The position numbers and the translations under genes were made by a program. Below, piece after piece: positions 1 through 64,000 of a stretch of 64,000 nt of DNA. A model generated the notes under the pieces. That model saw nothing but the letters and a program-made list of their open reading frames with translations, was not told the DNA's origin and ran no database searches. Source of the DNA: Rebecca billardiae RCC1528 (lineage: Eukaryota; Protista; Haptophyta); the NCBI GenBank assembly GCA_965240325.2, contig OZ251253.1, positions 558,001 to 622,000 of the forward strand. Direction: 5' to 3'. Position 1 is the first letter of the stretch, and each line of letters starts with the position of its first letter.

Positions 1-716
1 GCCGCCCCCCGCCGAGCATATATGCATGCTGCGGAACTGGAACAAAACAAAGTCACCCGGGCAGAAAAGCCCGGGCCAGTCGGGCAGAAAAGCCCGGGGC
101 AGCCGCGAAGGGGCCGCCCCCCGCCGAGCATACGCATGCTGCGGAACTGGAACAAAACAAAGTCACCCGGGCAGAAAAGCCCGGGCCAGTCGGGCAGAAA
201 AGCCCGGGGCAGCCGCGAAGGGGCCGCCCCCCGCCGAGCATACGCATGCTGCGGAACTGGAACAAAACAAAATTACCCGGGCAGAAAAGCCCGGGCCAGT
301 CGGGCAGAAAAGCCCGGGGCAGCCGCGAAGGGGCCGCCCCCCGCCGAGCATATATGCATGCTGCGGAACTGGAACAAAAAAAAGTCACCCGGGCAGAAAA
401 GCCCGGGCCAGTCGGGCAGAAAAGCCCGGGGCAGCCGCGAAGGGGCCGCCCCCCGCCGAGCATACGCATGCTGCGGAACTGGAACAAAACAAAGTCACCC
501 GGGCAGAAAAGCCCGGGCCAGTCGGGCAGAAAAGCCCGGGGCAGCCGCGAAGGGGCCGCCCCCCGCCGAGCATACGCATGCTGCGGAACTGGAACAAAAC
601 AAAGTCACCCGGGCAGAAAAGCCCGGGCCAGTCGGGCAGAAAAGCCCGGGGCAGCCGCGAAGGGGCCGCCCCCCGCCGAGCATACGCATGCTGCGGAACT
701 GGAACAAAACAAAGTC
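1..716. repeat. ~110-bp tandem repeat (about 6.5 units, runs off the window start)
   Basis: The unit GCCGCCCCCCGCCGAGCATA...AGCCGCGAAGGG recurs at 1, 113, 223, 333 and onward. Each unit has an internal duplicated CGGGCAGAAAAGCCCGGG. Confidence 0.95.
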
Positions 717-764
717 GCCAAAACCAAGTGCCAGTCAGGCAGAGAACGTCGCTGACTGAGCAGT

Positions 765-2735
765 GTCGAGGCAGGAGCGCTGCGGCAGCGAGCGCGCCGG
801 CGGGGCGGCCGCAGGCCGTTGTTGAGCTGCGCGAGCGCGCGCTCGCCCTGCTGCGGGCGAGCGGCAGCGAGCGGCGGTGCGAATGGAGCGTGCGGCGAGC
901 ACGGCCACGCCGAGTGCGAGCGGCACCGCCACCGCGCGCCGAGGAGGCAGCAGCGGGCGGCGAGCTGTCGAGGCCGGAGCGCGGCGGCGGCGAGCGCGGC
1001 GGCGGCGCTGCAGCAGGCTGTGTCGAGCTGCGCGAGCGTGCGCTCACCCTGCTGCGGGCGAGCGGCAGCAAAAGCGAGCGGCGGCGCGAATGGAGCGTGC
1101 GGCGAGCACGGCCACGCCGAGTGCACGCGGCACCACCACCGCGTGCTGTGGCGGCAGCAGGCAGGAGCGCGGCAGCAGCGAGCGCGGCGGCAGTGTGGCA
1201 GCAGGCTGTTGTTGGGCTGCGCGAGTGCGCGCTCGCCCTGCTGCGGGCGAGCGGCAGCGAGCGGCGGCGCGAATGGAGCGTGCGGCGAGCACGGCCACGC
1301 CGAGTGCAAGCGGCACCACCACCGCGTGCTGTGGCGGCAGCAGGCGCAGCGGGCAGCGAGCCGTCGAGGCAGGAGCGCGGCAGCAGCGAGCGCGGCGGCA
1401 GTGTGGCAGCAGGCTGTGTCGAGCTGCGCGAGCGTGCGCTCACCCTGCTGCGGCCGAGCGGCAGCAAAAGCGAGCGGCGGCGCGAATGGAGCGTGCGGCG
1501 AGCACGGCCACGCCGAGTGCAAGCGGCACCACCACCGCGTGCTGTGGCGGCAGCAGGCGCAGCGGGCAGCGAGCCGTCGAGGCAGGAGCGCTGCAGCAGC
1601 GAGCGCGGCGGCAGTGTGGCAGCAGGCTGTTGTTGGGCTGCGCGAGTGCGCGCTCGCCCTGCTGCTGGCGAGCGGCAGCGAGCGGCGGGGCGAATGGAGC
1701 GTGCGGCGAGCACGGCCACGCCGAGTGCAAGCGGCACCACCACCGCGTGCTGTGGCGGCAGCAGGCGCAGCGGGCAGCGAGCCGTCGAGGCAGGAGCGCG
1801 GCAGCAGCGAGCGCGGCGGCAGTGTGGCAGCCGGCTGTTGTTGGGCTGCGCGAGTGCGCGCTCACCCTGCTGCGGGCGAGCGGCAGCAAAGGCGAGCGGC
1901 GGCGCGAATGGAGCGTGCGGCGAGCACGGCCACGCCGAGTGCACGCGGCACCACCACCGCGTGCTGTGGCGGCAGCAGGCGCAGCGGGCAGCGAGCCGTC
2001 GAGGCAGGAGCGCGGCAGCAGCGAGCGCGGCGGCAGTGTGGCAGCAGGCTGTTGTTGGGCTGCGCGAGTGCGCGCTCGCCCTGCTGCGGGCGAGCGGCAG
2101 CAAAAGCGAGCGGCGGCGCGAATGGAGCGTGCGGCGAGCACGGCCACGCCGAGTGCAAGCGGCACCACCACCGCGTGCTGTGGCGGCAGCAGGCGCAGCG
2201 GGCAGCGAGCCGTCGAGGCAGGAGCGCGGCAGCAGCGAGCGCGGCGGCAGTGTGGCAGCAGGCTGTTGTTGGGCTGCGCGAGTGCGCGCTCGCCCTGCTG
2301 CGGGCGGGCGGCAGCGAGCGACGGCGCGAATGGAGCGGGCGGCGAGCACGGCCACGCCGAGTGCAAGCGGCACCACCACGGCGCGCCGTGGCGGCGGCAG
2401 CAGCGACGACGAGCACGAGCAAACAAGCACCACCACCATCGCGCGCCTGTTGCGTTGTGCGGGCGCGCGCTCGCCCTGCTGCGGGCGAGCGGCAGCGAGC
2501 GGTGGCGCGAATGGAGCGTGTGGCGAGCACGGCCACGCCGAGTGCAAGCGGCACCACCACCACGCGCCGTGGCGGGCCGAGTGCAAGCGGCACCACCACC
2601 GCGCGCCGTGGCGGCGGCAGCAGCGACGACGAGCACGAGCAAACAAGCACCACCACCATCGCGCGCCTGTTGCGTTGTGCGAGCGCGCACTCGCCCTGCT
2701 GCGGGCGAGCGGCAGCGAGCGGCGGCGCGAAGAGC
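765..2735. repeat. ~210-bp GC-rich tandem repeat with degenerate ends
   Basis: GTCGAGGCAGGAGCGC recurs at about 1363, 1576, 1784, 1998 and 2212, with shorter or variant units on both sides. Confidence 0.9.
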
Positions 2736-3097
2736 GAGCGAGCACGAGCAAAGAAGCACGCGACGGCGAAGGAGATGGGGCCTCGTTTGCTGATGATGAG
2801 GCAAGGGGCCCACTGGCAGTAACTGATGAGCAGCTTGTGAGCTCGGCGCGAAAGGTCGTAAAGTGCCGATTTGTGTGAGCTCGACTGGTTAGTTGCTTGA
2901 TGAACTGGAAAGCTGCCACTCGGATGACTGCAGATGATCTTGGATATGATCTCGAGCGCCGTACCAGCACGAAGCAACTACCTGCAGGATCAGGTAGACG
3001 ATGGAGGCCCTTGGCCTTGGCTGTCACGACACTGCGACGCATCACCTTCCAGCCTCCCGACACATTCGGTTATAACTGCGTTATAACGCCACATATA

Positions 3098-3408
3098 TGT
3101 CAGGGAACGCGTCTCGAGGCTTGACGGTCGCGAGGTCGGTCGACGGCTTCGGCTCTTGTTTGCGGTGGAGAGCACAGCTAGTTCGTGGTGCTCGGCTCAT
3201 GTTTCCGCGTTCATTCAGAATCATCTGGAATACTTCGAGATGCCGCCGCCAGCCATGCTGTCCTGCTGTATTTTAGGATGAGGTTCAGGTTGATTTTGGA
3301 GGATTTTGTGCGAGCGCCGCCGCAGCGGTCGCGCCGCCACTGTGTGACTGCGAGTAAAATGTTGGATTGGAAATTGGAAATCACTGTAGATTGGCGATTC
3401 CTTTGACA
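3098..3408 (-). repeat. 3' LTR (311 bp)
   Basis: Direct repeat of 6244-6554 with TG...CA termini, adjacent to the PPT. Confidence 0.95.
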
Positions 3409-3673
3409 CCCCCCCTCAATCCAATATGCGCTCGTCTGTGAGGACTAAGCTTGGATTATGAGTGATTTTGGGCTTGGTATTGTTTGTGCATCTGTGTGCA
3501 TGAGTGAATTGGAGTCAGTAATGGTTGCCAATGCCAGGATACGGGTCATGTGCTGGGACTTCCGTGTGACGGTTTTGGGTAACCCGAGTCAGTCCTGGGC
3601 TTATTTGCACCATATGTTCACTCTTTGGCCTTGATCTTGGACCTTGTTATTGGGCTATGCCCTGCCTTGATAT

Positions 3674-6370
3674 TTAATCATAGGCATCCGGAGCAGGAAT
3701 ATCCAGGAAATGGATACGCTCCTTGGGAAATTTGTTGGCTCCCTTGTTTTTGCCTTTGTTGTAATTGTTGGCCTTGGGGCGTAGCTCTGGGTGGAGATTC
3801 CAACACTGCTGGGCAGTATGGTTCTTGAGACCACAGTGAGTGCACCGTTTGCCGGTGTCCGAGATATTCGGCCCGCTCTCGCCATTGGCTGGAGCCTTTT
3901 GGGCCTGAGCGGCGAAGACTTCGGCGCCCTCAAAGTCACCGCGTCGCCGCGTGCCTTGCTGATAATCAGCATTTTGGCGTATCTTGGAATAATTTTCGGT
4001 CTCTCTCCCCTTGGTATTGTTCTGATGGAGTAGCTTCATTGAGCCGTGCCGTTTGTAGGCATCTTCCATCTGGGCCATTATCTGGTCAGTGTTATCCACA
4101 CATTGCTCGGGCGTGAGCGCTCCGAAGTGCGAGATAACTGACTCGTAGACTTGGGGATGGTCGTGCATGCTGTTATACAGCTTGAAGACCAACATCGTAG
4201 CATCGTCCAGATTCCCATATCGAGATGAGCGGACTTGCTCGACGGATTTCTTGATAATGTCCGATGCGCCAATGGGCGACACCTTTGTCGGGTATAACTT
4301 CAGGAATTCATCCCTGAGTTCGGACATAGTTGTGATCTTGAGCTCGCGCTCAAATATCTGTAGCAGCAGCGCCAGATCCAAGTAGTTCTTGGTCGGATCG
4401 CTGATGTGCAGCTTCGATTCCAGATAGGCGAATAACTGAGGCTCGATAGAGTCCTTCAGCTGCTTGAATATCGCTGCCGCAGATCGATCGTAGACCGATC
4501 CGATCTTGTTGGCGTCAGCGTTGTCAGCCTTGTATGGATCGATTTTGGCTGCGTCTTTCACCCATTTGTCTTTGGCAATGAGTTGAAAGCCGGATAGCTT
4601 GCTATCCTTGGGCTCCATTATGTCAGGTGTGACATCTGAGGATTTGCCCTTGTAGTAGGTGCTCACTTCTGCGAGTGCATCCCGTATCGCGCTGTGTACC
4701 GCGCGCTTGGATTTCAGAGCCGACTGTGTCAGCTTGTGTGTGGCGGGTGTATCCACTCCTGCCGAGGATTCGCGTGCCATGAACACACGTTCCTTCTTGG
4801 TTGGATTAGAGTCTGTGACTCCTCCTTCGATGACTATCCAGTCACGTTTCTTCGACTCAAGTGCATTGGTCGATGTGTCGCGCGCGCTCTGTGGCGATTC
4901 GCGCTCTACCTTCGAGCGAGGAGTGACGCTCGTCGAGGCTGTGGTGCCTTCTTTGGGCTTCTTCACGCTCGTTCTGTCCAGCGGTGATGCATGTGCATCC
5001 GCGGCAGCTTCGGCGGAATACTCTTCCTTGCAAGAGTGTGGCGTTGTGATGGCTGACGCAGCTGATGCATGCGCACGCGCGTCGCGCTCGCCAACTTGGT
5101 TTTGCTGCGGCTTTGCCGTCAAGCAGGTGTATGATGCCCCCCCTGCATCGCATGCGCTTCCTACGTTCGACGCGAGTCGATACGTGCCAGACGAGGACTC
5201 TGCCGTCTCTGCGGCGGTCATCTCGCGGCTGCTTGTGTCGCTCGTGGCGAGCAGCTCGGCTTCGGAAGCCATCGTGAGGCTGGTAATTTTGGGGTAAACG
5301 TATTTGTTTGGGTCAGGCGCATCAATAATAAATGCGGCCGCTGACTTGATGCTTGAGCTCGCTGTGACAGAGTCACGTGTCGTAGCATCTTGGAGCATAG
5401 TTTGCTCTGCCAGACCATACAGGTCGTTTGCGTCGCACTCATCGGTGCTAATGTCCTCGTTCGATCGGTCAGACTCAGACACAGTGTCATGCGCGCGAGG
5501 CTGCAGACTGGCTGCGGCGGTGTCCCGACCTGCGCTGTCACAGGCGGCGGCCAGATGGCCAGCACGCGGAGCAGCGTCGGCAGGCTCGAGGGCCTCGACG
5601 GTCAAAGCGGCATCGGCGGCAGCAGCGTCGAGCGCTGCATCTGCCCCGGAACGCTTGGTGACCTCGTTCGATGACTCGGAGGCAGCAAGGCACTCCTTGA
5701 GCTGCGGGCACTCGGCCTCGCGCTCAGCCGCGCTTGCGGGCGCCAAGTCCCGGGCGGTAGTTGTTGAGATCCCCTGCGCAACGACGTGCGTGCGGATGGA
5801 GTGGCGCGATGGCGGGGGATGCGAGCGGCAACGCTCCTCCTCACCGCGCTGTGCGCGAACCTCCTCCTCAAGGTGATCCTTGATTGACTCGGCATGAATC
5901 CGGTCAACACGCGGTGCGATCGCACTCGACGCGTGGCTGCCTGAGTACAGGTCAGCGGTGTTGCCAGGCCCGTAAGCGCTGGAGATGGGCTTGCGGAGAA
6001 GCGTGAGCTTCTCGCCTTGCCGGTTCTTCTCAGCCTGCATGCCCCTCAGGGCAGCGGCGAGGTAGTCTGGCGTGCGCTTGCGCGCGATCGCCGATGAGCC
6101 GCGCGGCATTGCCGCGCGCTCTGCCACGCCTGGCTTCAACCCAATGAGGGGAGCAACTGGGGCGGGCTGATGGCCGTTCACGTCCTTGCCGCTGTTCTCG
6201 TCGTCTCCATCCTTGCCCAAGTTCTCCCAGCACCGTGCTAGCATGTCAGGGAACGCGTCTCGAGGCTTGACGGTCGCGAGGTCGGTCGACGGCTTCGGCT
6301 CTTGTTTGCGGTGGAGAGCACAGCTAGTTCGTGGTGCTCGGCTCATGTTTCCGCGTTCATTCAGAATCAT
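3674..6370 (-). CDS. gag: Retrotransposon Gag protein with C-terminal CCHC zinc knuckle (start codon uncertain)
   Basis: 898-aa ORF containing CTHCGLKNHTAQQCWNLHPE (CX2CX4HX4C followed by the Copia-like W..HP), with a helical capsid-like region upstream. It lies between the LTRs. Confidence 0.85.
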   Translation of the reverse strand: MILNERGNMSRAPRTSCALHRKQEPKPSTDLATVKPRDAFPDMLARCWENLGKDGDDENSGKDVNGHQPAPVAPLIGLKPGVAERAAMPRGSSAIARKRTPDYLAAALRGMQAEKNRQGEKLTLLRKPISSAYGPGNTADLYSGSHASSAIAPRVDRIHAESIKDHLEEEVRAQRGEEERCRSHPPPSRHSIRTHVVAQGISTTTARDLAPASAAEREAECPQLKECLAASESSNEVTKRSGADAALDAAAADAALTVEALEPADAAPRAGHLAAACDSAGRDTAAASLQPRAHDTVSESDRSNEDISTDECDANDLYGLAEQTMLQDATTRDSVTASSSIKSAAAFIIDAPDPNKYVYPKITSLTMASEAELLATSDTSSREMTAAETAESSSGTYRLASNVGSACDAGGASYTCLTAKPQQNQVGERDARAHASAASAITTPHSCKEEYSAEAAADAHASPLDRTSVKKPKEGTTASTSVTPRSKVERESPQSARDTSTNALESKKRDWIVIEGGVTDSNPTKKERVFMARESSAGVDTPATHKLTQSALKSKRAVHSAIRDALAEVSTYYKGKSSDVTPDIMEPKDSKLSGFQLIAKDKWVKDAAKIDPYKADNADANKIGSVYDRSAAAIFKQLKDSIEPQLFAYLESKLHISDPTKNYLDLALLLQIFERELKITTMSELRDEFLKLYPTKVSPIGASDIIKKSVEQVRSSRYGNLDDATMLVFKLYNSMHDHPQVYESVISHFGALTPEQCVDNTDQIMAQMEDAYKRHGSMKLLHQNNTKGRETENYSKIRQNADYQQGTRRRGDFEGAEVFAAQAQKAPANGESGPNISDTGKRCTHCGLKNHTAQQCWNLHPELRPKANNYNKGKNKGANKFPKERIHFLDIPAPDAYD

Positions 6371-6554
6371 CTGGAATACTTCGAGATGCCGCCGCCAGCC
6401 ATGCTGTCCTGCTGTATTTTAGGATGAGGTTCAGGTTGATTTTGGAGGATTTTGTGCGAGCGCCGCCGCAGCGGTCGCGCCGCCACTGTGTGACTGCGAG
6501 TAAAATGTTGGATTGGAAATTGGAAATCACTGTAGATTGGCGATTCCTTTGACA
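6244..6554 (-). repeat. 5' LTR (311 bp)
   Basis: Appears identical to 3098-3408 by eye. Confidence 0.95.
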
Positions 6555-6901
6555 ATATATATTATTATTATTAGTATTATTCAGTTATTGAGGAAATTGG
6601 GCCCTCATAGAGAGCGAGTAAGTACTAGTGAGAGCGAGGCAACAGTCACAGGCAATGATACGGACCTGCCACGTTAAGAACCTGGGGTTTACTATCTGCG
6701 GGTCTGGCCGCCTAGAAACTGAGATCGGCGATTGGCTGGTTCGCGCTATACGCGATACTCACAGTAGTCCCACTAAGAAATAAAGCGCGAAACTACGCGT
6801 AGCGTTACGTAGTACGTCCTCAGCCGGCGGCCGGAGCGCGGCTCGGCGGCGCGCGTTGCGGCGCGAGCCTAGCCTGGCGACTCCAACCGCCAGGTCCAGG
6901 G

Positions 6902-7471
6902 GCGTTGCGCCAGCTGGACAAACGCCCTCCGGTCTTTTCAGATCTGCGCTTTTCAAAACGAAATGTTCCGCGCTCTGTTTAGGGCGAAGCGCGGTGGATG
7001 GCGGCTCGCCGCCGCATGGGCGGGCGAGTCGCCGCTGCCCGCAGAAAACGTGCGTCGGAGGCAAGGAAGCAGGCAGATGGCGCGTCGCGCGCGTCGTAGA
7101 ATTCGGCCGTGACGCTCGCCAGCCTCAGCGCGCGCGGCGAAGCCAAGTCCATGGGCGCACTGCGTGCAGGCGGCACGGCCACGCCGCTCGGCCGCGCGAC
7201 CGGCCTCGCAAGCGTCCTTGCGGCGCGAAAGGGCATCCCAGCTGCGGTCATTCGACTTGTGCGTCGGGAGACGTGTGCCATCTAGCCAACGCGCACGCGC
7301 CGCGAGCTGCACGACGTGCGCACACGTCGCCCGCCGCACCGGTCAGGCGTGCGCCGCAAGCGGCACAGCGGGAGAGGGCCCCGATCCGAGTGCAGGTCTC
7401 GCCGGGGCCCTCCACAAGTCCAAGGATCCTGGACGGTGGGTCCCTTCGCGTTTGTCCAGCTGGCGCAACGC
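6902..7471. mobile_element. Segment bounded by a perfect 24-bp inverted repeat (possible MITE)
   Basis: GCGTTGCGCCAGCTGGACAAACGC at 6902-6925 and its reverse complement at 7448-7471. No TSD seen. Confidence 0.45.
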
Positions 7472-9349
7472 TCTGTCCGAGTGCCCTTCTCAACCACTGG
7501 CAGTGGGCCTGCATATCCTCTTGCACCAACATACACTATATACGCGTGTAATGCCAGGAGATTTGCTCCAGCAAAGGTGCCCAACTGCTGTTTTCTTCGG
7601 CCGGCCTCGCCGGCCGGGCCTAAAGACTCCGCTGGGGCGGCTCTGCCCCCTGCGCTGCGCCCCGGCCGCGTTGAGACTGCCAGCCGTGCGAGGCGGACGC
7701 GAACCTAAGAAACCGAGAATCAGCAGGCTGCGCTCGGGCTACCGAACGGCTAAGAAACCGAGACAGTAGCAGTGGGATCTGTCTGATGACTTCTTATTAC
7801 CCGCGATTGTACGTCTGCATATTTGACCGCAAAGTCCGCAGCACTTCTTTCATCGATTTATTATTTGAATGAACTCTACTGCTGCTGCCGTAATAATCGC
7901 GGGCGCTTACTTATCAACGCGCGCAGTTGGGAGCGGCCAGCGGTGGCAGTAGTGCACTCTCCATTGCAGTTGTGAAGTCGTATTCTCGTCATTACCTTCA
8001 CCTATATACCTGACTGCCGACTCCGATATGTCCGCACCAGAGGACTGGCGACCGGTCGATTGAATAAGTGTCCAACCAACTCTTGGTCTATCGACTGCCC
8101 ACTACATCCGACAGCAGTTGCATGAGTCGTGCCACGGACGATTCTGATGCCTACTACTTATTACTACTACATACTGTTAAAGGAGTCGGCGGGCGGTGCG
8201 ACAGCACAGCCTGGTCATCATCAGTGAGCAATCTTGCGCTGCTGCCCATGAGCCAACCAGACACTCATCGCGGACTCGCCAACCGAGCAGTGCTACTCCG
8301 GGACACACTGCCACCAGTTTACGCACGCACTCCTGTGCTGCTGTCATGATCGCGATATCAACTGATGCGACTGCCTTATTGGCTCGGTCTGCAGCCTGAC
8401 GCGGGTCGGATAGCGCCAGCGGCCGCAGGTGCCGAGCCGGAGTGAGCAAGTGGGCGGGCGGCGTTGCCGCGTGGGCGTCCCGTGCGGACTATGTGAGACT
8501 GAGTAATGCGCGCTTGCCTGGGGTTTGATAATATGACGTGCGCTGTTCGCAGCCTGCGCCGCTGTCGTAGACAGCCAGCGCCGCAGCAGGTCTGGTCTCA
8601 GACCCGCGCCGGACCGATCGCTCGGCCAGTCATCGCCCGCAGCGCAGCACGTCATCAGGCCCATCATCAGCATCCGATTCGTCATGGCAGCATGCAGCGC
8701 CGCTGGTACTGATGCTACGACTTATAATGCTCATCATCACTCAGTCGCCCGCAGCAGATGTCAAAATCCGATTCTCGGTAACCGAGTTAGTAGTCCGTCA
8801 CTGGCGCGCTCGAGTGATACGATTGTATACTCCTGGCGCCGCTTGCGCGGCGCCAGGACCGTCATCGTCGTAGTCCGATATTAGCCCCCACTAACAGCAT
8901 CAGCGATGGCAGATTGACCGCGCGGACCGTTAGCCCGTCGCTATAGCTAGTGCCTGGCGCAGTCACTCTTACCGTGACCCGTAATTATGAGCGGTGCCTC
9001 TGCTATTAATAGTCAGCCGGTACTAATAAGTCCGATACAGCCTGCTGTCGGCTCATCCCATGCCTCGCTGCGACTCAGGGGGCAGCTGGGAATGATATGC
9101 TGATCGGCCACTGGCCGAAGAAGCAGCAGCCAAGAGTTTGCGCTGCAGGCGGTGCAGTGCCAGCTCGGGCACGACGCTGCACACTTAATGCTCACTGACA
9201 CGTCGTCGTTATAGTCAGAGACATTAGCTGGGCCGACCTCCTGACTGCTGCGGCGCCAACACGCAGCGACAGCAGCTTGGCGCGTGCGCGCAAATGCGAG
9301 GTGGTGCGCGGGTGTGCGCATCACCCGGGTGCAGGAACTGCTGGGTCAG

Positions 9350-10309
9350 TCAGGCACCGCGCACGATGATGTCATTGAGGAGCGCGTCGAAAAAGTCGGT
9401 GCCGCCAATGAACGTGGTCGTACCGGCGTCGCCGGGAACGCACACGTGCGACTGCCATGCGGCGTGCATGGAGCTCGGGCTGAGCTCCGCGCCGCCGGAA
9501 GAGACGCTTGGCGCCGTCGAGAGCGTATTGGGGAAGGGCGGCGCTGGCAGGTCTGCCGACGCTGCGGCACACGGCAACGGCTGCTGCTGCAGGAGCAGCT
9601 GGTGGTGGTGGTCGACGCCCAACACGCCCTTGGTGGCGCCGTGCAGGCTGCACTGGAAGGCGCACGACGCGTCAGCATGCTGCACGATGCGCGCGTTGGC
9701 GGCGTGGTTGAGCACAGCGCGAGGGGCGCGCGCCTGCTGGACGAGGCCGCTGTTCCCTGCCGAAGGGAGCTGGTGCGCGACCAGCACGTGGAAGGGCACG
9801 ATCGGCTGCTGCTGCTGCGCTGCTCGCCACGCGAGCACATCGTCGGGCGAGGGCAGCGCGGCGTTGTCCGACTGGGCGTTCGCCCGGCCTGACATGGCCC
9901 TGGGTGGCAGGTCCATGCTCACGCGCGCACTCGACGGTGCACTTATTGGCGCGGCGCTCGGAGTCGCGGACATGTTCACGTGTGCGTCCCAGCGAGACGT
10001 GTCCGGCCGCGCGACGGCAGCAAGGGCCTGCGGTGCAAGGAGTGAGGGGAGCACGGCTGAGATCGGGCCCTCGAGCGTCGTGTTCGGCACGGCGTCTGCG
10101 CCGTGCCGCTTGCGCAGGCGCTGCCGCTTGTTCTGGAACCAGATCCTGGCTTGGCGCCGGTGGACGTTGAGCGACTTGGCGAGCGCATCGACCGTCAGCC
10201 GGTTGGGCATGTTCGACACGCTGAAGACGGACTCGAGAAGCAGCCGCTGCGCTGGGAGCGGCCTCCAGCGGTGCCGCACGTGCGCGTTAGATCGGTCGGC
10301 GTCAGGCAT
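9350..10309 (-). CDS. Homeodomain transcription factor (319 aa, single exon)
   Basis: N-terminal RHRWRPLPAQRLLLESVF...LAKSLNVHRRQARIWFQNKRQR contains the canonical WFQNKR helix 3. The C-terminus is Q/H-rich and low complexity. Confidence 0.92.
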   Translation of the reverse strand: MPDADRSNAHVRHRWRPLPAQRLLLESVFSVSNMPNRLTVDALAKSLNVHRRQARIWFQNKRQRLRKRHGADAVPNTTLEGPISAVLPSLLAPQALAAVARPDTSRWDAHVNMSATPSAAPISAPSSARVSMDLPPRAMSGRANAQSDNAALPSPDDVLAWRAAQQQQPIVPFHVLVAHQLPSAGNSGLVQQARAPRAVLNHAANARIVQHADASCAFQCSLHGATKGVLGVDHHHQLLLQQQPLPCAAASADLPAPPFPNTLSTAPSVSSGGAELSPSSMHAAWQSHVCVPGDAGTTTFIGGTDFFDALLNDIIVRGA

Positions 10310-11519
10310 GGTTTGAACCCCGGGGACGACTCGGGAGCGGGGGGAGGGCCGAGCGACAGCGAGGGGCGGGATGCGACGTCCACTCGTCTTTTGTGCGCAC
10401 GACTTCCGACCGAGTCAGTCCGACGAGCTGGGTGACCTTTCGCGGTGGGAGGTGCGCGCGCGCGTGATTCGCGACTTTCGTTAACCAACCACGCGCGTCG
10501 CTAAAAACGGAACGGTGTAAACGCGCCCAGCTTTCATCGTGCGAATGATTATTCGAGCTTCCAATCGCAAAATCGAAGATTCCACCGAATGCGAGCTCGC
10601 CAGCCAGTAGTGTGGGTAGACTTCACACATATCAGGCCAAGTAGTAATAAATGGTTTCGCCCGGATTGAAGCATCTGCTTTATACCCACAACGATACTAG
10701 GGTCTGATGAGGTTGCGATACTTTCAACTTGGGGGCGGCGAGGTTTCAAGGATCGCCCATATATCTCCGTCGATGTTGAGTATAATCAATCAGTCAATGG
10801 GATGTCAACGACGACCATGGACTCAGATGTGTTTAAGTTCGAGACTCACTTTGATGTGAACGTCGTTCACCCGCCTACTATCATCATAAATGAGATGCGC
10901 ACTGGCCAACCTATGCTGTCGAGTGTCGACGATCGGGCACTGCCGCCGAATCAGGAGACCCGCGTCGTCCTACTTTACCTGTGTCGTTGTAAATCACAAA
11001 ATGGGTCCAGAGCTACCCAATGATAGCTCCACCCGGACCGGACCCCCCCGCGGCCGGGGCTCGTGACTCAAACCCCTGAAGGGCGGCACCGTGCCCCCGG
11101 TGCCGCTGCGAGCGTACCTCGCGAGCGTCGTTGCGGACGAATATGGCCCGTGCGCGCGGACGCGACGAGCCTGGTAGTCGACCAAGGTAGTCATACATAG
11201 TCCCCAGGTACGCGTCGGCGGTCAGCTCCTCGCCTCACTCTCCGCCAACGCGCGCAGTGCGCGCAAAGGCGTCGCTGCAGTTGGATGCAACTCGCACCGC
11301 GCACGCACGTGCACTGCGCCCACCTGATGACCGTGCAGGACCCAGAATCGTAAGTGTCGGGTAGGCATATGATTACTGCGACCAGGCGCGCGCGTGCGCC
11401 CGCAACCTGAGGACGTACACTGCCCACACGGCACGGGCATGACCGAGTGCGTCGACACACGCAATTCAAACGCAGTCGTGTAGCAGAGCCAACAACTCAC
11501 TCTAGAGACGCCTCGAGAC

Positions 11520-12480
11520 AGGCCACTGAGCGCGGACGAAAATGAGAAGATTTCAGCATGGCGGTCACCTCAACTGGCGGAGCTGTCGCCCATGATGGCG
11601 TGCACGAGAGAAAACAGAGCGGATTTCGAGGCATGGTGCTGTGAGCCAGCCCTGCCGAAGGTAGGAGCCGCCCTGTGAACGCGCAGAGCCGTCAGCGACC
11701 CCGTTGTGAGCTTGTGCACGCGTGCATTGCACTCGCGGCGACCGTACTCATGGACGTTATTGCATCAGTAAGTTGTCATCAGTACGCGTACGCGTGTGTG
11801 CGCGCGCGCGCGCGACAGCCACCACACCTGGCGAAGTTGGGTTCGGGGAAGAGGTCCATGCCCTTCCTGGGTCCATTTGCGACGACACACGCGTTCGTAG
11901 CTGCATGTGAGCATCATCCTAGCGCGTCCGCGGGAGTAAACGCTATCAGTACCGCGTACTGATGGTACTCGGATAAGGAGCTCATCATGGTCGGCCAAGA
12001 TGTACGCGCTCACACTCTAGCGGGCGGACGATCCGCGCGCCTTCAGCCTCGTGCGCGGTGCGCCCCAACCAACCAACAGGGGCGCAGGACGTCGACCTCG
12101 CGACGCTGCGCGAGCGGTACGTGCGCGTGTCCGCGCGGCGCGTGCGCGTTGTAGGCGGCGCTGCACGGGCTGGCGGACGACGAGAGCGGCGGGCTCCCGG
12201 CGCGGCGCTTCGAGCTGCTCCTGCTGAGCGGAACGCACACGCCCCTCTGGCCCACGCTGAACGCTGCTCGCGCTGGTCAATGAGCACGCGCTCAAGCTCA
12301 CGCTGGCCCAGCAGCGCCTCTCCGCCGTGCGCGTGCAGACCACGGACTGCGCATAGCGCGTGGTCGGGATCAAGTGTGCGCGCTCGTTGCTGCCCCACCT
12401 GCGCGAGCGGCTCGAGGGGCTCGGCGCGGTGAAGGCGGCGGCCACGCACGCGGTGGGTGGCGCGCGCGCGGCGAGCGAGC
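11520..12480 (+). pseudogene. Degraded coding remnant of unknown family
   Basis: Codon-biased stretches (e.g. AALHGLADDESGGLPARRFELLLL, LLALVNEHALKLTLAQQRL, LLPHLRERLEGLG) lie in different frames, with stops and intron-like GT..AG segments. Confidence 0.3.
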
Positions 12481-12955
12481 CGGAGCGACACACGTGCCTA
12501 AATGTTCAAGCGATGGGCCCGCAAACTGCCCCGTTTGCTCCGCGCTTTGGGCACGCCTGATACTGATGCGTATGCGCCATTGCTCTGCGACTGCGTCAGG
12601 CAGTCCCACGCGGACGCGGGGAATTCTCCTCGACGCACAGGCCTGTCACGGGCGCACCTGGACGCGACATCATCCGTGACGCCGGCGTCAGTCGTCAGGT
12701 CGGTCGAGGCCCGGGCTGCTCGTCGTTCGTGCACCCGCGGAGGCGCAAGTCACCGTTGAGGCAAGGGCGGTCGGTGAGGCGCGACGAAAGCTGAGAAGCC
12801 CGTTACAGTTCTTATGTGAGTCTGAAATGAAACCAACTGCACACGTATCAAGGGGTCTACAGTTTACTACTGATAAAAAGGGACGAACATGTATCATACA
12901 GCTCAGGCAGGCGAGATTAATTATGAAGGTATTCATCAGCAATGGATCCCCACCC

Positions 12956-14829
12956 CGCAGTAGCTTGGCAAGCGATGCGCCTCTCTGCGCGCGCTCGCTG
13001 GCTGCATCCGCGGCTCGGCGGCCGGCGTGGCTGCTGGGTCACCGCGGCGCTGGTGGCTGCCCCTCCTCTGGGAGTTGTTTCTTCCAGGTGCGTGTGCGTC
13101 GGCGGTAGGCCGCCCTCAGCCCTCGCTCTCTCCACTCGTGCACCTGCCCTGCTTGCTGCCAACGCGCGATCGGGCTGTCTGTCGCTTCTGCTCTCTGCGA
13201 GGGCACCTCGGACCCCTCCGGGTGCTCTCTGCTTTCGATGGGGGCGCCTCGGAACCGCTTCGAGGCGTCCCCGTCTGCAATCGTCCCATGCTCTGCTTTC
13301 GATGGGGGCGCCTCGGAACCGCTTCGGGGCGTCCCCGTCTGCAATCTTCTCATGCTCTGCTTTCGATGGGGGCGCCTCGGAACCGCTTCGGGGCGTCCCC
13401 GTCTGCAATCTTCTCATGCTCTGCTTTCGATGGGGGCGCCTCGGAACCGCTTCGAGGCGTCCCCGTCTGCAATCTCCGCATGCTCTGCTTTCGATGGGGG
13501 CGCCTCGGAACCGCTCCCAGGCGTCCCCGTCTGCAATCTTCTCACGCTTCGCAGTCTCGCTTGCCTTCATCGCCTGGCGGGTGGGTGCTGCTCTCTCCTT
13601 CTCTGCCGCCTCCTCTGCAGTCTGCAGTGCACTGCTGTGTGTGGGGATGCGACCTGCTACCTTATCTGACGCTACGCGTGCGCGTGCGTGTCTCGCGCCT
13701 GCTTCCCGCCTGCGCCGCCGCCGCCGCGCATGTCTTTGTGCCTACTCGTCGCACTTACCGTCGGGTTCGTCCTCACACAATCCTGCGGGGAGCCCCTCTG
13801 GGCCTCGGCCGCCTTCGGTCCTCGCGCTACCCCTTCGGCGGCCTCGGCCTCTTCGGGCCCCCGGCCACCACCCCTACGGGGTGTGGCATTCCACACCTCC
13901 TTCTGGGTGGAGGCCCTCGAGGCCTCTGCCCCCTGCGGCGCCGCGCTCGGCCCAAACTTGCGTTGGGGGAGGGCGTCGGCTGCCAGCGCCTGCGGTCTAT
14001 CTACGTGCTCCATCGAGTACTTCCTCTTCGGCGTCTAGGCGGTCGGCTTCTGTCGGCGTAGTTGCTCGAATGCATCGGCGAGTCCTTTCTGGTCGGCGTC
14101 GCATCCTGGACGGCTTCGGGGGTGTGACCTAGTCACCTCACGCGTTTGTCAACGCGGCCCCCACCTCAATCTACTCTCATGTGGGTCTACCGAGTGAGTT
14201 ATGGTTGTATAACCGCTCGGTTATGCGGGTATAACTCACCGGTAGCCCTCATGAGGGCGGGCTGGCAGCCCGGGTCCGGCTGCCCGAAGGTTTTCCGGTC
14301 GTCAAGCCGAGCCAGGCCCGGACAGGGGGTGGGCGCGGATCCGCGCAGTAGCTTGGCAAGCGATGCGCCTCTCTGCGCGCGCTCGCTGGCTGCATCCGCG
14401 GCTCGGCGGCCGGCGTGGCTGCTGGGTCACCGCGGCGCTGGTGGCTGCCCCTCCTCTGGGAGTTGTTTCTCCCTGCCCTCCCACCAGGCTGGTTGCTGGG
14501 TGGGCATGGCCTGGGTGCGCGCGGTGTCGGGGGGGGTGGAGGCCCTCGAGGCCTCTGCCCCCTGCGGCGCCGCGCTCGGCCCAAACTTGCGTTGGGGGAG
14601 GGCGTCGGCTGCCAGCGCCTGCGGTCTATCTACGTGCTCCATCGAGTACTTCCTCTTCGGCGTCTAGGCGGTCGGCTTCTGTCGGCGTAGTTGCTCGAAT
14701 GCATCGGCGAGTCCTTTCTGGTCGGCGTCGCATCCTGGACGGCTTCGGGGGTGTGACCTAGTCACCTCACGCGTTTATCAACGCGGCCCCCACCTCAATC
14801 TACTCTCATGTGGGTCTACCGAGTGAGTT
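12956..14829 (+). mobile_element. Split-direct-repeat (Ngaro/PAT-like) non-autonomous element, copy 1 (5'-truncated)
   Basis: Layout: A1 (partial, 12956-13082), internal region, B1 (13905-14202), A2 (14203-14470), spacer (14471-14533), B2 (14534-14829). This is the same A1..B1A2..B2 order as the recombinase element at 36715-42102. Confidence 0.8.
13226..13545 (+). repeat. Five 64-bp tandem units, each with a GC hairpin
   Basis: GCTTTCGATG at 13231, 13295, 13359, 13423 and 13487. Stem GGGGCGCCTCG...CGAGGCGTCCCC. Mirrored at about 15725-16045. Confidence 0.92.
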
Positions 14830-16453
14830 GCGCCGCGGTGACCCAGCAGCCACGCCGGCCGCCGAGCCGCGGATGCAGCCAGCGAGCGCGCGCAGAGAGG
14901 CGCATCGCTTGCCAAGCTACTGCGCGGATCCGCGCCCACCCCCTGTCCGGGCCTGGCTCGGCTTGACGACCGGAAAACCTTCGGGCAGCCGGACCCGGGC
15001 TGCCAGCCCGCCCTCATGAGGGCTACCGGTGAGTTATACCCGCATAACCGAGCGGTTATACAACCATAACTCACTCGGTAGACCCACATGAGAGTAGATT
15101 GAGGTGGGGGCCGCGTTGATAAACGCGTGAGGTGACTAGGTCACACCCCCGAAGCCGTCCAGGATGCGACGCCGACCAGAAAGGACTCGCCGATGCATTC
15201 GAGCAACTACGCCGACAGAAGCCGACCGCCTAGACGCCGAAGAGGAAGTACTCGATGGAGCACGTAGATAGACCGCAGGCGCTGGCAGCCGACGCCCTCC
15301 CCCAACGCAAGTTTGGGCCGAGCGCGGCGCCGCAGGGGGCAGAGGCCTCGGGGGCCTCCACCCAGAAGGAGGTGTGGAATGCCACACCCCGTAGGGGTGG
15401 TGGCCGGGGGCCCGAAGAGGCCGAGGCCGCCGAAGGGGTAGCGCGAGGACCGAAGGCGGCCGAGGCCCAGAGGGGCTCCCCGCAGGATTGTGTGAGGACG
15501 AACCCGACGGTAAGTGCGACGAGTAGGCACAAAGACATGCGCGGCGGCGGCGGCGCAGGCGGGAAGCAGGCGCGAGACACGCACGCGCACGCGTAGCGTC
15601 AGATAAGGTAGCAGGTCGCATCCCCACACACAGCAGTGCACTGCAGACTGCAGAGGAGGCGGCAGAGAAGGAGAGAGCAGCACCCACCCGCCAGGCGATG
15701 AAGGCAAGCGAGACTGCGAAGCGTGAGAAGATTGCAGACGGGGACCGGCCTGGGAGCGGTTCCGAGGCGCCCCCATCGAAAGCAGAGCATGCGGAGATTG
15801 CAGACGGGGACGCCTCGAAGCGGTTCCGAGGCGCCCCCATCGAAAGCAGAGCATGAGAAGATTGCAGACGGGGACGCCCCGAAGCGGTTCCGAGGCGCCC
15901 CCATCGAAAGCAGAGCATGAGAAGATTGCAGACGGGGACGCCCCGAAGCGGTTCCGAGGCGCCCCCATCGAAAGCAGAGCATGGGACGATTGCAGACGGG
16001 GACGCCTCGAAGCGGTTCCGAGGCGCCCCCATCGAAAGCAGAGAGCACCCGGAGGGGTCCGAGGTGCCCTCGCAGAGAGCAGAAGCGACAGACAGCCCGA
16101 TCGCGCGTTGGCAGCAAGCAGGGCAGGTGCACGAGTGGAGAGAGCGAGGGCTGAGGGCGGCCTACCGCCGACGCACACGCACCTGGAAGAAACAACTCCC
16201 AGAGGAGGGGCAGCCACCAGCGCCGCGGTGACCCAGCAGCCACGCCGGCCGCCGAGCCGCGGATGCAGCCAGCGAGCGCGCGCAGAGAGGCGCATCGCTT
16301 GCCAAGCTACTGCGCGGATCCGCGCCCACCCCCTGTCCGGGCCTGGCTCGGTTGACGACCGGAAACCTTCGGGCAGCCGGACCCGGGCTGCCAGCCCGCC
16401 CTCATGAGGGCTACCGGTGAGTTATACCCGCATAACCGAGCGGTTATACAACC
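14830..16453 (-). mobile_element. Split-direct-repeat element, copy 2 (inverted, 3'-truncated)
   Basis: Reverse complement of copy 1: full A1 (16453-16188), internal region, B1 (about 15363-15066) and partial A2 (about 15065-14830). Confidence 0.8.
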
Positions 16454-16592
16454 CTTAAACCATATTCATCAGCACGGCTTTCCACCCCCCATTTCTTCGA
16501 GTTGGTTCGTCGCGCGCATAGCGGACCAAGATTCTGGATGGATCATCAATCTGGAGGCAGCAAGCGGGGAAGAGCTTGTGTGCGTCTCGGCG

Positions 16593-19500
16593 ATGGCGAA
16601 GACCCTCACTATACGCTGCTCGCCAGCGCGGCGACTCCTCTCCACGCTCGTCGTGCTGGCGGCGATGGGCGTGGATCGCATGCCGCGGCATCTCCTCACT
16701 CGACTGGGGATCCTCGACGGGGCAGAGTACGCCGCCTCTGGCCCGCCCCTCGGCCCCGCGGTCGCTCGCGCCGAGGCCATCACCGCGGTGAAGGTGGGCC
16801 TCTACCACGCGTGCGTGCTCACGGACTCGGGCAAGGTGAAGTGCTGGGGCGACGGGCTGCACGCGGCGCTCGGCACTGGGGACATCTCTGATCGCGGGGC
16901 CAACCCGGGCGAGCTCGGCGTGGCGCTGCCGTACGTCGAGTTCCCGACCGGCCTCACCGTGACGCAGATCTCTGCGGGCGCGTACCACAACTGCGCCATC
17001 CTCTCGGACAGCACGCTGCGGTGGTGCGTGCGCGGCCCGCGCAGCACGGTGCCAGGCGCTGGCGCGCGTGCCACCGTGCGCGGCCGCTCACGTGGCGCCA
17101 CGCACCCGGCACCCGCCCGCGCTCGCCCCCCTCCGCGCGCGCGTGGCGCTTGCGTCGCACGCTCGTGCGCCCGCGCGCGCGCGCTCGCAGCTGGGGCGAT
17201 GGAGCGAACGGGCGGTTAGGTACAGGCGCGTCATCGGACATCAGCGACGTCCCCGGCGAGATGGGCAACGCGCTGGCCGCCGTCGACCTCGGCACGGGCC
17301 TCACGGCCAAGAGCGTGAGCTGCGGTCGCCGGCACACGTGCGTCGTGATCGTGCAGACGGACAGGCTCAAGTGCTTCGGGGAGAACGGGTACGGCACCTT
17401 GGGGACCGGCGACACGAGCGTGCGTGGCGCGCTCCCCGCAGAGCTGGGCGACGCGCTGCCCTACGTCGGCCTCGGCCTCACGACGGATCCCACCCCTGTG
17501 CCGCACGCCGTGGTGAAGCTGAGCGCTCGGTTCTACCACAGCTGCGCTCTGCTGGGGGAGGGGCTCAAGTGGTGTGCGCGCGCGCTGGCTGGCTGGCTGA
17601 GCGGCGGGCCGAGCGGCGGGCCGCCGCGCCGCGCCGGGCAGCGCGCCGAGTGCGAGCGCGCCGCGCGCGCGCTGCACCGCGCGGCGTGGGCGCGCCAGAG
17701 GCCTCGCGGGTCGCTCGGCCTCGGCGCGCTGACTGACGCGCCTGCGCCCGCTCCACCGCGCGCCGCCCTGCCTTCTCCATCGGTTCTTCTTCCTTTCTGC
17801 CTCCCGCCTGCGCTTCTCCGGACGTGTGCCGCCCGGCGCAGCTGGGGCCTGAACGACTTCGGGCAGCTGGGGTACAACGACGTTGTCAACCGCGGCGGCG
17901 CCTCCGCCGCGATGGGCGACACGCTGCCGTTTGTCGACGTCGGCGTGGCGGCAGCCAACCTGATCGACGTCAGTCTGAGCCAGTACCACACGTGCGTGCT
18001 GCACGCCGGCGGCAACGTCAAGTGCTGGGGCGAGGGTGCGAGCGGCCGGCTCGGGTACGGCGACTTGGCGGACCGCGGCAGCTCGGGTGGCATGGGCGCC
18101 GCGCTGCCCAACGTCGACCTAGGCGTGGGGCTCGCTGCCCTCGAGGTGCTGCACGGCAGCACCAGCACGTGTGCGCGGCTCAACAGCGGCGCGCTCAAGT
18201 GGTGTGCGCATGCGCGCGCAGATGCGCGCACGCGCGCGCCGCACGCCACGCGCCGCGCGTGCGCCCTCGCGTGGACGCGTCCGCGTCGGCAGCGGCGGCC
18301 GTTGGGCGCGCCGCCGAGCCCCGAGCCGTGCCCCCGCCGCCCTGACCGCGTGCGGCCGCACGCGCTGCTGCGCGCGCTCCGGCCCGGCCTGCAGCTGGGG
18401 CGGCAACTCTGTGGGCCAGCTAGGCTACGAGGACACGAGCACTCGCGGCGACGGCACTGGCGAGATGGGCGCCTCGCTGCCCACCGTCCCGCTGGGCACA
18501 GGGCGCACCGCGACCGCGTCCGACAGCCTCGACGAGTTTGTGTGCGCGCTGCTCGACGACGGCACCGTCAAGTGGTGCGCGCACACCGCGCCACGCACGC
18601 GCGGCGCGGTGCGCTGCCCGCGCAGGGCGGGGGGGGGCGTGTGCCGCGCGGGCGACCGGGGCGGCGGGCGGGTGCCGGCGTGTCCGTCTGCGCGGCGGGA
18701 GCGCGGGCGCGTCGATGCGCGTCAGCTGGCACCGACCACCGCCGTGCGTCGCGCCGCGCGTCGAGACGGCCCTGCTCGCCACGCCCACGCACGTGCGCGC
18801 CGCACGCCGCGCCTCCTCACTGCCCGCGTCCCGGGCGCGCCGCGCCCGCACGTCCGCGGGTCGATCGTGCAGCTGGGGCGTCGGCTCGAACGGGCAGCTC
18901 GGGCAGGGGAGCGGCGCCAACATCGGTGGTGCGTCCGGCTCGATGGGCGATGCGCTGCCGCCGATCGGGATCCTCCCGCCCTCGCCGCCGCCGAGCCCGC
19001 CGCCCTCGCCGCCTCCGAGCCCGCCGCCGTCACCGCCGCCGAGCCCGCCGCCGCCGCGCCCGCCGCCGTCGCCGCCCCCGTCGCCTCCACCGAGCCCGCC
19101 GCCGTCGCCACCGCCCTCGCCGCCGCCCTCGCCGCCTCCGCCAGTGCCGCCGCCCTCGCCTCCACCGCCCTCGCCGCCGCCCTCTCCGCCGCCCTCTCCG
19201 CCGCCCTCGCCGCCGCCGAGCCCGCCGCCGAGCCCGCCACCGTCGCCACCACCCAGCCCGCCGCCGCCCTCGGCTCCGCCATCGCCGCCACCATCGCCAC
19301 CGCCGAGCCCGCCGCCGAGCCCGCCGCCGTCACCGCCGCCGAGCCCGCCGCCGTTGCCGCCTCCATCACCGCCGCCATCGCCACCTCCAAGCCCGCCGCC
19401 GTCGCCACCGCCGCCGCTACCGCCGCCGTCGCCGCCACCCTCGCCACCTCCGTCGCCGCCGCCCTCACCGCCGCCCTCACCGCCGCCGAGCCCGCCGCCC

Positions 19501-22500
19501 TCGCCGCCGCCGAGCCCACCGCCCTCGCCGCCGCCGCCCTCGCCCCCGCCCTCGCCGCCGCCCTCGCCGCCACCGTCACCGCCGCCCAGCCCGCCGCCAT
19601 CGCCGCCGCCCTCGCCCCCGCCGAGCCCGCCGCCATCGCCACCACCCTCGCCGCCGCCCTCGCCTCCGCCCAGCCCGCCACCGTCCCCACCGCCGTCGCC
19701 ACCGCCCAGCCCGCCGCCGAGCCCGCCACCCCCAAGCCCGCCACCAAACCCGCCGCCGAGCCCGCCGCCGAGCCCGCCTCCCTCGCCACCGCCGAGCCCG
19801 CCGCCGAGCCCGCCGCCCGCGCCGCCGCCGCCCTTGCCGCCGCCCTCGCCGCCGCCCTCGCCGCCGCCCTCGCTGCCACCGTCCCCGCCGCCCAGCCCGC
19901 CGCCCTCGCCACCTCCGTCGCCTCCGCCGAGCCCGCCGCCCTCGCCGCCGCCGCCTTCGCCGCCACCCTCGCCGCCGCCCTCACCACCACCGTCACCGCC
20001 ACCGAGCCCGCCGCCGTCACCGCCACCGTCGCCTCCGCCGAGCCCGCCGCCCTCGCCGCCGCCACCGTCGCCTCCGCCCTCGCCACCGCCCTCGCCCCCG
20101 CCGAGTCCGCCGCCCTCGCCGCCGCCCAACCCGCCGCCCTCGCCACCGCCAAGCCCGCCGCCCAGCCCGCCACCGCCGAGACCTCCGCCGAGTCCGCCGC
20201 CGAAACCGCCACCAAGCCCGCCGCCGAGCCCGCCGCCGAGCCCACCGCCGTCGCCGCCGCCGAGCCCTCCACCCTCGCCACCGCCGAGCCCGCCGCCCTC
20301 GCCGCCGCCGCCCTCGCCGCCGCCCTTGCCCCCGCCCTCGCCGCCACCGTCACCGCCACCCAGCCCGCCGCCCTCGCCGCCACCGTCGCCTCCGCCGAGC
20401 CCGCCGCCCTCGCCGCCGCCACCTTCGCCGCCGCCCTCGCCGCCACCCTCGCCCCCGCCGAGTCCGCCGCCCTCGCCGCCGCCCAGCCCGCCGCCCTCGC
20501 CGCCGCCAAGCCCGCCGCCCAGCCCGCCACCACCGAGCCCGCCGCCAAGCCCGCCACCCAGCCCGCCGCCGAGCCCGCCGCCTTCGCCGCCGCCGAGCCC
20601 GCCGCCGTCGCCACCGCCGAGCCCGGCGCCCTCGCCGCCGCCGCCATCACCCCCGCCCTCGCCGCCGCCTTCGCCACCACCCTCGCCGCCTCCGAGCCCT
20701 CCGCCGTCGCCGCCGCCCTCGCCGCCTCCAAGCCCGCCGCCCTCGCCGCCGCCGCCTTCACCGCAGCCCTCGCCACCGCCATTGCCACCGCCGAGCCCGC
20801 CACCGTCACCGCCGCCCAGCCCGCCGCCGAGCCCTCCGCCAAGCCCACCGCCCTCTCCACCGCCGAGCCCGCCGCCGTCGCCGCCACCGAGCCCGCCACC
20901 CAGTCCGCCGCCTCCGAGCCCACCGCCGAGCCCGCCGCCCAGCCCGCCACCAAGTCAACCGCCCTCGCCACCGCCTTCGCCGCCGCCCTCGCCACCACCG
21001 AGCCCGCCGCCCAGCCCGCCGCCACCTTCGCCACCGCCATCACCACCGCCCTCGCCGCCGCCGTCGCCGCCGCCGTCGCCACCACCCTCGCCGCCGCCGT
21101 CGCCGCCGCCGTCGCCGCCACCGAGCCCGCCGCCGCCAAGCCCACCGCCCTCGCCGCCGCCAAGCCCGCCACCCAGCCCGCCGCCTTCGCCACCGCCGAA
21201 CCCGCCGCCGAGCCCGCCGCCCAGCCCGCCGCCCAGCCCGCCGCCGCCCAGCCCGCCGCCATCGCCACCGCCCTCGCCGCCACCGAGCCCGCCGCCGTCG
21301 CCACCGCCGTCGCCGCCGCCCAGTCCGCCGCCATCGCCGCCGCCATCACCACCGCCGAGCCCGCCGCCCTCGCCACCGCCGAGCCCGCCGCCGAGGCCGC
21401 CGCCCTCGCCGCCGCCGAGCCCGCCACCAAGCCCACCGCCGCCGAGCCCGCCGCCATCGCCGCCGCCGTCACCGCCTCCGAGCCCGCCGCCGTCGCCACC
21501 ACCGTCGCCGCCGCCGAGCCCGCCACCCTCACCGCCGCCCAGCCCGCCGCCGAGCCCGCCGCCGTCGCCACCGCCCAGCCCACCGCCGAGCCCGCCACCC
21601 TCGCCTCCGCCGAGCCCGCCACCAAGTCCGCCGCCGCCCAGCCCGCCGCCATCGCCACCGCCGTCGCCGCCTCCGAGCCCGCCGCCGTCGCCACCACCGT
21701 CGCCGCCGCCAAGCCCGCCGCCGTCGCCGCCGCCAGCACCACCGCCGAGCCCACCGCCCTCGCCACCGCCGAGCCCGCCACCGAGCCCGCCGCCGTCGCC
21801 GCCGCCCAGCCCGCCGCCTAGCCCACCGCCTCCGAGCCCGCCGCCATCGCCGCCGCCGTCCCCGCCACCAAGCCCACCGCCGTCGCCACCGCCGTCGCCG
21901 CCGCCGAGCCCGCCACCCTCACCGCCGCCAAGCCCGCCGCCGAGCCCGCCACCGTCGCCACCGCCCAGCCCACCGCCGAGCCCGCCGCCCTCGCCACCGC
22001 CGAGCCCGCCACCAAGCCCGCCGCCGCCCAGCCCGCCGCCATCGCCACCGCCGTCGCCGCCTCCGAGCCCGCCGCCGTCGCCACCGCCATCACCACCGCC
22101 GAGCCCACCGCCCTCGCCACCGCCCAGCCCACCGCCGAGCCCGCCGCCCTCGCCACCGCCGAGCCCGCCACCAAGCCCGCCGCCACCCAGCCCACCGCCA
22201 TCGCCACCGCCGTCGCCGCCTCCGAGCCCGCCGCCGTCGCCACCACCGTCGCCGCCGCCGAGCCCGCCGCCGTCGCCGCCGCCATCACCACCGCCGACTC
22301 CACCGCCCTCGCCACCGCCGAGCCCGCCACCGAGCCCTCCGCCGTCGCCGCCGCCGAGCCCGCCACCAAGCCCGCCGCCGCCGAGCCCGCCGCCATCGCC
22401 GCCGCCGTCACCGCCCCCGAGCCCGCCGCCGTCGCCACCGCCGTCGCCGCCGCCGAGCCCGCCACCCTCACCGCCGCCGAGCCCGCCGCCGAGCCCGCCG

Positions 22501-25500
22501 CCGTCGCCACCGCCCAGCCCACCGCCGAGCCCGCCACCCTCGCCACCGCCGAGCCCGCCACCAAGTCCGCCGCCGCCCTGCCCGCCGCCATCGCCACCGC
22601 CGTCGCCGCCTCCGAGCCCGCCGCCGTCGCCACCACCGTCGCCGCCGCCGAGCCCGCCGCCGTCGCCGCCGCCAGCACCACCGCCGAGCCCACCGCCCTC
22701 GCCACCGCCGAGCCCGCCACCGAGCCCGCCGCCGTCGCCGCCGCCCAGCCCGCCGCCTAGCCCACCGCCCCCGAGCCCACCGCCATCGCCGCCGCCGTCC
22801 CCGCCGCCCAGCCCGCCGCCGTCGCCACCGCCGTCGCCGCCGCCGAGCCCGCCGCCATCGCCGCCGCCATCACCACCGCCGAGCCCGCCGCCATCGCCAC
22901 CGCCGAGCCCGCCGCCGAGCCCGCCGCCGTCGCCGCCGCCCAGCCCGCCGCCTAGCCCGCCGCCGCCCAGCCCGCCGCCATCGCCGCCGCCGTCGCCGCC
23001 ACCCAGCCCGCCGCCGTCGCCACCACCGTCGCCGCCACCGAGCCCGCCGCCATCGCCGCCCCCGAGTCCGCCGCCGAGCCCTCCGCCCTCGCCGCCGCCG
23101 AGCCCGCCGCCGTCGCCGCCGCCGTCGCCGCCGCCCAGCCCGCCGCCTAGCCCGCCGCCGCCCAGCCCGCCACCATCACCGCCGCCATCACCGCCGCCAA
23201 GCCCGCCGCCGTCGCCACCGCCGTCGCCGCCGCCCAGTCCGCCGCCATCGCCACCGCCGTCGCCGCCGCCGAGCCCTCCACCCTCGCCGCCTCCGTCACC
23301 GCCGCCGATCCCGCCGCCCTCGCCGCCGCCGAGCCCGCCACCGAGCCCGCCGCCGCCAAGCCCGCCGCCAAGCCCGCCGCCATCACCGCCGCCAAGCCCG
23401 CCGCCGTCGCCGCCGCCGTCGCCGCCACCGAGCCCGCCACCATCGCTGCCGCCCAGTCCGCCGCCCAGCCCGCCGCCGTTACCGCCGCCGAGCCCGCCGC
23501 CGTCGCCGCCGCCGTCGCCGCCACCAAGCCCGCCGCCATCACCACCGCCGTCGCCGCCGCCGAGCCCTCCGCCCTCGCCGCCGCCGTCACCGCCGCCGAG
23601 CCCGCCGCCCTGGCCGCCGCCGAGCCCGCCACCGAGCCCGCCGCCGCCGTCACCGCCGCCCTCGCCGCCGCCATCACCGCCACCGAGCCCTCCGCCATCA
23701 CCACCGCCGTCGCCGCCGCCGAGCCCGCCGCCCTCACCGCCACCCAGCCCGCCGCCGAGCCCTCCGCCCTCGCCACCGCCCAGCCCACCGCCCAGCCCGC
23801 CGCCGTCGCCGCCGCCGAGTCCACCACCGAGCCCGCCGCCGCCGAGCCCGCCGCCATCGCCGCCGCCATCACCGCCGCCGAGCCCTCCGCCGTCGCCACC
23901 GCCATCTCCGCCGCCGAGCCCGCCGCCATCGCCGCCCCCCAGTCCGCCGCCGAGCCCTCCGCCCTCGCCGCCGCCGTCACCGCCGCCGAGCCCGCCGCCC
24001 TCGCCGCCGCCGAGCCCGCCACCGAGCCCGCCGCCGCCCAGCCCGCCGCCCTCGCCGCCGCCATCACCACCGCCGAGTCCGCCGCCCTCGCCACCACCGA
24101 CGCCGCCACCGAGCCCGCCGCCATCGCCGCCGCCGAGCCCGCCGCCGGGCCCTCCGCCCTCGCCGCCGCCGTCACCGCCGCCAAGTCCGCCGCCGTCGCC
24201 GCCGCCCTCGCCGCCGCCGAGCCCGCCGCCGCCAAACCCGCCGCCATCGCCGCCGCCATTACCGCCGCCGAGCCCGCCGCCGTCGCCGCCGCCGTCGCCG
24301 CCACCGAGCCCGCCGCCATCGCCGCCGCCCAGTCCGCCGCCGAGCCCGCCGCCGTTACCGCCGCCGAGCCCTCCGCCCTCGCCGCCGCCGTCACCGCCAC
24401 CGAGCCCGCCGCCATCACCACCGCCGTCGCCGCCGCCGAGCCCTCCGCCCTCGCCGCCGCCGTCACCGCCGCCGAGCCCGCCGCCCTCGCCGCCGCCCTC
24501 GCCGCCACCGAGCCCGCCGCCGCCCAGCCCGCCGCCCTCGCCGCCGCCATCACCGCCACCGAGCCCGCCGCCATCACCACCGCCCTCGCCGCCGCCGAGC
24601 CCGCCGCCCTCGCCGCCACCCAGCCCGCCGCCAAGCCCTCCGCCCTCGCCACCGCCCAGCCCACCGCCCAGCCCTCCGCCGTCGCCGCCGCCAAGTCCGC
24701 CACCGAGCCCGCCGCCGCCGAGCCCGCCGCCATCGCCGCCGCCATCACCGCCGCCGAGCCCTCCGCCGTCGCCACCGCCATCTCCGCCGCCGAGCCCGCC
24801 GCCATCGCCGCCCCCCAGTCCGCCGCCGAGCCCTCCGCCCTCGCCGCCGCCGTCACCGCCACCGAGCCTGCCGCCCTCGCCGCCGCCGAGCCCGCCACCG
24901 AGCCCGCCGCCGCCAAGCCCGCCACCCTCGCCGCCGCCATCACCGCCGCCGAGCCCGCCGCCCTTACCGCCGCCCAGTCCGCCGCCGAGCCCGCCGCCAT
25001 CACCGCCGCCCAGTCCGCCGCCGAGCCCTCCGCCCTCGCCGCCGCCGTCACCGCCACCAAGTCCGCCGCCGTCGCCGCCGCCCTTGCCGCCGCCGAGCCC
25101 GCCGCCGCCGAGCCCGCCGCCATCACCGCCGCCATCACCGCCGCCGAGCCCGCCGCCGTCGCCGCCGCCATCACCGCCGCCCAGCCCGCCGCCGAGCCCA
25201 CCGCCGAGCGCACCACCCAGCCCGCCACCATCGCCACCGCCGAGTCCGCCACCGAGCCCACCGCCTCCCAGCCCGCCGCCATCGCCGCCGCCATCGCCGC
25301 CGCCGAGCCCGCCGCCGTCGCCACCGCCGTCGCCGCCACCCTCGCCGCCACCCTCGCCGCCACCAAGCCCGCCGCCGAGCCCTCCGCCCTCGCCACCGCC
25401 CAGCCCACCGCCCAGCCCGCCGCCCTCGCCGCCGCCGAGTCCGCCACCGAGCCCGCCGCCGCCGAGCCCGCCGCCATCGCCGCCGCCATCACCGCCGCCG

Positions 25501-28500
25501 AGCCCTCCGCCGTCGCCACCGCCGTCGCCGCCGCCGAGCCCGCCACCATCGCCACCGCCATTGCCACCGCCGAGCCCGCCGCCCTCGCCGCCGCCCTCGC
25601 CGCCACCGAGCCCGCCGCCGAGCCCGCCGCCATCGCCGCCGCCCAGCCCGCCGCCGAGCCCGCCGCCATCGCCGCCGCCCAGCCCGCCGCCGAGCCCGCC
25701 GCCGCCGAGCCCGCCACCCTCGCCGCCGCCCTCGCCGCCGCCCTCGCCACCGCCCTCGCCGCCGCCCTCGCCGCCGCCCTCGCCGCCGCCGAGCCCGCCG
25801 CCGAGCCCGCCGCCGAGCCCGCCGCCCTCGCCGCCGCCCAGCCCGCCGCCGTCGCCGCCGCCGTCGCCGCCGCCGAGCCCGCCGCCCTCGCCGCCGCCAA
25901 GTCCGCCGCCCTCGCCGCCGCCGAGCCCGCCGCCGAGCCCGCCACCACCGAGCCCGCCACCCTTGCCACCGCCATCACCACCGCCGAGCCCGCCGCCCTC
26001 GCCGCCGCCCTTCCCGCCGCCGACGCCACCGCCCTCGCCGCCGCCCGGTCCGCCGCCATCCCCGCCTCCGAGCCCACCGCCGAGCCCCCCACCAAGCCCC
26101 CCACCGCCGTCGCCGCCTCCGTCGCCGCCGCCAAGCCCGCCGCCAAGCCCGCCGCCAAGCCCGCCGCCCGGCCCGCCGCCCTCGCCGCCGCCCAGCCCGC
26201 CACCCAGCCCGCCGCCGCCCTCGCCACTGCCCTCGCCGCCGCCCTCGCCGCCGCCCTCGCCGCCACCGCGCCCGCCACCCAGCCCGCCGCCGTCGCCGCC
26301 TCCGAGCCCGCCGCCCAGCCCGCCGCCGCCCAGCCCGCCGCCGTCGCCGCCGCCCTCGCCACCACCCTCGCCACCACCGAGCCCGCCGCCGTCGCCGCCG
26401 CCCTCGCCGCCGCCGTTCCCGCCGCCCTCGCCGCCGCCCTCGCCGCCGCCCTCGCCGCCGCCCTCGCCCCCACCGAGCCCGCCGCCATCGCCACCACCGA
26501 GCCCACCGCCGTCGCCGCCGCCCTCGCCGCCGCCCTCGCCGCCGCCCTCGCCGCCGCCCTCGCCACCACCGAGCCCGCCGCCTTCCCCGCCGCCATCCCC
26601 ACCGCCCGTCCCGCCGCCCTCGCCACCGCCCTCGCCGCCACCTTCCCCGCCGCCGTCGCCGCCGCCGAGCCCGCCGCCGAGCCCGCCGCCCAGCCCGCCG
26701 CCCAGCCCGCCGCCGGGCCCACCGCCCTCGCCGCCGCCCAGCCCGCCGCCGAGCCCGCCTCCCAGCCCGCCACCTCCAAGCCCACCGCCGAGCCCGCCGC
26801 CAAGCCCGCCTCCGTCGCCGCCGCCGAGCCCGCCGCCGGCGCCGCCGCCGAGCCCGCCGCCGAGCCCGCCGCCGCCGAGCCCGCCGCCGAGCCCGCCGCC
26901 GAGCCCGCCGCCGAGCCCGCCGCCGAGCCCGCCGCCGCCGGGCCCGCCGCCCTCGCCACCGCCGTCGCCACCGCCACGCGCGCCGCCAACGCCGCCGCCG
27001 TCGCCGCCGCCGAGCCCGCCGCCCTCGCCGCCCCCCTCGCCGCCGCCAAGCCCGCCTCCACGCCCGCCGCCCTCGCCGCCACCTTCGCCGCCGCCGTTTC
27101 CGCCGCCGTCGCCGCCACCGAGCCCGCCGCCGAGCCCGCCGCCCAGCCCGCCGCCGAGCCCGCCGCCGCCGAGCCCGCCGCCGAGCCCGCCGCCGAGCCC
27201 ACCGCCCAGCCCACCGCCCAGCCCGCCGCCGTCGCCGCCGCCGTCGCCCCCGCCAGCCCCACCGCCGAGCCCGCCGCCCAGCCCGCCGCCCAGCCCGCCG
27301 CCCAGCCCGCCGCCCAGCCCGCCGCCGCCCTCGCCGCCGCCGTCGCCGCCGCCGTCGCCGCCGCCGGGCCCGCCGCCGTCGCCGCCGCCGAGCCCGCCAC
27401 CGTCGCCGCCGCCGGGCCCACCGCCGTCGCCGCCGCCGAGCCCGCCGCCCTCGCCGCCGCCGAGCCCGCCGCCGTCGCCGCCGCCGCGCTCGCCGCCCTC
27501 GCCGCCGCCGAGCCCGCCGCCCTCGCCGCCCCCGCGCCCGCCGCCCTCGCCGCCGCCGAGCCCACCGCCCTCGCCGCCGCCGAGCCCGCCGCCCAGCCCG
27601 CCGCCCAGCCCGCCGCCCAGCCCGCCGCCCAGCCCGCCGCCCAGCCCGCCGCCGCCCGGCACGCCGCCCAGCCCGCCGCCATCGCCGCCGCCGAGCCCGC
27701 CGCCGAGCCCGCCGCCGCCCTCGCCGCCGCCGTCCCCGCCGCCGAGCCCGCCGCCGAGCCCTCCGCCGCCCTCGCCACCGCCCTCGCCGCCGCCCTCGCC
27801 GCCGCCCAGCCCGCCGCCCTCGCCGCCGCCGGGCCCGCCGCCGTCGCCGCCGCCGTCGCCGCCGCCGTCGCCACCGCCGATCCCGCCGCCGAGCCCGCCG
27901 CCGAGCCCGCCACCGAGCCCGCCGCCCAGCCCGCCGCCGAGCCCACCGCCCGCGCCGCCGCCGAGCCCGCCGCCCTCGCCGCCGCCCTCGCCGCCGCCCT
28001 CGCCGCCGCCGAGCCCGCCGCCGCCGAGCCCGCCGCCGAGCCCGCCGCCGAGCCCGCCGCCGAGCCCGCCCCCAAGCCCGCCGCCCTCGCCGCCGCCCTC
28101 GCCGCCGCCGATGCCGCCACCCAGCCCGCCGCCACCGGCGCCGCCGCCGTCGCCGCCGCCGCCCTCGCCCCCACCAGCCCCGCCGCCGCCGCCGCGCGCA
28201 GAGCCGTTCCCGCCGCCGAGCCCGCCGAGCCCGCCGCCGAGCCCGCCGCCGAGCCCGCCGCCGCGCCCGCCGCCGCCGCCGCCGCCCGCGCCGCCGCCCG
28301 CGCCGCCGCCCGCGCCGCCTCCGCCGCCGGTGCTCCGCGCGGTCGTGCAGAGCGCCGAGCCGCTCGGCGCGCCGCTCGGCGCTGAGTGCACGCTCGCGCT
28401 CGCCGGCGACGGCTTCGTCCGGCCGAGCGACGGCGCCGACGTGGGCGCCAGTGCCAGCGCCCGCGGCGGCAGCGTCGGCCCAGCGTCTTGCTCGTTCGAG

Positions 28501-31500
28501 CGCGCGGACGCGGCGGTGGCGGGCGCACTCGCGCTGAGCACGCCTGCCGCCGTGCTGAGCGCGCGCGCGGCGGCGTGCGCGGTGCCTCGCGCGGCGGCCG
28601 ACGGCTCCGCGCTGCCCGCCGGCCGTTACGTCGTGCGCCTTCACCTCGATGGCGGCGCGTACATCGCGCCGCCGCTCTTCGACGAGATTGCAATCTCGCT
28701 GTACGAGATGGGCGCGGTGCGCGTGCGCGCGCTGCACCCGCCCGCGGGCCCGGTGGGCGGCGGCACGGTGGTGACGCTCGAGGGCGTTGGCTTTGCCGAG
28801 TACGGCGAGGGCCAGCTGTGCTGCGTGCTGCGCGGTGGCGGTGGCGACGGCGGCGGCGGCGGCTGCGCGGCGCGCGCGAGCATGCTGCCTGCCGGCGCGG
28901 ACGGCAGCACGCGCGCGCGCTGCACGCTGCCGCCACTGCCGCCCTCCGAGCCGGCGCCCGCGCTCGGCGGCGCCCAAGCTGTCTCACTCGAGCTCTCGCT
29001 GGGCAACGGGAGCGCGCCGACCACCACGGCCGATGGGGTGCCCTTCCACTACTACGCGCCGCCGCGCGTGCTCAGCGTCATGCCGTCGCAGGGCAGCGCG
29101 GGCGATGCGACGGCGGTCGTGGGCGCCGGGTTTGGCGCGCTGGGCGGCGCGGGGCTCGGCAGCAGCCTGCTGCGCGTGGCCTTTGGCGAGGCGCTCGCGC
29201 CGCCGCCCGCCTCGGCGACCGAGACGCTCGTCGTCGCGACGGCGAGCCACGGCGTGGCGGGCACTGCGCCCGTGGCTGTGCGCGTGGCGCTCAACGGGCA
29301 GCAGTACGAGCCCGCGCTCCACGCCGACGCGACGGGGGGCGGCGAGGGCGGCGCGGCCGCGCCTGTCCTGTTCACCTTTGTCGGCGCGCACGCGCCTAGG
29401 CTGCAGGCGGCGGCGCTCGACGGCAGCGCGACGTCCGTGCTTCTCCAGTTCGACGCGCAGCCGACCGACCGCGCGGGCATGGGCGGCGGCGTCGGCCCGT
29501 GCGCGCCCGTCCTCGACGACGTGACGCTCGCGCTCGTCGGCGGGCCCGCTGCCGACGGCGCGCAGCCGCCCACGTGCTACTGGCGTGACGAATCTTTGCT
29601 GGTGGTGCAGCTGGGCGCGGGCACCGCGCTGCGGCCGGGCTCGACGCTCGTGCTGCGGGAGGGCGCGGTGCGCCCGGCGGCCTCGGCCTGCTCGCCGCCG
29701 TGCGACGCGTCCGCGCTCGGCGCGGCCGGCGCCGCCACCATCGACGTGGACGCGCCGTGCGCCGCGCCATCCGGCTGCGCCGCGCCGCGCGCCGCGCTCA
29801 GCGGCCCGGGCGCGATCACACGCTGCCCGGACGCGGCGCTCGCGCTCGACGGCTCGGCGTCGTCCGGCGGCGGCGCGGCTGGTCTCGACTTCGAGTGGCG
29901 CCTCGATCGCAGCCGCTCGCTCGGCGTGAGCGCGGTCGAGGCGGCGAGCCTCAACGCGGCGCTGAGCGCGCACAGTGGCGCATCGCTCGAGCTCCCCGCC
30001 GTGGGCACGCTCGCGCCCGGCGCCCACGCCCTCGCGTTCGCGCTGCGCGTGCGCTCGCGCATGCTGGGCTCCGTGTCCGAGCCGGCGTTCCTGACGGTGC
30101 AGCGGCCGCCGCGCGCGGACGCGGCGCCCACCGTGTTCATCGCGGGGCCGTCCGAGCGCCCCGTGCGCGCAGAGTCGGGGGCGTTCCTCACCGGCGCCGC
30201 GCGCGTCGCGAGCTGCTGGGACGGCGCGGACGCGCGCGTGCGCTTCCGATGGTCGCTGCTCGGCGTGACACACACCGCGAGCGGCGCGCCCGCGCGCGCG
30301 GGCGTGGCGCGCCCCGTGCTGGACGACGACTCCGCCGCGGCGTCCGCCGCGTCGCTCCTCCTCCCGCCCTTCTCCCTGGCCCCCCTCCACCGTTACGAGC
30401 TGCAGGTCACGGCGCACATGGCGGCCGACCCGGCCGCGGCCGCGAGCGCGCGCGTGCGCTTGACCGTCGAACAGCTGCCGCTGCGCGCGACGATCGCCGG
30501 GGGCGACCGCAGCGCGCGCGCCGACCGGCCGCTGCTGCTCGACGCCTCCGCCACCGTCGACCCGAACAGCGGCTCCGCCGACCACCTCGCGTTCGCGTGG
30601 ACGGTGCTGGGCGCGGGCGGCGCGGACGGCGCGCCATCCAACGGCAGCAGCAGCGGCGGCGGCGGCGGCTCGGCCCGCGTGCCGCTGCCGCCGAGCGTTC
30701 GGATCAACTCGTCCACGCTGCAGCTGCTGCCGGGCGTGCTGCGGCCGGGCGAGTACGTCGTCACGCTCGCGGTGAGCGCGACGCCCTCCTCCGCCTCGAC
30801 CGCCGAGCTGCCCCCCAGCGCGAGCGCCGCCGTCCGCCTGGCGCTCGTGGACGCTCCGATCCCGACGATCGCGTTTGCGCCGCTCGGCCGCGAAGCGTAC
30901 AACGCCGAGTGGGCGCGGCCGAGCGAGCGCCTCGCCATCGCCACCTCGCTCGACGCGGAGTCGGCCGCGGCGCGCGCGAGCGGCGCGGCGTCGTACGCGC
31001 TGCGCTGGCGCGCCTTCCTCGTCGGGCCGCACGGCGGCCTCGAGCCGTCGGGGCTGGAGCTCGACGACACGGCCGCCGTCACGACCACCGGCGGCGCGCG
31101 GCACACGCTCGCCTTCCGCTCGGGCGCGCTCACGCCGGGCGCGACGTACGCGTTCGAGCTGACGGTGGCGCCGGCGCGAGCCGACGGCGCCGCCGCGCCG
31201 TCCGCGCGCGCCTCCATCGCCGTGCGCATCAACCGCCCCCCGCACGGCGGCACGCTGAGCGCGTCCCCGAGCGAGGGCGGCGTGGCGCTCATCACGCGCT
31301 TTGCGCTGCGCGCGCACGGCTGGAGCGCGGACGAGCTGCCGCTGAGCTACGCCTTCTCGCACCGAGGCGCCGACGGCGGCGCGCCCACGCCGCTCGGCGT
31401 CGCGGGCGCCTCCGCGCTCGGCAGCGCGCTGCTCCCAGCCGGCGTGCGCACGCTCGAGGTGTGCGTGGAGGACGCGCTCGGCGGCCGCGCCACCGCCGCC

Positions 31501-33476
31501 CGGGCCGTGCGCGTGTTGCAGCCGCAGCCACAGGCGGTCGAGGGCTCGGCGGTGCTGTCTGACGCACTCGCGCGCGCGCGCTTGGCGATCGACCGCTTCG
31601 ACCACTCGGAGGCAATGCAGCTGCTCGACGGCCTCGCGCAGACCCTCGCCGACCCCGCCGCCGCCGCCGCCGCCGCCTCCAACGGCAGCGCGCTCGTTGC
31701 CGCCATCGTGCAGCTGACTTCGCTGGAGGGGGCCGCGGTCGCACCGCCCACGCCCGAGGCGCGCGCGCAGTCGGCGGCGGCCCTCGCGGCGGCACTGGGC
31801 GCGCCAGTCGTGCTCGACACGTCCGCGCGCGCCGCCGGCCTCGCGCACGTCGCTGCGCTCGCCACCGCGTCCGCGGCCGCCGGACTCGACGACGCGACGG
31901 CGGGCGCCCTGCTCCGCTCGCTCGACAGCGCGCTCGGCGCGCCGGCAGGGGGCGCTCCGCTCTCGGCGGAGGAGGCGGTGGCGCTGGGCGGCGCGGCGCT
32001 CGAGGCGGCGTCGGGGCTGGCGGTCGCGCTGCTCGCCGGCGCCGTGCCGGGCGAGCTCCCGCTCTCGGCCACCTCCGCGCGCGTCAACGTGACCACCGCG
32101 CGCCGCACGGCGGCTGAGCTTGCACACAACGCGACGCTCGAGGGCGCGGGCGGCGGCGGCGCGCTCGCGCTGCCCGCGGCGCTGTGGGAGTCCGGGGGCG
32201 GCGCGGCGCCCGCGGGCGACGCGGCGGTGGACGTGGTGCTCATCTCCTTCCACGCCAACGTGCACGCCGAGCCCGCCAACCAGAGCGCCGGCGCGCTCGG
32301 CCCGCTGCGCACAGGCGTGCTGCGCGTCGCGCTGCGCGACCCGTCGGCCGGCGCCGAGATTGCAATCTCGGGGCTGGCGCAGCCCATCGTGATCGGCCTG
32401 CCGGGCGCGGCGGGCGCGGGGCCGGACGCGCCCGAGCCGTCGCCGTCGTGCGCCGACGGCGGCGCCGAGATCGCGCTGGGCATGGCCGCGCCGTGCAACG
32501 CGCGCGGCGCGTGCGTCAGTCTGCGCGCCGGGCTGCGCGGCTGCGAGTGCGAGCCGCCGTACCACGGGACCGAGTGCGGCCGCGCGGACGCGTGCCACTG
32601 GTGGGACGAGGCGCGGGGCGAGTGGTCGACAGAGGGGTGCGCCACGCTGGGCGCGCCGCCCGACGGCGCCGACCCGTCGCTGCTCTACTGCGCGTGCACG
32701 CACCTCACCGACTTTGCCGCCGTCTCCGTGCCCGCCTCGCCAGAGCAGGCGGCGGAGGAGGCGGCGGCGGTGCGCGTGAACACGTTCAGCGGCGCGGACG
32801 CCGCGTCGGTGCTCGCCACGCCCGCCGAGGGCCTCCGCGAGAACCCGACGATCTACCGGCTGGTCTACCTCCTCTCCGGGCTCAACGCGCTGTGCCTGCT
32901 GCTCGCCGCCGCGGCCGACCGGCGCGCGCTGCGCGAGTATGCTCGCTGGTATGAATCTGAGAGGGCCACGTCCGGACTGGCCACGTCCGGACTGGGCGAC
33001 GAGAGCGTCGGCGGTGGGGGCGGCAGCTACAGCCGGCGCAGCCGGCGCGGCTCGCCCGTGCCGCCCTCGCGCTGCTCGTCCGCGCCGCGCTCGCCGCCGA
33101 CCGCGCGCTCGCGCGCGCGCTCGCCCGAATCCTCGCGCGCGCGCTCGCCGCTCGGCAGCCGGCGCGGCACCGGCGCGCTCGACAGCGGGCTGGGCGGCGA
33201 GCTCGGCGCGGGCGCGGCCGGCGCGCGCGCGAGCGCCGCGGCCGGCGCGCAGCCGGCGACGACCGTCGAGCGCGTGCGCGCGCGCAAGGCCGCCGCCGCC
33301 GCCGCGGCCGCGAGCGCGGCCGCGCCCGCGCCGTGCTGCGCGCGCGACGCCGGCTCGGCGCAGCCCTTCGGCGCGCCGGGCGCCGAGCTGCGCTCGGCGC
33401 AGCTCGACGCGTACCTGGGCGCGAGGGCGGTTGTGGAGAGCAGCTACGCGGAGGAGCCCATGGCGGCGGTGCCGGA

Positions 33477-33507
<31 letters not shown>

Positions 33508-33954
33508 CAGCGGCGGGCGGACGGCGCCGCGCCCGCGCGCGGCGGCAGCGGCGGCGCCTCGCCCGCCGAGCCGCCTGCGCGCCGTGCGCCGCGCTCGCGC
33601 TCGCACTCGCCGCCCTCGCGCTCGCCGCCCTCGCGCTCGCCGATGCGGCGGAGCTCGTCTGTCTGGTCGCCCGCGCGCAGCGCCGCGCAGGAGATCGCCG
33701 AGCACCACGACCTCGGCCGGCGCTTCTCGACGAGGGCCGGCGGCTCTGGCGCGCGCCGCGGCGGGCGGCGCGGCGCGAGCCCGCTCGAGCGTGCGCGCGC
33801 CGTGCTCGAGGCGGTCGCGGACCAGCACACGCTGCTCGCGCTGCTGTTCGCGCGGCCCGAGCGCGCGCTGCGCCGCGCCGAGCTCGTGCAGACGCTCTTC
33901 AACACGCTCGCGCTGCAGGCGGCGCTCGAGTGCATGCTCTACTCGCAGGAGGAG

Positions 33955-34007
<53 letters not shown>

Positions 34008-36297
34008 CGTGCCGCTGCTGAGCGTGCTGCTGTACGCGCTGCTCGCGTGCGCGCTCGGGCTGCCGGCGCTGTGGGCGTTCAAGGGCGCGTGGCACCTCGC
34101 GCGGCACGACGGCCGCGCGCTGCCCGCGTGGCGGCTGTACCGCGGCATGCGCGAGCACCTCAGCGGCGCGCTCTCCGCGGACGCGCGCTCGCGCGCGCGC
34201 GCGAGCGAGATGGTGGCTGCAGGCAGCGCGCTCGCGCTCGCCGGGAAGATGCGAGGCGGCGGCGGCGGAGGCGGCTTCGGGCGGGGTGAGGCGGAGGGCG
34301 ACGGCGACGGCGACGGCGAAGGCCGGCGGGCGGGCGCGAGCACGCTGGGCTACCCAGCCGGCGCGCGGCGCCTTGGAGGCCCGCCGGCCGGGCGCAAGCC
34401 GGGCGGCGGCTCGTCGCGCGGCAGCACGGCCGCGGCGCCGCTCTCGTCCTCCGCCTCCGCTTCGACGCTGCGCTCCGCCGGCTCGGCGCGCTCGAGCGTC
34501 GGAGGCGGCGGAGGCGGGCCCGCGCCGCCGCTCGCGCGCCTCAGCCCGCGGCTCGAGGAGCCGGCGCCGGCGCCGGAGGCGTGCGCGGAGGGCGCCGAGG
34601 CCGAGGAGGTCGAGGCGGCGCACCGACACGGCGGCGCGCGCGGCGGCCGGCCGGGCAGCGGCGGCGGAGGCAGCCGGCCGGGCAGCGGCGGCGGCGGAGG
34701 ACGGCCTGGCAGCGCGCGCCGGCGCGTGCACGTGCCAGACGTGCCCACGATTGGCTGCGGCATCGTCGCGCCGCTGCAGTCGGGCGGCGCGCTCGCCGCG
34801 GGCGGCGCGGCGCGCGCGCGCGGCGCTGAGATCGCGCCCGGCGACGAGGAAGGCGCCGGCGCGGCGCCCGCCGCCGCTCATGCCGAGGCAGGCCGGCCGG
34901 CGCCGCCAGGCTTCCAGCAGCCGTACGTTCTCCCCGCGCGGCCTCGGCCGCGCTCGGCCGGCTCGGCGGGGCGCGGCGGCGGCAGCAGCAGCAGCAGCCG
35001 CAGCACGGCCTCGCGCGGCGGCGGCGGCGGGAGCAGCGCGGACGATGCCGCGCCCGCCGCCGCGCCGCCGCCGCGCAGACTCGTCGCCGCGCCCGTGCTG
35101 GGGGGCGGCTCGCTCAGCCGCATCACGCCCGTGCGCGCGCTCGTGGCGCGCGCGCCCGCCGCGCTCGACACCGCCGCGCCCGCCGCCGCCGCGCCCGAGG
35201 CCGAGGCGGGCGCGGCGGCGCTGGCGGGCGCGCCTTCGCCGCCGCCGTCGCCGCCGCCGGCGTCGCCGCCGCGCGGCCGCGCGGCCGCCACGGCGGGCGC
35301 CCCCGCGACGAGCGCGGCCGCGCCCGAGCCGGGCTCGGCCGCCGCGCCCGCGCCCGCACCCGCCGCCGGGCCGCGCCGCCCGCCCGCCCTTGGCCGCGGC
35401 AGCGAGTCGACAGACTCGCTCACGCCGCCCTCGCCGCGCTCGCCGCAACGGCGCGAGCGCCGCGCGGCGGCGACGCCGGCCGCGGCCGCGAGCGCCGCGC
35501 CCGCGCCGCCGCCGCCACTCGACGCACGCCGCAGCAGCTCGAGCGCCAGCCCCGGCGACGCGCCCAGCCCGCCGCCGGCGGCCGCGGCCGGCGCCGCCGC
35601 CGGCGCGCCCGCGGAGCAGCAGCGGGCGGCGCCGCCGCCGTCGTTCTCGCGCCGCTCGGGCGCGCTGTCGCGCGCGCAGAGCTCGTCGCTGCACCGCGCG
35701 CAGTCCGAGCTCACCGCCGCCGAGCTCTCCGCGCTGCGCGCCGCCTTCTCGCGCTGCGACTCGACGGGCGACGGGCGCGTGGACGAGGCGGGCGTCGGGC
35801 TGATCATGGCCGAGCTGGGCGACCCGCTGCTGCCGCACGAGCGGCGGCGGCTGCTGCGAGATCTCGATCTCGACGCCGACCTGCGCGTGGACGAGCTCGA
35901 GATGGTGGTGTGGTACGCGCGCCAAAAGGCGGCGGAGCGGCGCGCGGCCGAGTGGGCGCGCGTGCTCTGCCCGTGCCCGCCGCCGCCCGTCTGGGCGCGC
36001 TCGCCCCTCGCGTGGGCGGCCATGCTGGGCCTGTACACGGGCCTGTGCGCGCTCGTGATCGTGTACGGACGCCTGTTCGGCCGCGAGCGCACCGAGGCGA
36101 TGCTGGCGTCGTGGGCAGCGGCGCTGATCGGCACGTTCGCCCTCGAGGAGCCGCTGCTGCTCGCGCTCGGGCAGCTCGCGCCGTGGGCGGGGCGCGCGCT
36201 CGTCCGCAGCGGCGCGCTCGCCAAGCTCGCCGAATCCTCGCTCGTGCTCGGCGCGCGCGCCGCCCTCGACGCGGTGCGCTTCATCTTCAACGGCTAG
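16593..36297 (+). CDS. Giant polycystin-1/REJ-like GPS-domain membrane receptor (~6,258 aa); exons 16593-17023, 17191-17571, 17842-18201, 18395-18574, 18873-36297
   Basis: RCC1-like repeats (HACVL..G.VKCWG.G..G.LG); SPPP stalk; IPT/TIG (HPPAGPVGGGTVVTLEGVGF, VALNGQQY); REJ (LLLDASATVDP, NRPPHGGTL..GWS..LPLSYAF); EGF-like; GPS (CHWWD...WSTEGC...CACTHLTDFA); TM segments resembling PKD1 TM1-5 (YGRLF...SW...EEP); EF-hand pair (DSTGDGRVDE, DLDADLRVDELE). The four GT-AG introns give a continuous 18,777-nt frame. Confidence 0.88.
18975..28330 (+). repeat. Coding Ser-Pro3 (extensin/pherophorin-like) 12-bp repeat, ~9.3 kb
   Basis: Continuous (TCG/AGC)CCGCCGCCN units translating to SPPP without a frameshift. 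Confidence 0.97.
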
Positions 36298-37924
36298 CGC
36301 GGCGCGGCAGCGTGCCAGCGTCGTCGCCAAATGCCCGCGGTCAGCGCCGCGTGCCAGACGCACGCCGACTGGCGCGACCGGTGGCAAGCGTCGCACCGCC
36401 CGCCGGCGCGAGCGCGAGCAGACGAGCCTCGAACGCGCGTCGAGACCGGCCGCCATCATCTTATGCCGGGGCCTAGAGGGCCCGTCTGCCAAACAAACGC
36501 GCGAGCCGGCACGAAGCGCACGCCACTCGTCTGGCGGCCGCGCATCAGCAGCATGATATGATGTCGTGTTGCTGGTTAGCGGTGTCAGACAAGTCCGGAG
36601 AGACGAGAGGGTGATGAGAGAGATGACGACCGATACAGTGCTGTCACAGCAGCCGCAGCTATACTACTAGCGCAGTGCGATATGATACGCTACGTACGAC
36701 CCTACCTTACTTATATAACTGGGACCAGGCCCGCCTCGCGGCGGACTCGGCCCGCGGTCCGGCGGCAGCCGCGGGGGCGGCGGCCGGGTGACAGTAGCGG
36801 CGGAGCGCCCGACTGATATTCCTCCTTCCGCGCGACGCTCCGGCTACGCGGCTAAGGTAGCGATGGGCCTGCCGACCCCCCTCTTTGCCAGTCGCCCCGA
36901 CTCTGCCCGCAACCCGCGCTATCTAACGAGGGTCGCAGTTGATCAGCAAGGGGACTGGCTGAGGGGCGGCGGCTCCCGGCCACCGTCGCCACAACCGGAA
37001 CAAGCCATGCCCACCACAGTCGAGCCGGGTGGGAGGGCAGGGTGCGAAATCAGTAGCGACGCCACCGCCCGCACCCGAGGAGGAATAAGCCGACGGCCCG
37101 CTCGCAGCCGACGAGGGTTGCGCCCGCCCTTAGCCGAGGAGTCGCCACCGAGCGGGGTACGGTCGGTGGACCGAAGTGCTGCTGAGCAGCTGGGGCTATC
37201 AGCCCAGGCCCCGCCCCGCCTCGGCTGCCGAAGAGCAGGCCTGCCGCGGCCCGCATCGGCGGCGCTCAGAGGTAGAATCTACCGGTTCGGTACAGGCGGG
37301 TCCGGCTGCCCGTATATAGCCCGCCCAGGGGTCATACCGCTTCGCTGGGCGCGCACCCGACGCCCGGAGCTTGCTGCCCGCCCAGGCACGGTCCGGTCAG
37401 CCGCCCTAGCAGGTCAGCAGCGGTTAGCAGCATTGAGGAGCAGCCGATCATGGCGGCGGGCTGGCCCAGTTATACCCCTATAACCGAACGGTTATAGAAC
37501 AATAACTGGGACCAGGCCCGCCTCGCGGCGGACTCGGCCCGCGGTCCGGCGGCAGCCGCGGGGGCGGCGGCCGGGTGACAGTAGCGGCGGAGCGCCCGAC
37601 TGCTATTCCTCCTTCCGCGCGACGCTCCGGCTACGCGGCTAAGGTAGCGATGGGCCTGCCGACCCCCCTCTTTGCCAGTCGCCCCGACTCTGCCCGCAAC
37701 CCGCGCTATCTAACGAGGGTCGCAGTTGATCAGCAAGGGGACTGGCTGAGGGGCGGCGGCTCCCGGCCACCGTCGCGTAGAAGGGTGCCACACCTCGGAG
37801 AGGTGGAGGCCCGGTGGCCCGGGGGCCGGTGGCTCGAGGCCGTCCGGGCCGCCGCCGCAGAGGGGAAGGGTGGGAAGAGACGCGAGAGTCGAGTGCCAGC
37901 GGTGCCACAGGCGGTCGGCGCCAG

Positions 37925-38879
37925 TCAGCCAGGATCCGCAAAGGCGGCAGCCAGCCGAAGGCGCAGCTCCCGGCGCTCCGCCGCGCGGGGGAAATACGTC
38001 GCAGGGGCGGCGTTCCAGCGACCGGCCAGCGCGCGTTCCTGCCCCGTGAAGCCGAGGTGGTCAGCCACGGCAGCGGCGCACCGGCGCACCGAGTTGGTAG
38101 ACACGTCAGCGGGCCGCAGCCCAACTTCTGCGCCCACCCTGCGAAGCCAAGCCAAATAAGCCGAGTAGGGGACCGGTGCCCCCGAAGGGAGCACGAACAG
38201 GGGGTCGTCGGCCGAGGACTCCCGGGGGCGGCGAAGGAGGTACCTGCCCAATGCCGCCACTGGGCACAGCGGCGCACCCGCCGGTAGGCGGGGCAGGAGC
38301 TCAACCGCCAAGCGGCCCGCGTGGTGTTTCTCGCTGCGAAGGGTCACCAGGAAGCCGAGGGCGGTGGGTGCGAGGTCCCTGAGCCGGATGAACTTGGAGG
38401 ACCCGTACCGTGCGACTCCGGCCACGCACTCGGCCCGACACATCGTAAAAAATCTGCACAAGCAGCATGGCCCAGAAAGCAGCGTCACCATCGCGCACGC
38501 GTGCGCCGATCGCGCGGACCGAATCCAGCGAAAGCGCCGGGGCCGGGGCAGGCTGGCGGGAGGGGAGCCGCCGAAAAGCGGCGACGATGTGCTGACGTCC
38601 GAGGTCCCTGATGGGCCCGTCCTGCACACCCAGGACCTGAGCCGCCACCTGCACCGCCGACACGTATTGCGAGATGGTCGTGGGAGCTTTCCCCTGCAGC
38701 CCCAAGTGCGCCGCAAACAGCCGCAGGGCCAGGGCCGACGGGGGCCACACTGGCGCCACGCCACCCGAGTGAAAGAAGGCGACGTACGCTCGGACCCCCG
38801 CCGCGTTCGGGCCCGAGCCCACCGCCGCCGCCGCGAGCGCCACACACCCCGCGGCTGCGGCCACGATGGGGTTGTCCAT
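37925..38879 (-). CDS. Tyrosine recombinase (DIRS/Ngaro type) split by a 1-nt frameshift at the T6 run near 38450
   Basis: The N-half (ORF 38301-38879: LRLFAAHL...TTISQYVSAV) joins the C-half (FTMCRAE, LRSEK, LCPVAAL, PLF, STNSVRR, AGRW, ATYF) if one T is removed from ATTTTTTACG. Confidence 0.85.
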
Positions 38880-39149
38880 TACCGCCGGGTATTCCCGGCT
38901 TGTTTGCCCAGCATGAAGGGCCTCGGCCGCCTGGCGCTGAGTGGCGCTTGGAGGGTAGCGGCCGCCCGAAGCTCAAAGCCCACGCTGAAACCGACCGGAT
39001 CGCACCCGGCGGAGAGCGCAGGGCGGAGGCCCGCCCGCTGGCAGGGTCTTTGATAGGAACGGGCGCCGGGGCAAGGTCTGCCCGGTCTGCCGTGGTGAAG
39101 GCAGCGACGAAAGACGCCTGCCGCTGAGCGACGAGATCGCAAGAAGCGA

Positions 39150-39492
39150 CAGCACGCGATGTGCATATCGACCGCTGAGAGAATAAGGGATGGCAAGCCA
39201 GCGATGTGCACATCGCAGACCGAAGATGAGACTGCAAGCAAGCGATGTGCACATCGCTGAAAGGTGAGACTGCAAGGAAAGCGATGTGCATATCGCTGAA
39301 AGATGAGATTGCAAGCAAGCGATGTGCATATCGCTGAAAGATGAGATTGCAAGCAAGCGATGTGCATATCGCTGAAAGATGAGATTGCAAGCAAGCGATG
39401 TGCATATCGCTGAAAGATGAGATTGCAAGCAAGCGATGTGCATATCGCTGATGGAAGATGAGATTGCAGGAAAGCGATGCGCGGATCGCTGA
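39150..39492 (-). repeat. About nine 38-bp tandem units, each with the hairpin AGCGAT-ATGCAC-ATCGCT
   Basis: GCGATG recurs at about 39156, 39202, 39242, 39281, 39319, 39357, 39395, 39433 and 39474. The core units are identical and have no spacers. Confidence 0.93.
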
Positions 39493-39553
39493 ACGAAGAA
39501 GGGGGGGATGGCCGGGGGCGAGCCTGCGCGCCGAGCGGCGAGAACGCCCGGCG

Positions 39554-41638
39554 TCAAAGGGCCAGCGCCGCTTCGCCCGCCAACCGAGGCTCGGCCGCGA
39601 GCGAGCAGAGCTCGAGCCACATGTCAGCCGACGTCTCCCGGCGCCGGCTGAGGGCGTCGGCGAGGCGGTTGCGAGCACCGGGTGGATGGCAGCACCAGAG
39701 CGTGATCGCGTGCTCCGCCACCAGCAGCGAGAGGCGCTGCAGGAGGCCATTGAGCAGCGCCGAGCCCGGCACACGCCACCGGCGCAGCCACCCGAGGGCC
39801 ACCTTGCTGTCCGTGAAAAGGCGAACGTGGCAGCCCGCCAAGTACGGCGCCCACTCGATGGCAGCATGGAGGAGCATGTACAGCTCCATGTCTGCGATGT
39901 GCCTCAGCTCGCCCGACACGCGCAGCGACGCCAAGTCCTTGCGCAGCGCCCAGCCGTTGGAGCAGGCGGCGCCGCCGCCCGCCGCCTCCCAGGCGGCGTC
40001 GGTAGCAATCACCGGCGCGCCCACCGCCAGGCCCACCGGGCGGAACAGCCGCCGCCAGCCGGCACCCCGCTCGAGGAGCGCGGCGAAGAATGCGCACTCG
40101 CTGGGCAGCGCGGCGCCGAGCTGGTCAGGCCGCGCGGTGCGCGGCGCGAAGCCCCCACCGCCGCCGGGCGGGAGCGCCCCGCCCCCGCCCCCCGCCGCTT
40201 CGAGCGCCGCGCCGCCGGCCCCACCCAGCTCGGCGGGTGCGAGGCGAGGCCGCTGCGACGCCGCCCCCGCGTCGCGATCGCCCGCCGGCGCCGACCGCTT
40301 CAGCATAGGAGCGGCCGCGACCGCGGCGTTGGCCGCGCGCAGCGACGCCGACACCGCTTGCGCCGCCGTCAGCTCGGCGTTGAGCGCGCGCGCCTCGGCC
40401 GACTCGCTGTCGCGCAGGAAGAGGATCGATGACGCGCGGCCCGAGCGCCGCTCCTCCGCCGCGGCGGCAACGAACGATTTGTTCACCACCGAGAGGAGGG
40501 ACTCGGCGGGCATCAGGCCGCGCAGCTGCTCGAGCCACGACGAGAACTCGAGCGCCTCGGCCCGCATGGCCGGCGACCAATGAGAGGCTGGGGAGGGGTC
40601 ATCTGGCGAGGCGGCCGGGATAAACGTCGTCGTGAGGCAGCCCAGCAGCGCCTCGAGGGACTGGAAGGGCTGATCCTTCGGCTGCACCCCGCCGAGGAGA
40701 CGCCCCCCGCGAGAGAACTCGCGAGCGAAGCGCTCCCCCAGGCCTGGAAATGCCTGGACCATATCGCGCAGGTTGTAGCTCGTGCAGAGCTGGCCAGACG
40801 AGTCGCGCACCACGAGCGCGCGGGGCGCGTCACGCGCCGGGTCCGCGACCACCCGGCGCGCCGGGCCGGCCCCCGACGACGCCCCCGCCTGCTCCGACAT
40901 CGCCTGCATGAGCGCCGCCACCGACTGGGCCGAGAACCCGAGCCCGGCGGCGTGAGCGGGCAGCGCGGCGGTAGAGGCAGGGCCAGCAGCGCCCCCCGGC
41001 GCGCGGTCGGCCGCCGCCGCCGCCGTTCCCGCCGGTAGCGCGGTAAGGCCGGGGGCGAGCGCGTGCGCCGCGAGGCCCGCAAGCAGCGACGACGGCGCGG
41101 CCGCCGCCGCCGCGCCCGCCGCGTCCAGCGCGACCGAAACCCCGGGAGCAGCAGAAGCAGCCGCTCCGAGCGTGGGTGCGAGGCTGGGGAGCAGCGGATC
41201 CGAGGAGGCAAGCGGAGGCATCGCCGCCGCGGCCGCCGCTGGGACCGAGGTGGGCGGGCGGGGCAGCGCGGCCGGGACGGTAGGCGTCGGGGCGAGCAGG
41301 GCCGGCGCCGCCAGGGCGAGCCCCGCCGCCCCCGCCGGGACCAACGCGGCGAGCTGGGCCAGCAACGGCGACAGCTGCGCCAGCTGCGCGGTGAGCTGCG
41401 CCGCGACGCCGACGCTGAGCGGGATCCCCTCCACCGGGTGCGCCGGCGGGACCAGCGCGGCACTCGCCGCTAGCGGGGCACTCACCGACGGGGCCGCCGG
41501 CGCCGCCGACGCGGGCACGGGTCCTTGAGCGTCTTGAGCACCGCCGCGACCCGTGGCCGGGCCCTGTCGCTCGCGAGTGCGGCCGCCGCGGAGGGCCACC
41601 AGGCGCCCCAGCGAGAGCGCAGCCGAAATGCAGATCAT
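39554..41638 (-). CDS. Gag-like / DIRS-type RNase H fusion protein (694 aa, no RT domain)
   Basis: The C-terminus carries IATDA...HIADMELY...VRLFTDS...HPPGARNRLADALSR, the DIRS1-type RNase H with D-E-D-D intact. The N-terminus is Ala/Pro-rich then helical; Gag-like is inferred from position. No Y/F-x-DD RT motif seen. Confidence 0.85.
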   Translation of the reverse strand: MICISAALSLGRLVALRGGRTRERQGPATGRGGAQDAQGPVPASAAPAAPSVSAPLAASAALVPPAHPVEGIPLSVGVAAQLTAQLAQLSPLLAQLAALVPAGAAGLALAAPALLAPTPTVPAALPRPPTSVPAAAAAAMPPLASSDPLLPSLAPTLGAAASAAPGVSVALDAAGAAAAAAPSSLLAGLAAHALAPGLTALPAGTAAAAADRAPGGAAGPASTAALPAHAAGLGFSAQSVAALMQAMSEQAGASSGAGPARRVVADPARDAPRALVVRDSSGQLCTSYNLRDMVQAFPGLGERFAREFSRGGRLLGGVQPKDQPFQSLEALLGCLTTTFIPAASPDDPSPASHWSPAMRAEALEFSSWLEQLRGLMPAESLLSVVNKSFVAAAAEERRSGRASSILFLRDSESAEARALNAELTAAQAVSASLRAANAAVAAAPMLKRSAPAGDRDAGAASQRPRLAPAELGGAGGAALEAAGGGGGALPPGGGGGFAPRTARPDQLGAALPSECAFFAALLERGAGWRRLFRPVGLAVGAPVIATDAAWEAAGGGAACSNGWALRKDLASLRVSGELRHIADMELYMLLHAAIEWAPYLAGCHVRLFTDSKVALGWLRRWRVPGSALLNGLLQRLSLLVAEHAITLWCCHPPGARNRLADALSRRRETSADMWLELCSLAAEPRLAGEAALAL

Positions 41639-42148
41639 GATGCGAAATCAGTAGCGACGCCACCGCCCGCACCCGAGGAGGAATAAGCCGACGGCCCGCT
41701 CGCAGCCGACGAGGGTTGCGCCCGCCCTTAGCCGAGGAGTCGCCACCGAGCGGGGTACGGTCGGTGGACCGAAGTGCTGCTGAGCAGCTGGGGCTATCAG
41801 CCCAGGCCCCGCCCCGCCTCGGCTGCCGAAGAGCAGGCCTGCCGCGGCCCGCATCGGCGGCGCTCAGAGGTAGAATCTACCGGTTCGGTACAGGCGGGTC
41901 CGGCTGCCCGTATATAGCCCGCCCAGGGGTCATACCGCTTCGCTGGGCGCGCACCCGACGCCCGGAGCTTGCTGCCCGCCCAGGCACGGTCCGGTCAGCC
42001 GCCCTAGCAGGTCAGCAGCGGTTAGCAGCATTGAGGAGCAGCCGATCATGGCGGCGGGCTGGCCCAGTTATACCCCTATAACCGAACGGTTATAGAACAA
42101 TATATATTAACGACGTGGTATGCAACGGGCAGGCGTCAGTGATTAAAC

Positions 42149-44101
42149 TTTTCTGAGGATAGCGCACCAGCAATTTCCCTTGACCGCCATCCGGGCCGAA
42201 GTGGCGCAAAATGGCGGTTGCCCCGTTTGGGCGCCCTTCCGCGCCTTCGAGCGGCTCGTGCGCGTCGGGAAGTGCGCCGAAGTGTATCCGGAGCATGCTC
42301 CTTCGACGCGTCGCACTGCCGGGCCCTCGCATGCGAGCCCATGCCGACGTCTGAGTGCGCCTCGCTGCGCACGGTACAGCTTGACGGTACACGGCACGAT
42401 TGGGGCCGCGAGCAGCCTCGTGCGCGCGACCGAGCCAGAGGTGGTCGTCAAGAGTAGCACGAGCGGCGGCACACGAGCGGGGCTGGTCGTTGCCGAATAT
42501 CTGACGCACCAATCGACCTCGCCCAGCGCCATCTGCTCGTTTGTGCACGTGTTGGAAAGGATGAGCAGCTGCGTGCAAACGCCCAGCGCGCAGATGAGGC
42601 GTGGGCGAGCGAAGGGGCGGCGAGGGCCGGCGCGTGCGCGCGCGTAAATTCGAGCCTCCCCATACGCATCGAAACACACCGCGCTCGCTCGTCGAGCTGC
42701 GCACGGGTATCGGTGCGCGCGCGCCAACGCGGCGCGCCGTGAACGCGCCCGGCGAATGCACACCTGCTCGCGCGCGCACGCGCACGTGATGGACCGAGGA
42801 GGTCGCGCGAGCATGCGCGATGTGTCTGGATGGAGCGTGTAGGAGGTGTAGGCTGCGCTCCGCACGCGCTCCGCCACCGTGCACCGCGCTGCCCCTCGTC
42901 TACGCGATCGCTGCCGAGCCCAGATTCAAACGCGCGCGAGCCCGCGAGCGCGCCTCCGAGCAGCGCTTGCAGCAATCGTGTCGAAGGCTTGGCGAGAGGC
43001 AGATGTGCATGGCAAGTAGCGCAATGGGGGTGCCCATCACGCACACACACCCGCGCACGCTCGCCGCACCACCTCGTCGTGCCCACGTTCAGCGCGCGGG
43101 GCGCACTTTGCGCCTCGAGCAGCTGCCGAGCGGCTCCCGCGCGCGGCGCGCGCGGCGAGTAGAACTCAGCCAATGGTCCGAGGGCGAGCCGGCCGAGCGT
43201 CGTGCGTGACGCACATGGACCTGGTGCAACGCCGCGTACCACTCGCAGCCACCATCGCGCCCGTACCAGCGAGCTGTGGCCGCCGCCGACACCCCAAAGC
43301 AGCCCAGCCGTCAGCGCGCGACAGCCGACGAGCGCGCGACGCGCGCGTGCACCACCGTGATGAGCACGGATGAGCGCGCGCGCCCGTGTCGTAGCTCAGG
43401 CGGGGTCCCCCGATCGCACGCACCACCGCGCTGCCACGCCTTCGACCATCTTGTGTCACCACGCGGGCACACGCCGGGCAGGCGGCGGGGGCAGCCCGCT
43501 CGGCAAACGGTCAGCGCGCAGCGAGGATGGAGTCCGGCGAGGGGCGACCGGAGTGTCCGGCGCGACGGAGGTGGTCCACGCCGTGGTCGCCGACGCGTTC
43601 CTCACCACCTCCGAGGCCGTGGTGGCCGCCCGGGAGAAGGAATGCTCCCAGTCGCACCCTTTGCAGTGCTCCTTTGCGCGTGCACGCAACGGCGAGGAGC
43701 GAAAGCGTTTAGCGGGACCTAGTCCGGGGCTCAAGGGTACCATCATCAAAGAATGGAATGCGTGCAAAGGTCCCGCTAAACAAATTTTGTGTCGCCCGTG
43801 CCGCGCGCGCGCGAGCACGGCCAATGCGGCTCCTTGCACATCTGCTGCAGATCGGCTCGTGCTCGGCGAGCGCGGCGAGGAGGAAGGTGCGCGCTCGCGA
43901 GCTGGCGCACCTGGGAGTCCTCGCGGCCTACGAGCAGAAAGAGCGCGTCGAGCGCAACGCCGCAGGTCGCACGGTCGCGATCTCGCGAGAGCGGTGGTGC
44001 GAGGGCGGGCCTCGCCATCGCGCGTTTCTGCGTCCAAACGCGGCCTCCGTAAAATCCGGATGGCGGTCAAGGGATTTTGCTGGTGCGCTATCCTCAGAAA
44101 A
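42149..44101. mobile_element. ~1.95-kb segment bounded by a 46-bp inverted repeat (2 mismatches)
   Basis: TTTTCTGAGGATAGCGCACCAGCAA..TCCCTTGACCGCCATCCGG at 42149-42194 and its reverse complement at 44056-44101. Exon-like fragments inside. No TSD seen. Confidence 0.6.
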
Positions 44102-44208
44102 CCCGCGGCGCAGCCGCCACTTGGAGGACGGTCCGAACCTGGAGGACGGTTTTGGACTTTTTCCAGGCCGATCCTGGAGGATCGGCGCCAGTCCTTGAGG
44201 ATCGGCCT

Positions 44209-45247
44209 CCAGCGAGTCCTCCAGGATGCGCCAGCGAGTCCTTCAGGATGCGCAGCGAGTCCTCCAGGATGCGCCAGCGAGTCCTCCAGGATGCGCAGCG
44301 AGTCCTCCAGGATGCGCCAGCGAGTCCTCCAGGATGTGCCAGCGAGTCCTCCAGGATGCGCCAGCGAGTCCTCCAGGATGCGCCAGCGAGTCCTCCAGGA
44401 TGCGCAGCGAGTCCTCCAGGATGCGCCAGCGAGTCCTCCAGGATGCGCAGCGAGTCCTCCAGGATGCGCCAGCGAGTCCTCCAGGATGCGCCAGCGAGTC
44501 CTCCAGGATGCGCCAGCGAGTCCTCCAGGATGCGCAGCGAGTCCTCCAGGATGCGCCAGCGAGTCCTCCAGGATGCGCAGCGAGTCCTCCAGGATGCGCA
44601 GCGAGTCCTCCAGGATGCGCCAGCGAGTCCTCCAGGATGCGCCAGCGAGTCCTCCAGGATGCGCCAGCGAGTCCTCCAGGATGCGCAGCGAGTCCTCCAG
44701 GATGCGCCAGCGAGTCCTCCAGGATGTGCCAGCGAGTCCTCCAGGATGCGCCAGCGAGTCCTCCAGGATGCGCCAGCGAGTCCTCCAGGATTCGCAGCGA
44801 GTCCTCCAGGATGCGCCAGCGAGTCCTCCAGGATGCGCAGCGAGTCCTCCAGGATGCGCCAGCGAGTCCTCCAGGATGCGCCAGCGAGTCCTCCAGGATG
44901 CGCCAGCGAGTCCTCCAGGATGCGCAGCGAGTCCTCCAGGATGCGCCAGCGAGTCCTCCAGGATGCGCAGCGAGTCCTCCAGGATGCGCCAGCGAGTCCT
45001 CCAGGATGCGCCAGCGAGTCCTCCAGGATGCGCAGCGAGTCCTCCAGGATGCGCCAGCGAGTCCTCCAGGATGCGCCAGCGAGTCCTCCAGGATGCGCCA
45101 GCGAGTCCTCCAGGATGCGCAGCGAGTCCTCCGGGATGCGCCAGCAGCGAGTCCTCCAGGATGCGCCAGCGAGTCCTCCAGGATACGCAGCGAGTCCTCC
45201 ACCCCTCCAGGATGCGCCAGCGAGTCAGCCTTCAGGATGCGCCAGCC
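44209..45247. repeat. 21/22-bp minisatellite (C)CAGCGAGTCCTCCAGGATGCG, about 48 units
   Basis: Near-identical head-to-tail units in two length variants. Confidence 0.97.
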
Positions 45248-45379
45248 AATCTTGTGGGTGTACGATGCACCGCCGTCTCCTGCAGAATGCGCCAGCCGTA
45301 CTCGCAGATTCTTGATCCAGCCTGCGCGCGCGGATAGCGCGAGCGAGCGTGGCATTGGGCGCCGACGCGGGTGCTGCGC

Positions 45380-46353
45380 ACTGGTAGCGTAGTGAGATGG
45401 CGGTGTGCTCTTGCATCAGCCGTCTGCTCTTGCATCAGCCGTCTCCGCGTCGAGGTGTCGTGGGCGATCTTCAAGCCGAAGAGCAAGCGGTCGTAGCCAG
45501 TGCCTGCGCGCGCGCCGCGCGCGCAAGCGGCAGCGCGCCCAGCCAGCGCGCGCGGTCAGTCGTGCAGGGAGGCAGTGCGCGCGCGCGCCGCCCGCATGCG
45601 CGGTGGGGCGCACCAATGGAGAGGACGCCGAACGAGAGCTCGATGTTGGAGAACGTGGGCTCGTTCTGGAACACCATCTCCAGGTCGAGGTGCGAGAGGA
45701 ACTGCCGGATGCGCCGCGTGAACACATAGTCCTGAGAGCACGGGGCGCTAGACTAGACGGCGCGGCAGCGGGGTGAGCGGCGGCGCGCGCGCGTGCGTTG
45801 GCGCGCGTCGGCGCGCACGTCGGCGCGCGCACCTTGGAGAGCGCGAGGAGCTTGAGCAGCTCCTCGTTCGCCTGAGCCGCCGGGTCGAACGCCTGGACTT
45901 CCTGCAAGGGGGGGCGGGGGTCACACGAGTGACGGGGCAGTTGGTGCGGCGGCAGTTGCGCGGTCAGTTTATCGCGCGCGAGGGCGGATCTGGTGCATTG
46001 CGTCATTCGCGATGCGTAGGTGGAGCAGTCGCGCGTTCGTACGTTGCCCGTCCAGTGCGCGCATGCGTGCGGCGCGCACAGTTCGCCGCGCCGATTCGCC
46101 CGGCGCTCGTGCTCGCACGCGCTGACGGCTGAGCGTGTTCTACGCGCTTGCGGCGCCTCTGCGCGTTGAGGCTGAGAGAAGTGCAGCTGGAGGATTGGAG
46201 CAGTAGTAGTAGCGTCTGATGATGGCTCTCTGGGATGATGGCGGCGTTGAACGAGCGAGAGCAGAGCGCTGGGCTGCGGGCAAGGCGACGGTTCCGAACA
46301 TCGCGGCCGATGATGACGAGCTGCGTCTGCGGGTGGTAGTCCTTCAAAATCAA
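45380..46353 (-). pseudogene. Multi-exon gene fragment of unknown family, frameshifted
   Basis: Exon-like blocks LKDYHPQTQLVIIGRDVRNRR / EVQAFDPAAQANEELLKLLALSK / DYVFTRRIRQFLSHLDLEMVFQNEPTFSNIELSFGVLSI / TGYDRLLFGLKIAHD are separated by GT..AG introns. A 19-bp tandem duplication at about 45407-45444 breaks the frame. Confidence 0.5.
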
Positions 46354-46378
46354 ACGCGCGGGTTCGGGGTTGCCGGAC

Positions 46379-46433
46379 GACTAGTCCGGAAATAACGGCG
46401 CGCCGTCGGCGTGCCGTTATTTCCGGACTAGTC
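46379..46433. other. 26-bp-stem hairpin/palindrome
   Basis: GACTAGTCCGGAAATAACGGCGCGCC-GTC-GGCGTGCCGTTATTTCCGGACTAGTC, with one G-T pair. Confidence 0.85.
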
Positions 46434-47384
46434 CGGCACGGCGCCGTACAAGGCATCAATACCAGCAGCGTGCGGGGTGCGCTGCCTCCGGGGGGGCGGT
46501 GAGTACTGCATTCATAAGCCAGCATAGAAGCAACCTGCGGTAAGGGGATACTTAATCGATGCTGGTAAGTCCTCAGCTGCTACGCTAGGGGTGCAGGCGT
46601 GCCGAGCTTAATCCGGATCCCGAGGGGGACGCACCCGCTTCCGTGTAGTTATGGTATGTCGACGATAATTGACGACACTACCGAGCTGCCTCCGGGGGGA
46701 CGTTTACTATGTGGCGCTTGCCGGAGCGTATGTAGCAGCCGCGCCCCGGCTCGGTCGGGTGATGGGGTAGGGTAGGGACGACGAACGTCGGAGGGCGTAG
46801 GGACTAGGGTAGGGTTGATGGGCGCTCGCTGGTCGGTGGCGGTGGGGCAGTGGGGCGTGCACTGTGCGCGTGCTGCGGGGGCGCCCAGGCACCCTGCCCG
46901 AGACGAGCCAGCGGCTGTGCGATGTGCCAGGCGGCCAGAGCCTAGGCTGCCAGCACTGCTGCTGCGCGCGCATGAGTGGCGGGCCCGAGTGCCACACGCA
47001 GCATCGTGCTGCATGCGGGCAAGACGCTGCGTCGGAGCTGGCTGGAGCTGGAGATGGGCGCGCGCTGCTACTCGTCGCGCCGGTCGCGCCAAGCACGCGC
47101 ATGCTCTGCGACGTGCTGGCAGCGGGCATAGAGGAGGCGCCCGTCGCGCGCCTCACCGTCTTGGCGACGCGCTGCCTACGTGCTCGGCGTTGCGCGCGGC
47201 ACCGTTGGCACCCACTGGCGAAGCTGATGCCATGCCTGAGCGCCGCGACCTGCGGCACGGGCACTTTTGACCTGCAGCTAGCGCACGGCGCGGCGAGGCG
47301 CCCGGTGGACGAGCTGCGGGGCGTGGGCGCAAAGGATGAGTCGGTGCGCACAGCAACTCAGCAAGAGGCACACAGGCGGCGTGC

Positions 47385-48410
47385 GCACCACGCGTGGCTC
47401 GCCGCTCGCGCTAGCCGCTGGCCACCAGGCGAGCCGCTCGCCCTGGGCGCATCGGCCCGCCTCCTCGCGCCGCCTGGCGCAGCACGTGCGCACCGGCGGG
47501 CGCGCAGGTGACGGTAAGCGTGGCGCGACCGAGGGCGGCTCAGGGCTCACACCGCGCGCGCCGCGCCCACATCCATTTGTCCCCCCGGCGGCGCGCACGG
47601 GCGGCGCGCGCGCGGCACGTGGCTCGCCGCTAGCCACCAGGCGAGCCGCTCCCCTGGGCGCATCGGCCCGCCTCCTCGCGCCGCTTGGCGCGCCGCGTGC
47701 GCACCGGCGGGCACGCAGGTGACGGTAAGCGTGGCGCGACCGAGGGCGGCTCAGGGCTCACATCGCGCGCGCCGCGCCCACATCCATTCGTCCCCCCGGC
47801 GGCGCGCACGGGCGGCGCGCGCGCGGCACGTGGCTCGCCGCTAGCCACCAGGCGAGCCGCTCCCCTGGGCGCATCGGCCCGCCTCCTCGCGCCGCTTGGC
47901 GCGCCGCGTGCGCACCGGCGGGCGCGCAGGTGACGGTAAGCGTGGCGCGACCGAGGGCGGCTCAGGGCTCACATCGCGCGCGCCGCGCCCACATCCATTT
48001 GTGCCCGCGGCGGCGCGCACGGGCGGCGGCGCCGCGGCGCGCGCGCGGCACGTGGCTCGCCGCTGGTCACCAGGCGAGCCGCTCCCCTGGGCGCATCGGC
48101 CCGCCTCCTCGCGCCGCTTGGCGCGCCGCGTGCGCACCGGCGGGCGCGCAGGTGACGGTAAGCGTGGCGCGACCGAGGGCGGCTCAGGGCTCACACCGCG
48201 CGCGCCGCGCCCACATCCATTTGTCCCCCCGGCGGCGTGCACGGGCGGCGCGCGAGCGGCACGTGGCTCGCCGCTGGCCACCAGGCGAGCCGCTCCCCTG
48301 GGCGCATCGGCCCACCTCCTCGCGCCGCGTTGCTCGCCGCGGGCGCACCGGCGGGCGCGCAGGCGACTGTAAGCATGGCGCGACCGAGGGCGGCTCACCT
48401 TGCGCACGCC
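47385..48410. repeat. ~211-bp tandem repeat (about 5 units)
   Basis: GTGACGGTAAGC at about 47508, 47719, 47930 and 48153, with a variant near 48363. Confidence 0.92.
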
Positions 48411-49515
48411 GCGCTGCCAATTTTTCATTCGTCCTCTTTCCCCCGGCGGCGGCGCGCGGCACGGGCCGCGCAGGCGCACGATTAGCCATCGGACCAGCCT
48501 ATTGCACGCGGCACATTCGCTTGTTCATACGAGCCACGCGCGCGCGGCGTAGCGAGAGCATGCCCCTAGTCGCGGCGCAGTACCAGCATAGCCTACCAGC
48601 CTACCAGCAGCCTACCAGACTGAGCACGCAGTGTCAGCCCACTGCGGGCAGTGCCAGGCCGCAGGCGGCCGCCCCGGCGCGGTCGAACCGTCCCGGCTGC
48701 CTACTCACTACGTATATATATAGACCAGCAGCCCGTAGTACCACCCCGGCCGTACCGCGCAGGACGACCGTACACTTTGACTCGGCCAGTGTCGGCTCAG
48801 CGCAGCCGAGCGGCACGGTGGACGACCGACACGGCAGATTACTGGTCGTCATCACGCATATATGTGCGTGTCAGGCTATATATATATTACATCAATAATA
48901 TATAGTATTATTATATTACATTAAACGCGGGCGGCTCGGTGATGACGGTCTGACGGACTCGGACGGTCGACTCTGTGGCCTCGATGATACTCCGTCGGCT
49001 CGCAGACAGATATATGCGCTAAAATCATATATATATATATATATATCAGCAGCAGCAGTAGGCAGCTGTTACTCTCGGAGATGCGCGCCCCGTGCTATCC
49101 CGTATCCGGTACGCGGGCTGCGCTGCGTCGTCAGACTCAGACGAACGATGATCGCTCGATGCTGATGATGCATGTTGCGCGCTGTCATACTGCGCTAGCT
49201 TATGGCCGCTGGCGGGCCCGCTGGAGGCGCGGGGCGGCCCGAGCGCCGCCGCCGGCCGAGCCGCGGGCCCGCCACCCGCGGCACGGCCGCCGGCGGGGCC
49301 CCCGCCGTCAGTCAGGCACTGGCACGGCGCCTCGGCGGCGGCGGCGTAGCGCCGCCCGCGGACTGACAGCAAGTGACGACACGCGACTCCGACAGCCAAA
49401 GCACGTATAACTATAATAATATTACTATCGTCTGGCAGTCGATCTGGTAGGTACACTGATAGGCTGGTCTTCAGCTAGCTATGCTGGTGCTGCGCCGTGC
49501 GGGCGGCGTGAAGCC

Positions 49516-49860
49516 GGGGGCGTGCTCTCGCTCCGCTGCGCGCGCGTGGCTCGCCAGTGGAAAAGCGCGAATGCGCTGCGTGCGATAGTCGGTTCCGATG
49601 GTCAACCGCGCGCCCTGGCGGCCCGTACCGCGCGCCGCCGCCGGGTAGACAAACGGGGGCGCGGCGCGCGCACGGCGAGCCGCCCTCGGTCGCGACATGC
49701 TTACTGTCGTCGCCTGTGCGCCCACCGGTGTGTACGCGGCGAGCCGTGCGGCGCGAGGAGGTGGGTCGATGCGCCGATCAGGGCCAGCGGCTCGCCTGGT
49801 AGGCAGCGGCAGGCAGCGGCGAGCCACGAGCCACGCGTGCGCCGCTCGTGCACGCCATGG
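49516..49860 (-). repeat. Diverged inverted copy of about 48250-48567 (last 211-bp unit plus terminal segment)
   Basis: GGGGCGTGCTCTCGCT mirrors AGCGAGAGCATGCCCC. GAGCCGCCCTCGGTCGCG..ATGCTTAC and GCGAGGAGGTGGG..GATGCGCC mirror the repeat unit. Confidence 0.75.
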
Positions 49861-50247
49861 CATGCCCAACGGCGCAGGCTTGAAGCGGCATGGCGCGCGC
49901 CCATGATGGCCCCACCTCGAGGATCGACCAGGTCAGGCACGGCGCGTTGCCCGGTGCGAGTCCGCCTGGTGCGAGTCCTCGCCCGCCTGGTGCGAGTCGT
50001 CGTCGTCTCGTCGAGCTGAGCCGAGCACCGTCGGAGGGAGGGCGGACACGCGCTGTGTGAACCGGGCAGAGCTTGCAGGAACCGCTGCGAAGCGGAGGCG
50101 AGGTGGCGAGCAAGCATCGTCACTGCGCGCAAGTCTCTGGAGCCGGCGAAGTTCTATCCTCGAGGATCCGCTGAGACATGGTTTTCCTCCAAGTCCCGCG
50201 CCGATCCTCGAGGATACGTCTGCCCCTTCTCTCTCCTCTGAAAAGTT

Positions 50248-50858
50248 TATGGAGCGCTCGTTGGAACTTGACGCCGGTTTGGCGCCCGCGCGGCGAGGGC
50301 GACGACGGGCGTACACGGGGCCTGCGGCGGCGGGAAGCGCGCGGGCGCGGCCGAGAACGGCACGGTCCGGACGCCTCTCGCCAGCCGCGGACGCGCACCG
50401 CGCCTCCTCCTCGCACGCTGCTAACTTGATCCTAGTTGAACGGTGCGGTTTTGCTGCCGACCAGCTCAAGTTCCACGGCTGGTCAAGGTTCGGCTTGCGA
50501 CCTCGCCGCTGGTGCTTGCAAGAAGGTACACGAGTTGGTCGAACTCCCACGCACCCGCTCTGCGCTCGTCGACGCCCTCTGAAGGTGACTCGGGGTGCAT
50601 GCGGGGCAGTGGAATGCAGTGGTTCGGCGTTGCCTCTCAGTCGTCCAGCGCGCAGGCCATGTAGCGCGGGTGTGGTGCGCGCATGGCCCGGTAATTCGGT
50701 CGCGGCATGTCTGTCTGGGCTGCCCAAGGCCTGCCGCACCGCGAAGCGAGCGCTCAGGAGCGTGTGCCGACCGTGCCAGCCCCGCCGAGATGGGGCACTT
50801 CGCTGGGAAATGCGGTGTCAAGTTCCACCCCCGCTCAAGTTCCAACGAGCGCTCCATA
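50248..50858. mobile_element. Segment bounded by a perfect 24-bp inverted repeat
   Basis: TATGGAGCGCTCGTTGGAACTTGA at 50248-50271 and its reverse complement at 50835-50858. Extra TCAAGTTCCA copies near 50466 and 50818. Confidence 0.5.
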
Positions 50859-50866
50859 CAACCTGA

Positions 50867-51611
50867 AACCGGTCCAGACCTCGGGATTTGCCAGCCAAAA
50901 CCAAAACCCACCCCAGGTGGGTTTCCGGGTGGAAATCTGGGCGCCGCGCTCCCGGACTCAGCTGAACGCCGCCGCCGCCGCCACCTCGCTCGCGCCTACC
51001 GCCGCCAGGGCGAGGCCGCGCGATGTCCAGTAGAGCTTCCGATGGGACGCAGCGGGGCGGTAGCGAGGCGGTGAACTACTGTAGCTTGCGCGTGGCGCAG
51101 CGCTTCGCGCCCTCGCACCTGGAAGGTCAGCTTGAGGCCCGCGCGAGCGCGAGCTTGCGCCGCCGCCACGTTCAGCCAGAGATATGGGCGCCTTGCCTGC
51201 CGAGGCAGCAGAGAGGCACGCACGCGCGGGAAGCCGCTGGGCACCATGGCGCGCGCCTACGATCGTACTGTAACATGGCCCACGCCTTCCTGGGATGCGC
51301 GCCTCGGGTTGCTCTCAGCGCGCGCATACTTTGCGGGGATGACAGCACGGCTGAAGTGAGAGGCGGCGCACACGTCCGTGCGGGCTCAAGGCGCGGAGAA
51401 GATGGGCAGACGCGAGTCGCCCGGCGCAGGGCGGCGCAGAAAGGCTCTATGCCTCTGCCCGACGGCGTGCGCCATCGCCGCGTGCACGTCTACGACCGCG
51501 GCGGCGCGGCAGCCGGCGGCGCCTCGCGGCGGATGGCTGTGGCGGCGCACGCGGCGCACGCGGCGGGTTTTGAATTTCCGAGTTTCCCAAATCCTGAGGT
51601 CTGGACCGGTT
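50867..51611. mobile_element. Segment bounded by a 24-bp inverted repeat (1 mismatch)
   Basis: AACCGGTCCAGACCTCGGGATTTG at 50867-50890 versus CAAATCCTGAGGTCTGGACCGGTT at 51588-51611. Confidence 0.5.
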
Positions 51612-52389
51612 GGATGGCGGGCCGTAGGCTTATCTCACAACGGATCCGTCCTCCGGATTTCCTCCGGACATTTCTAATGGCCGCCAGCGCGCGCCCACGT
51701 CGCGGGGTGGGTCGGCCGGCGCGTTGGGCTCGACCGGCCTGGGGTTGGCTTCGACGCCACCAGCGGGATGCCACACTGACTCGGCCACTGGGGCTCACGA
51801 GGACGCCTCGGAGTTCAGAGGGTGTGGTGGTCAGACGGGCGTCCCGGTCGTGCGATCGGGCGGCAAGCAGGCCGGCTGCCTAGCAGCCCACAAACGCGGC
51901 GCGCCGCGCGAGCCAAGGCCCTGGCGGGCATCACATGGACGGTACCTGGCCACATGAGTCGCCTGGAGTCCATTTCCGCGCGTGTGCCGCGCTGGACTGA
52001 GTCTACGGCTCAGCCGGAGGCACGACGGGCACAGCCCACGAGCACGGACTGAGCACGACCGCGCGCGCGTGGCGTGTGCAGCGACGTGTGGGGCCTACCT
52101 TGGCGCGCGAGCTCGCGAGCAGCGCGCGGACGACTAGTGCCAGGGTCCCAACTACGATGGCCCGCGCACCCGCGCCCTTCGCGGCCTGTGACGGCGGACC
52201 AAGGCGGCGCCCTCGAAACGACGAGGGTTGCCGCCATCCTCGAGCGCTTTTCGCGCCCGGCGATGTCGTTTCTTTTTTTTCGGCCGGCCTAGGACGTGTA
52301 ACGATTTTTTGTATCCGACGGATGACAGTTGGCAGCGATGCGCATGGAGGTGACCGCGCGACCGCCGACAGCGGCCGCTGAATGCTGAC

Positions 52390-55300
52390 TCAGCGTGGCG
52401 TGCGCGGCCCCGCCGCCTCCGTTGTCGCGGCAGCACGTCCGTACTGAACACCAAACTCAATCCCTCGGCGTCGGCAGCGCTGCTCGCGGTGCACGAAGAT
52501 GGACGTGTGGCACATGGAGCACAGGTGCTTCTTGCACCCGGCGCACGCGCGAGTCGTCTGCTTCACGAAGCCACCTGGGTCCTCGGGATGGTCGTCCGGC
52601 TTGCGCATGCCCTTGCGCAAGGCGTTGCCACGCGGGGTGAACGTCTTTTCGGCGTCCGCGTAGCACTGCACGCAGTCGCTCTTGGTGGGGAGCGGGTCGC
52701 CCTTGCCGTCGAAGAGCGTCTCAGCCTTCGTCAGGTAGCACTTGCGTGGGCGGTGCTGCGCGATTCGCGAGCCTGGGACGGGACCTGCGCTCGTCCCGCG
52801 CATGATGGGGCAGGACAGTGGGCACGGCGGCGCGGCGGTGAGTGGTCGGTGGCGACGCATTGCGCGACGGCGTACATTCGCGAGCGCATCGCGCGGTGCC
52901 CGCACCGCTCTTCTTGCGCATGAAGTGCGGTGTCTCGTCGCCACGGCCCTGCATGTACTCCGCGCAGTAGCGTTGGATGCCGTGGTTCATCAGCTCACGG
53001 CCGAGTGACAGCTGCCAGTACGTCGAGTACGGGATGCCGGGCTCGCGAAGAAATTTCTCGTAGGACGGCAGCACGAACTCGAAGACAATCCTCGCGTCGT
53101 GCACGATCAGGCCGAGGTCCCAGTAGAACGCTGCGCGCTGCCAGCGGCGACCGACTCGGTTGACCCGGATGTTCATACGAGCCTGGTCCTTGTCGAAGCG
53201 GTCGACCGGGCCCATCCTCCGCGCGTACGCCTTCTGCGCCAGGAACGACGTGTAGTACTTGTAGGAGCGGCTGGCTTTGTCGTACCGCCGCGCAAATGTC
53301 TCCTCCGCGTCGTTCTGGTAGGTGGTGTACAGCAGGCAGAAAGGCTTCGCGTCGCGCCATTGCGTCGCGTACAGCCACCACGTACCTCTCCCACGCCGTT
53401 GCGTTGAGGCGCCGCTGCCGCTCTCGTCCAGTGGCACGCGCGCAGTGCGACGCCAGCCGCGTGCGAGAGCGCTCACCACGCTGTTGGGGAGGTCGAACCA
53501 GGGCCAGGTGAGCCGTCCGTCTGTGGGCGCGGTGGCGGGCCGCTTCCACTTGTGCGGGCCGACGATATGGATGCCGCGAGCGCGGAGCCAGAGCACGACT
53601 GGGATGGTCACAAACCATGAGTCGGCAAAGAGGACGTAGCCTTTGTGCCAGTACGCGACGACGAAGAAGCCAGTGAGAAGGGCGATGAGCACGTTCCCAG
53701 CGGCGTTGGCGCTGCCGCCGACGTCAAACTTCCACGCCTTCACGTAGCCCGCGGCGTCGGCATACACAAACGCCTTGATGCCCCACTTGATGGGCTTGCG
53801 TGGCAGGTACCGCAGGATCGGGCAGCGCTTGGAGAGGCAGCGGATCATCGCCTCGTCGAGCGCGATGTGCTGCAGTGCGTTCCAGGCCGAGTCGCACTTC
53901 TTCTGCAGGTCCGTGTCCAGCTGGCGCATCTTGCGGAGCGGGTCGTCCGGGAAATCCTCGCTCATCGGGTCCATGAAAGACAGCTGCGCGATCACCTTCC
54001 TCCAGCTGCGGCGCGCGGTGCGCACACGGGCGTGCGCGCGGGCGCGCGCGTTGGCCGCTCGCGTCTCACTCGCGGCGCGCGGCGCATGTGCGCGGCGCAC
54101 CGCGTCGCCGTGTACGAGTCGTAGATCTCGTCGTCGCGCAGACTGCCCGACCACAAGAAGCTCATCTGCCGCACCGGCCGCACACCCGCTTTGATCAGGA
54201 TGCCCATGACGATCAGAAGCTCTGGCGGCGTCAAGTCGTCCCAGTCGTCGACCCGGCGCCTGGCAGTGAGGCGCAAGGATGCCGGGTCCGACGCCAGGAG
54301 TGGGCGCCATAACATCTTGCCAGCAGCGTCCTTGACCTGCGCGTAGGCGCGCGCGCACAACAAGCGCACGCCAGTTGGCCAGCAAGGGGCGCGGCGTTAG
54401 GGCATGACTCCTCGCATACGCGCGCGCGCACGCGTATGCGCATGCGCGCGCGTATGCGCATGCATGCGCGCGCGCGCCTCACCTGCACAAGCCATTGCTT
54501 GGCGTGCGCGTTCGTCGCGTCGCAGATGCTCTGCAGGATGTCGTCGCTGAAGTAGAATAGGAAGCACTGCAGCAGCACGAACGCCGGGTCCGGGTCACCG
54601 ACCGAGATGTCCACCTGGTGCGTGCTCATGTCCATGGCGATACCGGCCGCGGCGAGGAACACGACGAGCATTCGCGTCGGCCCCGGCTTTGCTCCTGTGA
54701 ACAGCGGGCCGTGAGCATCGATGTCGGGCTCCTTCCCGCGGGGAGCGTTCGTGCGCGGCGCGCTTGGCGCCTTGTGGCGCACCTCCTCCCACGGCTCCAC
54801 AGGCGGCTCGCGCTCAGGTGCTGCGCCCGCCCCGGCGGCGCCCGCGGCGGGCGCCGAGCGCCGTGCTGCTGCGCCGCGGCCGCGGCCGCGGCCACTGCCC
54901 GCGCCGCGGCCTGCGCCGCCGCCGCGACCGCCAGCCTGCGTCGGCTGTGCGGGCTCGAGCTCAGGCGGCGCGTCGGCAGACGCCGGCAGGTCCGTGCGCA
55001 TCACGCAGCGCCGCTTTGACGAGTGCAGCCACAACTGCTCGTCCAGCACGATCAGCCGCGCGCCTCTCGCGCGCGCCAGGCGGCACGACGTGGGACCTCC
55101 CAGGATCTCGTGCGCGGATTTGGGTGATGGCGAGGCGCCACGGCGTCGCTTGCCCCGCCCGCGGGATTCGTCACGATACTCCGCGCGCTTTGCGACGAGG
55201 ACGTCGACGCACGAGTGGATGAAGTCGGGGTCCTTGCTCGGGCCACTCCGACCGTCGTAGTTGCGGGCGAACTTCCTGATGTCGGTGCCCGCGACGCCCC

Positions 55301-56090
55301 ACATCTTCTTGGGGTCGACGTAGCCGACGATGCAGGGTGGCCACGACATGCGCGCGCGCGCGCGCGCAGCCTCGAGCGCGGGGAGCGCGATCGCCGACGC
55401 GGTGACGAGGAGCACCGGCTGTGTTGAGGCGTGGCCCCGGGCGCGCACGATGGCATCGAGTACCTCAGGCAGCGTGTCGTCGAACGACTTCTTGCCGCAG
55501 AGCTCTGCCGCAGTGGGCGCGCCAGGCCGAGGGATGATCTCGCGCGAGTCGGAGGAGCACAGCCACTCGCGCTCAAGGAGCAACGTGCCCTTGGCGTCGG
55601 TCATCGACACAGACACGCCGGTGACGCGCGCCTCGAGTGGCCGCGAATGGTCGGTCAGGTCCACCTCGACGGACGCGAAAGCAGCCCCTTGCACGAGCCT
55701 CTCCGACTCGTGCAACAGCTGCTGCCGCTGCTGCTTCTTGTCGCCGGTGCTCTGCGTCGGCGGCGGCGGTGGCGGAGGCTGGCCAGGGCCGGTGGCGCTG
55801 TCCAAAGGTACGGCCTCCTCCTCCTCCTCCTCCTCCTCCTCCTCCATGGGCCCGCCGCCGTCGTTGGGGTCGTCGCCTTCCGACGCGCCGCTCAGGTCCG
55901 CGCTCGACACGTCGTTGGTGTTGCCACCGTCGAGAGAACTCGTCTCGTCGTCGTCACCGCGCTGGTACACGTCGTCGGGGTCATGGCGCTTCGGAAGCTC
56001 GTTCAGGCGGGGGACACGCGCCGCGCCGCGCCGGAGCGCCGCGTCGCCCTCGCTCTGGCGACGGCCACGTCCCGACGCCTTTGGCGCCAT
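52390..56090 (-). CDS. piggyBac-family (DDE_Tnp_1_7) transposase, ~1,112 aa; exons 56090-54483, 54336-54101, 54005-52906, 52784-52390
   Basis: Motifs IALDEAMI, YLPRKPIKWGIK, LFADSWFVT, WRDAK and YARRMGPVDRFD give an intact DDD triad. C-terminal Cys-rich domain CVQC...CAGCKKHLCSMCH. Three GT-AG introns give an unbroken 3,339-nt frame. Confidence 0.9.
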
Positions 56091-56832
56091 TTCGGATAAC
56101 GTCCACGGTCCGGGCGCGCCCGGAGTTCTGATCGATTGGAGGTTATCCCACAAACCCACGGGCGGCGCCCCCAGCCGGGCAGCGACACGATGGCGGCCAC
56201 GCGCGGCGCGCTCGTTCGCTCACATACGGCCGCTGCGGGTGCGCGCGCGCTGCGGGAGCGGGTCAGGACACCTACCGGCCTCATTCGCGCGCGCTCCCGC
56301 CCTCCCTCGCCGCCCTCGCCGCGCGCAGGCACCATCTGCTTTGCGTGCAACGCATCGCGCCCGCCCGCCCGCCGCGCCGCAACGCGCGCGCGCGCGCGCA
56401 GGAGGGCTTTTAAGGGCGAGTTCTCGCGTCTGCCTGGTGCGCATGTGTTTGACGTGGATGCGCAACGCCCGCTTGCCGGCGTGCGCGGACGTGCTCGGCG
56501 GCAAACACGGGTTCGGCACCTGCAACAGGCTCGTTCTCCCACCTGTCTCAAGGTATGCATATTTCGAGCAAAACCGGCCAAAATGGCGGATTTCCGCAGG
56601 CTGCGGGCTGGTGTCTGATTGCTGATTGATGCTGTGTGCTGACTGCTGGGCGCACATGGTGAGACTAAGTACTATGCTGAAACTGCTGTCAGACTTCGCC
56701 GCCGCGGCATACGACTACACACACCGCCGTGTTTGTATACACGCATCGTCAGCAACCTTTCGCGCTCAACCGTCATCACTCAGCGTCAGAATCAGCTATA
56801 CGTCATACATCGTCAGCGACCGCGCCGGCGAC

Positions 56833-57575
56833 TCACAGTACTCGTGTCTCGTTAGTCGTAGTCCGCGTCGCTCGCCGCACCGTCAGGTCAAGATCCACCG
56901 CCGCGTCGTCGTCGCGTGCGCGTGCAGCCTGGCCGAGACGGCCGTCGTGCCGACAGCTGTCCTGAGCCGGCACAATCGAGCGCCCGCGCGTCTCCGTCTT
57001 GACCGAGCACTTCATCGCCGACGCGAGCGCAGACTCGGTCTTCGGCACGTCGACGGTGGGTGCCGGCCTCGCCCGTCGCCGCGGCTGCTGGTCGGGGGGC
57101 GCTATGATGACTGATCGAGCAGTCATCATAGCACTGCGTAGCGGGCGGGAGAGTTGACTCACGTGTTGACATGTTTATCGCCATGCCGCGCGGCGCTGAC
57201 CATAGACGCATCAGGCAGCGCGCGCGTGTGAACGACAGATCCGCCTTCGCTGATCATCAGACCAGCTGAGTGCCAAGGAACAAGTTGGGCTGCCCGTGTC
57301 AGGTGAGCCGCGTCGACGCGTGGCATAGCGCAGCAGATGACAACATTATCAACAAGGGCAGGCACAAGCGCAGCATCAGTGCCGCTTCCTCCGTGCACGA
57401 TGCCGATGTGCGCTTGCGCAATCGGCCCGGCCAAGCTGACATTCGGCTCGCACAGCGCCGCTCTGACCGATGACGCGAAGCGAGCGCCCAAGGAGCAGGC
57501 TTGGCGGACGAAGAGATGACGCATGCGGTAGTGATCTGTCACTAGCGCGTGCGTGACGAGCGCACGAGGTGCCAA
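56833..57575 (-). other. Possible small two-exon hypothetical gene or gene fragment
   Basis: ORFs 57159-57575 and 56833-57162 with a GTGAGT donor near 57162. No recognisable domain. Confidence 0.2.
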
Positions 57576-57685
57576 GATGCGCGTTCAGCGCGCGCAACCG
57601 CGGCGGACGTCGCCACTCGCCTCCCTGCGGGCTCACCGCCGGTCCGCCGGCAGAGCGCCCACCCCGCGCACGCGCGAACCGTATG

Positions 57686-57744
57686 AAAGAGCGCCCGGAC
57701 CGCAGCCGCTCGTTAGGCGCGGCTGCGGTCCGGGCGCGCTTTCA
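57686..57744. other. Strong GC hairpin
   Basis: GAAAGAGCGCCCGGACCGCAGCCGC pairs with GCGGCTGCGGTCCGGGCGCGCTTTC. Confidence 0.8.
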
Positions 57745-58542
57745 GCCGAGCGCCCTCCCGTGGGTTTGTGGGATAAGCCGTAGGTCCGCCCCTCGGTAGT
57801 GCCCGGGAAAAAGATAAGAAAAAGAAACGGGAAAAAGAAAATCGCCTAGTAGAGAAAAGAAAATCGCCTCGCTCACTGCCGGGTCGCTTCGTCACTACCG
57901 GGCGCCCTCGCAGCTCCCACTGGGGACGCTCGGCCGAAAACCATGTGGCGCCTGGCGCGGAGCGCGTGGGCGGCGCGCGCCAAATCCAACACCGGCGCGG
58001 ACATCGCGAGAAGACTCCCGAGGGGGGTTTTCGCCCGATTCGCGATTGCTGCCCTCGTCGTCTCGCGTGCAGGTCGAACGGGGGCCAAAGTCGACGCGTT
58101 TGGAGGCACGCTCGGCGCGTCGACACGATCGTGCGACCTGGGGCGGTCCTCGCCCGACTTGCACGTTGAGCGCTCGCACGAGCCATAGCATCAAGCGCTG
58201 CGCACGACAACCACCTCGCGCGATCCACCGTCGCGCGTCGGGCTCGGTGCGGAAAGGCCCTCATCACGAGGTGTCTCGCGGGCGGGAAGCGCCATCGCAC
58301 GCGACGCAAGATTTGGCGCGGCCTTCTGAACACCATAACCGGAATCCACACACCGGACTGTCGCGTGCCCCTGTTGGCAAGGTCGGGCGCATGCAAATCC
58401 GTTTGCTACAGCTGTACCAGTTCCCGGCCAAGCCGAACCGGAAGGGCCGGCCCTTGCCCGGCGATCATCTTTCGCGATCGCGGCCAAAGATCGCTCGGCG
58501 CTCGCGGTCCCTCACAGCCGAAGCCCACGTCCGGCCTTCACC

Positions 58543-59092
58543 ATGGCGTCGACGGTGACCAATGCGACGGAGGCGCAGCGCAAAGCGGCGTACGAGGCGC
58601 AGCGAACGCAGCTGCCGTGTCTGTCGCCGTGGCAGGAACCGCGTCTTGGCGAGTCGGCGGCCCTCGTCGCACAGCGCTACAGTATGACCGATCCCAGAGG
58701 CGCATCCGCCACGAGCTGAAACGCCGAGCGTGCAACATTGTCGCCCCATGTCACGAGCGCTGCGGGACGAGGCCGACGTCGTGAAGCCAGTGGCACATGC
58801 GCTGCGCTTCCTGTGCCTGCTCGAGCAGCGCGTGCCCACCCTCGATCGCGAGTGGCACACGCTCTCGCACTGCGCGCGCGCGCACCGCCGACAGCTCCTG
58901 ATACCGCCGAACGTGCGGGTGCCGGACCTGTCGCGCGAAGCGGCGAGCGCCGACGAGCGCTTGGACCTGGACGCGTTGTTGCGCAGCGTGGCGGCCGTGC
59001 ACGACGCCGACGCGACCTTCGCCGAGCCCATCGTGCCCGGAGCGGACATCGGCATCCTCGCGACACACGATCTCAGCTGGCGGCAGGACTAG
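58543..59092 (+). CDS. Hypothetical protein ~157 aa; exons 58543-58681 and 58758-59092
   Basis: ATG in good context (CACCATGG). A GTATGA...ACGAG intron joins it in frame to a codon-biased exon (LRDEADVVKPVAHALRFLCLLEQR). The acceptor is atypical. Confidence 0.45.
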
Positions 59093-59541
59093 GAGGAGAT
59101 GCTGTCGCGTTATTATTCGTCAGTGAGTCAGGTAGCTCACCATCATCTGTGTGTCGCATTGTTATTCGTCATCCTGCCCGTCAAACCGCTAAATAAAAGG
59201 CGCGAACCCGCTGGGGAATATTGCGACAGCACTGGCACGGCCCGCCGACCCCCCCGCCCGCCAGGGCAGAGTTTATATATATATATTACGGCCCCGGCCT
59301 CCCGCCGCCGCCTTGGCTGAGTCTATCATCACGTATACTATCATATCAGTCTACATCAGCTAGACGACTGCTTATGCTAGTTAGTACACACGCGCGGCGC
59401 GGTATGATGAGTGACTTACTGTGAGCAGCAGCGCATATATATGCTCATCGTCATCCCCGACCATACACACGCGACGACGCGGCAGTGCTATGGTAGCATC
59501 AGCAGTCATCGCCGTGTCGGTTCGTCTATACCTCCATTGTG

Positions 59542-61289
59542 TCAGGTGGGCACGACCACGCGCGGGATGAGCAGCCGCACGTACGCGTGGACAAACCGGC
59601 CGAGCATCACGCAGTGCAGCGCGTCCGCCGCCATCAGCGCGTGCTGCGTGTCGCCCTCGTGGTACAGCACCGCCCACATCAGCAGCCGCACGGCGCGCGA
59701 GAGGGCGAGGAGCAAGACGGCGTGCCCCGTGAGCGCGGACACGCGCGCCTGCGCCCGGCGAGGCGAGGCGCGGCGCGGGCCGGGGCAGGCGGTCGCGTGA
59801 GCGGCGCCGCGTGCGCGCAAACGTGCGCGCGCGGCGGGAGGGGCGGCGGCGCGGTGCGGCGAGCGGCGGCGCGCACCGTCGCAAGGAGCAGCCTGCGCTG
59901 CGGCACGAGCGCCGCCGCCTCGATGAAGATGGACGCGCCGATCGAGGCGTAGGTCAGAGGCGGGTAACGGGTAACCGTTGAGAGGGTGGCGGCGAGCGCG
60001 GCGCACGCGACGCACACGCGCACGGCGGGGAAGCTGCCGTCGGCGCTGGCGCTGGCGCTCGCGCCGGAGACGGGCGCGGGGAGCGTGCCCGCGGAGGGCG
60101 AGGGCGACGCCACGCCGCCGGGCAGCACGCCGCCTGCCTCGGCCGCGTGCACGCCCACGCCGGTGCTCGCCGCCGCCGCCGCCGCCGCCGCCGCGCGCCG
60201 CGCGCCCAACCCGCCGCCGAGCGCTGACGCGCTCGCCCATGCGCTCGCCTGCTCGGGGCTGGCGCGCGCGCCCCCCGCGGCGGCGCGCGGCGCGGCGAGG
60301 TGGCTGCCGCCCTCGGCCCCGCCCCCGCCCTCGCCCAGCGCGCCGCCGCCGCCGCCGCCGCGCAAGCGCCCCGGCTCCACCGCGGCCGAGCTGACGCGCG
60401 ACAGCTGCGCAGGGCGGCGCGCGTGCGCGCGCATCAGCAGCAGCAGCAGCACCGCGGCGGCGGGCAGCTCGAGGCGCACGACCCAGTGCTGCCCGAAGTG
60501 CGAGACGGCGCAGAAGACGCTGCGCGCGAGCACCGCCGCCAGCTGCATCCCGAGCGTCTTGCCCGACACCGCGCACAGCGACGCGGGCGCGGTGCGCGCC
60601 CCCCACAGCTGAAGCGCGTGTGATGCGCACTGGCAGAGGCCACTCAGCTCAAACAGCCAGACGATGTGCCTCGGCTCGACCCAGTCGAAGAGGCCCTCGG
60701 ACGCGGGCTCGTCGGGCTCGGGGGCGGGCGCGCCGGCACCACCCGCGCCGCCGCCCCGCCGCGCCGCGTCCGCCGCCGCGAGCCGCGCGCGCCGCTGCAG
60801 CACCGCGGCCGCCTCGGCCGCGTCCGATTCTCGCGCCGCGGCCTCCTCCTCCTCCTCCGCGGCGTGGATGGCGTCGCGCTCCTCGGGCGAGAGGAGGTTC
60901 CAGTGCCGGCGTAACCGCTTGGTGCTCACGTGCTTGCGCCGCATCGCCCGGTGCACCCCCGCCTCGGCGTCGCCCGCGCGCTCGGCCAGCGCCGCCTCAC
61001 GCCCGGCCTGCCACGACGTGCGCACGGGCCGCGAGAAGCCCTGCTGCACCGCGTGCACCTGCGCGACGCCCATCTTGCCCTTGCACCGGCCGCACGAGCG
61101 GGTGCAGTACGTGTACATGTACTCCGGGTTGCGCGGGCACTCGCCCGCGCGCGCCCAGTCCGCGCACGACGTGTGGTCGTCCGCGCACGGCGCGGCGCGC
61201 GCGCCGCGCGCGCTCAGCGCGCCGAGCGCCGTCGCGAGCAGCGCGGCGCTGACGAGCGGCGGCGGCGCGCGCGCGCGGCGGCTCGCCAT
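59542..61289 (-). CDS. ShKT-domain + ERD2/KDEL-receptor-like membrane protein (~539 aa); exons 61289-59877 and 59748-59542
   Basis: Signal-peptide-like N-terminus; ShKT CADDHTSCADWARAGECPRNPEYMYTYCTRSCGRC; ERD2-like motifs SLCAVSGKTL...LAR, SIFIEAAALVPQ and VSALTGHAVLLLALSR. One phase-0 intron. Confidence 0.8.
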
Positions 61290-61619
61290 CGTGTGCGCTC
61301 GCATGCCGCCGTGCCTCGCGCCGACGCCCGCCTCCGCGCGCCGTGCGAGCCGCGGGGCGAACCCTTGCCGGTGCGCCTAACCGCTCCCAGCGTCTTGCTT
61401 TCGCGAGCAGAAAGCAAGACGCTAGCCCAACCCGGCCAGACAGACCTAGCCCAACCCCTCCAGGTCATCACCTGCCGCAGAGTCCGGGGGCTAGACAGCA
61501 ACAGCCGGACTTGTCACTGGGCCGCCGCCCGCGCGGCAGCGGGCGGCGGTCAGTGGGTGCTTCACGAACGGGAGGGCAGCCACAAGCCGCGCGCGCCCCG
61601 GCCGCGGGCGCGCCCAGCG

Positions 61620-61835
61620 ATGCAGCCGAGCCCGCCGCAGCCGGCGCCCGCGCCGCAGGACCCGAAGGTGGCACCCGGCTCCGCCGCATCCTTCGACGAC
61701 CTTGCGCAGTCCCTCGAGTCGAGCTTTGTCGACCTCCCGGACCTCGTCGACGAGAACGGCCAGGTGGTGCCCGAGTCCGAGCGGCCGCCGAGCTTCAACC
61801 CGTTCGTGCACTCGCGCGCGACGACGAGCGGGTAG
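61620..61835 (+). CDS. Small acidic/Pro-rich hypothetical protein (71 aa)
   Basis: MQPSPPQP...FVDLPDLVDENGQVVPE, with strong C/G third-position bias. Divergent from the ShKT gene. Confidence 0.5.
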   Translation: MQPSPPQPAPAPQDPKVAPGSAASFDDLAQSLESSFVDLPDLVDENGQVVPESERPPSFNPFVHSRATTSG

Positions 61836-62245
61836 GCGTGGACGCTGGGCCGCGCTTCGGGACGGTGGCCATGGAGGCTCGTTGCGCCGGCCGTGCCGCG
61901 CGCCAGTGGCCTGACACTTTACCGAGCTCAGTACGTCTGTCACTGAGAGTACTTGGCCCGTCACTGTCAGCGCTGCCAGCGGTCCGCGTGACCGGCAGTT
62001 AGTCTCACGAACTAAGTCCTCATACACGAGCGCTGAACCCACCTGCATATTGATATATTGTTGATGCCTGCCCGTCCCTCGACGGTGAACCGGCGTCACG
62101 CCACCGACCGCGGGCCGACACGCCTGCACCGCTCCCGGATCAACCGATTCCGCCGAGCCTACTGCCTAGTCCTCGCTCTCAGACCAGAGACCTCACGCCC
62201 ACGCCCACGGGCCCGCGTCACGGGGGAGCCGAATCGGAGCCGGCC

Positions 62246-63424
62246 TTACGCGGCCGGATCGAGCCCGCAGGCCAGTCGCATGGCTGGCAGCACGGCCGTG
62301 ACGTACTGGACCGCCATCCACGCGCGGTCCGTGAAGCTCACGCGCGGCTGCAGGCCGCCCTCGCTGCACGCGGCGCGCGCGGCCGCGAGCGTCTCCCGGC
62401 CCTTCTCGGCGCGCAGCGGCGCCCCCATTGACGGCAGCATCAGCATCCAGCCGAAGATGTCCATGCTGTGGAGCAGCCCGTCGGCGCCCGGCGGCGCGCG
62501 TCGGCGCACGTTGAACGCGAGGCCCGAGAGGTAGTCCGCGTACTTGTTCAGCCCCTCCGAGCTTGTGTGCGCGAACATGGACGGCATACCGAGCGCGTCC
62601 GCCACCACGAGGCCATGCAGGGAGGATGTGACCAGCAGGTCGCAGTCGAGCAGCTCGTTCAGCACGCCCTTGGGCGGCTGGTCGACGGAGATCACGCGCA
62701 GCTTGGAGAGCCAGCCGAGCACCTTGAGCCGCTTGTCCGTCATGTGCGGCATCAGGCAGATGCCGCCGCCGCCCACGTGCGCCAGCCCGCGGAGCCACGG
62801 CAGCAGCTCGGGCACGAACAGCGCGGGGTCGCCAAAGACGGCGGGCACGTGCCGCACGCCGAGCGCGAGCAGGCGGTCGCGGCTGAGGCGGCCGCGGACG
62901 GAGGTGACGCGCAGGTCCGCCCACGCGGGGTCGGGCTTGACGACGCCCGCCGGCGCGGCGTGGAACCCCGCGCCGGCGACGATGTCCCCGACCCGAGCGC
63001 CTTCGAGCGTCGAGCCGCCCAGCAGGAGCTTGCTGAAGTGGCGCTTGTCAGGGTCGGCGCCGCCGCTCAGCGCGCGGAAGAGCTCGACGCTGAGGTCCTC
63101 GCCAAAGTTGTACCCGTTCGGGCCGGGCCGCTGGAGCACCTTCATTCGGGGCGCGCACGGCTGACCACGCATCGTGCGGTTGACGAGCGCTCCGAGCGTC
63201 GCGCGCAGCTCGGCGCGCGCGGCGGGCGTGCCCTGAAAGCGCACGCGCTCGGCCTGCGAGAGCGGCTTGCACGCGGCGTTGGGCGCTGGCGCGGTGGGCG
63301 CCACGCCGTTTGCGGAGGCGAGGGGTGGCGTGGGGATGGGCGTGCCCACACCCCACGCGCCCCGCAGCCAAGCCGCCGCGACGAGCAGTGCCCACCGCGA
63401 TACCGCGGGCCACGCGAGCGGCAT
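62246..63424 (-). CDS. Polysaccharide pyruvyl transferase family protein (ExoV/WcaK-like) with N-terminal signal/anchor
   Basis: Motifs NFGEDLS, SVRGRLSR, FGDPALF, LMPH and TSSLHGLVVADALGMP. Intronless 392-aa ORF. Confidence 0.85.
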   Translation of the reverse strand: MPLAWPAVSRWALLVAAAWLRGAWGVGTPIPTPPLASANGVAPTAPAPNAACKPLSQAERVRFQGTPAARAELRATLGALVNRTMRGQPCAPRMKVLQRPGPNGYNFGEDLSVELFRALSGGADPDKRHFSKLLLGGSTLEGARVGDIVAGAGFHAAPAGVVKPDPAWADLRVTSVRGRLSRDRLLALGVRHVPAVFGDPALFVPELLPWLRGLAHVGGGGICLMPHMTDKRLKVLGWLSKLRVISVDQPPKGVLNELLDCDLLVTSSLHGLVVADALGMPSMFAHTSSEGLNKYADYLSGLAFNVRRRAPPGADGLLHSMDIFGWMLMLPSMGAPLRAEKGRETLAAARAACSEGGLQPRVSFTDRAWMAVQYVTAVLPAMRLACGLDPAA

Positions 63425-63559
63425 CGTCCGCGCAAGCTTGGTCCGCGATACCGTCGCCGACTTGATGCAGATCCCGCTGTCGAGATCTCCGATCCGCCGG
63501 GGAGGCCGGGTTACTGGCGGCTTTCATCCGCGCTACTTTTTAAAATGCGGTCCGGTCCG

Positions 63560-64000
63560 TCAGTGCTCGGTCGCGGGCGGTGGGCCGGGCGACTGCTTCG
63601 CCATATACAGCACATGCCTGATCAGGTGTTCCACCCACAGGCTCTCCCTCGCCTCCATCGTCGCGAGGTGGCCGTAGTCCTGGGTGGTGAGCGCCGGAAC
63701 CCTCGCTTCCCCCTTCAGGCGAAAATGCATCTGGATGCCGGCCCCGAGCAGCGGCACGCCCAGCACGGGCTCGAGCGCCATCAGCGACGGCGCCCACGCG
63801 TCGATGCACCCGACCCACGCGACGCGCGGGTGGTCGATCAGCCGCCCTGCCAGGGCGCTGGGCGAGAGGCGCGCGATGGCGCCACTGCGGCGCACGGTGT
63901 CCTGGCTACCCTGGTACCCCCAGAGCTTCTCGTAGTAGAGCAGTTGCGAGCTCAGCGCCTCCCGCTGGTACTCCTCCGACCGGATCCACGCGGAGAAGTT
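63560..64000 (-). CDS. 3' end of a protein-coding gene running off the window (possibly sulfotransferase-like)
   Basis: Open frame NFSAWIRSEE...AWVGCIDAWAPSLMALEPVLG...ESLW to the stop at 63560. The family call is weak. Confidence 0.55.
   Translation of the reverse strand, partial: NFSAWIRSEEYQREALSSQLLYYEKLWGYQGSQDTVRRSGAIARLSPSALAGRLIDHPRVAWVGCIDAWAPSLMALEPVLGVPLLGAGIQMHFRLKGEARVPALTTQDYGHLATMEARESLWVEHLIRHVLYMAKQSPGPPPATEH

Follow-up and report, generated by a model that had tools for sequence, protein, structure and literature searches.

Two kinds of split-direct-repeat elements, el1 and el2, lie in the window, that is, the whole 64,000-nt stretch of Rebecca billardiae DNA analysed here (Table 1). 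The original prediction had placed two such elements at these positions and described them as largely different in sequence. Both points are confirmed: self-BLAST recovers the elements, and by Smith-Waterman comparison against shuffles they are dissimilar outside a few short motifs (M1 to M4).

Table 1 Features of el1 and el2 in the window
Feature	Position	Strand	Description	Evidence
el1 copy, split direct repeats	12953..14829	+	A1 12953-13085, array 13227-13548, B1 13905-14200, A2 14201-14473, spacer 14474-14533, B2 14534-14829	self-BLAST; compared with a 2,018-bp full-length copy (L032)
M1 in el1	13227..13548	+	tandem array, 64 nt x 5	Tandem Repeats Finder
M2 in el1	13864..13888	+	hairpin GCCACCACCCC-TAC-GGGGTGTGGC, then A	Smith-Waterman 42 vs el2
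M3 in el1	14194..14239	+	nested palindrome over the B1/A2 junction	fold z -7.7
M4 in el1	14472..14510	+	hairpin CCCTGCCCTCCCACC..GGTGGGCATGGC	Smith-Waterman 55 vs el2
Second el1 copy, inverted, 3'-truncated	14830..16453	-	A1 complete 16453-16185, array 15720-16043, B1 15363-15068, A2 cut at 14830	self-BLAST; module map
el2, defective Ngaro-like copy	36715..42102	-	A1 42102-41641, B1 37776-37502, A2 37504-37043, spacer 37042-36990, B2 36989-36715	self-BLAST
Gag-like/RNase H fusion ORF	39554..41638	-	in-frame, 694 aa	product of the 1,476-bp RT deletion
M1 in el2	39189..39493	-	tandem array, 38 nt x about 8	Tandem Repeats Finder
Tyrosine recombinase gene	37925..38879	-	1-nt insertion, GCAG-A-TTTTTT	alignment with three intact copies
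M2 in el2	37786..37810	-	hairpin GCCTCCACCTC-TCC-GAGGTGTGGC, then A	Smith-Waterman
M3 in el2	37465..37510	-	nested palindrome over the B1/A2 junction	fold z -6.2
M4 in el2	37003..37042	-	hairpin in the 53-nt A2-B2 spacer	BLAST 84% over 44 nt; Smith-Waterman

The two el1 copies are joined tail to tail and are 99.7% identical. The plus-strand copy is truncated at its 5' end, lacking the first 138 nt of A1. The family comprises approximately 54 non-coding copies, and its A2-B2 spacer is a single-copy stretch of 60 nt. Long el1 ORFs give domain-free translations rich in Arg, Leu, Ala and Gly, none of them credible, and no coding element with el1-type repeats was present among 107 matches. As at least nine copies are about 100% identical, the family has moved recently.

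In el2, the direct repeats are split in the order A1 ... B1A2 ... B2, with the internal repeats located 3' of the recombinase gene. Inverted terminal repeats with an internal complementary region, as in DIRS1-like elements, were not found, the repeats being direct. Sibling copies have the same layout, encode an RT and are longer by 1,476 bp. The window copy is thus an RT-deleted one, and the recombinase ORF is frameshifted as well. The family of el2 is Ngaro-like and encodes an RT, el2 itself being a damaged member, and the earlier description of el2 as part of an RT-less family was wrong.

In the copy at C20:1651903-1660839 the gag, RT-RNase H and recombinase ORFs are all open (RVT_1, E 3.9e-8). 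The 585-aa ORF2 of the family matched RVT_1 alone in Pfam, above the cut-off (E 3.9e-8 at L004:3514-5268), and ORF1 and ORF3 had no match; RNase H was matched only weakly (E 0.014). The closest database RTs outside Rebecca billardiae share 23-32% identity with the RT of the family. No methyltransferase domain was matched in ORF1, ORF2 or ORF3. The absence of this domain is the trait that sets Ngaro elements apart from PAT and DIRS1.

An exhaustive protein search with the recombinase retrieved 576 homologues; a word-based search gave no scoring match, probably because composition-biased candidates filled its list. The catalytic R, K, H-x-x-R, W/H and Y of tyrosine recombinases are found in the family, with R173, K209, R290, W313 and Y320 invariant in the alignment. 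Furthermore, 14 of 30 homologues match Phage_integrase, and the family profile matches Cre at 3e-24. The query itself carries N-S-V-R in place of the H-x-x-R of the family (Asn for His).

Variant copies occur in both families. One and the same 850-bp recombinase deletion occurs in at least four copies of the el2 family at different loci, which indicates that the defective form spread after the deletion. The deletions of el2 variants have 3-4 nt of microhomology at their breakpoints. Copies of the type A-internal-B, without A2-M4-B2, were found in both the el1 and the el2 family. A putative helper exists, namely the C20 copy with its open ORFs, and the el2 family already uses trans-complementation.

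The similarity between full-length el1 and el2 is concentrated in few places. The top local Smith-Waterman matches fall at exactly three sites, M3 (score 55, and 49 for its A1 copy), M4 (55) and M2 (42), in the same order in both elements. In 60 dinucleotide shuffles the best score averaged 33.7 (sd 2.5) and reached 39 at most, and all remaining real matches score 35 or less. A uniform residual similarity is ruled out, as sequence beyond the three motifs is at the shuffle level. Of the four ordered motifs originally predicted to be shared, M2, M3 and M4 therefore stand, above the shuffle maximum and collinear, and M1 is weak. The M1 arrays occupy equivalent positions, the one of el2 lying between RT-RNase H and recombinase. 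Their units, a linker followed by a 12-bp hairpin in el1 and TGCAATCTCATCTTTC-AGCGAT-ATGCAC-ATCGCT-TGCT in el2, have TGCAATCT..CAT..CTTTC in common, a weak match, equalled by the unit-versus-unit score in 7.9% of shuffles (p about 0.08).

A chance product of G+C-rich sequence could account for the M1 linker match taken alone, and perhaps for the M2 score, which exceeds the shuffle maximum of 39 modestly. Nevertheless, chance is a very improbable explanation overall. It is contradicted for M3 and M4, whose scores of 55 lie about 8 sd over the null mean, and the matches are collinear at equivalent structural landmarks. Moreover, the genome contains the motif patterns 10 to 17 times as often as it does the control patterns.

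Fold strength, expressed as z against shuffled sequence, differs between the elements. M3 folds strongly in both (Table 1). The M1 unit (z -5.1), M2 (-2.8) and M4 (-3.3) fold above shuffles in el1, but not in el2 (M1 hairpin -0.8, M2 -1.0, M4 -0.4). The hairpin structures that had been proposed for both elements thus hold for M3 in both and for M1, M2 and M4 in el1, those of el2 being at the shuffle level. No known RNA family reached threshold. Since the full motif set occurs in just two families of this genome, the statistics for M2 and M4 come from one cross-family comparison and one partial outgroup, an M2-like hairpin in the L062 family (z -2.3).

Within the el1 family the motifs are constrained. 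Its subfamilies differ in about 10% of alignment columns overall. Of the 160 motif positions only 2 are variable, and both of these belong to hairpin loops (P about 1e-5, binomial). Variation in M4 is nearly all in the loop, and that in M2 mostly so, with two single-occurrence variants also altering a stem base. The M1 unit has one compensatory stem change in an el1 subfamily. Between the families, M2 has one compensatory pair (C-G to T-A). The arms of M4 are identical and its loop differs, so that no covariation backs its pairing. M4 begins at the A2 boundary in both elements, and M2 ends 16 nt before B1 in el1 and 9 nt in el2. The 5' arms of M2 and M4 look alike by eye, yet neither motif retrieves the other above noise, so that a single hairpin type is not supported.

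M3 is located exactly on the end-to-end B1/A2 junction. In el1 it reads GTTAT-N6-ATAAC-N6-GTTAT-N6-ATAAC, the outer left arm being the 3' end of B, and it ranks first in structure among 196 windows along the element. Both families retain all 20 pairs, three of them compensatory, with a fourth compensatory change masked by an alignment gap. El1 and el2 agree in inner stem and junction core, the loop base being the one exception. As duplex DNA, M3 presents four GTTAT half-sites at 11 bp spacing. A begins with a small hairpin at its 5' end, and immediately 3' of this hairpin comes a stretch that pairs with the final 9-12 nt of B.

Pattern searches, each against a control pattern, covered the 72-Mb genome. 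The M3 core gave 299 matches (control 25), and the 100 places listed are all exact and carry only the el1 or the el2 loop. The M4 pattern gave 82 matches (control 8), 54 of el1 type and 7 of el2 type, and the M2 pattern 103 (control 6), nearly all from el1 or el2. In this genome, the three patterns are found almost only in copies of the el1 and el2 families. M4-like repeats are also located at C17:2147294/2151217, C31:480188/484690 and C31:745764/751370. A third family was not retrieved by the M1 linker with a different hairpin start (5 scattered matches only), nor by a four-half-site architecture whose central spacer begins with a base other than C (no match). The exact M3 and M4 patterns found no relatives in JGI metagenomes, and a search of sequencing runs yielded no RNA run with the element.

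Both families also have the same insertion signature, TTAT/AT. The junction core AGTT-AT-KGTTSTATAACCG is common to them. Outer flanks read flank-AT followed by KGTTSTATAACCG at the 5' end and AGTT followed by AT-flank at the 3' end, with a single AT at the internal B1/A2 junction. For el1, AT ends the 5' flank in 21 of 26 cases and starts the 3' flank in 15 of 16. At the two bases preceding AT in the 5' flanks, T is preferred (18 and 14 of 26), the genome having roughly 60-70% G+C outside simple repeats.

Taken together, el1 is quite likely a non-autonomous Ngaro-like element that el2-family proteins probably mobilise in trans. The Gag-like protein, the RT-RNase H and the Cre-like tyrosine recombinase of that family would copy and insert el1, and the sequences common to both elements would be the cis sites that these proteins need. 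The helper/parasite idea of the original prediction is thereby supported, by the lack of an el1 ORF, the common junction core and TTAT/AT signature, the confinement of the motifs and the open-ORF C20 copy. Counted against it are the el2 folds of M2 and M4 at the shuffle level, the missing covariation in M4, the Asn for His in the recombinase, and the copies without A2-M4-B2. A further point against it is that M1 and the compact M4 are not general, as the distant relatives show.

In relatives from other organisms, compared by sequence and predicted fold, the M3 architecture is found in two distant Ngaro-like families with mapped B1/A2 junctions. In famX (L064) the same nested architecture has different outer-stem sequences and ranks 3rd of 676 windows in structure; in famY (L066) it comes first among 807 windows. 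It probably occurs in a third distant family (L062), where the same fold lies 3' of the recombinase gene at the expected junction position (z -3.55). The inner stems covary across families (TATAACCG/CGGTTAT, TATAATCG/CGATTAT and TATGACC/GGTCATA). The A2-B2 spacers of famX (1.1 kb) and famY (478 nt) are long, and an array was not seen in the short gap between their RT and recombinase, hence M1 and a compact M4 are not general. The L062 tail scores only 22-27 against el1 and el2 by Smith-Waterman, and an M4-like stretch in it was rejected as non-significant and not folding.

A different helper for el1, for example a second RT family, has to be kept in mind. The motifs could be lineage-wide in related Ngaro-like elements, and el1 could depend on this second family, whose RT is 51% identical, or on an unseen element with el1-type repeats. 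Such a reading would fit the M3 architecture and TATRRYC inner hairpin in distant families of other organisms. It would also fit the second RT family itself, which looks recently active given its at least seven near-identical copies. These copies lie at C24:650101, C11:73128, C11:2487313, C14:1854847, C18:219812, C1:3347256 and C13:2783813. However, no M2, M3 or M4 pattern lies near its loci among the matches listed (100 of 299 for M3). Moreover, el1 has the inner stem and junction core of el2 apart from the loop base and shares its target signature, and the 107 matches include no coding element with el1 repeats. We therefore consider another helper rather unlikely.

Alternatively, template switching or gene conversion, for instance among co-packaged RNAs, could have carried the patches from one family to the other, and not all of them need be functional. 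The microhomology at the el2-variant breakpoints is typical of RT template switching, and the sequence-identical M4 arms also fit this reading. However, three separate patches of 25-45 nt would have had to arrive at structurally equivalent places, and each has family-specific differences, some of them compensatory. That the patches are constrained within el1, with 2 of 160 nt changed and about 10% in the remainder, and that the M3 architecture is kept in distant families, also makes such a transfer improbable.

Returning to mobilisation by the el2 family, a role can be suggested for each motif. The position of M3 exactly on the recombination junction makes a circle-closure and integration site more likely than a priming or packaging signal. 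M3 would be both the circle-closure and the recombinase site, and crossing over into TTAT-like targets would take place next to its left half-site. In single-stranded cDNA, the 3' end of B would pair beside the hairpin at the 5' end of A, a fold that would bring the element's 3' end beside its 5' end. More tentatively, and with clear doubts on our side, the nested palindrome may splint the cDNA ends for circle closure, and A, B, the palindrome and the two hairpins may form a portable cis-module sufficient for a Ngaro-type RT and recombinase.

M2 and M4 are candidate reverse-transcription signals by their position only. M4 fills the sole single-copy stretch 3' of the junction unit, equivalent to a post-LTR primer-binding site, and could be the start site of first-strand cDNA, possibly by self-priming. 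M2, 9-16 nt before B1 and thus in the position of a polypurine tract, could be a second-strand primer or an RT stop. The 3' arm of M4 was rejected as a tRNA primer-binding site, its pattern giving 8 matches (control 4), none tRNA-like. For the M1 arrays, either Gag binding or a lack of function is conceivable. The original prediction of minimal replication signals went beyond the data: M3 lies on the junction, the roles of M2 and M4 come from position, and M1 is weak, with no array seen between RT and recombinase in two distant relatives that keep the M3 architecture.

Hosts, too, could read M2, M4 and perhaps M1, as transcription or RNA-processing signals (terminator, stability or export) and not as signals for reverse transcription. 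Both M2 and M4 are hairpins rich in G+C that lie near the transcript's 3' part, with roles assigned by position, and no primer was found, no tRNA-like gene matching the 3' arm of M4. Patterns essentially confined to two element families are rather expected of element-specific signals, though, and M4 starts at the A2 boundary in both of them. We give such host signals a small chance.

In tyrosine-recombinase retrotransposons, priming, circle closure and target choice are mostly unknown. El1 and el2 offer a natural deletion experiment, in which a 2-kb non-coding element keeps few short sites of its likely helper. The shared sites form a short list of targets for mutation, and el1 would be a minimal element to tag in retrotransposition assays. 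M3, found again in distant relatives of other organisms where its stems covary, further suggests a simple rule for locating the termini of Ngaro-like elements.

LTR retroelements have the primer-binding site directly after the LTR and the polypurine tract just before it. If B and A are read together as an LTR, M4 and M2 occupy these two positions, as candidates only. In contrast to LTR elements, no complementary tRNA was found, M2 has no clean purine run, and the hairpins are not immediately followed by B, which begins 9-23 nt farther on. With Cre/loxP, M3 shares inverted 5-bp half-sites (GTTAT/ATAAC) 6 bp apart, with a crossover that presumably adjoins the left half-site. Unlike loxP, the putative M3 site has four half-sites, not two, its spacers I and III are mutually complementary, and the target shares only the TTAT half-site.

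TOC1 is non-autonomous, its split repeats are arranged in an unusual way, and internally it carries 76-bp repeats in a tandem array. This Chlamydomonas element belongs to the Toc group of PAT elements (PMC4157794), thus to the PAT/DIRS side, and its likeness to el1 and el2 is by description only, a lead. Short non-coding elements that need the proteins of another and share recognition sequences only are also represented by SIRE/VIPER, SINE/LINE, TRIM or LARD/LTR, and MITEs. VIPER is bordered by SIRE-derived repeats (PMC7192593), whereas el1 and el2 share three islands of 25-45 nt at structural landmarks, not a whole terminus or tail.

By repeat layout and domains, the el2 family is best described as Ngaro-like. 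It has the split direct repeats, the ORF order Gag-like, RT-RNase H and recombinase, no methyltransferase match and no real target-site duplication. Cafeteria Ngaros have the repeats A1-[ORFs]-B1A2-B2, solo A-spacer-B units and deletion variants (PMC8547959), and solo units (L021, L023) and deletion variants are likewise seen here. In contrast to Ngaro, the A2-B2 spacer has shrunk to one hairpin of 53-60 nt, a tandem array lies between RT-RNase H and recombinase, and an in-frame TAG separates gag from pol. We found no description of a Ngaro with a dissimilar non-coding partner family, or of the M3 junction palindrome, in the open-access literature searched.

DIRS-1 offers a parallel for the proposed function of M3. 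Its primer is not determined, a hairpin near the 3' end having been proposed (PMC7192593), and its internal complementary region is experimentally essential, with a 3-bp circular junction (PMC7192593, PMC3266345). As in DIRS-1, the joined termini are held in internal sequence (PMC7192593, PMC3266345), and integration would occur at a short oligonucleotide that the target and the junction both contain, which is NTT for DIRS1-like elements and (TT)AT for el1 and el2. DIRS-1 differs in having inverted terminal repeats and an internal region that is complementary to its two termini. El1 and el2 have direct repeats, and in them it is the 3' end of B and the 5' region of A that are complementary, through a short nested palindrome. 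If the proposed splinting is true, this palindrome would solve an open problem of split-direct-repeat elements, doing the job of the internal complementary region of DIRS-1.

The similarity between el1, a non-coding split-direct-repeat element, and el2, a damaged copy of a Ngaro-like family, is confined to short motifs, and the junction and targets are the same in both families. In Smith-Waterman local alignments of full-length el1 against el2, the best matches fell on three sites: the palindrome at the B1/A2 junction (M3; score 55, A1 copy 49), the hairpin in the A2-B2 spacer (M4; 55) and the hairpin before B1 (M2; 42). The best scores of 60 dinucleotide shuffles had a mean of 33.7 (sd 2.5) and a maximum of 39, and all remaining real matches scored 35 or less. 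The sites are collinear (el1 1031-1074, 1383-1422 and 1657-1699; el2 4275-4317, 4596-4635 and 5061-5102). Because only these three collinear sites exceed the shuffles, a uniform residual similarity is excluded, and conservation is motif-focused. The original prediction of four ordered motifs thus holds for M2, M3 and M4, while the array linker M1 is weaker: units of both arrays read TGCAATCT..CAT..CTTTC, then a hairpin, with a unit-against-unit score equalled in 7.9% of shuffles. The M1 unit of el1 forms a strong hairpin (z -5.1), with a compensatory change in one unit of a subfamily; that of el2 has a 6-bp stem (z -0.8) and does not fold above shuffles. M2 and M4 were also considered as mutually related hairpins, with no detectable relationship.

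Coordinates and layout of the elements, related loci and junction palindromes (brackets, paired arms; positions in the window unless a locus or contig is named)
Feature	Position or size	Strand	Remark
el1 copy	12953-14829	+	split-direct-repeat element
el1 A1	12953-13085	+	
el1 tandem array	13227-13548	+	64 nt x 5
el1 B1	13905-14200	+	
el1 A2	14201-14473	+	
el1 A2-B2 spacer	60 nt	+	single-copy
el1 B2	14534-14829	+	
Second el1 copy	16453 to 14830	inverted	abuts first copy; A1 full, cut inside A2
el2	42102 to 36715	-	split-direct-repeat element
el2 A1	462 bp	-	
el2 ORF	694 aa	-	
el2 tandem array	39493-39189	-	38 nt x ~8
el2 recombinase gene		-	between array and B1
el2 B1	275 bp	-	then A2
el2 A2-B2 spacer	53 nt	-	then B2
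ORF1/ORF2 TAG stop	2355-2357 of C20 copy	sense	
RT+ recombinase-deleted copies	C17:1127648-1136656, C3:2437075-2445760, C20:384737-393706, C16:599249-606210		
Second RT family	C24:650101-651774, C11:73128-74801, C11:2487313-2488986, C14:1854847-1856520, C18:219812-221485, C1:3347256-3348929, C13:2783813-2785486		
C-rich CCACC tract	L064 14108-14125; L066 12913-12935; window 14474-14486 and 37042-37028		
famX (L063, L064)	junction mapped		ENA assembly, 37% G+C; [GGAACTG]-T-GGGGA-[TATGACC]-GCCTGG-[GGTCATA]-ACTCT-[CAGTTCT]
famY (L066)	junction mapped		NCBI assembly, 46% G+C; [GGTGTAATT]-GTGTTGG-[TATGGCC]-AATCGG-[GGTCATA]-CCGGGG-[AATTTCACC]
L062 family	junction unmapped		metagenome, contig too short for repeats; [GGGAG]-TGTTATGCGTC-[TATAATCG]-GCA-[CGATTATG]-GTTGCTCG-[CTCCC]

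The plus-strand el1 of the window is incomplete, as full-length copies elsewhere (2,018 bp, e.g. L032) begin 138 nt earlier. ORF inspection revealed no credible ORF in el1. A genome pattern search retrieved about 54 M4-bearing copies, and at least nine el1 copies are approximately 100% identical. The two copies at 12953-16453 form an inverted pair joined by their tails, each broken at a different internal position, and the same kind of pair occurs at a second locus (L047/L038/L050, C5:96792-104728). This recurrence may point to a rearrangement of snap-back type or one driven by a palindrome. Tandem module multimers were found on C1 (L040/L037, C1:2275835-2281872; [A-int-B][A-int-B][A-M4-B]) and, by pattern coordinates, at C8:2501622-2503950 ([A-int-B][A-M4-B][A-M4-B]), besides solo A-M4-B units (L021, L023) and A-int-B forms (L003, L004, L046). 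Multimers and solo forms are as expected if every B/A junction is a recombination site; unequal crossing-over predicts the same.

Roughly 20 kb separate el1 from el2 and are taken up by a giant ORF, rich in repeats and unrelated to them (ORFs 17021-28537 and 18538-36297, plus strand). Within it, 18985-28319 is a 9.3-kb imperfect tandem array of 12/36-nt period (CCGCCGCCGAGC) and 82-89% G+C, unrelated to either element. Just beyond el2, at 44209-45201, lies an array of about 45 copies of a 22-nt unit (CCAGCGAGTCCTCCAGGATGCG) at 95% identity, flanked by a 46-nt inverted repeat (42149-42194 and 44056-44101).

The label "RT-less", originally given to both families, is wrong for that of el2. At el2 position 1980, siblings from this 72-Mb assembly have 1,476 additional bases, and these encode a reverse transcriptase (RVT_1, E 3.9e-8). 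A tyrosine recombinase (YR), with 576 homologues in an exhaustive search, is encoded by the third ORF; the residues R, K, R, W and Y do not vary across the alignment, Pfam Phage_integrase was matched by 14 of 30 homologues, and the family profile matched Cre at 3e-24. Following the definitions in PMC4157794 and PMC8547959, the el2 family is Ngaro-like by architecture: its direct repeats are split, its ORFs run in the order Gag-like, RT-RNase H, YR, and it gave no methyltransferase match. Gag-like ORF1 and RT-RNase H ORF2 share one frame, with a single TAG between them (..GRI*EAAAAAGG..). Three copies (L004/L008 on C20, L005 on C17, L003 on C5) conserve this TAG, a pattern pointing to read-through of the stop codon, which some retroviruses also use.

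The el2 of the window carries two defects, an in-frame RT deletion fusing Gag to RNase H, and a 1-nt insertion that disrupts the recombinase reading frame; three other copies have this frame intact. One copy has none of its three ORFs interrupted (C20:1651903-1660839). Four or more RT+/YR- copies, each at a different locus, have a single 850-bp deletion in common, meaning that this form multiplied after the deletion arose; RT-/YR+ copies also occur, making the family a mixed population. Defective variants of the el2 family thus spread in trans, and the family resembles a multi-component population sustained by trans-complementation. The youngest copies are complementary cripples, RT+ with the 850-bp recombinase deletion versus the RT- frameshifted copy at 36715-42102. 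Deletion breakpoints show 3-4 nt of microhomology (CCA, CGTC).

In both families, M3 reads GTTAT-N6-ATAAC-N6-GTTAT-N6-ATAAC. Single-stranded M3 folds into a nested hairpin. Its outer stem pairs the last 9-12 nt of B with a stretch of A, and its inner stem, at the extreme 5' end of A, is TATAACCG/CGGTTAT; in this fold the 3' and 5' ends of the element are neighbouring nucleotides. All 20 of 20 pairs are held in both families, three of them through compensatory changes and a fourth masked by a gap in the alignment. The folding z is -7.7 in el1 and -6.2 in el2, and M3 ranks first for structure among 196 windows along el1. Because of G-U pairs, folding is stronger for the sense than for the antisense strand.

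Of three unrelated families from other sources, retrieved through recombinase and RT homologues, famX and famY carry comparable palindromes at their mapped junctions, and the L062 family probably does so too. The junction folds of famX (z -3.0) and famY (z -3.4) rank third among 676 and first among 807 windows, respectively, and the L062 palindrome folds with z -3.55. Across families the inner stem covaries around TATRRYC, while the outer stems are entirely different between families and complementary inside each; M3 pairing is thus conserved and covarying. The L062 family (YR 47% identical), absent from this genome, also has an M2-like hairpin (GCCACGC..GCGTGGCA, z -2.3) and a tandem array of short units separating RT-RNase H from YR. 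No tandem array was seen in the RT-YR gap of famX, which is only about 60 nt, and the A2-B2 spacers are long in famX (1.1 kb) and famY (478 nt). The full motif set is carried by one genome only. A C-rich tract containing CCACC lies directly 3' of A2 in el1, el2, famX and famY (four families, three organisms); its antisense is a purine-rich run immediately abutting the repeat.

Within this genome, the M2, M3 and M4 patterns are almost exclusive to the el1 and el2 families. The M3 core pattern gave 299 matches versus 25 for its control, and the 100 listed places were all exact, with only the el1 or el2 loop. M4 gave 82 versus 8 (54 el1-type, 7 el2-type), and M2 103 versus 6, nearly all el1 or el2. 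A second RT family, 51% identical in protein to the el2-family RT, is present in at least seven nearly identical copies, whose open frames span about 575 aa; among the matches listed, no exact M2, M3 or M4 pattern lay near them. Between el1 subfamilies about 10% of alignment columns differ, compared with 2 of 160 motif positions, both in hairpin loops (P ~1e-5, approximate, as indel columns are counted and clustering of changes is ignored).

Every interpretable insertion of both families reads flank-AT/KGTTSTATAACCG ... AGTT/AT-flank, with a single AT at the internal B1/A2 junction. Among el1 insertions, AT closes the 5' flank in 21 of 26 cases and opens the 3' flank in 15 of 16; T is favoured at the two bases preceding the 5' AT (18/26, 14/26), indicating a TTAT-like target. 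One el1 copy sits inside the palindrome of an el2-family element, directly after CGGTTAT (L048, C10:2440151-2440190), and another at the outer right-hand arm of an el1 in inverted orientation, directly after GGTGAGTTAT (L038/L050, C5, ~101584). Therefore, the GTTAT half-site is itself a target.

On the most likely reading, el2-family proteins mobilise el1, and M3 is the site of circle closure and recombination. M4, which begins at the A2 boundary and occupies the sole unique sequence downstream of the junction unit, is a candidate site for initiating the first strand; M2 is a candidate second-strand primer or RT stop. A tRNA primer was also considered, and the idea failed when checked. In the open-access papers searched, we found no description of a nested palindrome at Ngaro B1/A2 junctions, of a conserved spacer hairpin, or of an unrelated non-coding partner family sharing only such islands. 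The element class, the shared junction oligonucleotide, solo A-B units and deletion variants are already known for YR retroelements. DIRS1-like elements share a short junction oligonucleotide with their target (PMC3266345, PMC7192593), which the AT junction core of el1 and el2 matches, and the 3' hairpin proposed for DIRS-1 (PMC7192593) is in line with M4 as a candidate initiation site.
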